Assembly (NCBI GenBank): GCA_903813345.2
Contig: CAIIXF020000001.1
Coordinates: 4,030,001-4,094,000 of the forward strand
From: Owenia fusiformis
Lineage: Eukaryota
Length of the DNA stretch: 64,000 nucleotides
Direction: 5' to 3'
The notes under the pieces: generated by a model
The model's input: only the letters and a program-made list of their open reading frames with translations
The model's database searches: none
Told to the model about the DNA's origin: nothing
Program-made: the position numbers and the translations under genes
Shown here: one piece after another, positions 1-64,000 of the stretch
Layout: each line of letters opens with the position of its first letter
How positions within the stretch are numbered: position 1 is the first letter of the stretch

Positions 1-5
1 TTTAC

Positions 6-3000
6 CTCCAAAGCATGGAGATGTCGCACAGCCATCCAAGTCATCAGAGCATGACTCCCCAGACCAACCATTGTAGCACTGACAGGAGGCATATCTAAAT
101 GTACCCTCACCACCCTAAATGGGAAAAGATGTAGAATATTACGTAATACATGCAGATTGGTCTTTCAAAAGTCAATTTACATTTAATACAACATTATAGA
201 AAATTCTGGAAATTGTATTATCCCCTATTCATTACCTATATCATTACCTTTGGTAGATCATAGTGACAAAGGCCTTCATGGTTGCACGCACACAGTATTA
301 GAGTAGGACGCATGACATCATACAGGCCACTAGAATCTGTTGCTATGATCTCTAGCTGCACAATATCTGAGCCAGGTAGCCACTGAAAGGTCGCTTCATA
401 TGCACCAGGTGATGATGGGCTCTCATTAGTTATTAACTCTCTCCTGTCCACTTCACCAGTGTTACTTGTCAGAGATACAGTGATTGAAACCTAGAATCAA
501 TATTTTTAATCTATATGGTGGAAATGGTGGAAATAAAATTAATTGTAGGGCAGAGTTTCACATTATCAATATCAGGGCTCAAAAATTCTCAATTAAGTAA
601 TAATATTTTTAAGAATAATCACTCAAGTCTTTATACAACAAGAATATTCGAAAATAATTAAATGAATCCTAATTGGTTTAAAACAATGGCTACCTGTTGG
701 CTATAACGATCATAGGCAGCTAGTGGAATAAACATCAATTGGTTTGCCTTGGCCTCAATTCTCTCAAGGACTGTTAGAAAGATGGGTGGTCCATCACCTA
801 AACAAATACAAAGTTACACAAAAATGTGTCTTGTTAGTGGAATATATCATTTCCTATTTAAGTTATTAGAAATAAATTCAAATGATTAAGTAAAATACAA
901 GCAAAATAGTAGCATGGGCGACTGAAACAGATTTTTTCATGTAAAATATTCAAAGATAAAGCATTTAATAAAGATTTTATTCAGTGATATCTAATGCATG
1001 ATATTTAATACATAGTAACATGTGTCACTGCAAAATTTGGTGTATATAGGTTGGGAAATAATAAAAAAGTGGCGAATTTTGGCCCACCATGTATTTGGTA
1101 CCCTCTCTTTCCATACCATTTTTATTATTCGAACATAAAACTGATGTGCAGAGTTTGATGTGGGTTCTGTATGCAACAGAGTGAAAATACATACATATTC
1201 ATCACATACATAAACTTCATAAAATTAAAAATTCCTAAAGTCAATTGTTATGTTACTATGACATCATTCTCTATCCATGGTATTACTATAACATCTCTTT
1301 TAAAATAGAAAATAACCCACTTACTTAATCTTTCATTGATAGAATCAAATGCCTCATTCTGGCTACTGATCCTTGATGCTGCCAATGGGTCTTCATACAT
1401 GATCATATCAAATAAACATGCATTGGACACTGGTGTGTTGTTATATAAAACGCAGTGTGCCAACTCTGAAGCACTCAATGTTATTGGGTCAACGATGTAT
1501 GGGTTGAAGTCAGGTCTGAAGTAGCTGTTAGCATTGTCAGGCTCCTGAGGATATATGCTGAATAAAGTGCCCTTTGCAGCATTTGTAGGCCCAAACACAA
1601 ATCTTAGGGACCCTATAAATACATGTTTACTGTATAAACCATACACAAATAATTGTATGAACTAATATATATGTAGAAGCATAATCCATGTTTTTTTAAA
1701 CAAGAAATATAATACACAAATGTAAAATACAGAAATGGTTGTATTTGTTTTATATCTGAATGTTGTGAGCATTTTTCATCTTTTTTTGCCTTTTCTCCAA
1801 TTCCTAATGAAACCCAGCAGTCCAAACTCTTTCGAACACCAGTAAGTCGCAAGTTGAAGGTTGAGAGTGAGGGTCACAGGTTAATCGGTTTTTATAGCAT
1901 TCCATTATTAATGACCATGTTTCAATTATGGGAGCAAAATCATTCAACAATCCAAATGACCAGATTTGACTGATTGATGGATTGAAAGCCCATGATATGA
2001 CATTGTACAGCCAAGTTATCACTGAAATAAATGACTACGAGTTCAGTTAGCAAATAGATGTAAAATAGAATATGTTTCACATTTCACCCTTTATATTATT
2101 TATACTTAGTATAAATAATATTTCATTTCAAATATATAATGAAATGAAATATTATTTATACTAAGTATCTTACAGAGAGGAAATTCAACCATTCTTTAAA
2201 ACAAGAAACATCCTCACACATTTAGATCACATATCAAAAATTCAAACTTACAACTTTCTCCAAACCTGTAGATATCTTCATTACTCAACAAGTGTGTATC
2301 AAATAATGCACCACGAGAGTCAACAATATCATTGTCGTCCACACCATCGAAATTGCCCATGAGGCCTCTGAAATAACTCTCCTGCAGAAGCAAAGGAACT
2401 TGTAAAGTCAATGCTAAAGCTCTATTCTTAGCCTCAGCAATCACTGTGATGTCTCCTGCAAATGCCAACACTACACTGCCATCTAAAACAAGGCAAATCT
2501 AATTTATAATGCATGTATCATCATGGAATTAACATGGAAAATGTCACCACCTGCCATTTGTTATATATGCTTTACACCAACTGCTGTGTCACAAAGAAGT
2601 TGGAGAATATAACAATATGGCACTACATGTAATATAGGAGGTTAAGGTTAGAAACTATTTAGAGCGATCAGAAGGTACTGTAAAATGTTTGGAGCAATCT
2701 TCAAGCCAAAGATTTCAGGATTGATGGTTTTAAAGCACTTACTGGTTTTGGCAACAGCAGCTCCATGGATGACATCTCCGGGTTTATATACATCTTCATC
2801 TACGACCACATCGACATCCATAGCATCTGAGCTGAGGTAGGCTTGCAGACGTGGACCATCACCCACTCTCCCTGCCACACCACTAAAATCAGAGTTATCT
2901 TGATACTTGCGTAGTTTTAGGCCTTCTTTTGACTTTATCAGCCTACATGTACATAAAAAAGCTAGCTTTATTGTGACCATGCATCCTTTGTCCAAAATAT

Positions 3001-6000
3001 CACAATTAGAACTTCAATTGTTTTAGCTAAAGGGTGAAACATATTTCACATTGGATTACATACCTAGTAGAGTAACCTACTTTGTATCGGAGTCAATAGA
3101 AAAGTGGCAGGCTACAAAGACCTTATACAAATATCTACCTAACATAAATTACCTAACAACTTGTTCTTAGTTTCATTTATAGAAGGAAATAAGTGATGTA
3201 TGTGTGACATCACAATACAAAGCTGCCTTGATAATAATGGTATACTTGTACAATGAATTGATTCAATGTATCAAATATCTGTTAGGTATACATGTATTAC
3301 CATTCTGAAAATGAAAATGACAACACGAGACAATGAGATGCGGAATAATTACTCACTTATTTCTATAGTTTCACTTACCTGATATACACAGCCTGTTTGC
3401 CATCAGGATGCACAGTGTCTGCAATGGAGGTCCTTATCTGCAGCATAATGTCAACAAGGGCCCCAGTTTTGGACCAAAGAAGCATGTATTCACCATAACC
3501 ATTAAATGTATACTCATACGCATCAAGGGTACTGTAATGTGGACCACCAAGAATATAACCTAAAAAGCAACAAAATGAACATGTAATTGACACGTGGAAT
3601 TAATATTGCCAGTGACTTACATTGTTCAGTTCTTTTATGACTTTTGCAAAAAATGAAATTCATCTCACCTTGTTCCAAATATTTGTACGCCAAACTATTA
3701 GCAAGTGGCCGCTTTTCAATATAGCGATCACAATATGATGTCATCTTAACATCCTCACAGCAGAGTTTGTATGGGAGGTAGTCATGTTCATGGTGCAGCT
3801 GTGCATCTATGTTTGGAGAGTACCTCATGACAAGCCCCAGATCAGAGTAATCAACCCCCAGATGGTAGTTTCCCACTAATGTACTAGAGGACTCGTAGCA
3901 ACATCGGACACTAGCACCTGGACAATAGACACCATTATTATATTACCACCTTTCATAAATGCCACATTTCAAGTTGAATTTGAATGCTGCAATCATTATA
4001 TAGCATGAACCTTGAAATTATCAAAGTGTTACCACAATCTCCTATGTTGTCTAAATTGTTATGATTATCCTTAGTGTTACATTAATAGTATGTACAGTAC
4101 ACTGATGTAAAGCTATACCTCATCTCTGAAGTCTCAACATTTAATTGCCCAAAGTGTTACCATTGTCTGAAGTGTTACCATTATCTAAAGTGTTGTCAAC
4201 CAGTGTCTGTAGTGATACCAATATCAATATCATCTTGTCTACAGTGTTACCATTATCTAAAGTGTTGTCAACCAGTATCTGAAGTGATACCAATGTCAAG
4301 ATCATCTTGTCTACAGTATTACCATTATCTTAAGAGTGAATAATTACCATTGCCTAAAGCAACTAATTTGTTGTAGCAGTAAAAGCCACTTGTAGTTGGT
4401 AACTCTTCTCTTAGGAAGTTTCTGTCAAGGTCTGCTAGCTCTGTGCTTGGTGGACAGACATTGTTAACACCTTCTGCCCAATCACTTGCACTACCCTCAT
4501 TCTAGAATAGAAATGTTACATGGATAACAGAAATTGAGGGATTGCAAGGTATGTTATGTTAATAATTGTTTAAAACAAATAAGTTTGAATTGTTTGAATC
4601 TAAAACAATTTGTTCATGAAAGGTATATATCTGGTCTAACCGATGCAACAATGCAACAATTTTTGGATTAATAACATAATTTCTCACAAAAAATCATTTC
4701 TCACATTTAACCAATCATTGCAGCGCTTCCTTGGGTTAATAAAGCTATCATCATTGAAATCCAATCTATAGCCTGCTATGCCTTTAACATTAAGACCCTG
4801 GAGGTTTTTCTCTGATACTCTATATGCATTGAGGCTGTCAGGTGTGGCGGCCCATTCGCCAGAGTTCTCATCCTCAACCACAAAGAGTGTATCATCAGAT
4901 CTACAGAGGAAATATCCGATTTTCGCTGGGTAGCCATTGTAGCGGAACAGGTTTTCTGAGAAGCTGGAATTTTAAGGCAATGGTTAAGTAAATGATTGTT
5001 GAATTTAAAGTGAATCTTTTGAGAAAACCTCCTTTCCACAAAATCTAAGTTTTTCATTTCCAACCAAAGTAATGAAGCAATGAAATTCTATACCATGAAA
5101 TAAATCTACTTCATGTATATTCTGTCTTTTGACCCATCACAGGGGACCATGTTCAGGGTCAATAAAAGCAGAAAAGTTTAAATTTTTAACTTTCATTTTA
5201 AAGATCTCTCTGAAAAGTTTATTATTCCTAAATGAAACACATTTTTTAGGGCAAATGTTCTTACTTGTAGCCAGTAGGCTGCCAGGTCATCCCCTCATCT
5301 TCATAGATAAAGAAAGTGAATGATGATATTGAGTTTGTCACGATTATGGCTTGGAATGTATTTCGCTGAAATATACAGTATACATGTAGTACTATGCATT
5401 TTTTAAAGCATGGCTTGAGAAAATGGCAAGCTATGGACACATACATCCTTCTTGAAATGACAAAAATCTTCTCTGACACTAATTAGACCACATGCGTTCA
5501 TACTTAGAATACCATTAGTGTGAACCATTAGTTATTCCTAATAAAGTCACAATTCATCTACTTCTATAAATTGATTTGTTCAATAAGAAATGTTGACCAT
5601 TGTGTTAATGGACAATCAAAGAAGTGACGACAAAAAATATTTGTGGAGTTACACACCTCCGTGGAGCTAGCAGGATAAGCTGGAGCCATGTTATCCCATG
5701 TGGCTTTCAGTATAAACTCAGGCTGGTAGTCAAACACACCTAAGACACTGAGCATAAGATACTGAACTTGAGACACAATGTCTGTGTGTGTCTTGTCATA
5801 GACTTGATACCACACCTACAACATGTGAACAGTGTATAAATATTGGCTATAATATGAAGGGATATATTGTATATTTAAGTTTATCCTGAGGGATGATATG
5901 ATATGTTCCCAAGGGATCTATGTGAACCCCCACATTATACAAACAAATAAAAAATATCTTGAGTGAGTAGTTACTGCAGGCATTGTACATTGAGTAGATG

Positions 6001-6783
6001 ATATTTTGTGAAGACACCTACAAAAGTGTGTTGTTTTTGAACAGATGTCTCAAGACAATGTGTGCAATAAATAAATGCTATTCTGCATCATACAAACAAC
6101 CAAAACATTTGTGTCATTGTATGTATGTCCCAGATAAATGAGAATGCATTGGAAGCATACAACTCATGTATTAAGTATCCTATGTAAAGCACTACCTTAA
6201 AGAACCTTGAAGAAGGGTGATTGTCTGCCCAGAATGGCATAATAAAACCACCTATTTCTTCCTCCATTGTTGGCAGTGTATACTGTGCTAGGTTCACAGT
6301 ATGTTTGAACGTGTTCTTCTGGAAAGATGGCACTAACTTGTTGCTGATTATGATCATACCATTTTCAACGAGCTGGAAGGAAAGCCGTCAAAGTTAATAA
6401 ACATAGAGCTCAAAGTACATGAAATTATAAAACCAAGGAGCCATCCAAAACTTAATGAACTCATTAGCATACTTGGTGAAGATTGCATGCCATGATTATG
6501 AAATATTGATATACTACCATTCTTGCTGCAGGGGTATTTTACAAGTATGAATTTAAGCATAAATGATGTCTTTTGAAGAAGGATGACACTACATTCGTCA
6601 TTAAGTTATAACTAAACAAGTCATCTCAGAAACTTACATAAAGTGAGTTGTACAGCTGACCATCTATTGTTGGGAATCCCTCATCAATTGTGATATAGTC
6701 AGAGACTCTTTCTTTGCCCACATGGCTGTATTGTGTCACCTCAATGTCTCCCACTTCAGCACCAAAATCAAACAAACGCTTCT
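6..6783 (-). CDS. NIDO-AMOP-vWD-(Ig-like)-EGF exons of the giant gene
   Basis: NIDO motifs: LFDFGAEVGD, IMPFWAD, ILKATWDNM, NTFQAIIVT...FTFFIYEDEGMTW. AMOP: NPRKRCNDWL, VCPPSTELADLD, VRCCYE, DYLPYKLCC...YCDRYIEKRP. vWD: GGPHYSTLDAYEYTFNGYGEY, RGLMGNFDGVDDND, DIYRFGESW. C-terminal LCACNHEGLC EGF-type cysteines. Confidence 0.88.
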
Positions 6784-9700
6784 CTACATTGAACAAGAAA
6801 GAATAACTCATTAAAGATGGAATGGTGATCAGCAAATTAATGTACGAGGCCCGATCAGAAAGTAAGTAACCAAGTGCTCTTATTTTTCCATACTTTATTC
6901 AATCACATTGAAATTTTCACAGATGATGTAGAAAATATTGACCTATTTAACAAGATCTAAGGAAATGGTCTTGCGTCAATTCCATTGTTATGGCTGTTGC
7001 TATGGTGACAATTGTTTTGGGTAGGCGGGGCACCCTTTTGTGGCGTTTGAAGATACTCAGGTAGAGTTTTTCTACATGTTGTTATACCCCCAAATATATC
7101 AAATTTACATGTGTGACTACATTTTAATTCCTAGTTCTCCCAAATAATCGCTACCAAAGTCAATGCAGTTAAAGCATTGAATCAAAATGATAAAAGCTTA
7201 AGAGTAAGTCTTTGGTTTCTCGTATCCTAGTTTGGACTATTGCAGCATTTGTGTTTGAGAGATTGTTATTATGTGTTTTATGTTATAAGTAAAAACTGTA
7301 CAATGAACAAGAAGTACACAGATACATACCTATACATTTCAGTGTGTCTGAGCCTGGTTTTGGTTTGTATCTTTTATCACAGTGGCATAAATGTGAACCA
7401 ATTATGTTCTCACATGTTGAGTGGGCAGGACAGTTGTGGGTTTCCTCTGAACACTCATCAATATCTGTAAATACAGAAAGACTTACCCTGAAGTTCAGCA
7501 AGCCACACTAGACTCTGATTATAACATGATTTAAGTTTTATTGCTGTATCTGAACAATTTCATATTTAACTTGAACTTAAATGAAAGTTGTAATAGGAAA
7601 TGTATGCATTTTCTGATGAGATCTATATGAATGCACTGCAGGTCAGAAAGTGTCTCTGATTTGAAAAGTGCAGACAAATACGAGTTTTTCTAAGGATAAA
7701 ATTAAGAGAAAAAAACATCAAATGGGGAAAGTCATAAATTGATATTTCTTACCAATGCAGTCTCTTTCTTGTGGTTTGAATCCCTGTTTACAAGTACAGG
7801 TGAAACCACCAGGTGTGTTCATACAGGTGGAGTTAATGTGGCAGTCATTTTTAGAGAACTCACTCTCCTCTGCTAGACTACACTCATCAATATCTGAAAA
7901 TGTTTTATTCACATACATTATATGAGTAGTAACTACATAAACTGCTAGCCTAAATTGTTCAGGTACAATGTCGGTATCATCTTCCACATCTTTTCTCAGA
8001 TTTTTCTTTGCCTGAAAAAAAGGTATTCAATCTTTTTTACTTAGTTTTTGAATTACTTTTAATTTTCTCAATTGTACTTCATGTTTAACAAAATCAATGT
8101 TCGCAAAATCGATATGGGCTGCAAGTATTGTTTGGATATGTTGTCTGTACATCGTATATTAAACACTTTCACTCCTATACATCAAAGGTTTACTCTTGTC
8201 TATGTTTTCAAGGCATTGTTTTCAATTCAATGAATTGAAAATAATCAATGAAAAATACATGACTTTTTTCATCTGTTGAAACAAAACCTTGAAAATCCAT
8301 TGAACAACCATAATACAACCATTGATGTCCAAAATTCAAGATTGAACATTTTTAACAGGGATATACCTTCACATCTAAGGAAGATTTCTGGATTCGTCTC
8401 ATTCATCTTTTTAGTATATCCTATGGCACAGTCACAACTGAAGGACTTGCCCTTGTCCTGGTACAGACAAATACCTCCCTTATCAGCAAAGCAGGGGTCC
8501 TTGTCACACCATTTGATGTGATCTGAAAAGAGCAATTAGTCATTTAATGGATCATTTTTATAACTTTTCGAGTTTGTCATTTAAACATCCTTTAAAATGT
8601 GTTCAGTGAAGATTTTATAAGTGTATGCTTTTATATGTAGACTTCAAATAATGTATGATATCACTTTCATTTGAATATCTTATGACTTAAATCCAGAATA
8701 TTTTTATTTGCATCTAGCTAATCTATTGTAACATTGCCAGAAGTAATAGGTCAAGATTATCATATTCTACTATACCATCTTCACAGCCCCTGATAAAGCA
8801 ATCTGTGCTTAGAGTGTTAGATATGCCATTCTCCCAGAGACAGTAGCGCCCTCCATTAGCGGGGGCAGGGGAATCACAAGTTCGATGTCTGCAACGAAAA
8901 GAAAGTACTCTTGGTAATTGGGCTAAACAAAATATCAGAAAATAATTCTATTTCACTAAGTAATACTTGTCTCAGAAGACATTCTCAGAAGTTATTCCTA
9001 TATTTCATAAAGCCTCAAACAGGCTTGTGATTTACTCAATAAGATAAAAGATAAATTCAAGATTTTTATAAAGATTTATCTAAATTTACCTGTAGAATTT
9101 TCCAGGTCCACAACCAGAGCTACAATCTGTCAGACTGATTGCTGACCACTCACTCCATCCACCATTTGCTGGAGTAGAGTTTAAATTTCGTTTTCAGAAC
9201 TTGGTGAAATAAACAAAATACTAACAGTATGTTGTCCTTAAGTGACTCATAGCGTCCTTTTCAGTATTCTTGAGCAAAATAAAGACTTCATTTTCACCAC
9301 ATCAGGTCTACACATAATGATGTATAAAAATTGTTACTTTTGAAGTTTGGATTATATACACTGTATCAGTGGTAATTTTTCCTAATCATTTAATTGCCTT
9401 AATTGCCAGGTTCGGAAAATTAAATGTCGGAAATATTATCTTCATAATGTTAACCAATGGGAAGTTTTTTGTCATTAGGAAAATTAAAATTAGGAAAAAA
9501 TAATAAACTTGACCATTCGTCAAATTAACCACTCAGATTTAATTCCACTTATACAGTATACATGGAAAGACAGTTTTCCAAAAAGACAACAGAAACAACT
9601 TATAACTATATGAACTTCAAGACAAATATGTGGACAAACAGGATCTGAACTTATGAGCAATTCCTGAGAGGATATATAATAATCCTCCTTTCTTTTGTAA

Positions 9701-12700
9701 CTTACTATGTTCACAGGCAGGTCCAGAGAATGTGTCTCTGCAATCGCACGTGAAGCTGTTAACGCCCTCTATACACTCTCCTTTATTGTTGCAAGAATCT
9801 TCTTTACAATCGGGAATATCTGCAAAAAAATCGTATTAAAACAGTATTGACATAACACGAGGGTTTCTCATACAAAGGTTGTGAAGTTCACAGAATATAT
9901 GTGAGTAATATAATCAGAAGTCTACTTTTTAGAAAAAAGTTCTCTAAAACAAAAAAAAAATTAGTACTGTGGGTACTGGGCTCACATGGTGACAGAAAAA
10001 AACGGATATAATTTTTTGTTGCAAAATTATTTCAAGCAGTCTGTTTCTCAGTCAATTAAAATGGCTGAAAAAAAAAACGGATATAATTTTTTGCCAATAA
10101 TTTGTAACAAAATTATTTCATACAACTACTCTTTACAGTGACATGGCTTTTTGCAATGCAAGACACCTGAAATTATTTGTAAAGCTAGGAAATGGGCCAA
10201 AATTGAATGGCAACCATTTTGAAATCAGGCAAGCTTTTGAACCAGGAGTCATAGGGGAGTTTTTTGTATTGATGTTGAACAAAAATAACTTGAAACTGGA
10301 ATCCTATCGACAGAGGTTTTAAGCAAATGGTCCAAAAGAGGATTTCGCGAGACAGATGGACAAATCAATGTTAACTAAAATGGCTGAAAATAAAAAAAAT
10401 GGATATAATAGTTTGCCGATTTTTTGTAACAAAATTATTTCATACAACTACCTTTTACAGTGACATGGCTTTTTACAAGGCAGGACAGCTGAAATTATTT
10501 GTAAAGCTAGGAAATGGGCAAAAAGTGAATTTCGCGAAACAAGAATAGCAACCATTTTGAAAGTAGGCGAGCTTTTGAACCAAGAGTCATAGGAGAGTTT
10601 TTTGTATTGATGTTGAACAAAATTAACTTAAAATGGGAATCTTATCGACAGAGGGTTTAAGGTAAATGGTCCAAAAGTGGATTTTGCGAGACAGATGGAC
10701 AAATCAATGTTAACTAAAATGGCTGAAAATAAATAAATGGATATAATTTTTCGCTGATTTTTCGTAACAAAATTATTTCATACATCTACTCTTTACATTG
10801 ACATGGATTTTTATCAAAAGTGAATTTCGGAAGACAAAAATGGCGGCCATTTTGAAAATAGGCGAGCTTTTGAACCAGGAGTCATAAGGGAGTTTTCTGA
10901 ATTGATGTCGAACAGAAATAACTTAAAACAGGAATCCTATCGACAGAGGTTTTAAAACGTGCCACTGTTATTGACAGAAAGTGGATTTCGCGAGTCAAAA
11001 AGACAAATCAATGTTAACTAAAATGGCTGAAAATAAAAAAATGGATACAATTTTTCGCTGATTTTTTGTAACAAAATTATTTCATATATCTAATCTTTAC
11101 ATAGACATGGATTTTTACAATGTAGGACACCTGAAATTATTTGTAAAGCTAGGAAATGGGCCAAAAGTGAATTCCGCGAGACAAAAGTGACGGCCATTTT
11201 GAAAATAGGCGAGCTTTTGAACCAGGGGTCATAGGGGGGTTTTCTGTATTGATGTTGAACAGAAATAACTTAACACAGGAATCCTATCGACAGAGGTTAG
11301 CTAGGAAATGGGCTAAAAGTGAATTTCGCGAGACAAAAGTGAAGGCCATTTTGAAAATAGGTGAGCTTTTGAACCAGGAGTCATAGGGGAGTTTTCTGTA
11401 TTGATGTTGAACAGAAATATCTTAAAACAGGAATCCTATCGACAGAGGTTTTAAAACGTGCCACTATTGTTGACGGACGGACAGACAGACGGACAAGTGA
11501 GTGATTGCAAAAGCTCACCATGTGAGCTAAAAACAGCTTTTGATTCCATTTGAAATAATATTTTGACGTTCATAACGTAGATCAAACTTGGCATCATGGC
11601 ACTTTATATAAAATGTGTCTGTACCTGTGCAATTAAAGCCATCTCCTTGGAAGCCATCTTTGCAGTAACATGTAAAACTACCATCAGTATCTTTGCACTC
11701 TGCATGCTCACTACAGGGTAGGTCAGATTCCATGCACTCATTTATATCTAAATAAATGAAGTGTGCCAATCAGTAGCAGAATACATTTACATGGTGGATG
11801 GGAATCAACAGCAAAAGTTAGGCATAAAAAACAACATAAGCAAAGTTTTGGCACTTGTGCGTACATGTCTGGTGACTATAAAAGCAAAAATAGCAATAAA
11901 AAGATAATTTCAGGTGAGCCTTGTTGGTTCACACATAGGCTTCAAAATATTTTTTAGTGATAATAGCAAATATTATCTGCTAGCATTTAGGTTTGCACTG
12001 TGCATTGTTTTATTTGAAATACGATAAATGAATCCTGAATCTATGCATTTTCATGACAAGAACTTTATGAACTAGCTTACTACTGCAAACTTGGTAACCA
12101 TCGTCAACATGTTCAGAGTAGCCCTTGTTGCATATACACTGGTGTGTGCCAGCAAGGTCTAGGCAGTGGGAGTTAGGTATAGTAAGACAAAGGGTGTCAT
12201 CTATAGCACATACATCAATGTCTGAAACATACAATAAACATATTAATACACAAGTACATGTACATTAGCACATACATCAATATCTGAAATATAGAAAAGA
12301 CATAAATATTTTCATTATTATTTAATAACAATTCAACTACAGTTCAAGTAAACCACTTTCAACACTAATTTTTAATTAGTTTCAATTTATTGGTTAATTG
12401 CGGTTGACCCAATAAATCAAACACATACGTAATTAAACATCACAAATCAATACATTTGTAATGTACATGTTTACTGAGACTAACATAAAATAATATTTCA
12501 TGTTAGTCTCAGATGTTTATAACTGACCTACGCAGGTGAATCCATCTCCAGCAAATCCTGTGAGACACGTGCATTGAAAGCCTGCACCAGCGAGACTGTC
12601 TATGCTGTAAGGAAGGTCTGTACATGTGGCGTGTATGTCACAGTTGTGAACACCACTGTCACACTCATTCACAGAATCTGAAACCCATTAGTAATTCGTA

Positions 12701-15700
12701 AATAATCAGCCAGTTGTTTGAGAAAAATTCTTTAAAAGTTTTTAAAGTCTGCTTTGTTAACAAAAATGGTTGGTGAAACAGATTATGTCAGTGTATGTGT
12801 AGCATTTATTGCAAATTTTAAAGTTGTTATAGTTACATTCTTACCTCCACAATCTAATATGAATCTATAGAATTGTATATTGTTAATCATGTTGTCCTCT
12901 GTCTTGTTGTTTGCAGTTATATGTACACCGAGGTATGGGTGTTGCCAACAGTACTGGTAGACAGACTTTGTAAGAGGAATAGAGAGTCCAAACCCACTCA
13001 AGTCAATGGTCACTGTGCTTTTCATACCTATTTCAGCCTAAAAGAAATGTTCAAATAGGTAAAACGACTGTTTTTATTTTATTCAACAAAAATGTGTTTA
13101 TGTTGGTTGTACATCGTTTCAGATCACTATGATGATAGATCAAACTTGGTAACAAATTTGCATCATCCCAATAATTTCAAAAATCTCACTGCATAATTGA
13201 AGAAATCAAACTGAAAGGATAGTTAATCTACTATCTAACCCAAAGCTAAACATTATTTGCCAGGATAATCTCTTACCTGTAAAACCTTGAGTTGCTCTGA
13301 ACTCATTTCCCCAAATGGTAGAATGAGATCATCTCCCCCAAATATGGGATCATTAGACAACACAAACATCATATCAAAATTGGTATCTAGTCCTGTTTTC
13401 TGAGGAAACATTGCATTCCCAGTGGTTGTGACAAGTATATCTATGGTATATGAGAGTTCCTGACCAGGCATATAAGTTCCAGCTTGTAAATTGTCTATGG
13501 TGAACTTCTGCAATTTGATGTCTATGGAATCATCTGTAATTCAGAGGATATCCTGTTATTCATGAGGGATATCAAGTTGTCACTGTGTAATCCTTACTAA
13601 AGCAGCCGAATGACAGCCATTCATCATTTCATGTGTTATTGTATACAAAAGTTGAGATTCCCACAAAACAAGTGCACACACTTGTAATAATAAATGTTTA
13701 AATCAGTATTCAAATTTTCTTGAATATTCATTTGAATCCTGGATTAGAAGGATGTACATATTTTCAAAGTACTCGATCAGAAATGTATTTTCCTAACTCA
13801 CCATTACACTGATCAGGGCGCATGGACACTCCAGTAACATAGGTATTAATATCATTGAAGTACTCACCATTACACTGATCAGGGCGCATGGAAACTCCGG
13901 TAACATAGGTATTAATATCATTGAAGTACATGTACTCACCATTACACTGATCAGGGCGCATGGACACTCCGGTAACATAGGTATTAATATCATTGAAGTA
14001 CTCACCATTACACTGATCAGGGCGCATGGACACTCCAGTAACATAGGTATTAATATCATTGAAGTACATGTACTCACCATTACACTGATCAGGGCGCATG
14101 GACACTCCGGTAACATAGGTATTAATATCATTGAAGTACTCACCATTACACTGATCAGGGCGCATGGACACTCCAGTAACATAGGTATTAATATCATTGA
14201 AGTACTCACCATTACACTGATCAGGGCGCATGGAAACTCCGGTAACATAGGTATTAATATCATTGAAGTACTCACCATTACACTGATCAGGGCGCATGGA
14301 CACTCCAGTAACATAGGTATTAATATCATTGAAGTACATGTACTCACCATTACACTGATCAGGGCGCATGGACACTCCAGTTACATAGGTATTAATATCA
14401 TTGAAGCACTCACCATTACACTGATCAGGGCGCATGGACACTCCAGTAACATAGGTATTAATATCATTGAAGTACATGTACTCACCATTACACTGATCAG
14501 GGCGCATGGACACTCCAGTAACATAGGTATTAATATCATTAAAGTACTCACCATTACACTGATCAGGGCGCATGGACACTCCAGTAACATAGGTATTAAT
14601 ATCATTGAAGTACTCACCATTACACTGATCAGGGCGCATGGACACTCCAGTAACATAGGTATTAATATCATTGAAGTACTCACCATTACACTGATCAGGG
14701 CGCATGGACATTCCAGTAACATAGGTATTAATATCATTGAAGTACTCACCATTACACTGATCAGGGCGCATGGACACTCCAGTAACGTAGGTATTAATAT
14801 CATTGAAGTACTCACCATTACACTGATCAGGGCGCATGGACACTCCAGTAACGTAGGTATTAATATCATTGAAGTACTCACCATTACACTGATCAGGGCG
14901 CATGGACACTCCAGTTACATATGTATTAATATCATTGAAGTTATCTTCATTTGTCTCATCAACCTGTAAAAGTATATCTACCACTGCTGCCACCTTTATT
15001 TGACCAGGGTAGTTACACAAGTAGAGATGTTCTAATTGTGTGATGACAAAGCCAGAGTTAGTTTCTGGGGCTGAAATAAAATAAACATATACACCTACAG
15101 TACTGGGAAAAGTTATAGAATAACTCCCATATCCACTTATTATATTATTTTGAAGTTAGACAAGGCGTTTCCATGATAAAGGCATTTCCTTGAGCAGATT
15201 TCTACTTCATGTAAAATGTTACTTTATAACAATTTTATTTCTGTTGTAACAGGTTTATACCTGAAAGATCTATGTCCCTTGTGGCTCTTGTTTTCTCATT
15301 GATCACATCCATGTGTACTGCAGTATCGAAGAAAGCACCCTGTTGGATGCCACCAGCTTCCAGAATGAATAGGAAGTCAAACATCATTGGTTGATCATTC
15401 GACTGAACTCCCCATCCACCATCTAGACCTGAAACATTTTGTCGAATTGTTATGATTCAGCTTTGTCTCTGTAATTTTTAAAGAAGCATTTTTGCTTCAT
15501 CAAAAGTCAATTTAGAAAAGCATGCCATCTTCCAATGAATTTAATGCATTGAGATAACATGTACATTAAATAAAAAATTGGGGACCTCCCAGCAAGCCTA
15601 AAGGCAGTGGTTATTAAATATAATATGCCTATCCAAAATATGCAATTTTTTCAGATGTTATGTACTCAATGCATGATGTACAACATACCTGATACCTTGG

Positions 15701-18700
15701 CCCTGACTGCAAAGTTATATGGATTGAATCCAAACACAAGATCTCCTGACACCAGAGAAAAGGGTTTGTCAGGACTTCCCAATAAATCAGTGCTGTCTAA
15801 AAAACAATGCCTTAATCAATACTGTATTAAAACTGTCACTTTCATTGTCACATCCATTGATGTATCTTGTATGTGTTTGTCACCAAAAGAGTTTAGTTTA
15901 TAAGTAGAGTTTATAAGTACAGGAGTTACACTATCCATACTGTAGGTTACCAGTAGTGAGATCTCCCTCAATTACTCCATATTACAAGTATAAATATTAT
16001 TCCATGACTTTACCATCTTCACAGTTGACTTCCACGCTAACACTGTAGACATTATTGTCGAACACTGCTTCCACTACATTATTGACATAACTACTGTGAC
16101 CCAGGCGCACTTCAAACACTAGCAAAGCATAACTAACAAGACTGTTGTGGTCTTCTAAGATAGGATCTATTGATGCCTCACATGCTGTTGTGATGTCTAT
16201 CTCACCAGACACACTGTAAAATGGCATATTACAATCATATATTGCAACGATACCACATTTCTTTGATAGAGTTCATAGGGCATTGTGGAATGGCTTTAAA
16301 GATGTTGACAACTCAATCTTTTTTTGGCGGGATCATAATATAGACTTACTTGAAAGTTGTTGCAGACCTAGCTGGTATGACATCAACATTAAATGGTGTC
16401 CGTCCTTTTGTGAAAAACCATTGCTTGGGTGACACATCATGATGCAATTTATCATCACTATTTTCATTAGTGACATACACCTAGAAAAATTGACATGATG
16501 TCAGGGTTTGTTCTTTGACCTATTATAACTAATTTGCTCACTGACTATTGATCTGCTTGTTTTTGTGTCTTCTTCTGAATCTTATATTGTTTCTTGCTCA
16601 ACAGGAGGGGTCATTTAACTGTCAAATTTAGATTAATTTTTATCAATAAGGAAAGAGGAACTAAGGTGTCATTGTGATGTGTTTCCAATTAGAGTTGAAG
16701 CTATTTTATTTTTTTCAAGAATTCTTCATACAACTTAAATGAGTTGAAGACATTATATTTTTTCAAGAATTCTTCATTAAACTTAAATGTGGACAAAATG
16801 TGTGGTATTTTAACAAGTGCCATGCATTTCAAAAGTTTGTATATGGTTTGTAAAAGCTTTCAAACCTTGATAGTTAGCATTAAACTTCACTACAATTTGC
16901 ACACTACACCTTGATATCAAAAGGCTGATAGAATTCATCTGCTATGAGGTCCATTTCTAGTAGATTGATAAGGGTGAACTCAAGGTCCAATAATGCAGGT
17001 GCTTTGTGGAAAGGATTCAGAGGATACACAGCTTCATTTGTCATATCAAATACATCTGCAATGCAATGTTATGGTGTAAAGAGATTTAGTAAGTAATTTG
17101 ATTTGTACAGGTAGGCAACTGATTTAAGGGTTGTGTAAGTGACATTTAGAGTTAGAGATGTACAAGTTGTTTAAGTGATAAACATGTGTAAAGTAAGATA
17201 TAATGTACATCCTTTTTTAACCAAAGATTACTATACTTGTACTAGTTCATATGTTTTACCATAATGGTATGCTTGACTAGTCATAACCAATGGGACATTG
17301 CCAAGATTAGCTAGTTGGTCCATTTTGATTTAGACACACAAATTGAGAAAGTCAATGTAATGTTTAGTAACAGATGTCAAAGTTGAGTATGGAATCTTTT
17401 AATCCATGAACTAAAAGGAGAAAATAGATGAATTCGTAAAGGAACCTACAGCTGTATCTATGTTAGCATACTTACCATGTAAGCATAGAAGATCAACAGG
17501 TAGTGGATAAACATTGTTATATTCTGAGGTTTCCTCTATCCACTTCTCACTGTCTACAACTGCCAAGAGGTACACCCTGCCACAGAGTCCAACATCCAGC
17601 ATGTATGGGATGTACAACAGCTCAAATGTACTGTCCAGTATCAAAGAACTTGAACCCGTGAATACACCATCAGTGTAGACTCTTTGTAACAAACCCTTAT
17701 AGTCCATTGCATAGTCTTCATCATCTAGAACCCTATCTAATGACACATAAAACTGAAACTTGAATAGTTGTTCATCTTCTTTGCCCAGGGACATTCCCAC
17801 TGGAACGTTGACAGAGACCTGGAGGTTAAATGAATAGTGATGGCCCAGGTGGATGTCCTGCAGGGATGTTTGGTGTGGGGATGTATGGTGCAGTGATGTT
17901 ATACTGAACATGTCCACACGGATATCAGGGGCACTAGAGCTGCAGCGTAGCATGCTAGATATGTCCAACACATAAAAGTTGTTATTGGGAAACATGTCCT
18001 TCGTATCTATGGCAACTCCAGGGTTAAGCATAAGGATTAAATATGGCAGAGTGCATGCCCCTAGAGGCACATTTACAACCATTTCTCCATCAATCAAGAG
18101 GTCCTCTTCAATATATCCACTAAGAGCATCTTTAATGTAGTCGTCTGTTTCAACAATAGCTACCTCCGAGTCAGTCTTATAGCTTAGATATTTATCCTCA
18201 GACAGGTAAAGATTCAGTTGAATATTGGCTCTGTTGTCTATAGTTGCGATAATTGGTTCACCATATTGATTAATATGTGCACTGATATGTACTTGAATGT
18301 CAACATCACTATAAAGGAAAGGTACAAGTGGCTGCAGGGTGAACCCTGTCAACTGAAATGTGTCACCATCGCATGGTATAAATATGGGAACACTCTGTAC
18401 ATTCTTCACCAAATTTGGATCAATCACAGTCAATGACTTCAAATTCTCTAACTTGGCAATAATATTCACTTTTCCACAATACTTTTTATATTGTTCATGT
18501 TCAAAGACATTTATCATCATGTTATCTGCACCTATGTTTAGTACTACAGTATCCAACATCTCATCCAAGATACCTCGTCTTAAGATGCTACTCTGTGAGT
18601 CTGTGTATTCGTAGTAGAGCTTGGTGTCATCAATACTGAGGTGGGAGTCTAGACTCAGATAGAAGTACAGTCCAATACTCAAGTCTTTACGGTCTACTAC

Positions 18701-21700
18701 AGATGCTGCTGGGATTTCACCTGAATACAAAAACAGAACAGCCCTGAGGTAGGAGTCTATATTCAGACATAAGAACACTCCAAAACTAAAGTCTTATATA
18801 TGCTGTAGGATCGAGAAGGTGGTTATGTTGTGTTTTAATTCACCATTGTTATTTATCTTTGTTGAAGATACATGTATGCATTGACATGATTGAATGAAGT
18901 GTGAATTTTGTTTAATAGATTTAGAGCTGGTCTGATTCTAAAAGCACATCTATATGTCCATAACTTTGCAACAGTAAATGACTCATTTTGTATATGTGGT
19001 GCTAAACAGCATACAACACATCACTTTTTTTTAAACTGCCCTCTGCTGCAACAAGAAAGATGCACTCTCCAAGCAGGACTAAAAACCTTAGGATTTCTCA
19101 ACAGTTTCCAAAACTTAAACTCCAATGAAAACCTAATCTATTGTATTTCCATTATTTGAAGTTTGATATGTTTTGTATATTGCCAACAATGTTGAAAAAC
19201 ATTTGGGTGGCAATCAAATATAACAGTAGAAATGTAGTTAAAATGTCTTCTAAAATATCTATTTGAAATACTCTGTGTATGACAGTTACAAAACTCTAGG
19301 CAACACTAACTAGTAAAGGGACAACACCCCAACTCAGCTACATGTGAGTGAATGCTATTATATGGAATACAAAAACAGTATGAAACAATCACACCATGAA
19401 AAGCTAAAAAACTGGTTTAAACAAAGGAAGCTCAAGTAGAAAGTATACAAAAGAAATGAAAACATTGTAATTAAATATTTGAAACTGGTGTAAAGTAATG
19501 AAGGGACCTGTTAAAATGACATGGATGGGGATTGGTCAATATGAATAGAAGAAATATAAACAATGTGAAAATGGCCATGTTACAATTGTATTTTTATATA
19601 TTATATTATTATTATTCAAATTGTATATGGAATAAATGAGAAATGAAAAAAAGTCTGTTCCACTATTCACCATACTCTAAAAAGACAATTTTAACATCAT
19701 CAACAATTTTAATTTCATCTAACATGTATGTAAAAAGAACAAGTATGACAGATCACAGCAAATGGGTATACATGCACATTTGCAAGAACACATCTAGCTG
19801 TTTATTTCATTGTCAAACTAACCTCCACCAAATTTGTGAACAGACATGTCAAGTTCATAAGCAAACATTTCTAATTTTTCAATCTTTTCTTTGTAGTTCT
19901 CCTCAAGCTTGAACCCACTGAGGGACAGATCAACCTGTTGCTCCTGGCAGTGAAACATGGACTTGTCCAGTGGGTATTGAACAATGTCATTTCCGGTGAA
20001 AAGTGACAGCTCAGGGGTGTTAGGTTTCAACCTCCAGAACATGGTTGGATTAGACCAGTCTGCCATGGCATCTTGACACATTGACATAGTTGGAATCTGT
20101 AGTACACCTGTACAAAAATACACCATACACTGATTAACTGGTCTGGTGGTTTATCGTTCAGAATATACTTCCCTCCATTGTAATAAATTCTCTGAACTTT
20201 CTTATATTATATATTATATCATATTATATATAGCTTTAAAATGTACCAAATGTAAGTGATTGTTTACCTGCTAGCATTGAACTTTTCACTTTGGCTCTTG
20301 GTGCTATCATTCCCGGGTACTCATACACTTCACTGTCTTCATAAACATTTGTCTTGACATCCTCATCTTCATCCAATATATCATCTAAGGAGAAAAACTG
20401 CTCCAACTGCAAATATAGAATGAATGGAAGGTCTAATACACCAAGCAACAGCCCTAGATACTTAGTGCTATTATACATAGAACTCTCAGGATTTCATTTA
20501 TTTAGAAATGACAGGTTAAATTATCAAAATATTATAATTACAAATGAAACAACTACATGTATACAGAGCCAGTGGCTCAATATTACAAAACATGTACCTT
20601 GTAAAGCCAAGAATCTGCAGAGATTGTTGAGTATCCGAGATTCTGTACTTCAGCCGTAAATTGGACTTCATTCTCAGACAGTGGCCACCAGGATTCTGGC
20701 CATTGTACATTCTGAATGTCCACTAACGTAAGCTGGTCATCTTCAATAACATTAAATCATGCAAATATTAATTTAGCAGAATAACCTAGATGATCACTGA
20801 TAATATAACTTAATGAATCATTTGAAGTGGAATACAGGATATATTCTGCTTAAGAAATTCTGTATTTGAACGAGACGAAAACATTTTTATCGTGTGATCC
20901 TCTGTATTGCTACTGAGAATGTCCCCTCCGTACCAATATTTTCTGTATTGCGACGGAGATGATCAATGGGGAAAAATCTCAGTAGCAATACAGATTGGTA
21001 CAGCACAAGAACTGACCAATCAGAAGGCTTTATTTTACAGATCATACGATAAAAGAAAATATTTGTCAATTATATGGTGCCAGAAGTGATTATTGTTACC
21101 TGCACAAATAATATTTATATGGTGTCTGAAGTGATTATTCATTTCATTCATATCGTCAACTGTATCAGGTAGAAACATCACTTTTACTTCCATCAACCTA
21201 CATAATAAAATGTAAGAACATTAATATGAAACACTAATACTGTTATGTGTGTTGAAAAGGTCAAGTCACAAATTATGATCATATGCTATGAAATGAGGAT
21301 TTTTGTCAAAAAACTAATTAGTAACGAAGTAGTTTAGCTGTCATGTATTAGGTTCCATTTACATATGTTTGATGAAATATTCATGAATTTGTATCAGCCT
21401 GTTTTAAAGGTAACACCTACCAAGATTTTCCACAGAAGCTCTGTATTCCTGGTATATCAATGGGTGGTATATTCTCCAGATTCAGTGGACTAACATGTGC
21501 CTGACCAGGCTCAGAGATAGGTGCAGTCAAGTTAGCAATGAAACCATCCACCCCATTGGAGTCATACCTTATCTCAACACCTAAAATTAACAATAGTGTA
21601 TTAAACCCAGGTCTATATTAACTCTGAAGCACAGAGGCTTCTAGTAACTATTACAGTGGAGATGAAGGTCTCTAAAGAACCAATGTCTAATGCTACATTT

Positions 21701-24700
21701 ACTTCACTCACTCGTGTTGACGTGACAAGTTGATGAAAATAATATAACTTAAAGTGAACTGATATTCTATATTTGTTCCATGACTCAAAGGTCATAGTGA
21801 TCTAAAATAGGTGAGCATCTACAGTAGTAGATCACTATGATAACCACATCTGTAACTTTTGATTCCTACATATAATATGTTATATGTAAATCCAGTGCTC
21901 TCAAAGCACTCTACAAAAAACAGAGACCATAACAAAATGTCACCACTTTTTGGTGGTGACATAACAATCCCGAAATTGTACCAAAAATGTTCACCCTAGA
22001 TGGGTTTTAGTGTACTACATAATCATTCATCACAATAATCTTTTCTGAAGTAACCTATACCACCCACCTTCATCCTGTCCTGTACCATCATATAGTGTTA
22101 CACTTAGATATATGTTCTGCAGTGTATCATTGAATGCACTAGGCTGTAGACCTGGCCCTACAGTAACCAGATCAACAGCCAATTCAAACTCTAACTGGGA
22201 ACCTGACGTAGCAACGGCGGAAGCCTCAAAGTCTCTCATAACCAGATCAAACCCATCTACAGTTAAAGAATAAAGGATTTATTTCTAAAATATTTCAATA
22301 GATAATTGAAATATGAGGTGAATGGTTACATTAATATAATCAACAAAGTACTGTAGGATTATAAAACCTGTTCTGTAGGAACATTACTTTTCAAAAAAGA
22401 TTGTGGCTACATGAGAGGAGATTCTTCACCAGATGTAGCCACCAGATAAATAAAAAACAGTTTTATCCTTATATGGACTTAACTAGCCTGAGACCAAGAT
22501 GTTAGCATTAAAACACTACCCTATGAATATCTTAGATGATAAAGCTCTCATTTAAAAACATATTGTTAAGGGTAAGAATTAGTCACCTGGACAGTTGGCG
22601 ACGGTTATTTGTACATGCTTGATGTTGTTTGCTTCATCCGTCTCCCACCACTCCCCATAAGGATCAAGGTATATACCCAAATACACCTAAAACACATACA
22701 GAACTACAGACAGATGAATAGTAAAAAATGCATAGCCTAAAAACAAAATTTTTCATGGCACATATCCGGATGGAGGTTAAGCTTTGCCTCAACTATTAAA
22801 ATTTGCCTCTCTGAAGATCTTCGCTAGCCTCTTTAATTTTCTCACCTGCTGCCCACAGAATTTCATCAATGGGTCTTTGGGTAATTGAAAGCTGACTTGA
22901 GTAAATTGATACACCTGGCCATCAATGAAATCTTTTTGTTGCATTTCCTCAAGATCTGTCTCAGTGAAATTGTACCCAATGTCGATATCATTTCTGTCGA
23001 TGGTGGCATCCTCTAGAAACATGGCCAGTAAATGCATTATAAGAACTGATACAGCCAGGCAGAAAAAATTGATGTCCATTGACAAGTTTAACATATTGGA
23101 AATACATGATTTGACAATTGAAAGTAATAATAATTTTGTGGTTGAAAGAATTCTACATGTTATATATGATGGACCAAGAAACTGACAAATGGAGGGAACA
23201 ATGTTGTTGTCTATTTTACCAACAAATGAAAAACATTTTGCCCCAAAGTTTACCAATGTGATCTTGTTTATAGGTGTTACTGACCAGAGAGGTACATCTT
23301 GGCCCCTATAAGTGGCCCCTCAGCAGGGATGTCTGGAACTGTGTGCGGTATGGTGACACCTACATTAAACAACAGGTAGAGGATAGTATCCCGATTCATT
23401 TCAATTTGGATATCTTCTAGCTGACCATCTAGTGAGAAGTCTGACACAAAGAAGTCAATTGCGGCTGAAACATTGAATAGGTTCATGTCAAATGACAACT
23501 GCAAATGCAACCTGAATATAATTGCTGTATTGGAAAGGTCAGAAAAGCAAATACAGTGAGCAAAACTGCTTCACTACACTTTTTGATATCTGAAATATCA
23601 CAAACATGGATCAAACCAATACATAAAATACAGGGTTGACAGAACTCTTATTCACTATGCCCACCCTGTATTTTAAAACATAATATTCAAGTAATTTCGT
23701 TTGCTCATACAAAATTCTGGCAGGTAAAACTGTTATCATATCTGTCCTAGTTGGGAAAATAATCAATCAAACAAATACATATATTCCAGTATACATACCT
23801 GGATTGCAGTTTAACTCAAATGGCTGAATCCTGATGTCATTTTCAGTGATTCCCCAATTCCCATTGGCCACTTCTTCACTGTCTCCAGGCTCAAGGATCA
23901 GTCCAATATACATCACCTGACTGCATGTGTAGATGTTGTCAAAGCTGAACACTCCAGCCATTCTCAAATGCTGGGAATTTCCTACAAGAAATCCTTGTTC
24001 ATATACTCCTGATACCAGTAAGTATAATTTAACCTATTATTATTTTGTGAAAAATACCCGGTACGAGAAATTTTGGATAATGGAGTGCCTTATATTTGGC
24101 ATCATGGTGTTAAATCCTGGAATATTGTCTCACCTGGTTGCAATGTAAAGTCAGTCTGTAATCCAGCCAGAGGTTCAAATAGAGTAAATGTATCACCATC
24201 TCCTTCCATGTTCACAACCCAACCAGCATCTATTCTACCAGGGTTCATCATATCTACTTCATTGAATTCACTGTCATACAGCTTAAATCAGAAGACAAAC
24301 TAGAAAATGCCAGTGGTGGGGGAAATGACTGACAGAAGGACAGGTAGACACATGGGCCAGAAAGGAACTACACTGTACATAGGCTCATCATATGAGCCAA
24401 ATGGATGACGAAGGATTGGAGAGATTTTTTAAAAATAAGAATGTCCTGGATTTCTTTTTTAATAAAATGAATTCTGAATTATAAAACTAAGACTCACTTT
24501 CAATAAAAAGTTGAAATGAACAGGAAAAGATACTGTAGGTGAAGTAGCTGCAGTTGGACAATTAGCGCTGAATGGACATCTTACATCAACATTTATCTCC
24601 ATTCTGAAGAGCTCCTCTTGCCAGGGTTTGGTTGTTGACAGATGGTACTGGAAGTTTGAGGTGTAGAACATATCTGGAAGAAAATACACTATATATCGAA

Positions 24701-27700
24701 TTGAAAGTAATATTCACATACACATTAAGTCAGGGTTCATACAATCTTTTAGAATGATATTCTCTAAAGCAGCAGTCTGGATGACAATTCAGGCGACACA
24801 TTGTCAAGTTGGATATTTGGTCTAAAACAAGGGGTTTTACTGCATCAGTGTTAGAGGAGACAGTGAATATACTGTACTGATTATATATAGTGATACTAAC
24901 CTCCTGTGCAAACTATAGTGAGAGGAGCAGCCTGCCAGTTATTCCCCTCATCTATCTCCTTAACAGCAGTGCCAGAGTCTAGTACAACTATGACATACAC
25001 TTCACCACAGAACATCTTATCAGTGCTCTCTGGTATAACTAGACTAGTGTAATCATCATAGCTGAAAGAAACACAAGACTGTGGACACCACATGTGCAAT
25101 ATACACAGCATTCACATTAACATTTTATAAGAAGTGGGATTTGACTGAAATTGGACTGAATGTATCTTAGATATTGAGAATTCAAAATTGGATTTTAAGT
25201 GTTGGTAAACTCACTATTTGGTGCTAAGTAACTATGGATCAAATTCTATGCAGTTTATTTAGGGATGGTGCAAAAAGGTCATATTACTCCTCAATGGGAA
25301 TCGAACCCCCAACCTCCCAACTACATGTCAGAATGGGCTTACAATTTGAGCTATAGAGCAACCTGCCCACATCAACATTGCATATGTATGACTTACATGC
25401 CAAGAATCATCAGATATCCTGTTGTCAATGTCAAGCACACTTAAAAACATAAATGCATTTTGGATAACCATGTACTGTATTATCATACCTGCTGAGGTCT
25501 AAGATAGTGGACTCTGAAGGGGCCATGATGAAAGGTTTGTTGCTTGGCACTGTGTACTCAAGTGGACTGTCCACCAAAGCCTGGAACTCATCATCAAGTG
25601 ACAGCCAGAAGGAATACTTAAAATATTCTGGAATCAGAAGAAATTATATGCTGAATTTATGGTATGAGTAAACTAAAGTATTATATGAAATAAATATAAT
25701 TTATAATGAAATTGGTGCATTTTGATTTTCTTCCCTCAGTAGCTTACGAGTCTTCCATTACAAGAGCTAGACTTTGTTGACCATATGCAATCAGACAATA
25801 ACATCAGAATTTTTTTGGCTTATAACTACATGTAGCTTACGTTTATTGCACATTCCGAAATTCCTACTAAAATGCAATGAAAAATACTTAAACATTAAGA
25901 TGTTCCGATCTTAACATCACAAACTTAATTGAAACAAGCAGACACTAGCATGTGGCTTGCCATTAAGTACTTGTAAGCCAAGTCCACTAAAACAGGTGTT
26001 ACAATACACACATGTCCAATACACATATACCAAATGAAAACCTGGTAACACCAGTAAAATCCTACCTTATATAATATCCCCTGTTAACTTCCTAAAATCT
26101 AAAATTCTAGATTTTACATATTGACATGGTTTGACTTACCTAGTTCCTCATCACTGTCATGTGTAAGCTGAGCAGCCAAAGAGAACATGACAGTCTCACC
26201 TAAGTCAACTGGACCTTCCATAGAAAATGACTCTACATACAAATCAGTGGCATCTGAAACAGAAGTTGGGACCTCTCATTACTTGTCAGAGATTACAGTA
26301 GGTAGCTATAGATCTAAACACCTCTCGAATCTGAACACCTCCCAATGTGAACAATTTTTGGTCCAATTTTCTATTTTCCCTCGACTACCATGCTAATACC
26401 TCCAAATGTGCCAGTCTTGGCCAGTCCCATTGGGATTCAGTTTACAGAGGTTTTACTGTATGTTCAAGATCAGAGAAATAGTCAAGATTTGGAACACAGT
26501 TACACCTCAAATAAAGATGGTAATAATTTATATTCGGTTGAAATATTTACTGTTCTATTACTAGTTTGTGTAGATGACTGGGAAATTGATCATTACAGAC
26601 ATGAAACGGCCATGATTTGTATTTGGGTCACTCACCTTGACATAAAAGATTCAATCCAGTGGGATAGTAGTTATTCTCTGTGTACTCTTCTGTGGTAAGA
26701 TGGTGGCTCCCAGGCAGCACACCCACTATCATATAAGAATAGGCCATGCAGTCAGTAGGGTTCACAGTCAGATCAAATGTCAGTCCTAACATCTCAAGAG
26801 TCTCATCAGGCTTTAATCCACGCTGGGCCTGGAGTGCTCCATCTGAAAACATTGAAGGAGATGACTAATTATAGCTGATTAAAAGATGTTTTCAGACCCC
26901 CAATTTTGGCCAGCACTAAACTGTACAAGCTCTTGGTAGATCTTAACGAGTTGAACTATTTAACATTGTTTGACATGTATTTTTACAAAAAGTCCCAAAA
27001 ATTTTATATATCATATGCCATTGTTGCTTTGGCAACCTTACACAGACATGACACCGCAAATCTACATTGGGTGCCATAAAAGAGCAACAGTGAGGTCTCA
27101 AGGTATGGTATAACATAAAAGGTAAAATGACAGTACCTTTTGGGACTCGAACATTGACAGTTAGTACTTTATCTGAGACATCAAACTGATTATCTCTAGA
27201 CAGTGCCAAGACATAGTAGATAGCGCTACAGTTGATACAAGGAGCAATGGCCTGTGTCCCTGAATTCACAATAGATAGATCTAAGGTCAAGGTCACAGGG
27301 GTATTCTGCCATATGAACTCTGGTTGTTGTAGGCTAGCTGAGCGCAGGGCAATCATATCTGGAATATAATAGAAAATACATTAGCCTAGCCAGATGTGGA
27401 GCATCTACATTTTTTCAAGGACATGAAAAATGATATATTGGTGTGGAGAGTTATGTTTAACAAGTAATTATATTATGTTTGGATTAGACAAGTTTTACTT
27501 TTGATTATAGGTGAGTGCAAAAGTGGAACTGTCTATGATCAGTTAATAAGGATACCAGTTCTTTAACTCAAATATAGGAAGAACTGCTCTACCTTGATCA
27601 GAAATTAATAAGCGTCAAGTACAACCATATAACTTAGGATAGAATACAATGTATATTGTGACATACCTTTATTACAATTCACATACACTGGAACATTGGC

Positions 27701-30700
27701 TATATTATTGCTCTTCCAAGTCTCTTTGATCTGATTCCTTGTATCTACATAAAAGATAATGTTCTGATTTCCACAATGTCCTGCTGGAACGATGATACCT
27801 GAAATATATAGTCATGTAGATAAAATGCTCACTTACAGTTATTGTTAATATTATAATGACATACATTTTATATGTATAAGTGATCTAGCAAAGCTCCCTA
27901 GTCATATATATTAATATGAAATGTATTAAGATTATTTATGAATAATAATCTAAATTCTTTTTGATTTGGTCAAAATATCTGAAAATAACATCCATCTGGC
28001 AGGATGCAAACAGACTGAGTTTTATGACAATTGATTTTTGAATTTTCAAGAAGGCAGCTCCTCTTATGCTGAGAACACAGAGTGCATCATATATTACCTG
28101 TTAAATCTTGAAAGGTCTTAATCTGGCCATCTTTCCACTGTGTGTTGACCAGGCGACTTAGACCTCTTGTCATACCATCATACAGTGGTGTATCCCCATT
28201 ATCCAGCTTATCATCCTCAGATACATACACATCGACTTGCATTCTGAAATAAACAAGGTACACATCAACTTGAGCAATATTGCACCTAAACATTCAGTGA
28301 GTATACATTGCAGTGAATTGACATGAACATTCACGGTAATTTCTTTTGATATGCATAATGCACCTTTTGAAAACCTCTTTTGATTTTCATAATTTTTTGT
28401 TATATTTTGGTGATCATTTTTAACAAGGGTGCTGTAATGAGACAATAAACACAGAGTTGTAAGAGAGCATAAACAGAAACAGTTTCTACTTGATCAGTCA
28501 TTTATTGAATTCAGAACGAGGCTATAACATCACATCACATTTAAAGGGATGCTATTACTTTAGTCTTACATCGTTATATGACAGGTGCTTGAAAAAATAG
28601 GTCACATAACAAAAAAAGGTCAAATGCAAATTACTATCTGCTGTTACCTTGAGGCAGGATAGTATCCTTCCCATAACTGGAGTGGCAAGCCATCAAGCCT
28701 CACTTTGGCCTCATACTTCACAATGGAACCAGGATAGAGTATGCTGCCATTAAACAGCCCGAAGCTTTCAACAGCAAGATCTCTCTCTATGCCTACAATA
28801 TGAAAGGAAGACCATACAGCACATTATATACTATACATGTTTGGTAAATTAATAAGCCTCCTTGCTTGCTCTTCATGCACTTAAACTTTCATAATGTCTC
28901 TCACAACTTGGTTATATGTTCAATGTTTAATGGCTTTGAATAATCTTAGGACTGCCCCTCAGTATATTCACTAGCCATTCAAAGATTGAATAAAGGCAGG
29001 TGTTCATGTGTATTTGGCCCTGATCTGATTTGTATAGTGCTCAACCAGTGCCAGTAACACGTATATACATGTAGAAAGAAGACCATATTTCCCAGGGGAC
29101 AATTATCTCTTTTGCACTGTCTCTTTCTTTGATATTTATCCATTTCCTAACCCCTATACTGACAGAATTCTAATAAACTAATTCACAGATCATTATTTAT
29201 TCTCTTACTTTTGACACATGGGTAGGAAACAGACATCTTTGAGTTCTCTGGGATCCCGTCAACCTGTCCAGTTAGGCTAGCACCAAAGTCCAAGGACAAC
29301 ATCAGTGTATTGAAGCCGGATATGTCACATCTGCCATTTGGAACCTGAAGGAAAAACCTATTACTCTTATTGGTTACCACACAATTCTCTGAAAAGAACT
29401 GATAATTTCTAGTTCTGGGGTTCAACCAATGAAAAGCATCAAAGAATGAGTGGCACAAATGTGTTCAGGTCTCTAGAAATTATCACAAGTTATTAGCTCT
29501 AGAAGACGGAGAAATCATTGTCCTGGATTCTCAATGACAAAAAATGTTGCCGAAAACAATATGCTACCACATCTTAATAAAATAAGAATAAAGTCCCCAA
29601 ACCTTGAGGTTTCCAGAAAGATGGAACTTCTTAGTATGGCCTTGGAAATTAAAGCCAACATCAACTCCTGGTGATACTGTCATCTTAAAATCATTTTCAT
29701 CCTTCCCGGTTGTCTCGTCAGCAATTTCAGTTTGATTCATAGAGTCGTCACCAACTCCTGAACCTGAAACTAAACCTGACCCTGAGCCCGACACATCAGA
29801 ATCCATATTCTCGCCAGATTCTCCTGAACTTGTTTTCTCATTTGGAGTGATGACTTGACGTGAGGATTTTGACAATATATCCACAAATCTAGTAAAAACA
29901 AAACATCAAAATCCTAGGTTCACATAATTATTCTTCTGTTCATAGATATTTTTCATTTAGCTTCTAGATAACAGACTAATAACGTCAACAACCTATTTCA
30001 GATGAAGAATCTTTCCAATATCTATATTCTAAATAACAATATTGAATTTTAAAAGAAATACATACTTAATAAACGCCTTATTCTATTTCACATTATTAAT
30101 GTACCTTGTATTAGAAGGCGTGTGAGATTCCAGAGTGAATCTTATATTCTCAAATGCAGCTGGTACATTACAATTCTCTTTAGTACAAGTGATCTCTAGA
30201 TCTATACCGAACTCAGATGTATACCCCTCAACCAGTGTACCACCAAAGCTCTCAAAATCCATGTTAGAAATACTGAAGAAATCTGGAAAAGTATATACAC
30301 CATGAAACGGAAAAGCTTTAAGGCAATGATAAAAATTATTCAAGTTGGAAGCTGAAGACTACTTTTTTGAGTGAGGATGTGATGGGGACATTTTTGCATA
30401 GTCACATTGTTTAGAAGGTTGTAGGATGTTCTAGTTTCTGTGTTGTATACCTTCATCACATATGATGGTTGTCTTGGCAACCTTAACATCATTGGTTCTG
30501 TCTCTCTGTAGTAAGTCAACATCCTCATCCACTACAGCAATCATATAAATAGGACCACAGTAGCTCATGTCTGATGGCACACCAAGTACAAAATCATCAG
30601 GTAGTGGCGATAATTTGGCATAGCCTTGGATCACTGCAAAAGTGAGAAGAGTGTTATTAAGTATTTTGAAACACACTTATTATTTTGTAGAGTAAGAGCT

Positions 30701-33700
30701 TACACTATAGACTGCAAATATCGGAAAGGCGGAAATTTCTGAGATTGCCTTTTGTTTATATCTGAATAAGTGAGCTTTACAACACAATAATTTTCTATCC
30801 AAAAAACCAGTGCTAATTCATACACTGTGAAAACATAGATGTCATACTTATTTGGATTTCAAATTAATATTAGATTTGTATTAATCTTTATTCTAGTTCT
30901 AGTCATTTCATTTTTTACTTACTCAGGGTGCCATGGGCAAATGCATTGTACTATCAAATATGTAACATCATGGACTATTTCTTGAAATTTGTAAGATCCA
31001 GTACATAAAATACAAGCTATTACCTTGATTACTATACATATTCTGCAAGAGAACATCTCCTTTATCTAAAATGCTATCTTTAGACATGTAAAGCCTTGTT
31101 ACAAAGTCCCATGGGTGCAAGGCTGGTGCCAGATCCCCCACTTTAGCTACTACTGACAGACGAAGCTTTGGCTCCCCAGGTACTCTGATAGAACTTGGCG
31201 CTGTTAGTGCTTGAAGCTCAACATCGCCATAATCTAACATGAAAAAAACATATAGTACATGGAAACATTATGCAAATAAGGTACAGACTGAATATAAGTG
31301 TTTTATAAAACATAGAAATCCAAATTGGCAGGGGACATTTTTGGGAATAAAAGCTGAATGAACAAAACTTTATAAATACTGAAATTTTTTTAATATAGTC
31401 AAACAAGATATCACCATGTGAGCCAAAAACATTAAACACAAACAGGTAAATTGGTTCTAATACTGTACGTACATTTAACATTTCCTCAAAGCCCTAAAAT
31501 GATGTACTTACATATTGGCTGCTTGCATCTTCTCCATTGGCCTGGGAAGATTGTTTCCGTAAAACTCACTGCACCACCTACAAAGTCAAATAACAGATCC
31601 AAAAACACAATATTACCTTTATCTTAGACTGAAGCTAGGCCTAAACAGTCATTTTAGGCACAGTTTCTTGTTTTTATATTTCCTGAGTTTTAGGTCCTTC
31701 ATGAATATAAACATGTAATATCTTAGGCTGCTTCAATTCTGGAGATGATAATTCTATTCATCAAGGCAAAGATGAGCACAAAAGGTAACAAGAAATTATA
31801 CCTGGCATAATCTCCACTCTCAATTTTTCAATCGCCTCACATTTCTCAGGAATGAAGAAATCTGGGTACAAAGTGGCAGTAACTCCTTCTAATCTGACCT
31901 TTTCAAATGGTCTCATAGGTTGGTAGTATTCTGGTGGATAGGTGAAGTCAGTCAGGAGGGTTAAGATCTGAGACTCAAACTCATCTAGTTCAGTATTTAT
32001 CCATGTTGCATATACCTTAAAATAGGAAATTAAATATTCATCCAAGTTGCATATACCTTAAAATAGGAATTAAATATTCATCCAAGTTGCATATACCTTA
32101 AAATAGGAAATTAAATATTCATCCAAGTTGCATATACCTTAAAATAGGAAATTAAATATTCATCCAAGTTGCATATACCTTGAAATAGGAAATAAAATAT
32201 TCATCCAAGTTGCATATACCTTGAAATAGGAAATAAAATATTTATCCGAGTTGCGTATACCTTGAAATAGGAAATAAAATATTCATCCAAGTTGCATATA
32301 CCTTAAAATAGGAAATAAAATATTCATCCAAGTTGTGTATACTTTGAAATAGGAAATAAAATATTCTTCCAAGTTGCATATACCTTGAAATAGGAAATAA
32401 AATATTTATCCCAGTTGCGTATACCTTTAAATAGATAATAAAATACTAACTTAAGTTGCAAACACATGTAGCAGGTTATAAAATATAAAACATTTATCCA
32501 GGATACATGCACCAAAAAGTGGATGACATTTTGAAGAAATCTTCAGTGTGCAAAACTGTTTCTAAAACCATCAGTACACAAACGAGCATTTGAGTTAAAG
32601 GCCCTCATAGTTTAACTGACAGAGAGATGGTATCAATAAACCAAAGCAAAATTTGCATTTGGACAATTTATCATGGTATTAGTACATTGTATTAGTATAT
32701 GTTTTTTGAGAATCAGTGACTGTTTTATTGAAATATTAACATTAACTTACATTAAAGATGTAGTTTGGTGCACTAGGGACTGCTTTTGGTAGAGTTTTCC
32801 TCCTCATGTTCTGTACTGTGATATCAAATTGAAACTGAGAGGCATCAACTGCAAACAATGGCTGGATGGGCCTGAACACCAATTCACTCAGTTTGAATAT
32901 TTCTGGAAAATATATATGGTATTCGGAAGAAACCTGTCGGATCAAATGCCTCTCTGTAATCAAAATGGTGGACATATTGAATATCTGTTTCTACTGACAA
33001 AAAAACTTGGGTTTTTGCAAGGTTTTGAAAGCCCGTTTTGAAACGAAAATGACGTCGTTTGTATTATGAACGCTGGTTGACATGTATTATAATAAATTTG
33101 AAGTTATGATATACCAAATTAAAGATATTTAAATTCCCTATTCACTGGTATATAATATGACATGTTTTCCTCATGTTTATTTTTGAAATATACGAATGTC
33201 CCATTTTTTGGACCACCCTGTACATAAGTTTTACTATACTAGAAAAATATTTTTGACAAAACGATAGCCCTGAACTTTCAGTTATTTCATCAGTATTTCT
33301 AAAACAAAGACCTTAATGATGACGAACATACTGATTCAATAGCTGATGAACCACCACTTACATGTAAGTAATTCATACTGGTAAAATATGGTACTCAGTC
33401 TAATGGGATGACATTACAACATAGCAATTGAATAATGAACAATCATTATACATAACTGGAAATAAATACTCTAATGGATTCATATGTTTCAATTATTTCC
33501 ACTTTGTTATCTACTTTGGTGAGTAAATAATCTGCAATACCACTTAGTGATACATTTATTAATGATTTAGACTACATTAAGAGAGTTACATTAACTTTAT
33601 TAATATATTTTGTTTATTGTATTAGAACATTATAGTTCACTAAAAGTAGCTTCAAAATGTGTTATATAATTGTCAGTCCTGGGGTCCCCATACCCCATAG

Positions 33701-36700
33701 AAGTAATGATAATGTTTCATAGATTTGTCTTTAGGTTGATAGATAATTGAATAACGCATCACTTGTAAGAAAGGGAATAATTATACAGGTGTGTAGTAGA
33801 TTAAAAGTGTCTATGTAAAAAAAGCATCCATTATTTCTAATTGCATTGATCACCCCTCATATTTGTTTTCAGTATATTTTAAACAACATGTATTTGAAAT
33901 AGCATTTCCATTATGGTTAGCAAATCTATTCATTTCTTAAGAAGTCAGCAAAAGTGAATAACAATGCCAGATTTCTGAAGAAATCAAGTAAACGTAATAT
34001 CATTGGACTTCTCCCATGATCTTGGAACACTGTTGGCAAATCAACTCAAATATTCATTCAGTCAATAATGTTATGGATTAATTGAGACAGTTCTTCTAAA
34101 GAGAGTATAATATTATTGAGGTGTATGAGATGAGCCTTTAAGATTAAAATGAGAACATCCTTTAAGAAGAGAGAACTAACAAGCAGTAGCAGGTAGTTTG
34201 AGGAGTCTTTGATCTGAATAAATCCATATACATTAATAATGATTATTTCTACTAATGTATTGAAACAATAATCAAGTGTTTAATGATATCCATTACTTCA
34301 GATCGAAGCAGCATAATGTACATCTATAGATCTTTTATGTATTAAAACCTGGCACTCATTAGTGAAGATCATCTCATTTAGAACTATGGCAGGGAATCAA
34401 AGCAATGAATTGGTGTTTTATCCACCAAATAGTGAAGAGAACAATATATATGACACTGACAAGACAAACATTACAATCTCTCATATGATTAAAACACAAG
34501 CAGAGGATGACAATTGTCACGACTCAAGTGAAAGCAAAGCAGATGAAAAAGTTACTAAACTAAGAGATACTTTTTTACAGGTTATTGAAGCAAATGACAT
34601 GAATGGCTTCACTATGTGTACTGATGAATACCATGAACTGTTGGAACTAGAGATAATAACAGGAATATATGATCCTCAGCTAATATCTAATGATACAAAC
34701 CTTCTGAGGCATGCAGTCACACATACATTTGATGAGGCTGCATGCATTCTATTAGAGCTAAGTGACAATGGAGCTGTCATGAAAGATAAAAAACATGGAG
34801 TGGGATTACTACATGATACTGTTATAAAGAACATGCCTCGTATTGTGGAGGCCATCTCTGAAAAACTGACCAAAGAGGAATTCCATGAATTAATGGCAAT
34901 GCGGGCAACTGGTACATTCTTTAAGGAGCACTTTAAAGGATTGGAGCTCTCATTAGAAATAGCATGTTGGGCAGGTAATTATAAAATGGTGAAGAGTCTG
35001 CTCCAAATCAACCCCATGGGGGTATACCTGGAGAATTCCAAGGGTCATAACTTGCTTCACACTCTTATACTTCTATGTGATGAAGATAACCACAAAGTAA
35101 CAGATTTTGTCAAGGATGTATTTATGATGATTTATAATGCAGAAAGTGGCAAGATGGCATTAGAGTATCTCCTAGATATGAAAGATAACAATGAAATGAC
35201 ACCAATGTTGCTAGCGATGAAAAGGGGAGAATTCCCATTTGTCATGCTTGTTCTGAATACTGTATTAAAGGAGGTGAATAGTGAGTATGGGCCAACAAGG
35301 TACGTTAACTATGACATCACAGATATTGAGAAGTGCCCAGGTGCTGTGAGCAAAGGGCCAACTGGGATCATGTATGTCGCAACATCCGCTGACTCTCATC
35401 GGCTTCCAAATATGCTCTCTCTGCAGCCCTGGAAGAAGATTCTACAACTTCGCTGGAACATGTATAAATGGTATCTTTTGTTCATGATGCTGTTTCACTT
35501 TGCTGTTCTAGCATACTTTGCTGTTAATGTTACAATATCCCCTTCACGTGATGAACTCATACTTATGAATAATGCCACATTTGATTGGATTAACGGCAGT
35601 TCAACAGGAGTTGGATTTCTTGAACAAAGGGGCTATGTTGGTTTGCAGGGACTGATGCAATTTGGTGCAGAGTGCTGCTTCATCCTTTATGGTCTTACAG
35701 GATTCATCAACCAGTTTGCGATCATGATGAGAATGGTGGTGAGATTGTTCAGAGCTAGGCTGACAATGAGTGAAATGATTCAACGTATGTTCAACCCTGC
35801 GACAGGGTCAGGCTTATATGGAGTGACCAACCTGGTTTTCACATTCAATCTTGTCCTTTCCTATTCATTTAAAATCCTGAATCTCTCTCAATATGTTTCT
35901 CGTTTATCAGCTGCAGGTTCTATCATATGTGGTTTCATATATTTGACCTTCTACTATCGCACCATTCCCTACACATCATTCTTTACTGTCACTATCAATA
36001 AAATGATCTTCGGTGACGTTCTGCGATTCCTCGTCATAGCATTTGGATACCTTATTGGATTCAGCACTGCCTTCTACATCCTATTTAAAGACACAGAAGG
36101 GGGAGCACCCCCTGATATGGACAGCTTTTCCAACGCTCTCATTTCAACATATAAACTTATGTTGGGAATCGCAGACTTGAAAACAATGAAGGTTGCCAAT
36201 GGTTACTACATCGTTACTTTCTATATTCTTTATACAATAATTATGACAGTGATGCTGTTTAACATGTTAATAGGCATCATGGCGAACACAATAAATGATG
36301 TGTCGGTCCATAAACAATGCTTCAGCAAATTTCAACGTTTATCAACACTGATGATCACAGAATTCGGACAATTCTGGTCTGGTGGTTTTATTAAGAAATC
36401 TTTAGAAAAAGGAGATGTTAGTGTAAAATCAGTGATGTATGCTGGGAGAAAACAGAAGAGGCTTTTTATAGAATGTTTGGAAATTGATCACGAAGCAAGG
36501 TTTTCTTGGATATCAGACAATAAACAATATGAACATTTCACTTAAACAATCGAACTAAGGTAGGTAATTGTCGGACACTCAGTATGTGCAGTCATGTGTC
36601 AGACAAATACCTACATGGACGACATTGCCTCCCTGTACTCTAATATGCATCAGAACACATGTTTCTGAATGGTGATTAAAAGTACTTGTCATTGTCATTT

Positions 36701-39700
36701 TCAAACATATTTCATATATATGTGAATTGCTGTCAGAATAAATCCTAAAATATGAGTAAATGTAAGTATTTTGAAAAGATGAATACCCTCTGGCGAGGCC
36801 TACCATTACCCTAAATCTGATAAGTTATTGGAAACCAAATGGAGAAAGATTCCAATGAACAGCCACTGTCCTTTTAACTTCAATTCCAGTCAGTCAAACA
36901 GTGGTTGTAATGGTACCATGGTATGAAAAAAGTCATAACTCCTTGGTATTGACATAAAAATAGTATTACATTCCTATTGATATAAAATATAAAAGCTGAT
37001 CTACATACCTGCAGGACAGTTTGTTGAGACACGTTCAGCAATGTAGTTATTGCTCTCATTTATCTCTGCCACTGAGTTATCTACAAAGTTCAATAATGCA
37101 ATTTATTCAAACTTTAATTTAACAAAACTGACATCAAGTAAAATTGAGAAAATTTACATACATGCTATGGAAAAGTGGACTGTTTAGTGGTAACATGATT
37201 TCATAATTGCATTATTTATGGAAAATAGTGGCCATTTTGAAATGAGTAGCCATATTGGAAATTCCTTCTCAAGCTGAGGTCTCACATCTGTATAACCATC
37301 ACATGTCAGACTATGAAATATGAACCAAATGTGGCGACTGGTATTTGAATTATTGTCCAAACAGAGCCAAAGGAGCCTATGTATTATATATATCTCACCC
37401 TACCTTTATCTATAAGGGCAATAATGTAGACATCACCACAAAGCTGTGGGTAGTTAGTGGACAAATCATCTGGGAGGTAGAGAGGGATACCACCAAGGTT
37501 GATGGTATGGACTCCAACTGGCAAGAAACGCTTCATTTCTCCCAAGCCAGACCCAAGAGTAAAACCATCATATGGAACCTAAATGTAAAGTTAATTTTGT
37601 AGTACATTTTATTGTTATACAGTAAAACTTGTGTTACTCAAATAGCCTTGAGACTAAAGAAAACAATCCAGAGGTATGGCCTTACAGGATGTTTACAGTT
37701 TTTGCCATTCAGCTATATTTAAACATGGATTTAACCTTGTGTTATATTGAATCCATTATGAAATCTGAGCACATTGCTGTTACAGGGTGTTCTGAAAGTA
37801 ATAATGGGACTGACGATAAATATTCTTACTTCCATGTCAATGTCACCCTGTAGTTGATCATCCTCAGAGAGATAGAGCGCAGTGTTGTAGACTAAAGACC
37901 TGCCTTCTCCAACTATTGCAGTTTCAACAAGTAGACTAAACATGTTGCCAACATCACTGGAGAGTGAGCCACTGCCAACATCTAGTAGAACTGGCTTTAG
38001 ATCAACAGTATCTGTAACAAACATAAAGTAATCACTTTAAAATTGGTCAGTAATATAACATATAACTGATGAGTGTATAATATACTGTAGACAAAAAAAC
38101 ATGTAAAAAAATGTATAGTGACCCATATGTCGGAGAGACTGACATGTTTCAAAGTCAATAAAAGATTATACTGTTGTACTGATTAGGCATTCAGAGATAA
38201 TCCAGTTCATTAATAGCCTTACCTCCAGAGCAGCTTAGCAGAGCAGTGATATTTGTGCAGATGGCATCATTGGAGCCATTGGTATCATTTATAGGGGCCA
38301 GCACCTCATCAGTCATCATATACTTTATACACACATACACCTCACTTAACTCACACATTGCATCACTGATTACAATTGGGATTTCTCCTGATAGAGGATA
38401 ACTAGTATCGCTCATGAGGATGTCTTCTAAAGCTAAAATAAACGGAGGTTTTCAAGTAAAAGTATCATGTTACAATGACATCTTGGTAGAATATCTCATT
38501 CATTTAATTAACAATTTAGAATATTTAACATATCCCACGCATCACATTTTAACATATTCTGCCTCTTATATATGCTTTCAATATCAATATGCAAATGAAA
38601 TTTTGTATATTTCTATGAAGCTTCAGTTCAATATTCCTTGAGTACAGCAGTAAGTGATGGATGAAATCATGAAATGATACAATATTTCAACAGTTATATA
38701 TTCATGGAAAAGTAATCTTGATTTTCATCCATAAATAACAATTTAAAGTGATATCATATTTAAAATAGAGAATAGTTCCTTACTTTCTTCAGAGTAGCCA
38801 TCTAGAACAATTCTCCCAAGTATAAGAGGAACTCCATTGTTAAACCCAGCACTTGGTGTGATATGTGGAGTATCACTAAGGAAGGTTTGGAGCTGAAGGA
38901 ACCTTCCAGTCATCGGTCTCCCAGTGAATTCCAGAACTGTTGCCAAGTGGAGTGATGTGTTGACATCTTTATACAGGTATGCTAGGGACCCTGAGGTGGC
39001 CTCTAAACTTGAAAGTCCAATGTCTGGAATCATGTACAATCACTATAATTTACTCATCCTCCTTATAATAGCAAGTGTACACAAACTGCAATATAAGAGA
39101 CTTTTTGGAAATGTGATTAAAAACAGTACATATTCTCATAAACAATTTCCACTCTGTAATTAATGAAACTTCCTTTCAACACTTACACCAACCACAAAAC
39201 AAACTGATTCATGTGTTGAACCTAGAGCAAAACAATTATAAGATGGTGTCTAGTATGTTGTTACTTACCTCCAGAGCAAGACATGCGAACCTGTCCAGCA
39301 TTGAGGTCATAGCATGTTATATTATCTTTAATCAAATCATCCACCCATGCTGGATAAACACCCTCATCTCTCACAACATCCAAGCAGATAAATGTGCTAC
39401 CTAAAAGTGATAAACAGAAATTCAAAATATTAAATCATGGGACAAAATACAATTAATTTGACAGAAAACCATTTTAAAATTTTATGTAACTTCAAAGTTG
39501 AAATAAGGGATCCCATTTGACTATATCGTGTTACTACAGTACTTACTTATACATTGTTCTTGTGTTATGTATAGAGGGGTTGTGACATTTCTGTATCTTC
39601 TCACAGAGTAACCCTCCAGCTTTTCATTCCTGGGATCATGGTTCTCCCACTGTTCCTTGTCTAAGCGAATCATCTGAAGACAAACAAGAAATATACATAA

Positions 39701-42700
39701 ATGTTGCAAGACTAACAATAACAGGAAGGGATCATTCAAGATAAGCTTATAAATGAAATCCCTAAAAACAACATACAGATGGTGACTTTCAACAGTAAAG
39801 GGAAGAATACAAGTCTATCGAAATCAAGGTATCACCAATAAACTGCCCAAAACAACAGATGTTATCTGACTTGGTGGTGTATTGAGAGAAGTTTTTACCC
39901 AAAACCTGAAGGAGCTGCCTAGTTTTAATTATAACAACTTTGCCACTTTAACAAAGGCTAGTAAAATCAAGATTATGCTTTTTGGAGATTGTAAACTTTC
40001 AGATGAATGTAACAAAGAAATTACCAATTTATCAGCAAATCTTATTGACAAAATCATCTGATTATTTATAAAAAATTCATGATAATAAGGACAAAGTTCA
40101 ACCCATCTTTCATCAATCATTATCATTCATTCCTTACATTTCCCATAAGGACCATGTGACACTTACAAAAGACAGGACACATGTTTTGAGAACCGTTATA
40201 AATATATGTTAATTTTGCAAATTTTATATAAGGGAGGCCAATAATGTAATGTTTTACCTAGGCCTTCCTAGTATGTTAACAAGTGTAAAATCTTATTGCA
40301 AATAAATAAAACTTAACCTTAAAAAAAAAGAAAAAAAAAAAGAGACAAGGTAAAATATTTAAAAATCTTTGTATACAGGGTGTCCATAAAGCTTCATTAC
40401 ACAGACTTTGTACTGTAATTGTAAAGAGACTTTATGGACAACCTGCATATGTAAGAAGAATACCTGAAGTACAGAATCAGGGTCATCCAGTCCCCCACCT
40501 GTCATTAAGTACAACCTAAAGTAGAACAGGTTCTCATATGCTTCCAAAGGTTCCTGGATAGACACACCAATGTTTTGAACATCCACATCAAATACGATGA
40601 CATTGTTAGTGTCTTCATTTATGCTGGATCCATTTATCTTACCAGTTACTTCAAATCTTGATAAAGCCAGTCCTAGAAAGAAAAGAAAATTTATGGGGGA
40701 GTAGCTCCCTTGGTGTCCCAAAAACAGAATATTTTTCATTTTGCTTTAATAATAAAAATCATTATTCTATGGAGTCTAAAAACTAGCATGACCAAATTTC
40801 AGAAAAATTGGTAAATGTTTAGTTCAACCCAATGCCAAGTCAATATTGCACTCACACAACTCAGGGAATTCTAGCTTGGGGAAAAGTTACCTATTGTATG
40901 TCTCCATTACATACAAAACATATTTGTGTATGCAGAAACATGTACATTTGCTGTCCAATTGAGCACATATATATACAAGCATTACTGATACAACATCCAT
41001 GCAAGAAAATAGAACATTTCAACAGAAGATGAATATAATAATAACCTGAAATGTCAGAACACAGGAATTTCACTTGTGTCCAGGCAGACATGTCTTCTGG
41101 ATCATCTAAGCTGGACACAGCACTGTCGGAGTTCAAGTGAATGCCTATATATGGAGATTTTCCACATATTGCGTGATATTCTTCATGGGTGATATCTTCA
41201 CTTTTGAAAATAGATACTCTGTGACTTACTGGAAATATAAAAGGCAGAACTTTTTTTTAAAAAATAAAAATGGCGGCCATTTTGAAAATAGGCGAGCTTT
41301 TGAACCAGGAGTCATAGGGGAGTTTTCTGTATTGATGTTGAACAGAAATAACTTAAATAGAGAATCCTATCGACAGAGGTTTTAAAACGTGCCACTATTG
41401 TTGACGGACGGACGGACGGACGCACAGACCGACAGACAGACAAGTGAGTGATTGCAAAAGCTCACCATGTGAGCTAAAAACTACATGCTAGTACTTGTAT
41501 GTATCGTATACTATACTGGTTAACGTACAGTATCATGTCTTTCTTATATGAAGACATTTTAAGTGCAACTGAATTAAACTAGCAGAAACATAAAGAACTT
41601 ACAAGGCATATGGTAAATACTAAATATCCTAAATAAGAATTCAAAAAATGGTTGCCTTAAAATTTACCCAGTATGTCAAAATATGACACATTATAGATTT
41701 TCATAGCAAGAGACATCCGTGTTAATTTCAAATCAACCTATCAAGTGAGTTTAAGTCGTATATTAAAAAGTTGTGATATTTTGATGACAGGAATGTAATT
41801 CTTTGTCTGGAAATAAACAATGGTCTGATCTGAACTGATTTATTGTAAACCTAAATTACCACCCAAGTGAACACCTTGTACACAATACTTAAGTCAACTA
41901 AATGACTGTTTTACTTACAAGTATGTATGCCTGAGCCTGAACTCAAATCCACATTTGCTCCCTGTGCAATCCACACTTTACTACTGCTGTTCCAAGCTTT
42001 ATCCAATGAAATGACAATGTCATAGGTCACAGAGGTCAGGTCAGGTGAATCTCCACCAATCAGAATATCCACATCTATTAGGAAGTCAGTGGTTGTACCA
42101 GTATACAAGATAGGATTTTCATAGCCAGGACCAACCATCAACTTCTTTAGAGATAGACTCAATGCACCTTCAGTAAAAAAACAAAGAAAAATTATATGAA
42201 TGATACACCATGTAAAATCCGTTGAATATTAAATATTCAATTCTAAAAATATAAAATGATTTTTTCTGTTTCTATGTAAAACTCCTCGCCAATTCACCAT
42301 TTAATTTACAAAATACAAAATTATATTTTGTCTGTTTCTATGTAAAATGCCTTGACAATCCTACATTAATTTTCACAATAAATAATGATTTTTTTCTGTT
42401 GAGAACTGACCACTGCACAATGGTCCCTCCACTCCAACATCCTCAATGACAGCGTAGTTGTTGTTGAGATCAAACTCTGGCATTACATCATTGGGGTTAA
42501 TCTCTACATCCATTCTCCACTGTGAGCCACACATACCAAGGAAGTCTACTGGATCAACATATATATGCTGACCTGGAATACATGCAATACCTAGTTGTAG
42601 ACTTACATCTGTAGTTATAGATTACAGCAGGTTAGCACTCATGTTGAAGGGAATAAGTTATTATTTCATACAATATGTACCATCTATATGTGGGTTAGAT

Positions 42701-45700
42701 GACCCATGACCTGTATTTCTGTGTCCAGAATATGTTATTTACTCATATTCCATTACTCAAATCAATTTAACTAAACATTGACGAAACAGACACTCAATCT
42801 CTAATACTAATTCAAAAGGCATCTATACTGTATGATACATGTTTTACTGATGTCATAGATTGCTTTAACTATATAAACTTTCAACTACATAATTTAGTTC
42901 AAAAAATTATGAGGACATTTTCATAATATGTTACATCTAACATGCAGTTGGACCGGGAAATAGAACCTCAAAGTCCACAATTTTTCCATATTTTTTATGT
43001 TTTGGATGAGTTTATAGAATACATAGGTGTAATGTAATATCTCACCCAGGTCTATCACTTTAGATTCTGACAGTTCATCTCCAGAGAGGGTCACTGTGTA
43101 GTGAAATCTCTTCTCTATGCTTGATGTCCCAGAATAAATTCTCACTGTGTATGGTATATTCAGCATATCTAAATTATCTGCATTTGCTAAAAACAAAGAA
43201 AATGGTTGTTAAATCAAGAAGAACAGTATAGAATGACTTCAGGACCAGTTGGAATATAATTCAGTATGTATGCCTACTAACATTTACAATAAAAAACTGG
43301 TTTTAAATTCTTTCAAATACATATCAAATTTCCTTACGATTTACTTTCAAATCAGCTTCCAAATGGAAATATTTAGAATTCTCCAGGATGAGTTGATTGT
43401 TCTCTCCCTCAAGCTGAAAGATTAGATCACCACTCCTAACACTGCGAATACCCACATCAACTGCTGGTTGGTTATCTAGAACAAACATGTTTACACTATT
43501 TTGAATGAATATGGAAAATTAGATCACCACTCCTGACACTACAGACACCCACATCATCAGATGGTTGGTTCTCTAGAACGCAAGTTCATGTTATATTACA
43601 GGGTGTTATGTAAATATGTACCCCTCTAATCTTTAAACAAGACTTAAACATGCATAATATCACCACCTGCCATTTGTTACAGATGCCAAACACCAACCGC
43701 ACAATCACAAATATGGAGACCATAATGTGGTCACATAAAAAGTAAACCATGTTGACGGGTTAAAGCAAATACCAAGTACATGTATGAATACTGCATAGGT
43801 ACATGTACGAGGGTTGTCCCAGAAGTAATGCACTATATGTTCTAACTTTCTTTAATAATCATCAATTTAGCTGAAATTTTGTGTATATAACAATTGAAGT
43901 TTTATCTCTTATATCCTGAAGTTTCAGCATCCAATATTAATATTAAGTCTTAATATGGTTGCTATAACAACATGGGGGTAGGGGTGGGCGGGGCAGGTAC
44001 CAATTTTTATAATTATGAAAAGATCTAAAGTGTTATTTTATTAATATTTCTTTCCTCTAAATGGTCAAAATGTTTGGAAATTGTTAAATTTATTCAGCAT
44101 GATGTTAACCAAGTATGAATAATGACATTTAGCACTGTGATGCCATAATACCACATTTCAATAGTCACGAATTCAAATACAGTCACAGTCAAGAAATTGC
44201 AAAAATGGCTGCAATTCTCTCCTGATAACAGAAGGCCTTGTGTTTGGTGGCCTAATTTCATACTTCATCTGGACTCACAGCCAAGCAAAATGTATGCTAC
44301 TATGAAGAAAGTATATGAGGAGTATATACCAGATAGAACTACAATTATGGGGTGGCATAAGAGATTTCAAAGAGACGATTTGACCCTGTATGACAACTCC
44401 AAACATGGGAGGCAAAAACTCCACAAGTCACAGTGGAAGAAATTGCCGAGAGTGTTTGACCTGACAGGCATCAAAAGTACATAACACGCAAAGGGCAATA
44501 TTTTGAGAAAATGTGAAATGCGACACTGTGCAATATACATCCATTAAATCTAGGATGTGCTCAAAGTAATTTAGTATCTTAAAATGTATTTTTGAGCATA
44601 CTTCTTATAGCTACACCAAATGGTATACTAGTATGTTGATTAATTATTTCATATTTTCAATTTTTTATTCCTTTTGACGTGACTTTATAACCTGCCCCGC
44701 CCTACCCAAACTCACCAACTTGATTTTATTGTAACATCAATATAGTTTTATCAGTCAACATGAACATTTCTAGAATAATCAAAATGTCTCTAAGGAACAT
44801 TTACTGAAAATTTCATGGAAAAATATCAATTATTGATAAAGTTAGAGCATATAGTGCATTACTTCTGGGACAACCCTCGTATATGTACATTTGAGTATGT
44901 TCTTGTAAGATTCAATGTTGCCACAATAGAATGGGCCTTTAACAGGTAATATACTAGGGGTGGTTTACAAACCTGTTACACAGCTGACAGGTACAGCTTT
45001 GTAGTTGTTCTGAATCAAACTCTCTACATATCCATCAGCACCAGCAATGGTGGGGTTACGTGAGACCACCAATAGTATAATGTGATCCATCCCTAACTCA
45101 CACATACTCTCAGGTATAAGAACACTGCCAAATATCTGCAAGAAATTAATAACACTGTATAATGCCCAATTGGAGGTGAAAGTATACCAACTAGATTTTG
45201 ATATTGTTTGAATCACTGTAATCTGAGCATTTCTAATGCATAAGAGTAGCAACATGACTTTTCTCAACTTCACTGATATGCTTGCACATGCTGAGACTAT
45301 CCACAAAATCCCACACCTTATTTGTTGTGAATTCCAGTTGCAAACAGACTTGGTTAGTACTTCTAGAAGTGAGGATCCAACAGTGAACAATGCATGAAAT
45401 TCAGAGATTCAACTTTACATCATTACCTTTCAGTTTTCCCCCTGCACTTGTACTTAAATAATTACAGTTATCATTGATACTGTACAATACCTTGCCAAAT
45501 GACTTGCTGGTCTCTGTGTCATGTGATTCAGTAAACTGGGACCTATCCTCAAAGGGCATGATCCACTCGGGTGTAATATCAATTGCCTCTGCTACGTTCA
45601 GATTACTTCCATGTTGTCCATATAGCTGTAATAACAACACAATTTAGACAAACCATAACTTAGTAGCCTGGCCAGAACAAGTCATGCCTCTCTATTTTCT

Positions 45701-48700
45701 CAATAACTTTCTCAATTTTGAATATTTTTTCATGAAATTTTCACAGAATAAACTTTAAAGAATTCTGAACGCTACTATATTTGTATTACCAACACAACTA
45801 AACATACAACTACAACAACACAACTTGAAATAGAACAATTAAGACATATAGTTTATAAGAGAGTAGTTGGGTAGTAGAGTAGAGTATTAGTTGATCAGTA
45901 TTAGCTAAACAGTGTACTTTAAACAGAAGTTATGTGTTTGCTTACCTTGAATTCAAAATTGTCATCTCCATTATTTGTTTCAATATTGTTTGAATGTGCA
46001 TTATAGATATCTGCTTGAAATGTAAGAGTGACAGGCAGATCACCGTAGACTTCAGACTGTATATTAACATCAGCCACCATACTGTAGACATCTGAAATGA
46101 GAGAGAAACAGAGCATAAAATAATACAATGTATATACAGTTTACAAACTTTGGAAGGGATAGAGGTGATAGTCATTGCTACTTATAGCTTATTTGAGTAT
46201 CATTTTGGATATTGGGGGTTTGTCTTCCATATCATTGGCTGAACCCTTGGATATCTCTCATTGGTCTTTCCCCATTTGGCACTTGCACAATCATATATAT
46301 GTAAGCAAATTATGGAGTTATCTATCCTGGTAGTGTTAAGCAGTGTGCAAGAAGATTCTGGATTTACTGGTCAACAATGAATTATGAACAAGTTGGTAAA
46401 AAATTTTCAAGTAGATACTGAAAAATTCATCTGACCCAGATTGAAACGGACTTTGAGAAGTTGGGCTGGTGTTGATTTCACATCCTGTATCAAATTAATA
46501 TCTTTAGTCACCTCTACCATCAAGTTTTATGTAGTATTTGGACACCATTTTTACCTTCATCACATGCTATAAATGCCACTGCTGCTTTGATGTTGTTCAC
46601 TTTATTGGGCTCATCAATAGCATTAAGGTCATCTACTTGCATTATAATGTACACAGCACCACAATACTCTGGCACATGACTTGCCTCTAGCTCCTACAAT
46701 ACAAAATACATTTTTTAATATACTGGGATAATACTACACGATGTATATGTACAATATATCAGCTATAAACAAGACCATTTATTTGTATTTTACAGTACCA
46801 ACATTACCTGGCACAACTCCTAAATCTAGCTCCTACAAGACCATAAACAAATACAATATTCTGAAACAATACTATACAAAATACAAGTACAATGATCACA
46901 ATATACACATACAATATATTAGCTATTGCAGCAAAAATAATATTTTTACCCATTTCACAAATCATAAATCATGTAAAGGGCGTGTTCAAAATAGAGTAAG
47001 ACTCACCACTTTATTGCTAGCAGTAGCATCTATGACAATACTATTAGAGGAATCAAATGCTGCTCCCAATGTGCTTGCGTGAGGGCTAGTGTCATATCCC
47101 AAGTCTACGTCAGTGTCCATGTCTAGTTGGTCATCATGGGAGAGCCATAGCTTGAAGCTGAAGTGACCACCAGCATCTTGAACATATGACCTGGTTCCAA
47201 GTTCCTGAAAGAAAGTAAAATATAGTACTAGTTACTGTATGCAACTGCTACTGTTTCAGGTGACTGGCAAAAACATTTAGCTAAGAGCTAATCAAGGACC
47301 TTGACTACCTTCAATACCTGAATGAATTGATGCTAGAGGGGTATGTTGTATTGACATAGTTGGAAGCACAGAGATAGCTTCGATTTGATTTCTTGAGGAC
47401 CGAACCCAAACTTGCTGTATATGTAACTATATAAATTGTATAATGTACCTGTATAACAGCTTGGAATGGTAGTTTGCCATTGCCAGATGACTCCATACTG
47501 GAAATACTCAATGTGGAAACTGTTATGTCACTGAGATCTGAAAATCATGAATATTAACTGAACAGACTGGAACAAGGTACCATAACAAACCATGACACCC
47601 ATTATATAAAAGTGGTACCTTATAAGATTTTATATGAAACATATGAGACACCTTAGCCTACATCACTTATCCTAGCCATCACATTTTAACGGACTTAGTT
47701 CACATCACTAAGTTTAGACATGCCATCTTAATGCCCCTTTTTGCTTACAGTATTTTCCAGCTCTTACCTGTAGCTGCGTCACAGCTTACACCTGTAATGA
47801 CAATAACCTCATTGTCATTGTAGAGGTCTATAAATCCCTGGGGCATCCCTACACCTACACCTAAAGTCAGGTACCATTCACTGGAATGAAATAAATATCA
47901 CTGTACAAGTCCATCATGTATGAAGAATGCAGAGCTTTAAGCACATTGGTTGGAGAATTCAAAAATAAATCCCACATTAGACTAAAAGGTTGCCATTATA
48001 ATATTTCTTCTCACAACTTGTTTTAAAATGGCCACATACTGATCTAGCTTAGCAAAACATTACAGAATAGTAGAAAATCAAAACATAAAGAAAAATATTG
48101 TATTTTACTTTGCTTGTATCTTTGAGCACAGTACTGTATCAATGTCCAATGTCATCTTGAATGTGAACGTCAATGAATCACCAAACAAAAGCTGGTATGT
48201 GAGCTGTTCACGGTTGACGTCATCAAAGTCTATAGCCAGCATTGGTACTTCTATATCTGAGAGTCCCTCTTCTTTGTACACCTGGAAATGTGCAATAAAA
48301 CAAATTCTAGATTTCATTCCTGGATGGCATGACATTTTCACTTATATTAGACACATAAAAGGTTTGTATGAATCATAAACATTTAATTTTCAATAAATTG
48401 CTCATATCCCTTTAGTTTATCACAATATTAATCTATTAACTGCACTCACCTCAGGAACTAGATAAGGACTAGATTTCAGAAAAAGAAGGTTGCTACAATG
48501 AGGTTTGTTTAAGGAGTTCTAAATATCCACAATATACTACAAGACAAAAAGTGATAAATATTGCACTTAAAGGAGCAAAAAGTACACACCCAACAGCACA
48601 AGATAACAACAATATAGCACTTTGAAACATTCAAAAAAGTAATTTCATACCATAAAGTTGAAGTTTGGCTGTTGATTGGTTGATTCAGGTATGTCATAGC

Positions 48701-51700
48701 CCTGTCCATGTACATTAGTAACTGTCACAGAGACATCTATCTCACTAGGCCCAATTTCAAACAATGAAGGAGGGGTGATGTTCAAATCCTTCATTGCAAA
48801 TAAATCTAAAATACGGAAAATGGATAAAAATTAGATGCAGGAAAAAATTGATTACTCTACATATAAATGTAGATCATGAACTACAATAGTAGTTATAGGG
48901 AGTAGGGGTTGGTTAAGGTTTTTACACATTACTTATGACCTCACGTTGCCTTCATACAATATTTACAGTCTAGTGGTTACTACTAAAGATTTATAATTGA
49001 AGAATGGACAGTTTGTAAAAAGTATCAAACTAAAAGGAAAGGTATACCTCCAGGACATTTCAGTACCATCTCTCTTGTGACATAACTGTTTCTAAGTCTA
49101 GGGTCCTTGTTGTTTTGGACCAGTCTAGCATTCACATCTCCACTGGACACATCTGCAACATGCATTTTAATACAATCTTATTTTAGTACAACCTCAACAT
49201 AACAATTCAAGCAATCAACACACATCATCTATGAGATTTCAAACATTTCCTAGACCATCCACAATTTTATCCAACCATAAAATCCCTCAAAGAGAGATGT
49301 CAGAAAAACTGATTTCGATTTGAGAGATCAGGAAAAACAGGTTGTTATCCCTTATTTTACCTTCTAATCACCAAATGATCTAATACAAGCACACAGGCAT
49401 ACTTTTCACATCTAAATTGAGCTAAAATCAATTTAAGGCTTTTAATTAGGAGATCTCATACCAGGCCCTTTATTCTTCAAATCAAAGAGTACCACTGTGA
49501 AGTAGATTTTGCCACAGTATGAGCTAACATCAGCCTCTGCCAACATGAAATCATCATCTCCTAAACTGTGGATGGCAGTCTCCCCTGCTCCCACAGGAGA
49601 CTGCAGATCAGGCATATCAGGAGTGTAATCTGCAATATAATACCAAATTGTTTGTACACATTCACATGTGGCATTATGATCTCAAAAGCTTTCTATAGCC
49701 AAGGGAGCTATAAAAGGAATGCTGTATAATAGCCACACACAATAAAATGCAGGATCAAGAATCCCTGAGAAGACATTCTGATTGGATCTGTTTGAGGAAT
49801 TACCTATTTAATCTAAAGAGTAAACCAAATGAAACTCTTAGGAATGGGTAATGTATTGCATTGCATTGTATTCCATTGCATTGCATTGTATTGTATTATA
49901 TTACATTGTACTGTATAGTATTGTATTGCACTGGATTATATTGTATTGTATTGCACTCTCTTATTTCAATTCACTATATTATTTCTTACCTATTTCATAA
50001 TCAATATTTGCCTCATCTGTACTAAGGTAGAACTTATATTCATAGTTGTCTTCACCATCAGCAAATGATGTCACCCCATTGCCATTCACAGTGACACTCA
50101 CATTAAGGGTAAATGACGTTTCCTTGTCTATAGTGATCACATTAGTGGCCATACCATTCTTGTCTAACATCTCAAATTGGTCAACTGCCAAATCAATGTA
50201 AGCTAGAAAAAGAAAAAATGCATTCTAATGCTCATCATATCAAAGGTTCTTTCAAGATTGCGTATGTTAATTGATGACAATCCTAAGAACAAGGAAATAC
50301 CATCAAACATCTAATAAGTGTCAGACAAGACAGTAATAAGAAATTATTACTAAATGCCAACCATTTCAGAAATTCTTAAAAAATAGTCTTTATTTTTTCA
50401 TTTTTGCATGCATTTGCATATCAAAACACTGTAAAATAACACATATAAAATGGCCACATTTTTCATAATGGCCACCTACTAGACAAAATGTCATAAGACA
50501 TTACTACTTACAATCTGAACACTGAGTTGTTATAAAGCCACTGACATCCATTTGATGAGTTTGTACAGAATATCCCAATTCTAAAAGATGTTCCTCAGGT
50601 ATGATTTCAACTGTTACCTTCCTATCAGCATCAAACGCTGAACACTCTTCCGCAGAAACTTTTAACGCTCCTAGTGAAACAAAAACTCTTTTAAATAAAT
50701 ATTTAGAGAATGTAAATGTACATATACATGTATAACAAATTGTATGGTTGTTATAATCAACTGTCTTTTGTTCTGAGTCGATATGTTGCATAGTACATGT
50801 ATGTCAGGGAGACAGATAGGAAGCACTGTGATGCAACTTATTCAAAATGGCCTCAATTAATCAGATTTTTAGGAAGATTCAGGAAGACTGAAGCAGAGGA
50901 GGCAAAATGTTTTACAGAAAAATATTAAAGCAGACATTTTTCAATTGAAATTTTGAAAATGAAGGCTGATTCTAGTACATGTATAATATTGTCTTTAATC
51001 TATCTTTCACACCATCTCTCTTTTGCCTCCCCTATTTTAGATCCTGCCTTCACCCCTGTCATACAGATCCTTGACAAAACAATGGAAATATAAAGTGATG
51101 CCTCATAGAGTTCTTACCTTCAAAACTGACAGAGATAGTGTCATCTATTGGTTGATTAAGGCTGTTAGATGGGTCAACAAAATTTGTAATGTTTGTTGGG
51201 ATACCAGCATTGGAATCACCAAGGTAAACAAACACTTGGAAATTTCTACCACTTATAAATCTAGAGGTATCTTTGCCCTGGAAATTTCAACAAGGCATTA
51301 ACATGCAAAATGTCACAACCTGCCATTTGTTACAGATACGGACTGACAAACACCAACCACCAAACTCCATCCACAAAAAAAGATTATACCCATACAAACC
51401 ATCCTGTAAATTTTTTAAAAGTTTCGATCAGTTCTTTTTATTCAAAATACATAACTCTACTTGAGATGATTCCTTGGGAGAGCACTGAAACCACATATGT
51501 GATATAGTGCTACATGTGAAAATGCCTGTGATAACACTTTATTTATTGTATCCCACTTACCTCATGACTCAGATTAAGGTCAATTGTGAAGTTGTATTCT
51601 AAATCCTGCCAGATAACAGGTTCTGTTTGGACACCTTTTATCTCAGGCACAACTAAAATGCAACAATGCATGGTTTACTTTTCTCATATGACTAACAAAT

Positions 51701-54700
51701 ATACAGCCATCTTTACTCCATGCAAGATATTGCCATCTTTCATCCTAAAAAGTCACACGTGCAAGATGAGATTTACTTGTGACATCACTGGTCTATAAAC
51801 ATCAACAACATGGCAACAGGTACACCGTTAACGTTGCTATGGGTATTCATGCTCATTCTACAAAACTAAGCTGTGACGTCATAACAATGTAGCTTTGTTG
51901 CCACGCATATCCATGTATTTTCTACAATATCGGTATGAGGCCATAACAATTGAAAAAAAATGAAGTTCCATTAATTTCAAGCTATTTTTCACTTAGTTTT
52001 ATCATAAAAAGGTGAAAATATGGCATAATGCAGAGTCATATGAGAAAAACTTCCTTATACTCGTACCTGTGCAACATCGTCCATAATTGACTCGCTTTGA
52101 TAATGTTTCTTTATTTCGTCTGCGACTCGATAAAGAAAAATTATCGAAGCTCATCAAGAATGGACGATCTTGCACAGGTACTCATATAAGAACCTCTATT
52201 TATTATAGGATTTAAATGCAAAAACCTATCCATAAGATGAGAAGAAATGCACTGAATTCCATCACTGTATATGTAGTAAAACATGAGCCAAAGCCAAATA
52301 AAAGGACAACTGGATACTGAAACCTGAAGAAAATATGAACTCTGCTTTAGCATCTCAGATAATGCATACCAATACTGCATTCTGATTGGTCAGAGTGTGC
52401 TAATCTATACTTAACAATGTGTGAACACATTTCATCTGAAATAAAACATATTTCATCAAAGAACTATTTAATGAATAAAACAAGCCCTAAAGTAGTACCT
52501 TGTGATTGCCATTGTAACTTGGCATTATAATCTAATAATAATTAAATTAATCAAAAAAACAATTAAACCCCTCCCCTCGATTTAGCAGGTTGAAATTCAG
52601 TACACTTATTGAGGAAGGTATAAAGTTAAATTGACTGTCACATATTTAATCCTTATTTAATGAATCACAGTATGGTAACGATTTAATATATGACGATTTA
52701 GCTCCATTCTACCCATACAGTGCATGATGCCTACACATATTAATAATTAGTGTTTTGTACTTCATGACATCAGTTGGGGGTAGGCAATAAATGAGAAAAC
52801 CTATATTTGGAATCTTCAAAATATTAATATACTGAACCAGACACTTTTTTATTGCTATGTCGTGTGCCAATCACTATTAAAATCTAGAAAATTAGTATAA
52901 AAGCTGGACGTGTCAGCAAGGTGTGTTTAAGTCAAGTGATTGCTTCAGCGTGATGATCGATGAACTTTGGCGAAGGAATAAATCATCATTTCAAATGGCC
53001 AATGTAAAGATCTAGTTGATACACAAAGATGGGATATGTGACAATAAAAACAAAATGCGTGAAATGGATGATGCCATTGATTTTGAGAAGACAGAAATGA
53101 AAGAAATAAAAAATGATAATAAAAATTCTAACAAAGCCGATTAGAAACATAAAGACAGAAATCAAGATGATACTAAAGAACTGATTAAGAAAAAAGGATG
53201 AGTGTCATCAAAACCAAAATGGAGAAAAGTGATGACACCACTAGTTCTGAGATGACTGAAGTGAAAGAAATAAAACACGAAAATAAAGATTATAATGGCG
53301 AAATCATTGACATCATTGATTCTAAGAATACTGAGACGAAAGAAATAAAACAGGATAATAACGATTCTAATGAAACTGATACGAAACTTAAGGACACAAG
53401 TGGATGTGATACTAAAGGACATAACTCTGTATGTGATGCCAAAGTTAAATCTGTGGTAGCTATGATCAATGACAGTAAACCTGTTGCTATCAATATAAAG
53501 GTAACAATTTTGCCCACTGAGAATACAGGGGAATCTGACAATAAAGTGAAAATTGAGATATGTGAGATAGATAGGACCAGTGGTTCTGAGGATCCTGCAA
53601 TGGCTGAAGTCAAAGATGAAAACGAAGATGTAAACAAAGATATCAATGAAACTAAAACGAAAGATGACATCCAGGGGAGCAAGCACATTGGATTCTGGAA
53701 ATACGACATCTTGAGAACTCTCCTCATTTGCTAATGTTACGACTATCCATGCATGCCTAAATATCAGAAATGCTCGATCCATTGCTTCAGGCATCACTTG
53801 GTTGCTAATAGCAATAAGTGTGGCTACCATTGTCATCTTTGGACTAACTGAAAAGACAAAGTCATTTTTCAACTTTCCAACTGAGGATGCTCTCTACAGT
53901 GGAGAGGAAATAATTACATTTCCATCTATTACAGTGTGTTCAGTGGAACCCGTAAAGATGTCATCTCAACATGACAACCTACAAACATTCCGAAGGAATA
54001 CTTTGATCGTAAGTTCGCATTTTGAGAAGACAAAAGAGGTGATGCTACCACCATGTTCATTATACCAAGGGTATGATGTGCTTACCTTTTTCAACCGAAT
54101 GGCGTATATCAAAAAACGAACATTGTATTCTAATACAAGGTATGCAGAAAATCTGCAAGGCAAGGAAAATGAAGAGTTGTTTCGGAGTTATGAAGATCTT
54201 GTTTTGGAATGTCGATTCAATGGAGAAGTTTGTGACAAAAGTTCCTTTAAAAAGGTCTTCATACCCTTGTATGGTAACTGCTACACATTTGATACCAATG
54301 CCTCAGAAAGGTATATTGTGGCAGAAGCTGGTCCTGAGTCAGGTTTAATGATGATCTTGTTCATTAATTCCTACAATCCGATTGATTATAACACATTTGC
54401 ATACAAAAATGACCACACAACTGGTATAAATGCTTACATGAGTGACCACGCAACAGCAAGTGATGGAATTAGGTTAACGATACATGCACCAGGCACAATA
54501 CCTGAACCTGAAGAGAAGGGGATTGATCTCTCACCGGGACGTTTAACTGCTATTGGCCTTTCACAAGATGTGCGGACCTTAATGAAACAGCCATATGGGG
54601 AGTGTTCTGAGGAACTCTTCAACAAGGACACATCCTTTACTTACACTACAGATTTGTGTTATCGACAATGTATGCAAGAACTCACAATGCGTAAATGTGG

Positions 54701-57076
54701 CTGTTTGACCCCAAGAGCACCGATACCTTCGCATGTTGACAGATCAAAGTATGTTCCCTATTGCGGAATTTATTTACGATCAAACGGGACCATGCTGCGA
54801 AAATGGATTTCATTTGGACCACAATCACATTTAAACATAACAGACTGGCAAGATTCATTCCGAGCTATGGAATGCGAGAAAGAAGTGTCAGAAAAGATAT
54901 ATGAGACGACAGAAACACTATGCAATTGTAAAGAACAATGCAAGGACATCACTTACGATCCACTTATAAGTACAACACCATGGCCACATGAAAAGCACTA
55001 CAAACGAATAAACAGAAGTTTCATAAAGTACATCAAGCGATTTTCACAAATTGAAACACTATTCAGACTGAGGCTAGATAATTCAAATGGAAGGTATGAT
55101 CCATATTCTGATCTTTACTATTTCTATACCGCTCTCAAGAAAAATGAATAGCAATTCTGGGAAAAATTTTGGCCACACTACTATATGTATGCTGGTCTAA
55201 TATTTCCCCGTGACAATGTATTTCTAGACGATAAAGATCCGTACATCAAATGCAATTTCTATCCTGATTATGTCAATAGCACCGGATGGCCCATATTGTT
55301 TAAATTGGAGTTACACAATGTCACCTTTAACAAGAATCTTATCGCTAACAAGATCATCGAGAAAAACTTCCTTAAAGTGAACATTTTTTATCGGTCACTG
55401 AACGTCAATAGAATTGCGGAAGAAGCGAGTTATCCCTTCAATAAATGCAGACATTGGTGGAATCATAGGGATGTACCTAGGCATGTCCTTGTTCTCTGTT
55501 GTAGAGTTGGTGTACATTGTCATTTCATTGGTTATAAAGTTTGTGTGCAAATGTAGGAAAAAAGAAAGTGATAAAGAAGACGATGGGGAGTGAGAGAGGG
55601 TGAAAGAATGTTTGTAAGAGTGCGCGACAGAGATAGAGAAATATAGAGAAGTACTGAGAGGGGGGCAAGAGAGAGTGTTTGTGAGAGTCAAAGAGAGTCA
55701 GAGAGAGGAGGGGCAAGAGCATGTTTATAAGAGTGGGCCAGAGAAAGGGAGTGAGAGGGGCAAGAGTGAGACAGAGAGTGGGCCAGAGGTTTACATGGAG
55801 ATGAGTGGTGAACATATTAATAGTCACTATGCTTACCATGGTCAGAAGTGAAAATATACATCAGGGCTCTCGCTATGCTTTTAGACTGTGGTGCAGCACC
55901 ACAGTCTATTTAGCTCCCACCACAACCTTTTGTCAAATATTGATCATTCCCATTTTAAACTTAGCATGTAAAAAGGATAAAATATAACATAAATATAATT
56001 TATCAAAATTGAACAGATATACTGTAGATGTTTCCACCACACCTTAAATATTTTTTGGTAAGAGCCCTGTACATGGATTTTATGTCAGAGTTTATTACCT
56101 GCAAACTGACATAAGAGTGAGTTGATGAGTGCAGTGGCAACTCCAGTGGAAGTGTACCCAGATGCAGACCTTATGTTCTCAACAGCAAGTAACACCTGCG
56201 GTTCCCCTGCCTTTATAACAAGGCAGCTCTCATGGTCCAGGACATCAGAGTCAATTGTAACTGAAAAACAATGAATATAGATAAATGTATTTTGTAGAAT
56301 AAAATTTATGAGCATCTTTGAAATAAAAATGCAACATTAAAATCTAGTTATTGAAGAGTTCAGTGTATTCCCTTGTATTCTCTTGTTCTCAATGATCGCT
56401 AATAGCCTAATCTAAAAGCATCTTGTGAAGTAGATGTGGAATAAACTGGATATTATTTTCATTCTTCAGCTAATAATTGTATTTGAGGAATGCCCTCATC
56501 ACTTTCCAGTGAGTTTTGTTTTGCATTGTAAAAACTTCATTATTGTACCTGAATTTTGTATAGCTTCACATCCATTTTCTAATAAAAACTGTTGCGGCTT
56601 GTAATAACCATGAGATCAAATTATGTTAAAACGAAAGAGGCACAACAACCATCTCACCAAAAGTAAATGAGAAAAAATTGCTGATGTTTTTTTTTATTGA
56701 ATCTGAATTAACATGACGTTCAATGAAAGTATTTTACCCAGAATTATATCCCATGAAACTCAATTTTGCCTCAACCAGTTTTTGCCTCACCCATTTAAAT
56801 TTGCCTCACCAATTCTTAGAACCTGGCTGAACTCTGCTATACAAATACCATTTAAATAAATGAATGACTATTACCAGTGATTCCAATTAACACAGATCCT
56901 CCTGCATTGATCCCATTGTATGTTTTCTCCACATCAGCTGTGGCAATGGTGACATTCAGTTGTATATCATCATCATCCACAGTATCATCACTGGAGACAT
57001 AGACAGCAATGCCAAAATCTGGATCATCATCGGAGCCTCCAAGCAGAGCACTGCCTGCTCCATTCCTCAACTCCAT
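6..57076 (-). CDS. Giant multi-exon mucin-like extracellular protein: about 25 CARDB-like repeats - EGF x4 - TSP1 - EGF x3 - NIDO - AMOP - vWD - EGF. Incomplete at the left edge; 5' end uncertain.
   Basis: Dozens of short minus-strand ORF fragments are bounded by AG/GT signals and join in compatible phase wherever checked, e.g. 6-114 GGEGTFRYASCQCYNGWSGESCSDDLDGCATSPCFG, 248-490, 694-797, 4348-4501, 13277-13533, 29603-29888. The domain order is that of MUC4/SUSD2-like proteins. Confidence 0.85.
2529..2645 (+). repeat. Short dispersed TTAA-flanked element; other copies at 43644-43763 and about 51297-51360
   Basis: Shared core TCAC(C/A)ACCTGCCATTTGTTA...CACCAAC. The two fuller copies begin and end at TTAA. 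Confidence 0.55.
4150..4357. repeat. Degenerate 18-bp repeat with an approximately 72-bp higher-order duplication next to an AMOP exon donor
   Basis: AAGTGTTACCATTGTCT-type units; 4171-4242 is repeated at 4243-4314. The core TTACCATT(G/A) matches the junction at 4344-4352. Confidence 0.75.
6843..7035 (+). mobile_element. Left-end fragment of a related mariner-type element
   Basis: TA-CGAGG start, then TGAAATTTT, GTTGCTAT and GGGTAGGCGGGGCA blocks in the same order as the left arm of 43808-44879. Confidence 0.55.
7330..12677 (-). CDS. EGF / calcium-binding EGF exons with one TSP1 repeat (part of the giant gene)
   Basis: Phase-1 exons DIDECSEETHNC, DIDECSLAEE...C, DINECMESDLPC, DIDVCAIDD, SVNECDSGVHNC, DIPDCKEDSCNNKGECIEGVNSFTCDC. 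TSP1 is split over exons at about 9090-9168 (NGGWSEWS...CSSGCGPG) and about 8777-8888 (HRTCDSPAPANGGRYC). Confidence 0.9.
9961..11533 (+). mobile_element. Non-autonomous Helentron/HINE (pearl-like) element with an internal tandem repeat array
   Basis: 5' subterminal GCTCACATGGTGA (9980-9992) is the reverse complement of TCACCATGTGAGC (11515-11527). There are several long imperfect internal repeats (CCATTTTGAAAATAGGCGAGCTTTTGAACCAGGAGTCATAGG...ATCCTATCGACAGAGG), a (GACG/GACA)n tract, the 3' hairpin AGCTCAC-cat-GTGAGCT, then AAAAA. Confidence 0.8.
12845..51652 (-). CDS. Tandem CARDB-like (Ig-fold, acidic) repeat region of the giant gene, usually 2-3 exons per repeat
   Basis: Recurring motif triad DL-x-V-xx-F ... 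(Y/F/W)-(L/V)-S-x-D-xx-LD-xx-D ... C-G-x-(V/I)-Y-hhh-VD-xxxx-h-x-E-xx-E-x-NN-...-C. Examples: FYVSLDRVLDDED...LCGRVYLLAVVDSEKWIEETSEYNN; FCGEVYVIVVLDSGTAVKEIDEGNN; WLSHDDQLDMDTD...YCGAVYIIMQVDDLNAIDEPNKVNN. The CARDB label rests on motif recognition only. Confidence 0.75.
13797..14940 (-). repeat. 17-copy 66/72-bp tandem repeat of the exon 3' end plus 5' splice donor, in frame (FNDINTYVTGVSMRPDQCNGEY)
   Basis: Unit TTCAATGATATTAATACCTATGTTACTGGAGTGTCCATGCGCCCTGATCAGTGTAATG|GTGAGTAC; four units carry an extra ATGTAC. The unit count accounts exactly for the 418-aa ORF. Confidence 0.97.
18905..19150 (+). mobile_element. 3' remnant of a non-LTR retrotransposon ORF2 (CR1/L2/Jockey-type)
   Basis: RFRAGLILKAHLY...CICG...TTHHFFLNCPLLQQERCTL matches the C-terminal CCHC motif typical of LINE ORF2. 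Confidence 0.7.
25286..25358 (-). pseudogene. tRNA-like fragment (SINE head or tRNA pseudogene)
   Basis: The minus strand has an A-box-like TAGCTCAAATTG and a B-box GGTTCGATTCCC over 73 nt, but the acceptor and anticodon stems pair poorly. Confidence 0.5.
32000..32460 (-). repeat. About 11-copy 41-bp tandem repeat of a splice acceptor plus the first 17 nt of the exon
   Basis: Minus-strand unit gaatatttaatttcctattttaag|GTATATGCAACTTGGAT. The innermost copy is the acceptor of exon 31802-32015 (VYATWINTELD). Confidence 0.93.
34386..36545 (+). CDS. TRPV: TRPV-family (TRPV5/6-like) cation channel with an intronless CDS, nested antisense in host intron 32903-37008
   Basis: 719-aa ORF from actATGG at 34386. 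It has ankyrin repeats (RATGTFF, NSKGHNLLHTLIL, MTPMLLA), YGP...YDITDIE, PWKKILQLRW, six hydrophobic segments, KMIFGDVLRF, a pore helix FSNALISTYKLMLGIADL, and MLFNMLIGIMANT. An acceptor (catttag) just 5' of the ATG suggests a 5'UTR intron. Confidence 0.92.
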   Translation: MAGNQSNELVFYPPNSEENNIYDTDKTNITISHMIKTQAEDDNCHDSSESKADEKVTKLRDTFLQVIEANDMNGFTMCTDEYHELLELEIITGIYDPQLISNDTNLLRHAVTHTFDEAACILLELSDNGAVMKDKKHGVGLLHDTVIKNMPRIVEAISEKLTKEEFHELMAMRATGTFFKEHFKGLELSLEIACWAGNYKMVKSLLQINPMGVYLENSKGHNLLHTLILLCDEDNHKVTDFVKDVFMMIYNAESGKMALEYLLDMKDNNEMTPMLLAMKRGEFPFVMLVLNTVLKEVNSEYGPTRYVNYDITDIEKCPGAVSKGPTGIMYVATSADSHRLPNMLSLQPWKKILQLRWNMYKWYLLFMMLFHFAVLAYFAVNVTISPSRDELILMNNATFDWINGSSTGVGFLEQRGYVGLQGLMQFGAECCFILYGLTGFINQFAIMMRMVVRLFRARLTMSEMIQRMFNPATGSGLYGVTNLVFTFNLVLSYSFKILNLSQYVSRLSAAGSIICGFIYLTFYYRTIPYTSFFTVTINKMIFGDVLRFLVIAFGYLIGFSTAFYILFKDTEGGAPPDMDSFSNALISTYKLMLGIADLKTMKVANGYYIVTFYILYTIIMTVMLFNMLIGIMANTINDVSVHKQCFSKFQRLSTLMITEFGQFWSGGFIKKSLEKGDVSVKSVMYAGRKQKRLFIECLEIDHEARFSWISDNKQYEHFT
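40376..40445. mobile_element. Miniature Tc1-like MITE (about 70 bp)
   Basis: TA-CAGGGTGTCCATAAAG ... CTTTATGGACAACCTG inverted ends. Confidence 0.65.
41266..41480 (+). mobile_element. 5'-truncated second copy of the same HINE-like element
   Basis: Nearly identical to about 11345-11533, including the GACG/GACA microsatellite and the terminal hairpin. Confidence 0.85.
43808..44879 (+). mobile_element. Internally deleted mariner (Tc1/mariner) DNA transposon
   Basis: Perfect 32-bp TIR CGAGGGTTGTCCCAGAAGTAATGCACTATATG with TA on both sides; imperfect inverted similarity continues inward. Transposase remnants: HTH-like MKKVYEEYIPDRTTIMGWHKRFQRDDLTLYDNSKHGR and C-terminal KGQYFEK. No catalytic core seen. 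Confidence 0.9.
49850..49955. repeat. (ATTGY)n pentanucleotide microsatellite
   Basis: Imperfect ATTGC/ATTGT run. Confidence 0.85.
52226..52262 (-). CDS. Candidate start / signal-peptide exon of the giant gene (MEFSAFLLILWI + phase 1)
   Basis: ATG at 52262, then 12 mostly hydrophobic codons + G|GT. It joins exon 51561-51652 in phase to give MEFSAFLLILWIVVPEIKG-VQTEP. There is an upstream acceptor (ttttcttcag) near 52324. The donor GTTTTT is weak. Confidence 0.5.
52896..52903 (+). promoter_or_regulatory. Candidate TATA box of the DEG/ENaC pseudogene
   Basis: TATAAAAG about 55 bp upstream of the first in-frame ATG at 52953. Confidence 0.4.
52953..55593 (+). pseudogene. Intronless DEG/ENaC (FaNaC/ASIC-like) channel pseudogene
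   Basis: Motifs SSFANVTTIHA, FPSITVC, ECRFNG, YGNCYTF, GPESGL, GIRLTIH, CYRQC...CGC, CNCKEQC, NFLKVNIFYRSL and ADIGGIIGMYLGMS are spread over different frames. Lesions: frameshift at about 53713, in-frame TAG 55149-55151, frameshift at about 55445, and extra stops in the acidic N-terminal repeats (52995-53200). Terminal TGA is at 55591-55593. Confidence 0.85.
55590..55800 (+). repeat. GA-rich low-complexity tract directly 3' of the DEG/ENaC stop
   Basis: GAGAGAG/GGGGCAAGAG/GAGTGGGCCAGAG motifs. Confidence 0.7.
56099..57076 (-). CDS. Two further CARDB-like exons (56875-57076, 56099-56260): upstream extension of the giant gene or a tandem paralogue
   Basis: MELRNGAGS...AVYVSSDDTVDDDDIQL has the same S-x-D motif. 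The second exon ends LLCQFA with a phase-1 donor compatible with the acceptor at 51652. Confidence 0.7.
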
Positions 57077-58311
57077 CTGAAGAAAGTATCTTTCACTTAT
57101 AAATATGTGATTATTAATTCAAAACAATACATTTTTAATTTGGTAAAAGCACCTCTTTGGTGTATTAACATTGTAATTCTAAGAGGGGTGCAGGGAATAG
57201 AATGTACATATTTGAAAAACAATCATTTAGAGAATTGATTAATGCTATTCAATTTTTCACTATGTAGAGCTACTAATTTTATCAAATGGCAGCAATGGCT
57301 GGAACTGGCTATAGAACTGTTAATAGATTCTTATGTAAATGCGCAAAGTTATGAGATGTATGCCATATAAAAGGCATTGCTCACCTTCATTGGTGTAAAA
57401 ATAAAATCAATTTTTATTGGGGGAGGGATTACGTATCAAATAATGAAGCCACATAAACTAACCATTGAACAGAAAAATTAAGTTTGGAAAAATAAATCCT
57501 TAAGAAGGACTGTGAAAAAAACAGCAAATCAACATTAAGTTATATTAGGGGTAGGTTTAAACTTAATATTTGGACACCATCCCCTCCTGTTAATATTTTA
57601 TATTATTCATTGGTGATTCAGGTGTCAAAAAAAACAATTCATAGTCAAAGAAATATCTAAACATTATACTGATTGGATAAGTTACCAACTAAGTTTCCCG
57701 ATAAAATTGAAACAGACGGATGGATGTGGATGGAAGGTTGGACAAGAGGGCACATCTGTAGGATTGCTGTGTGAGCAAGACACACACAGAGTCATGTCAT
57801 TTTCAATGAACAGAAGCTTGCTTGCCTCTAGCTTTGAATTGAAAAACAATAAAGACAACCAGCTCATTAGGGTTCAGGTACTTACTGCATGTGAGTTCAT
57901 CAAGGAGATATAAATCATAGAGACATTGACAATAGGCACTTAAAGGGACTTGTAAATGAAAAACTATGGTATACCCATTGATATAAATTTAAAGGCATAT
58001 GAACGAAGGTGCCATACTTACACATTGCAATTGCTTACTTGATTGTGTTTCTATGTTTTTTTTAATTTATTTATTTTACATTATTAATACAAAAATACAA
58101 AATAGGTTTCATATTACTTGATTGTCAAATGTGGAATCTTTTGTGACACTTTTGTAACATCTCAACATGCATTTATTATACGGATTTCAAGTTATCTAGT
58201 TTTAAGTTCTTGAGTTATAGCAATCATACTTCCTTCTCAAATCTAGAGGCTTTTATAATATATCTGCATTTCTTAATGGTGACATAAAAATTATCAAAAA
58301 TAGATCCCTTA

Positions 58312-58419
58312 AATCATACATTATCGTTATAAACAGGATCCTTTAACAACTGTAGGTCTGAATCATACATTATCATTATAAACAGGATCCTTTAACAACT
58401 GTAGGTCTGAATCATACAT
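58312..58419. repeat. 49-bp direct tandem duplication upstream of the Pif-like gene
   Basis: AATCATACATTATC(G/A)TTATAAACAGGATCCTTTAACAACTGTAGGTCTG occurs twice, followed by a third AATCATACAT. Confidence 0.85.
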
Positions 58420-59016
58420 CATTCGATATTCGTCTTAATACAGCAATCCTAGACTGCCATCTTGTTAAAAGTCAAATCCTTGGGTAAGTTTTAATAACTT
58501 TCTTCCAATTTAATGGAGAGTTATAAAATTATTTTGAATGAACAATATCAAAAAGGAAAAATGGAGCAGCTATATTCTTTTATAGACGGTACATTTAATA
58601 CATTTTGGATGGTAAGAACATTTTGGCTTTTGTTCAATCAATTTATTTTGTCAAAAAAGGAGTCAAATCTTAGCCACGATTCAAATTGTAAACATTGATT
58701 TTTCTCTAATGAGACATGTATAGTGCCTGTGTGTCAATGTATTGTGCCATAGGCCTTTATCTAAAAATAAGCGTTACAAAGTTTCACATTTTCAAATGAG
58801 GTCCTAGACCTGCAAGAACCAAATCTGACATTCAATACTTAAAAATAAATGTTATAGTATCACATTTATATGAGTGGCCATTTTGAATTGAGTGGCCATA
58901 TTTGAAATTCCTTCTAAAGCATAGGATCAACAATGAGGAAATATGCCAGAATTCATAGATGTCGTTCATTCAATTACTTGGCATAATTGCTTGGTACTAT
59001 TTCTAGAACTGCAAAG

Positions 59017-62000
59017 ATGTTAAAACTCCTCCTTCTATGCTGCTTTTATGCTGTTTCTATGGCAATTGAAGATAACCAACCCATGATAACAGGTATATAC
59101 TTTGAAACATATGTGTAATATTATATATACTCAGTGAAACATATCATATCATTGGGTATGCAGACATCATAATTATAGATACCAATGCTTTGTACTTGTG
59201 TAGAATGACAACAGGACAAATGCTATCAATAATTTGTGTATTTGTGTGTAATGACTCTTGTTCATCATAAATACATGTGTTATGACTTCTGTTAACGATA
59301 TTGTGTAATAGAGGTTTTGCTATATTGCTTTGTAATCTCACCGAAGTCTCTTATTGAATGGAAATTTAGGAGATTCAGGAGTTTTTACTGATCTACCCCT
59401 AACAAAAATACTGCCATCGTCTATTTATCCATCTATATATCAGCTCTTTTAAGCCTTATGCTAAGAATATTGTGTTATGTCTGTATGCTAACAATATTGT
59501 GTAATCATGTGTAATGGCTTATGCTGACAATATTGTGTAATCATGTGTAATGGCTTACGCTGACAATATTGTGTAATCATGTATTATGGCTTTAATGCTG
59601 ACAATACTGTGTAATCATGTGTAATGGCTTATGCTATCTTGTTTTACAGCTATTGATGTTGATGACCCAGGTGAGCTTCTCATATTTGTCATATAATCTT
59701 ACAATTATTTGAAAGCATCTATCACTAAATCATATGTAATCTGGCTTCTTCAAAGAACATTTAAAAATAGTCTGATATTAAAGTGAATAATGAGATTCCC
59801 CAAATGCAGGGGTCTAGACATCATCCATTGTGTTCCTTGAAGAAGGAAGAAACAGACTGGCTGTCTGAACCCCTGCAATTGGAGAATGAAATTATCAGGT
59901 GTTTCTTCTAGATCGTTGCAAGACTGGCTACTTCAATGAGCAATCGGATGACTGCTGCCACTACTACCAATGTGACTTTAGTGGCAGGAAGGCATTCAGG
60001 AGGATGTGTATGGAGCCATTGGTCTGGAATGATGACATAGGGGGTTGTGCATTCAATTCTGTCCCGGACACATGTGATGATTCTGTCACGCAATGCTATG
60101 GTAATTTGCTTACATATATATTTGCTTGTATGTACCACAATACCACTTCTCAGAATTTTAATGCTTTGAGAATGTTTGAAAAGGATGTGAGAAAATCAAT
60201 GAAAATCATGCATATATTATGCACCATCAAAACACATTAAGTCACATTCAAAGTATGTTAAGAACTTCGTGCAATTTTGAATTGACTTGCAAAAGAAAAA
60301 CCCTGAATCGCTCATGCTTCTACCCATCAACTGAATTAATTTAATATGCCTATTTTCAGATCCCGTGCCCACCCCTAAACCATGTGACACTGAGGGAGAT
60401 CCAGACAGTAAGTTGCTTCCCAACAATACATTAGACTTGAACCAACATTTACATCAGCAATGAACACTATCATTTAACAGGCAATATGAACCATTAAACT
60501 GACTATAATTGACTAATGCTTACACCAGAAATGTTACTTACATGCTAAAAGTTATAGATACACATTCACTTCAACTCACACTTACAAACACCGATACTAC
60601 ACTAGGAATACAGACATAGTGAACTAATACTATGAATCATAATGACACTTATAATCATAACTTATAGAGTGTTGTGAGAGAGGAATAACATGGGACGATC
60701 ACACAACTGGTACTGGCAATATCTACACAATAAACCCAGAGCGACCAGATATTTACCAAGTATGCAACAAAAACCACAAGTGTCCACGCAGCAGCTTCAA
60801 TGTTACATCATGCAGCTGCAACCCAGTAGAAAGTGAGTAGAAAATGCTGCGGACTTATCTAAATTTTTGTAACAGTAAGTAAGACAACATACGAGTGTAA
60901 GTAGGCAACAAACGAGTGTAAGTAGACAACATACAAGTGTAAGTACACAACACATGAGTGTAAGTATGCAACATATGAGTGTAAGTAGGCAACATACGAG
61001 TGTAAGTAGACAACATACGAGTGTAAGTAGACAACACATGAGTGTAAGTATGCAACATATGAGTGTAAGTAGGCAACATACGAGTGTAAGTAGACAACAT
61101 ATGAGTGTAAGTAGGCAACATACGAGTGTAATTAGGCAACATACAAGTGTTAGTAGACAACATATGAGTGTAAGTATGCAACATATGAGTGTAAGTAGGC
61201 AACATACGAGTGTAAGTAGACAACATACAAGTGTAAGTAGACAACATACAAGTGTAAGTAGACAACACATGAGTGTAAGTAGACAACATACGAGTGTAAG
61301 TAGACAACATATGAGTGTAAGTAGACAACATACAAGTGTAAGTAGACAACATATGAGTGTAAGTAGACAACATACAAGTGTAAGTAGACAACATATGGGT
61401 GTAAGTAGACAACATATGAGTGTAAGTAGACAACATACAAGTGTAAGTAGACAACATATGAGTGTAAGTAGACAGAACGTCCCATTTCTCACTTAAATCA
61501 CAATAAATTAGATGCAAGTAGAAATTGATTTTCATCATTAAATATTCAAAATTTAGTCAAAGCGATATCATATTTGAAATTAACAGACAAAATTGCATCT
61601 ACAAACGAAGTTTTAAAACTTGTAGATCAACTCTGAAATTTTCTTTTCTTTGAAACATCACATCAAATTTTGAGATTTCCCATTGGCTCATTTGTTATGG
61701 GGCTCTTAATGGGAAAACCTGAATGTGTAGTCCCAAAGACATAAACTTCAAACATGTGTACTATACATATGAATGGGCTTATTTCCAGCTAACTGTGACT
61801 GTATGTACTGGTCCTTTTCTGCACCAGCTCCATTTGCTGATAAGAACCAAGGTGTCCCATTCACCAGGGGAAGCTGTAGAGCAGATGTAGATAATTCCGG
61901 AACTTTGGTCTGCGATGGTGAGAGCCCAGCAGAGTTGAAATATATGCAACTGGCCTATTTTGATTATGGTTTCACAATGTTTGCCAGCTTTGCCCCTGAC

Positions 62001-63087
62001 CTCAATGGGGTAGTGACCACAAATGAGGGCATTAATGGGCCAAGTGTTGAGGCTACAGTTAGTGGAGATACAGTCACAGTCACTGTTGGGGAAGTGAGCT
62101 TGTCTACAGCTTATGTGAGTATACAATTTTGAAAACTAGATGGCATGATATAGCAATGCATATTGGTTTATAAAGTCACAGTTACTGTTGTTTCAGTTAT
62201 TTTTTCATTTATTGTTGTCTCAGTTATTTTTTAGATACAGTTGTTTCAGTAACTGTTCTTTTAGATAGTGTTCATACAGTTACTATACTTTCTCAAAATG
62301 GCATTGTTGATCTTACAAAAGACGACATAAACTTAACTTGACTGATTTCATAGTTATGATACTCAATTGCGATACTTTAACTATTATTTATGAAACTGTA
62401 TTTTTATTTTCAGAGTGGTTCTTCTGGTTCTAAATGGTTTGTATTCACCAAGGAAACAAGCAGTAAAACAGTGTCCCTTTATGTGGGTGACTCCAGCAGC
62501 TTTTCAAAGACTGAGACCCTATTACCAGCAAACTGTAAGTGAACCTTGCACCATACATAAAAGTGACCATAAATTAATAATAAATTAAAGAACATTTTCA
62601 CATTTCAATTGCTTTATGAATCATTGCAGACAATCCCAAAGGGAACAGATGTACCTTGAAACTTGGGTTGACAGCATCAACATATGACAGTGTAAGTGGA
62701 AAGCATACAATAATGAAAGAAGACAGCATACAACAATGTTTAAGACAGCATTTTAATATTTCATAGAAATTGGATAAAAGGAGAATTGTAAATATTGGCT
62801 CCTTCCACATTCAACTTTGCTGTGCAAAATAATAATAAAAAAGATTAAACCACACGAGTTTTCCTATAATTTTTAAATATTTTACATGTTTTTACTCAAG
62901 GATGTTTTATATTTTAAATGATATATTCATATTTTTATACTTATAGTAACAGCTTTACAAATCTTTTACAAATCTATCAATTTTGTTTTAGTTTGGCCTG
63001 TGCACATATGGATGGACTGAAGAAGATGTGTCAAGCTTCCAGTCAAGTGGGGAACCGATTGCAAACCCTAATCCTGTTGTCATATAA
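59017..63087 (+). CDS. Secreted chitin-binding (ChtBD2/peritrophin-A) + LamG/ConA-like protein, Pif-like; 9 coding exons, 367 aa
   Basis: Exons 59017-59092, 59650-59670, 59912-60100, 60360-60407, 60668-60832, 61789-62114, 62414-62534, 62630-62691 and 62992-63087 total 1104 nt in one frame. Signal peptide MLKLLLLCCFYAVSMA; CBM14 motif DDCCHYYQC...RRMCMEPLVWN...C; a second Cys-rich module; C-terminal FTMFASF...WFVF...VSLYVG...CTLKLG...GLCTYGW. AATAAA at 63125. Confidence 0.8.
59458..59636 (+). repeat. 36-bp tandem repeat (4-5 copies) ending just before the 21-nt microexon acceptor
   Basis: Unit GCTGACAATATTGTGTAATCATGTGTAATGGCTTAT; degenerate similar sequence further upstream at about 59295-59340. 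Confidence 0.85.
60875..61474 (+). repeat. 21-bp minisatellite (about 28 copies) in an intron of the Pif-like gene
   Basis: Unit (G/A)AGTGTAAGTAGACAACAT(AC/AT); nearly every copy contains GTAAGT. Confidence 0.95.
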
Positions 63088-63124
63088 GTCTCAAGCCCAA
63101 ACTCTATGGCAATTACTGACAACA

Positions 63125-63130
63125 AATAAA
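63125..63130 (+). terminator. Polyadenylation signal of the Pif-like gene
   Basis: AATAAA about 40 nt after the TAA stop at 63085-63087. Confidence 0.55.
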
Positions 63131-63502
63131 AGGACATTATGACCAATAATATTGTGCATTCCTATGAAAATACATGTAAATTGACCTAAATTGAATAAAT
63201 CACATGATTGTATGCTTTATCTCTGGTTAAAATAGAATAGAAATAACATAGTCCACTATCATACAATTACTCGTTAAGAGTTGACTGTAAAACAAATTGC
63301 ACAAAAAAAGATTCAAAATTGGGAAGATACTGTATATGGTGAGATTAATAGTAAATAACCTAAAAACTAAGTAAAAAAGGCATAATTTTCGCATTTTCTG
63401 GTAAATAAGGCCTCTCCGAAAAATCAGAAGTCTTCCTGATGAAGGCTGGCAACAAGCTTACATACTTCTAGTTATAACACAGGGGAAGGTAAATATACTT
63501 AC

Positions 63503-63964
63503 AGTTGCTGTGATCACATGCTGAGATAGAGGGTACAAGGGTTCTGGGACTCTGATGTTGTACCATGAGGGAGTCACTGGAATCATAGAAATATACACTA
63601 AGTACTAAATAAATATAAGGGATCTTAGGATCTCGCCACAATATCCTAAATTCTCACTTGCTAGCCATGTTACTTTTTGACTGTCACAAATGAATTTATA
63701 TTTTTGACGCTCATAGCAACTTAATGGCCTTAAATGTATCTTTCATAGCTTTTTATGGGGAGTTTGGATGTGAAATGAAAATTAGGTACTTATAGGCAGA
63801 GTCCATACTCTGTATGGGTGTACTTCAAAGAATTTTATGTGTAGACATAATTGAGCTTGGTATAAGCTGTTCCAAGTTATACTTACATGTCTGTGATGTC
63901 ACTGGCAGCCCACAAGTGAGTCCATTGATATTCCCCGCGGAGATGGTGACACTGCGGGTGACAT
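63503..63964 (-). CDS. Two minus-strand exons (63887-63964, 63503-63604) of a gene entering from the right edge, possibly the same giant gene
   Basis: Both have AG...GTAAGT boundaries and phase 1-1. Joined they read VTRSVTISAGNINGLTCGLPVTSQT-LLSVYFYDSSDSLMVQHQSPRTLVPSISACDHSN with no stop. I could not confidently find the linking exon to 57076. Confidence 0.55.
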
Positions 63965-64000
63965 CTAGAGAAGGTTTCATAATATAGGCTGATTGTGAGA

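What the first reader, a model, noticed from the sequence alone, without database searches (positions are those of the whole stretch)
4150..61474. Locus-wide pattern: tandem repeats are built from splice signals
Seen: the larger tandem repeats outside transposons sit on or beside exon junctions and multiply a splicing element. Donors: 4150-4357, 13797-14940, 60875-61474. Acceptors: 32000-32460, plus single duplications near 12205-12290, 43421-43579 and 46686-46840. Branch-point-like CTRAC: 59458-59636. Inference: either a mutational process duplicates junctions (for example transcription- or splicing-coupled repair, a proposed route to intron gain and exon sliding), or selection keeps multiplied splice signals as enhancers or decoys. 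Caveat: introns here are short, so proximity to a junction is partly expected.
Basis: partly seen in the sequence, partly recalled or inferred. Interest (0 to 1): 0.7.

Follow-up and report, generated by a model that had tools for sequence, protein, structure and literature searches.

The report
Splice-junction minisatellites in an annelid gene
Several repeats in this marine worm gene copy an exon-intron border many times, a kind of repeat already known from lancelets and humans, and a wider sample of the genome shows them no more often than chance placement predicts.

Summary
The window is annelid DNA (database label Owenia fusiformis) holding a roughly 90-exon gene and a second gene. The 21-bp array starts 42 nt past its donor and is purely intronic; the CTRAC reading has no support. 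These are 'mirage' minisatellites, known from amphioxus and human F7.

Inside this hand-picked window 8 of 18 local duplications span a junction (4.2-5.0 expected). In 970 kb sampled elsewhere, 10 of 247 do (11.6 expected; ratio 0.86, CI 0.41-1.58), and repeat units are not richer in splice motifs. Best reading: ordinary duplication, survival when the exon-adjacent copy stays intact, then minisatellite turnover. About 2,600 such arrays genome-wide is a rough estimate. My RNA lay was uninformative.

One lead remains: donor units are mostly exon plus at most 12 intron bases (12 of 15, partly hand-measured, biased set). The scan has noted this class before, in this genome and others.

The parts
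248..57076 (-). Host gene, about 90 exons, more than 5,000 aa (CARDB-like repeats, EGF, TSP1, AMOP-like); median intron 309 nt, median exon 160 nt
   Evidence: P0001 covers 28245-8440; 87-exon chain open for 5,074 codons, last 3 exons unresolved; Pfam
13796..14941 (-). Donor mirage: 17 units of 66/72 bp = last 60 nt of the exon + GTGAGT; first donor after 14882; 16 extra identical donors; the two tested (second and last) read in frame without a stop
   Evidence: P0001 joins 14882 to 13533
31994..32445 (-). Acceptor mirage: 11 units of 41 bp = about 19 nt intron end + 22 nt exon start; only acceptor 32015 gives an open frame
   Evidence: 9 of 9 distal AG acceptors give stops
4151..4337 (-). Degenerate donor mirage (18/72-bp periods): 5 GT-bearing copies of the donor after 4348
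12204..12304 (-). Two-copy acceptor duplication, period 62, 87% identical; model uses 12221, distal 12283 gives stops
43415..43579 (-). Two-copy acceptor duplication, period 97, 84%; 43475 open, 43572 gives stops
46653..46920 (-). Two-copy acceptor duplication, period 139, 71%; 46693 open, 46832 gives stops
58312..58419 (+).
18636..18795 (-).
13534..13573 (-). 19-bp duplication ending at acceptor 13533; extra AG is weak (1.5 bits)
59471..59636 (+). 36-bp intronic array with 4 CTRAC, ending 13 nt before a 21-nt microexon (59650-59670); does not copy the junction
60875..61474 (+). 21 bp x28.5 intronic array with GTAAGT, 42 nt downstream of donor 60832; not a junction copy; no other genomic match returned
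57794..63087 (+). Second gene (P0003, 431 aa; weak CBM_14 chitin-binding match)

Best explanation
These are 'mirage' minisatellites. (1) A short tandem duplication arises by ordinary slippage or microhomology repair, at a place unrelated to splicing (inferred). (2) In a gene with a junction every ~300 nt, a 40-140-bp duplication often covers one (computed). (3) It survives because the copy touching the exon still holds the whole exon end and a whole splice signal, while the other copies fall into the intron (shown by anatomy). (4) The spliceosome uses the exon-adjacent site, and leaks to distal acceptors meet stop codons (frames shown; site use inferred from gene models and from F7 and amphioxus). 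(5) Unequal exchange expands and homogenises the inner copies, leaving the exon copy different, often at silent positions (pattern shown, process inferred). A mild excess near junctions is expected without any special process: selection freezes one copy, so such pairs stay recognisable longer (inferred).
For: No overall enrichment in 970 kb by three tests. 16 of 563 predicted junctions have a nearby spanning copy against 33 of 582 random positions. Repeat units are not motif-rich. Imperfect homology flanks the units in register: 12 of 20 nt at the 66-bp array (0.3% of control positions), 9 of 12 in L015 (0.15%); windows were chosen after inspection. Extra sites decay: copies lack GT or AG in L004, L038, L049 and one 41-bp unit. 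The database models use the exon-adjacent site at 14882, 12221 and 58386. Every distal acceptor tested gives stops, 12 of 12. Acceptor units keep at least 19 nt of intron (hand-set values). The same anatomy and silence are reported for amphioxus and F7.
Against: The window itself shows about a 2-fold excess: 12 of 18 within 15 nt against 5.6-6.3, P 0.001-0.004. Unique 30-150-bp repeats gave 12 of 104 against 6.1-6.4, P 0.013-0.018, before four coding repeats were removed. Donor units are exon-heavy in 13 of 15, which random breakpoints do not predict. Exons in the sample are my own predictions and miss many real ones. Only 8-14 events carry the test. Splice-site use was not shown by RNA here.
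Confidence: 0.7

Rival explanations
1. A mutational bias tied to the 5' splice site (co-transcriptional U1 or R-loop lesions, or breaks at the edge of the exon nucleosome) puts one breakpoint just after the donor, so duplications capture the exon end plus a few intron bases.
For: Intron part is 12 nt or less in 12 of 15 donor arrays against 5.6 expected (P 0.0003); 4 of 5 in my unselected sample (P 0.01); 5 of 7 in arrays fetched afterwards (P 0.058). Local excess in the window.
Against: No excess in number genome-wide. The hypothesis was formed on 8 of the 15 arrays. The other 7 were picked by earlier readers, who notice exon-rich units more easily. Values were hand-set; the automatic measure disagreed for L039 and L032 and failed for L099. 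Fisher's combined test gives P 0.09. L101 (8 exon + 25 intron) and human F7 (4 + 33) go the other way.
Confidence: 0.13
2. The 66-bp array is a translated, length-variable exon extension: a later donor is used, adding up to 16 Cys-bearing units of 22-24 aa.
For: The array is open in the exon's frame. The last donor leaves a typical 268-nt intron instead of 1,348 nt. Array-only variants are 4 silent to 2 replacing (P 0.02-0.04, my hand count), and the insert is 6 nt.
Against: P0001 joins the first donor. Silent differences from the exon also occur in L054 and L039, which cannot be read through in frame (by eye), so exchange with a constrained exon can explain them. A period divisible by 3 occurs one time in three. 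In F7, in-frame pseudo-sites are not used.
Confidence: 0.1
3. Selection keeps multiplied splice signals as enhancers or decoys.
For: The 16 extra donors in the 66-bp array are intact, as are 18 of 18 in L039 and 7 of 7 in L015. The 36-bp array lies right before a 21-nt microexon.
Against: Young homogeneous arrays keep any motif. Extra sites are lost in other arrays. There is no motif enrichment. The 21-bp array's sites are weak, and CTRAC is not enriched before acceptors here.
Confidence: 0.05
4. The arrays are assembly artefacts.
For: No reads were laid over the long arrays, so copy numbers rest on one assembly.
Against: Units carry patterned variants (66/72 alternation, shared substitutions), and two-copy pairs are 71-87% identical.
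Confidence: 0.02

Closest known systems
Amphioxus 'mirage' minisatellites: Adh3, globins BflGb6/BflGb9, TnC, PGBD5 (PMC3087553 and PMC3902484, passages read; Canestro et al. 2002 not held, known only through those passages)
   Same: Units span an exon-intron boundary on either side. Sizes are similar (10-160 bp). Boundary copies differ from inner copies. The same intron-gain model was already proposed.
   Different: Annelid rather than cephalochordate. More copies than the globin cases (17 and 11 against 3-6). At least six in one gene. Silence of the extra sites was tested by RT-PCR there and is untested here.
Human F7 intron 7 37-bp VNTR, with 6-16, CBS intron 13, LAMIN B2 and PDGF (PMC1557585; abstract, introduction and discussion read)
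   Same: The first monomer spans the exon-intron boundary and identical pseudo-donors follow. The first site is used in F7, LAMIN B2 and PDGF.
   Different: The F7 unit is 4 nt exon + 33 nt intron; here 60 + 6. In CBS and 6-16 two pseudo-sites are also used. Acceptor-side arrays are common here.
Intron gain by tandem genomic duplication of AGGT (PMC3443670, passages read; PMC4974935, search listing only)
   Same: Tandem duplication multiplies splice signals; the 41-bp unit contains AG|GT.
   Different: That route duplicates a purely exonic segment and creates a new intron. Here existing junctions are copied into existing introns, and no new intron was found.

Membership tests
Mirage / boundary-spanning minisatellite | Head-to-tail repeat whose terminal unit contains a real exon-intron boundary | tested here: met
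   13796-14941, 31994-32445, three two-copy pairs, degenerate 4151-4337
Mirage / boundary-spanning minisatellite | Same test for the 21-bp and 36-bp arrays | tested here: not met
   42 nt after donor 60832 and 13 nt before acceptor 59650; no copy of the junction
Mirage / boundary-spanning minisatellite | Extra copies keep GT or AG | tested here: met
   16 of 16 donors; 9 of 10 acceptors
Mirage / boundary-spanning minisatellite | mRNA uses the exon-adjacent site | tested here: inconclusive
   Database models and open frames agree; the RNA lay showed no splice joint among its listed rows
Mirage / boundary-spanning minisatellite | Copy number varies between haplotypes or somatically | not testable with these tools
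   One assembly only; no reads over the long arrays
Mirage / boundary-spanning minisatellite | Inner copies homogenised, boundary copy excluded | tested here: met
   Exon copy differs from array consensus in the 66-bp, 41-bp, L054 and L039 arrays (by eye; no tree built)
Intron gain by AGGT tandem duplication | Duplicated segment wholly exonic, with a new intron between copies | tested here: not met
   All confirmed units include the end of an existing intron; no orthologue was available to date the introns
   10 of 247 against 11.6 in the independent sample; about 2-fold only in the pre-selected window

The most novel reading that the evidence does not exclude
In this annelid germline, tandem duplications preferentially break within about 12 nt after the 5' splice site, so donor arrays are built of exon end plus the bare U1 site. 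That would be a splicing-coupled mutational signature feeding thousands of arrays, a few of which (such as the in-frame 66-bp array) act as variable-length coding extensions.
Probability: 0.13. Interest if true: 0.7.

Novelty: new member of a known kind. Interest (0 to 1): 0.3.

Why it matters
As it stands, it extends mirages to an annelid. It also gives a first null test, which suggests that they need no special cause. With roughly 2,600 clear arrays (CI 840-6,000, from 5 in 970 kb), this genome offers a large natural set for asking how a spliceosome picks one site among identical ones, including the less studied acceptor side, and whether mirages ever give new introns. If the short-tail bias at donors held up, it would link splice-site recognition to mutation.

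Tried and rejected
RNA lay on 41500-60900 with X18, X20, X2 and X21: exon bins had near-zero RNA depth, signal came from transposon reads, and none of the 15 listed joints (99 not shown) was a splice joint. It is no evidence either way. The run search listed no holder on record as RNA. A search for short proteins across the 14882-13533 junction found 0 of 329 candidates. Pfam hits of the array ORF (DUF5339, Colicin_D, Lipoprotein_2) are repeat artefacts with no passing stretch. My gene finder placed false exons inside arrays, so arrays were collapsed or masked. Masking made false junctions in four coding repeats (L049, L051, L064, L073), removed by hand. 26 of 379 sample repeats near locus edges were dropped, and dispersed and wholly exonic ones too, leaving 247. 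The 'uniform from 6' geometry test is post hoc and is not used. The first window count (7 of 25) predates the 58386 junction and is superseded. Literature searches for mirages in annelids or a genome-wide enrichment test returned none; subscription papers are not covered.
Full report
Setting. The longest minus-strand ORF matches one database protein at 98%, P0001, labelled Owenia fusiformis. The window is G000:C1:4030001-4094000. P0001 fixes 34 junctions between 28098 and 8522. A gene finder trained on them, with hand curation, gave 90 minus-strand exons; the first 87 chain without a stop for 5,074 codons. Median intron is 309 nt. A plus-strand gene at 57794-63087 matches database protein P0003. 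Both proteins are predictions, probably from this assembly, so they are not independent RNA evidence.

Observation. All eight repeats exist, and six copy a real border. The array at 13796-14941 has 17 units of 66 or 72 bp, each the last 60 nt of an exon plus GTGAGT, giving 16 extra donors identical to the first; P0001 joins the first. The array at 31994-32445 has 11 units of 41 bp, with 10 extra acceptor copies, 9 keeping AG; all 9 give stops and only 32015 is open. The pairs at 12204, 43415 and 46653 (87, 84, 71% identical) each add one AG that leads to stops. The array at 4151-4337 holds 5 degenerate GT-bearing copies of the donor after 4348.

Two items fail. The 21-bp array begins 42 nt after donor 60832, which P0003 joins to 61789. 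It is not a copy of that junction, and its GTAAGT scores 3.3 bits against a 10th percentile of 6.0 for real donors. The 36-bp array has 4 CTRAC, but that motif sits before 3 of 86 acceptors against 3 of 84 control positions.

Test in the window. I defined events objectively (TRF score 50 or more with period 10 or more, plus local BLAST pairs), collapsed each to one unit and compared with random placement outside wholly coding positions. 8 of 25 span a junction against 5.8-6.8 (P 0.19-0.35). Without 5 dispersed and 2 coding repeats, and with a TE-aware null, 8 of 18 span (4.2-5.0; P 0.03-0.09) and 12 of 18 lie within 15 nt (5.6-6.3; P 0.001-0.004). So there is about a 2-fold local excess, but the window was flagged because of this pattern.

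Test outside the window. I fetched 97 stretches of 10 kb from 12 contigs; ten lie within 170 kb of the window. They hold 379 repeats, 353 away from edges. Exons were predicted; at score 15 or more, 53 real against 3 on reversed sequence in 40 loci. With arrays collapsed, 8 of 353 span a junction against 13.4-14.2. With array cores masked, 14 of 353 against 14.0-14.5. For non-dispersed, non-coding repeats with a TE-aware null: 10 of 247 against 11.6 (ratio 0.86, CI 0.41-1.58), 16 against 14.7 within 15 nt, and 27 against 20.6 within 45 nt. An annotation-free test agrees: strong donors in 42 of 338 units against 47.1, acceptors in 44 against 50.4. From the junction side, 16 of 563 junctions have a nearby spanning copy against 33 of 582 random positions, which include TE arrays.

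Results against my reading. Unique 30-150-bp repeats gave 12 of 104 against 6.1-6.4 (P 0.013-0.018), falling to 9 of 101 against 7.2 once four coding repeats were removed. Arrays of 3 or more copies gave 6 of 52 against 4.3 spanning, 9 against 5.1 within 15 nt (P 0.049) and 12 against 6.5 within 45 nt (P 0.014), among 12 cells. Enrichment above about 2.4-fold is excluded for 30-150-bp repeats; a milder one is not.

The class is common. The sample holds five clear multi-copy cases: L015 (81 bp, 7 extra donors), L039 (110 bp, 18 extra donors, scramblase exon by Pfam), L054, L044 and L096 (acceptors). That scales to about 2,600 genome-wide (CI 840-6,000), probably low because exons are missed. 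Earlier scan notes list many more in this genome and in others. I checked the DNA of seven but not their RNA claims.

How it works. Shown: the exon-adjacent copy is complete, the other copies lie in the intron, distal acceptors lead to stops, extra sites decay in some arrays, and the exon copy differs from homogenised inner copies. Suggestive: imperfect homology in register at unit ends, 12 of 20 nt and 9 of 12 nt, with control rates of 0.3% and 0.15%, windows chosen after inspection. Inferred: slippage or microhomology repair starts a duplication anywhere; selection removes those that damage the exon or its site; unequal exchange expands survivors; the spliceosome takes the exon-adjacent site. 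Also inferred: selection slows divergence of the exon copy, so junction pairs stay detectable longer, enough for an excess below 2-fold among old pairs such as the four here.

Open leads. First, donor units carry 12 nt or less of intron in 12 of 15 arrays against 5.6 expected. This idea came from 8 of them; the 7 fetched later gave 5 against 2.5 (P 0.058) and were chosen by earlier readers. Values were hand-set, the automatic measure disagreed for L039 and L032 and failed for L099, and Fisher's test gives P 0.09. Second, the 66-bp array is open in frame, its last donor would leave a typical 268-nt intron, and its variants lean silent, 4 of 6. Silent differences also appear in arrays that cannot be read through, so I give translation 10%.

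RNA. The single lay, on 41500-60900, found the genes barely covered and listed no splice joint. Splice-site use is therefore untested here, and the two long arrays were not covered at all.

Known systems. Amphioxus mirages have the same anatomy, reported silence and an intron-gain model (PMC3087553, PMC3902484; passages). The original Adh3 paper was not held. Human F7, LAMIN B2 and PDGF use the first donor only; CBS and 6-16 also use two pseudo-sites (PMC1557585; abstract, introduction, discussion). Intron gain by AGGT duplication concerns exonic segments (PMC3443670; passages). Searches for an annelid report or a genome-wide enrichment test found none; supplements were not read and subscription journals are not covered.

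Verdict. Real mirages, a new member of a known kind. The claim that repeats are built from splice signals holds for six of eight arrays here but not as a genome-wide bias in my sample. Interest 0.3.

Noticed in passing
window 34317-36545 (+): Intronless 742-aa ORF with ankyrin and ion-transport matches (TRPV-like, my label) nested antisense in a 4.1-kb intron of the large gene.
   Followed up: no
window 53715-55556 (+): DEG/ENaC (ASC) channel ORF nested in another intron; a stop at 55149-55151 is followed by a 134-aa open frame. It may hide an intron or be a broken copy.
   Followed up: no
window 59650-59670 (+): 21-nt symmetric microexon included in P0003, directly behind the 36-bp array, which is rich in TGC; microexon regulators binding UGC are recalled from memory, not tested.
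   Followed up: partly
window 248-57076 (-): Gene of more than 5,000 aa with many CARDB-like repeats, EGF, TSP1 and AMOP-like parts. No other relative was found for its longest exon among proteins of 805-2295 aa; the database model covers only 2,180 aa.
   Followed up: partly
L039:4747-6832: The scramblase donor array differs from its exon copy by many silent changes, as if derived from another functional version of the exon (by eye).
   Followed up: no
window and L004-L104 donor arrays: Donor arrays often have periods divisible by 3 (66, 81, 60, 33, 27, 36, 33) while acceptor arrays seldom do (41, 62, 97, 139, 49, 94, 38); small, biased set, not tested formally.
   Followed up: no
window 47449-47320 (-): The open frame runs on about 130 nt beyond the modelled donor and looks coding, but its next donor is out of phase with exon 47204; possible model or assembly error.
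   Followed up: partly
window 43794-44893: Element with 95-nt terminal inverted repeats, heavily covered by RNA and DNA reads of other copies; DNA transposon by my reading.
   Followed up: no
window 41500-60900: DNA run X21 covers unique sequence thinly, at most about 4 reads deep and near zero in several bins, at the 90% cut-off; the sampled animals may be well diverged from the assembly.
   Followed up: no

Follow-up and report, generated by a model that had tools for sequence, protein, structure and literature searches.

A donor-reiterating minisatellite at an exon–intron boundary of a CARDB-like gene in Owenia fusiformis, with mostly silent variation among its units

Coding minisatellites and tandem-repeat exons, such as those of mucin-like genes, consist of in-frame units with an open reading frame and silent-biased variation, and their repeats remain part of the mature mRNA.

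In the excerpted text of PMC1557585, minisatellites that straddle an exon–intron boundary with their first monomer are described for the genes F7, LMNB2, PDGF, IFI6 and CBS. In human F7 intron 7, the unit is 37 bp long and occurs in 5–9 copies, and normal transcripts are spliced at the most upstream donor alone (Borensztajn et al. 2006, PMC1557585). Mutagenesis showed that donor choice in F7 follows a 5′-to-3′ scanning rule (PMC1557585). According to the same excerpts, only the authentic site is used in LMNB2 (100 bp, 10–15 copies) and in PDGF intron 4 (81 bp, 16–18 copies), and 6-16 (IFI6) and CBS intron 13 make constitutive use of the two pseudo-sites adjoining the authentic one (PMC1557585). 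These excerpts gave no account of how the units vary in LMNB2 and PDGF. A literature search for Owenia fusiformis together with minisatellite found no paper.

We analysed a 64,000-nt window of the O. fusiformis genome (contig CAIIXF020000001.1, positions 4,030,001 to 4,094,000), and all positions given here are those of the window. A minus-strand tandem array (Table 1) had four of the five properties of boundary minisatellites for which it was tested, among them a unit of tens of bases repeated head to tail and a first monomer that contains a real exon end and intron start. Its 17 head-to-tail units, of 66 nt (13 of 17) or 72 nt (4 of 17), each consist of 60 nt of exon end followed by GTGAGT, which was found in every unit from position 14881 down to 13801. 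Pseudo-sites therefore follow the authentic 5′ splice site at a spacing of 66 or 72 nt. The longer units contain a single type of insert, ACATGT, at the unit junction. The junctions bearing it (14479–14468 and three others, minus strand) form a perfect 10-nt palindrome, GTACATGTAC. TRF also detected a higher-order pattern with periods of 138 and 408, and variants were common to several units. If the last donor were used, units 2–17 would lengthen the message in frame by 1080 nt (360 aa) and the intron would shrink to 268 nt.

Table 1. Positions of the array, the neighbouring exons and related features in the window
Feature	Position	Strand	Description
Host gene, as far as partial P0001 reaches	8440–28242	−	CARDB-like repeats, then EGF modules
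Exon	11625–11747	−	Joints of X1–X3 contigs
Exon	12081–12221	−	Joints of X1–X3 contigs
Exon	12528–12677	−	Joints of X1–X3 contigs
Exon	12845–13036	−	Joints of X1–X3 contigs
Next exon	13276–13533	−	Starts (D)DSIDIKLQKF; acceptor ttacag; P0001 residues 1763–1848
Intron, first donor used	13534–14881	−	1348 nt; P0001 and contigs
Tandem array	13796–14941	−	TRF: period 66, 17.0 copies, 93% matches
Units 2–17	13796–14875	−	16 pseudo-donors, GTGAGT intact in all; within intron of main transcript
First GTGAGT, donor of main transcript	14876–14881	−	P0001 junction; X1 record 2 (deduced)
Unit 1	14941–14876	−	Exonic part is last 60 nt of exon 14882–15070
Exon bearing unit 1	14882–15070	−	189 nt, phase 1 at both ends; closes CARDB-like domain; (A)PETNSG...FNDINTYVTGVSMRPDQCN
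Previous exon	15261–15426	−	Ends ...TRATRDIDLS; contigs and P0001
Exon	15687–15796	−	Joints of X1–X3 contigs
Exon	16014–16213	−	Joints of X1–X3 contigs
Exon	16350–16475	−	Joints of X1–X3 contigs
Exon	17476–18718	−	Joints of X1–X3 contigs
Acceptor-side array	31994–32445	−	11 units of 41 nt, host-gene region

The host gene was recognised through a predicted protein, P0001 (2180 aa, source name "unnamed protein product, partial [Owenia fusiformis]"), which was found with the neighbouring 460-aa exon in a profile-free search of 1.84 billion representatives (E 1.4e-281). It aligned to the minus strand of the window from 28242 to 8440 over 2173 of its 2180 residues, in 36 blocks with zero mismatches, and residues 1700–1762 map to 15071–14883. 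As a predicted model, P0001 may rest on RNA data similar to the contigs X1–X3 discussed below. Pfam detected CARDB (PF07705) in P0001 with 44.3 bits against a cut-off of 22.7 (E 2.1e-11), a score that is the sum of weak stretches, together with several EGF families, and a relative, P0010, reached 89.4 bits for CARDB. The repeated domains end in the motif C..(V)Y..AVVD....E..NN....C.(G), and the exon bearing the array is the end of such a domain, where the unit would encode the last strand and the cysteine of a CARDB-like domain. Similar ORFs lie further upstream. Downstream, Pfam scans of individual exons of the 3′ part returned NIDO, AMOP and VWD matches in that order, all of them weak and below threshold.

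Protein word searches with the array frame (targets of 761–2170 aa) and with the 63-aa exon (112–2000 aa) returned no match; these length ranges just missed P0001. A protein search with P0001 residues 1600–1900 returned P0001 alone, with no isoform or orthologue among the results. Pfam hits of the array frame to DUF5339, Colicin_D and a Borrelia lipoprotein family were rejected, as they were inflated by the repeats and no stretch passed alone. Two uninterrupted plus-strand ORFs stand among the minus-strand CARDB-like ORFs: one of 742 aa (34317–36545) with Ion_trans and ankyrin matches (TRP-like), and one of 478 aa (53715–55151) with a match to ASC, the amiloride-sensitive sodium channel family (E 2.2e-53). 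Both have the appearance of intron-poor genes, either inside the giant host gene or situated between parts of it.

The 17 units differed at exactly eight sites (index 0-based within the unit). Six of the changes are silent in the exon frame: TTC>TTT (unit 7, index 4), ACC>ACA (unit 1, index 19), TAT>TAC (units 2 and 3, index 22), GTT>GTA (units 1 and 9, index 25), ACT>ACC (units 11, 13, 15 and 16, index 28) and GTG>GTT (units 11 and 16, index 34). The other two, TAC>TGC (unit 9, index 0) and GTG>ATG (unit 4, index 32), are non-silent. A preliminary description of the span 13860–14925, which sits within the array, had listed the same eight substitutions, with the two non-silent ones in one unit each, and had reported a frame-preserving 6-nt insertion as the sole indel and an intact GTGAGT in all units; all of these observations were reproduced. 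The insertion is weak evidence for a maintained frame, since a single type of frame-preserving indel is a one-in-three event; the 66-nt length of the unit is another.

For a null expectation, all 198 single substitutions of the unit were classified in six frames. The expected silent share in the exon frame was 0.20–0.26 under five transition/CpG weightings, and the probability of at least six silent changes among eight was 0.0013–0.0052 across these five mutation models. In the other five frames, the silent counts were 1, 1, 2, 1 and 4 out of 8, none of them significant. The silent excess was restricted to the exon frame. A correction for six frames was not needed because the exon frame is set beforehand by the upstream exon.

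The variable sites were unevenly distributed, with none of the eight beyond the initial 35 nt ((35/66)^8 = 0.006, hand arithmetic). Index 35–65, 31 nt through GTGAGT and including a CpG (GCGC), was invariant in 17 of 17 units. The first 35 nt contain 12 third codon positions, of which 6 varied, and the last 31 nt contain 10, none of which varied (Fisher one-sided 0.012, hand arithmetic). This invariance could possibly be due to a splicing-related constraint, to the mode of unit exchange or to chance (approximately 0.006–0.012).

To place the units in the transcript, we considered P0001 and the contigs of four public runs (X1–X4) aligned to window positions 11000–20000. P0001 has one unit at the junction RPDQCN/DDSIDIK, not 17: its sequence ...VTGVSMRPDQCN / ...NFNDINTYVTGVSMRPDQCN goes directly to DDSIDIKLQKF, from the phase 1 donor to the acceptor at 13533. 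X1–X3 come from two studies, X2 and X3 being one sample, and from individuals other than the reference individual, the only one for which the array length is known. Their contigs had at least 12 joints with CT..AC ends (GT..AG on the minus strand), and for this reason X1–X3 were taken to be spliced RNA. The joint 15070→15261, with the same ends, was present in X1–X3.

Record 2 of X1 (410 nt, depth 30.8) has 81 nt on 15261 and beyond, followed by 193 nt on 15070–14878. The remaining 136 nt fit 13394–13529, a placement deduced from differences at 13427, 13448 and 13475 at the same depth of 30.8 and from the distances to the contig end; the joint 13533→14882 was deduced from depths and end distances and is not among the joints listed. 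Pieces of X2 record 6 and of X3 record 10 extend over 13276–13533 and include the joint 13036→13276, and both records start 37 nt before 13533, exactly as far as the heterozygous index-22 site lies from the donor. An amount of 37 × 32.4 depth units fell into one array bin in X2 and into another in X3, a pattern to be expected of a piece that matches any unit. We deduce that the X1 contig joins the first donor to exon 13533 through one unit. A k-mer graph with abundant unit–unit junctions presumably could not yield such unbroken contigs. Contigs drop rare variants, and the one-unit result applies to the main form of the transcript. Contig cover was zero in bins 14010–14611 in all four runs, which was not taken as evidence.

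Several other features of the contigs were noted. In X4, whose pieces extend into introns, a depth of 47.1 was recorded in bin 14612–14912, which hints at DNA or pre-mRNA with repeat units; contig depth gives no copy number. A tandem element of 152/304 nt with many back-joints lies at 10521–11450, and summed contig depth exceeded 100,000 in the 11000–11600 bins in all four runs. At 19127–19728, contig depth was several hundred to about 1,400. Both regions look like highly repeated or highly expressed intron elements. Near 17880, in the largest exon of Table 1, contigs of X2, X3 and X4 lacked 15 nt of the window, an in-frame difference, and the divergence from the window over this exon was approximately 3% (33 differing letters over about 1040 nt).

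Taken together, the gene model and the contigs indicate that the most upstream donor is most likely the one used, and that in the main transcript 16 of the 17 units fall within the intron. Another source is therefore needed for the silent excess, or else a minor isoform invisible to the contigs. The preliminary description had proposed that the array is translated and under protein-level constraint. The signature of protein-level filtering was recovered (P 0.0013–0.0052), but translation of the array found no support, a single unit being present in P0001 and in the contigs.

The expressed unit itself offers a source for the silent variants. In the reference, unit 1, the expressed one, carries minority alleles at index 19 and 25, and the expressed units of the other individuals depart from the reference only at index 19, 22 and 25, always silently. 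At these three indices, the expressed allele of X1 reads ACC-TAC-GTT, and those of X2/X3 read ACA-TAC-GTT (depth 15.6) and ACC-TAT-GTT (depth 33). Of the six silent array variants, three also occur as variation of the expressed exon. None of the four expressed alleles examined carried the silent variant at index 28 (present in 4 units) or that at index 34 (in 2 units). Allelic differences in the neighbouring exons numbered 36 outside the unit, 26 silent and 10 non-silent, among the 39 classified of the 40 differences listed (130 in all), and this silent share matches the 6:2 of the array. The mean pairwise difference between units was 206/136 = 1.5 per 66 nt (approximately 2.3%, hand count), similar to the allelic divergence in exons of the host gene.

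We consider it probable that the array is an intronic minisatellite of pseudo-donors with a silent bias inherited from the expressed copy. A 66-nt piece, made up of 60 nt of exon end and GTGAGT, would have been amplified head to tail into 17 copies. The array would be young, and its units would descend from the expressed first unit and exchange with it through unequal crossing-over or gene conversion, as suggested by the variants shared with the expressed unit and by the equal silent share of the neighbouring exons. Selection on the protein would already have acted on the older unit variants in the expressed copy, and the bias would be inherited because the units share this filtered variation. 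The three singletons of interior units, one silent and two non-silent, look unfiltered. The first donor would be chosen by exon definition, or by 5′-to-3′ scanning as shown for human F7. The invariance of the last 31 nt is not predicted by an inherited bias and argues against it, as do the silent variants at index 28 and 34, which the expressed alleles lacked.

A fairly unlikely alternative is that the array is neutral intronic DNA and that its silent excess arose from chance and mutation bias. Only eight sites enter the count, and C/T transitions at CpG (ACC/ACT before G, TAC/TAT before G) account for two of the six silent changes, as the preliminary description had cautioned. Without these two, 4 of 6 changes are silent (P approximately 0.02–0.04), and with index 19, 22 and 25, the sites of the expressed unit, set aside, 3 of 5 (P approximately 0.06–0.11; both hand arithmetic). 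The excess is no longer significant, again by hand arithmetic, when both the CpG changes and the expressed-unit sites are left out. However, P stayed at 0.0014–0.0021 even with a 10-fold CpG weight, applied to consensus CpGs only. Six of the eight variable sites, moreover, fall on one codon position preset by the exon frame, and the excess was confined to that frame.

A second array in the host-gene region, on the acceptor side of an exon (Table 1), served as a control. Each unit comprises a polypyrimidine tract, AG and the first 21 nt of the following exon, a putative exon predicted from the ORF 31761–32057 (VYATWINTELDEF...). The unit length of 41 nt is not divisible by three, and a deletion of 1 nt affects one unit; the array is older than the donor array and unreadable in frame. 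In its exon-derived 21 nt, 2 changes were silent and 5 non-silent. Exchange with an expressed copy therefore need not keep copies silent-biased. Chance and mutation bias gain from this comparison in that 2:5 is not significantly unlike the 6:2 of the donor array (Fisher one-sided approximately 0.10, hand arithmetic).

A possible further array of donor-like sites was observed at 60875–61474 on the plus strand, where a 21-nt unit is repeated 28.5 times with GTAAGT in each copy. It begins about 45 nt past a possible plus-strand donor, GAAA/GTGAGT near 60830, and adjoins a cysteine-rich ORF (59890–60240).

It is also unlikely that splicing employs the downstream donors, whether constantly or in some stage or tissue, so that repeats of 22–24 aa (FNDINTYVTGVSMRPDQCNGEY) are translated and under purifying selection. 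The silent excess (6 of 8) would be explained directly, and so would its absence from the acceptor-side array, which could not be translated. Units of 66 and 72 nt with phase 1 keep the frame, no stop occurs in the 360 extra codons, and all 17 donors are intact. The array frame is open over 463 aa, continuous with the flanking exons and in phase 1 from any donor. IFI6 and CBS, in the excerpts of PMC1557585, also use their first two pseudo-sites. Against this reading, the antisense frame of the array is open as well, over 390 aa, and the second sense frame has a single stop, so that an open frame is non-specific as evidence of translation. P0001 holds one unit, the X1 contig runs unbroken from the upstream exon through one unit to the next exon (in part deduced), and X2/X3 form a two-allele bubble followed by a single path into exon 13533. 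Further, the silent changes of index 28 and 34 are confined to units within 11–16, far from the sites that precedent allows to be used. Improbable in our judgement is the narrower proposal that some stage or tissue uses the later donors and makes a ladder of proteins with 1 to 17 cysteine-bearing modules of 22–24 residues, the silent bias being the footprint of selection. If this were true, the modules would sit between two CARDB-like domains, and the array of splice sites would serve to set the length of an extracellular protein.

An assembly artefact, in which the repeat was over-expanded or collapsed and the unit variants are read errors, is highly improbable: tandem arrays are error-prone in assemblies, but here variants are common to several units within the higher-order periods, three of them are independently present in RNA contigs of other individuals, and errors would not prefer third codon positions.

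With the silent bias read as inherited from the expressed copy, the array is a caution for inference from sequence alone, as untranslated coding copies can show a pattern resembling low dN/dS. Such a pattern is possible when the copies are young and their variants are common to the expressed copy. The locus also provides a natural setting in which to study how a 5′ splice site is chosen outside mammals, the first of 17 identical near-consensus donors being the one that wins. Use of a later site would stay in frame and would give a clean size ladder without message decay.

Among the known systems, mucin-like coding minisatellites resemble the Owenia array in their in-frame units, open frame and silent-biased variation. 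They keep the repeats in the mRNA, whereas the main Owenia transcript splices out 16 of 17 units; repeats were found neither in P0001 nor in the spliced contigs, and the open frame continuous with the flanking exons, though present, is non-specific. The remaining comparisons follow the excerpts of PMC1557585. Like IFI6 and CBS, the Owenia gene has a donor-reiterating minisatellite at an exon end, but those genes use two neighbouring pseudo-sites and the Owenia contigs and gene model have, in the main form, the first site only. LMNB2 and PDGF are similar in unit length and copy number and in using the authentic donor only, and differ in being other genes of another phylum. Closest is F7: in both, the first monomer spans the boundary, identical pseudo-sites follow the authentic donor and the most upstream site is used, in Owenia according to the contigs and the gene model. 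The F7 unit measures 37 bp, 4 bp of which are exonic, and the Owenia unit 66/72 nt, 60 nt of which are exonic; there are 5–9 copies in F7 and 17 in Owenia, the donor is gugggu in F7 and GTGAGT in Owenia, and the hosts are a mammal and a spiralian. Unlike that of F7, the Owenia unit is a stop-free multiple of three, and splicing at a later site would make the protein longer without a frameshift. The Owenia array belongs to the already known class of boundary-spanning minisatellites, of the F7 IVS7 type.
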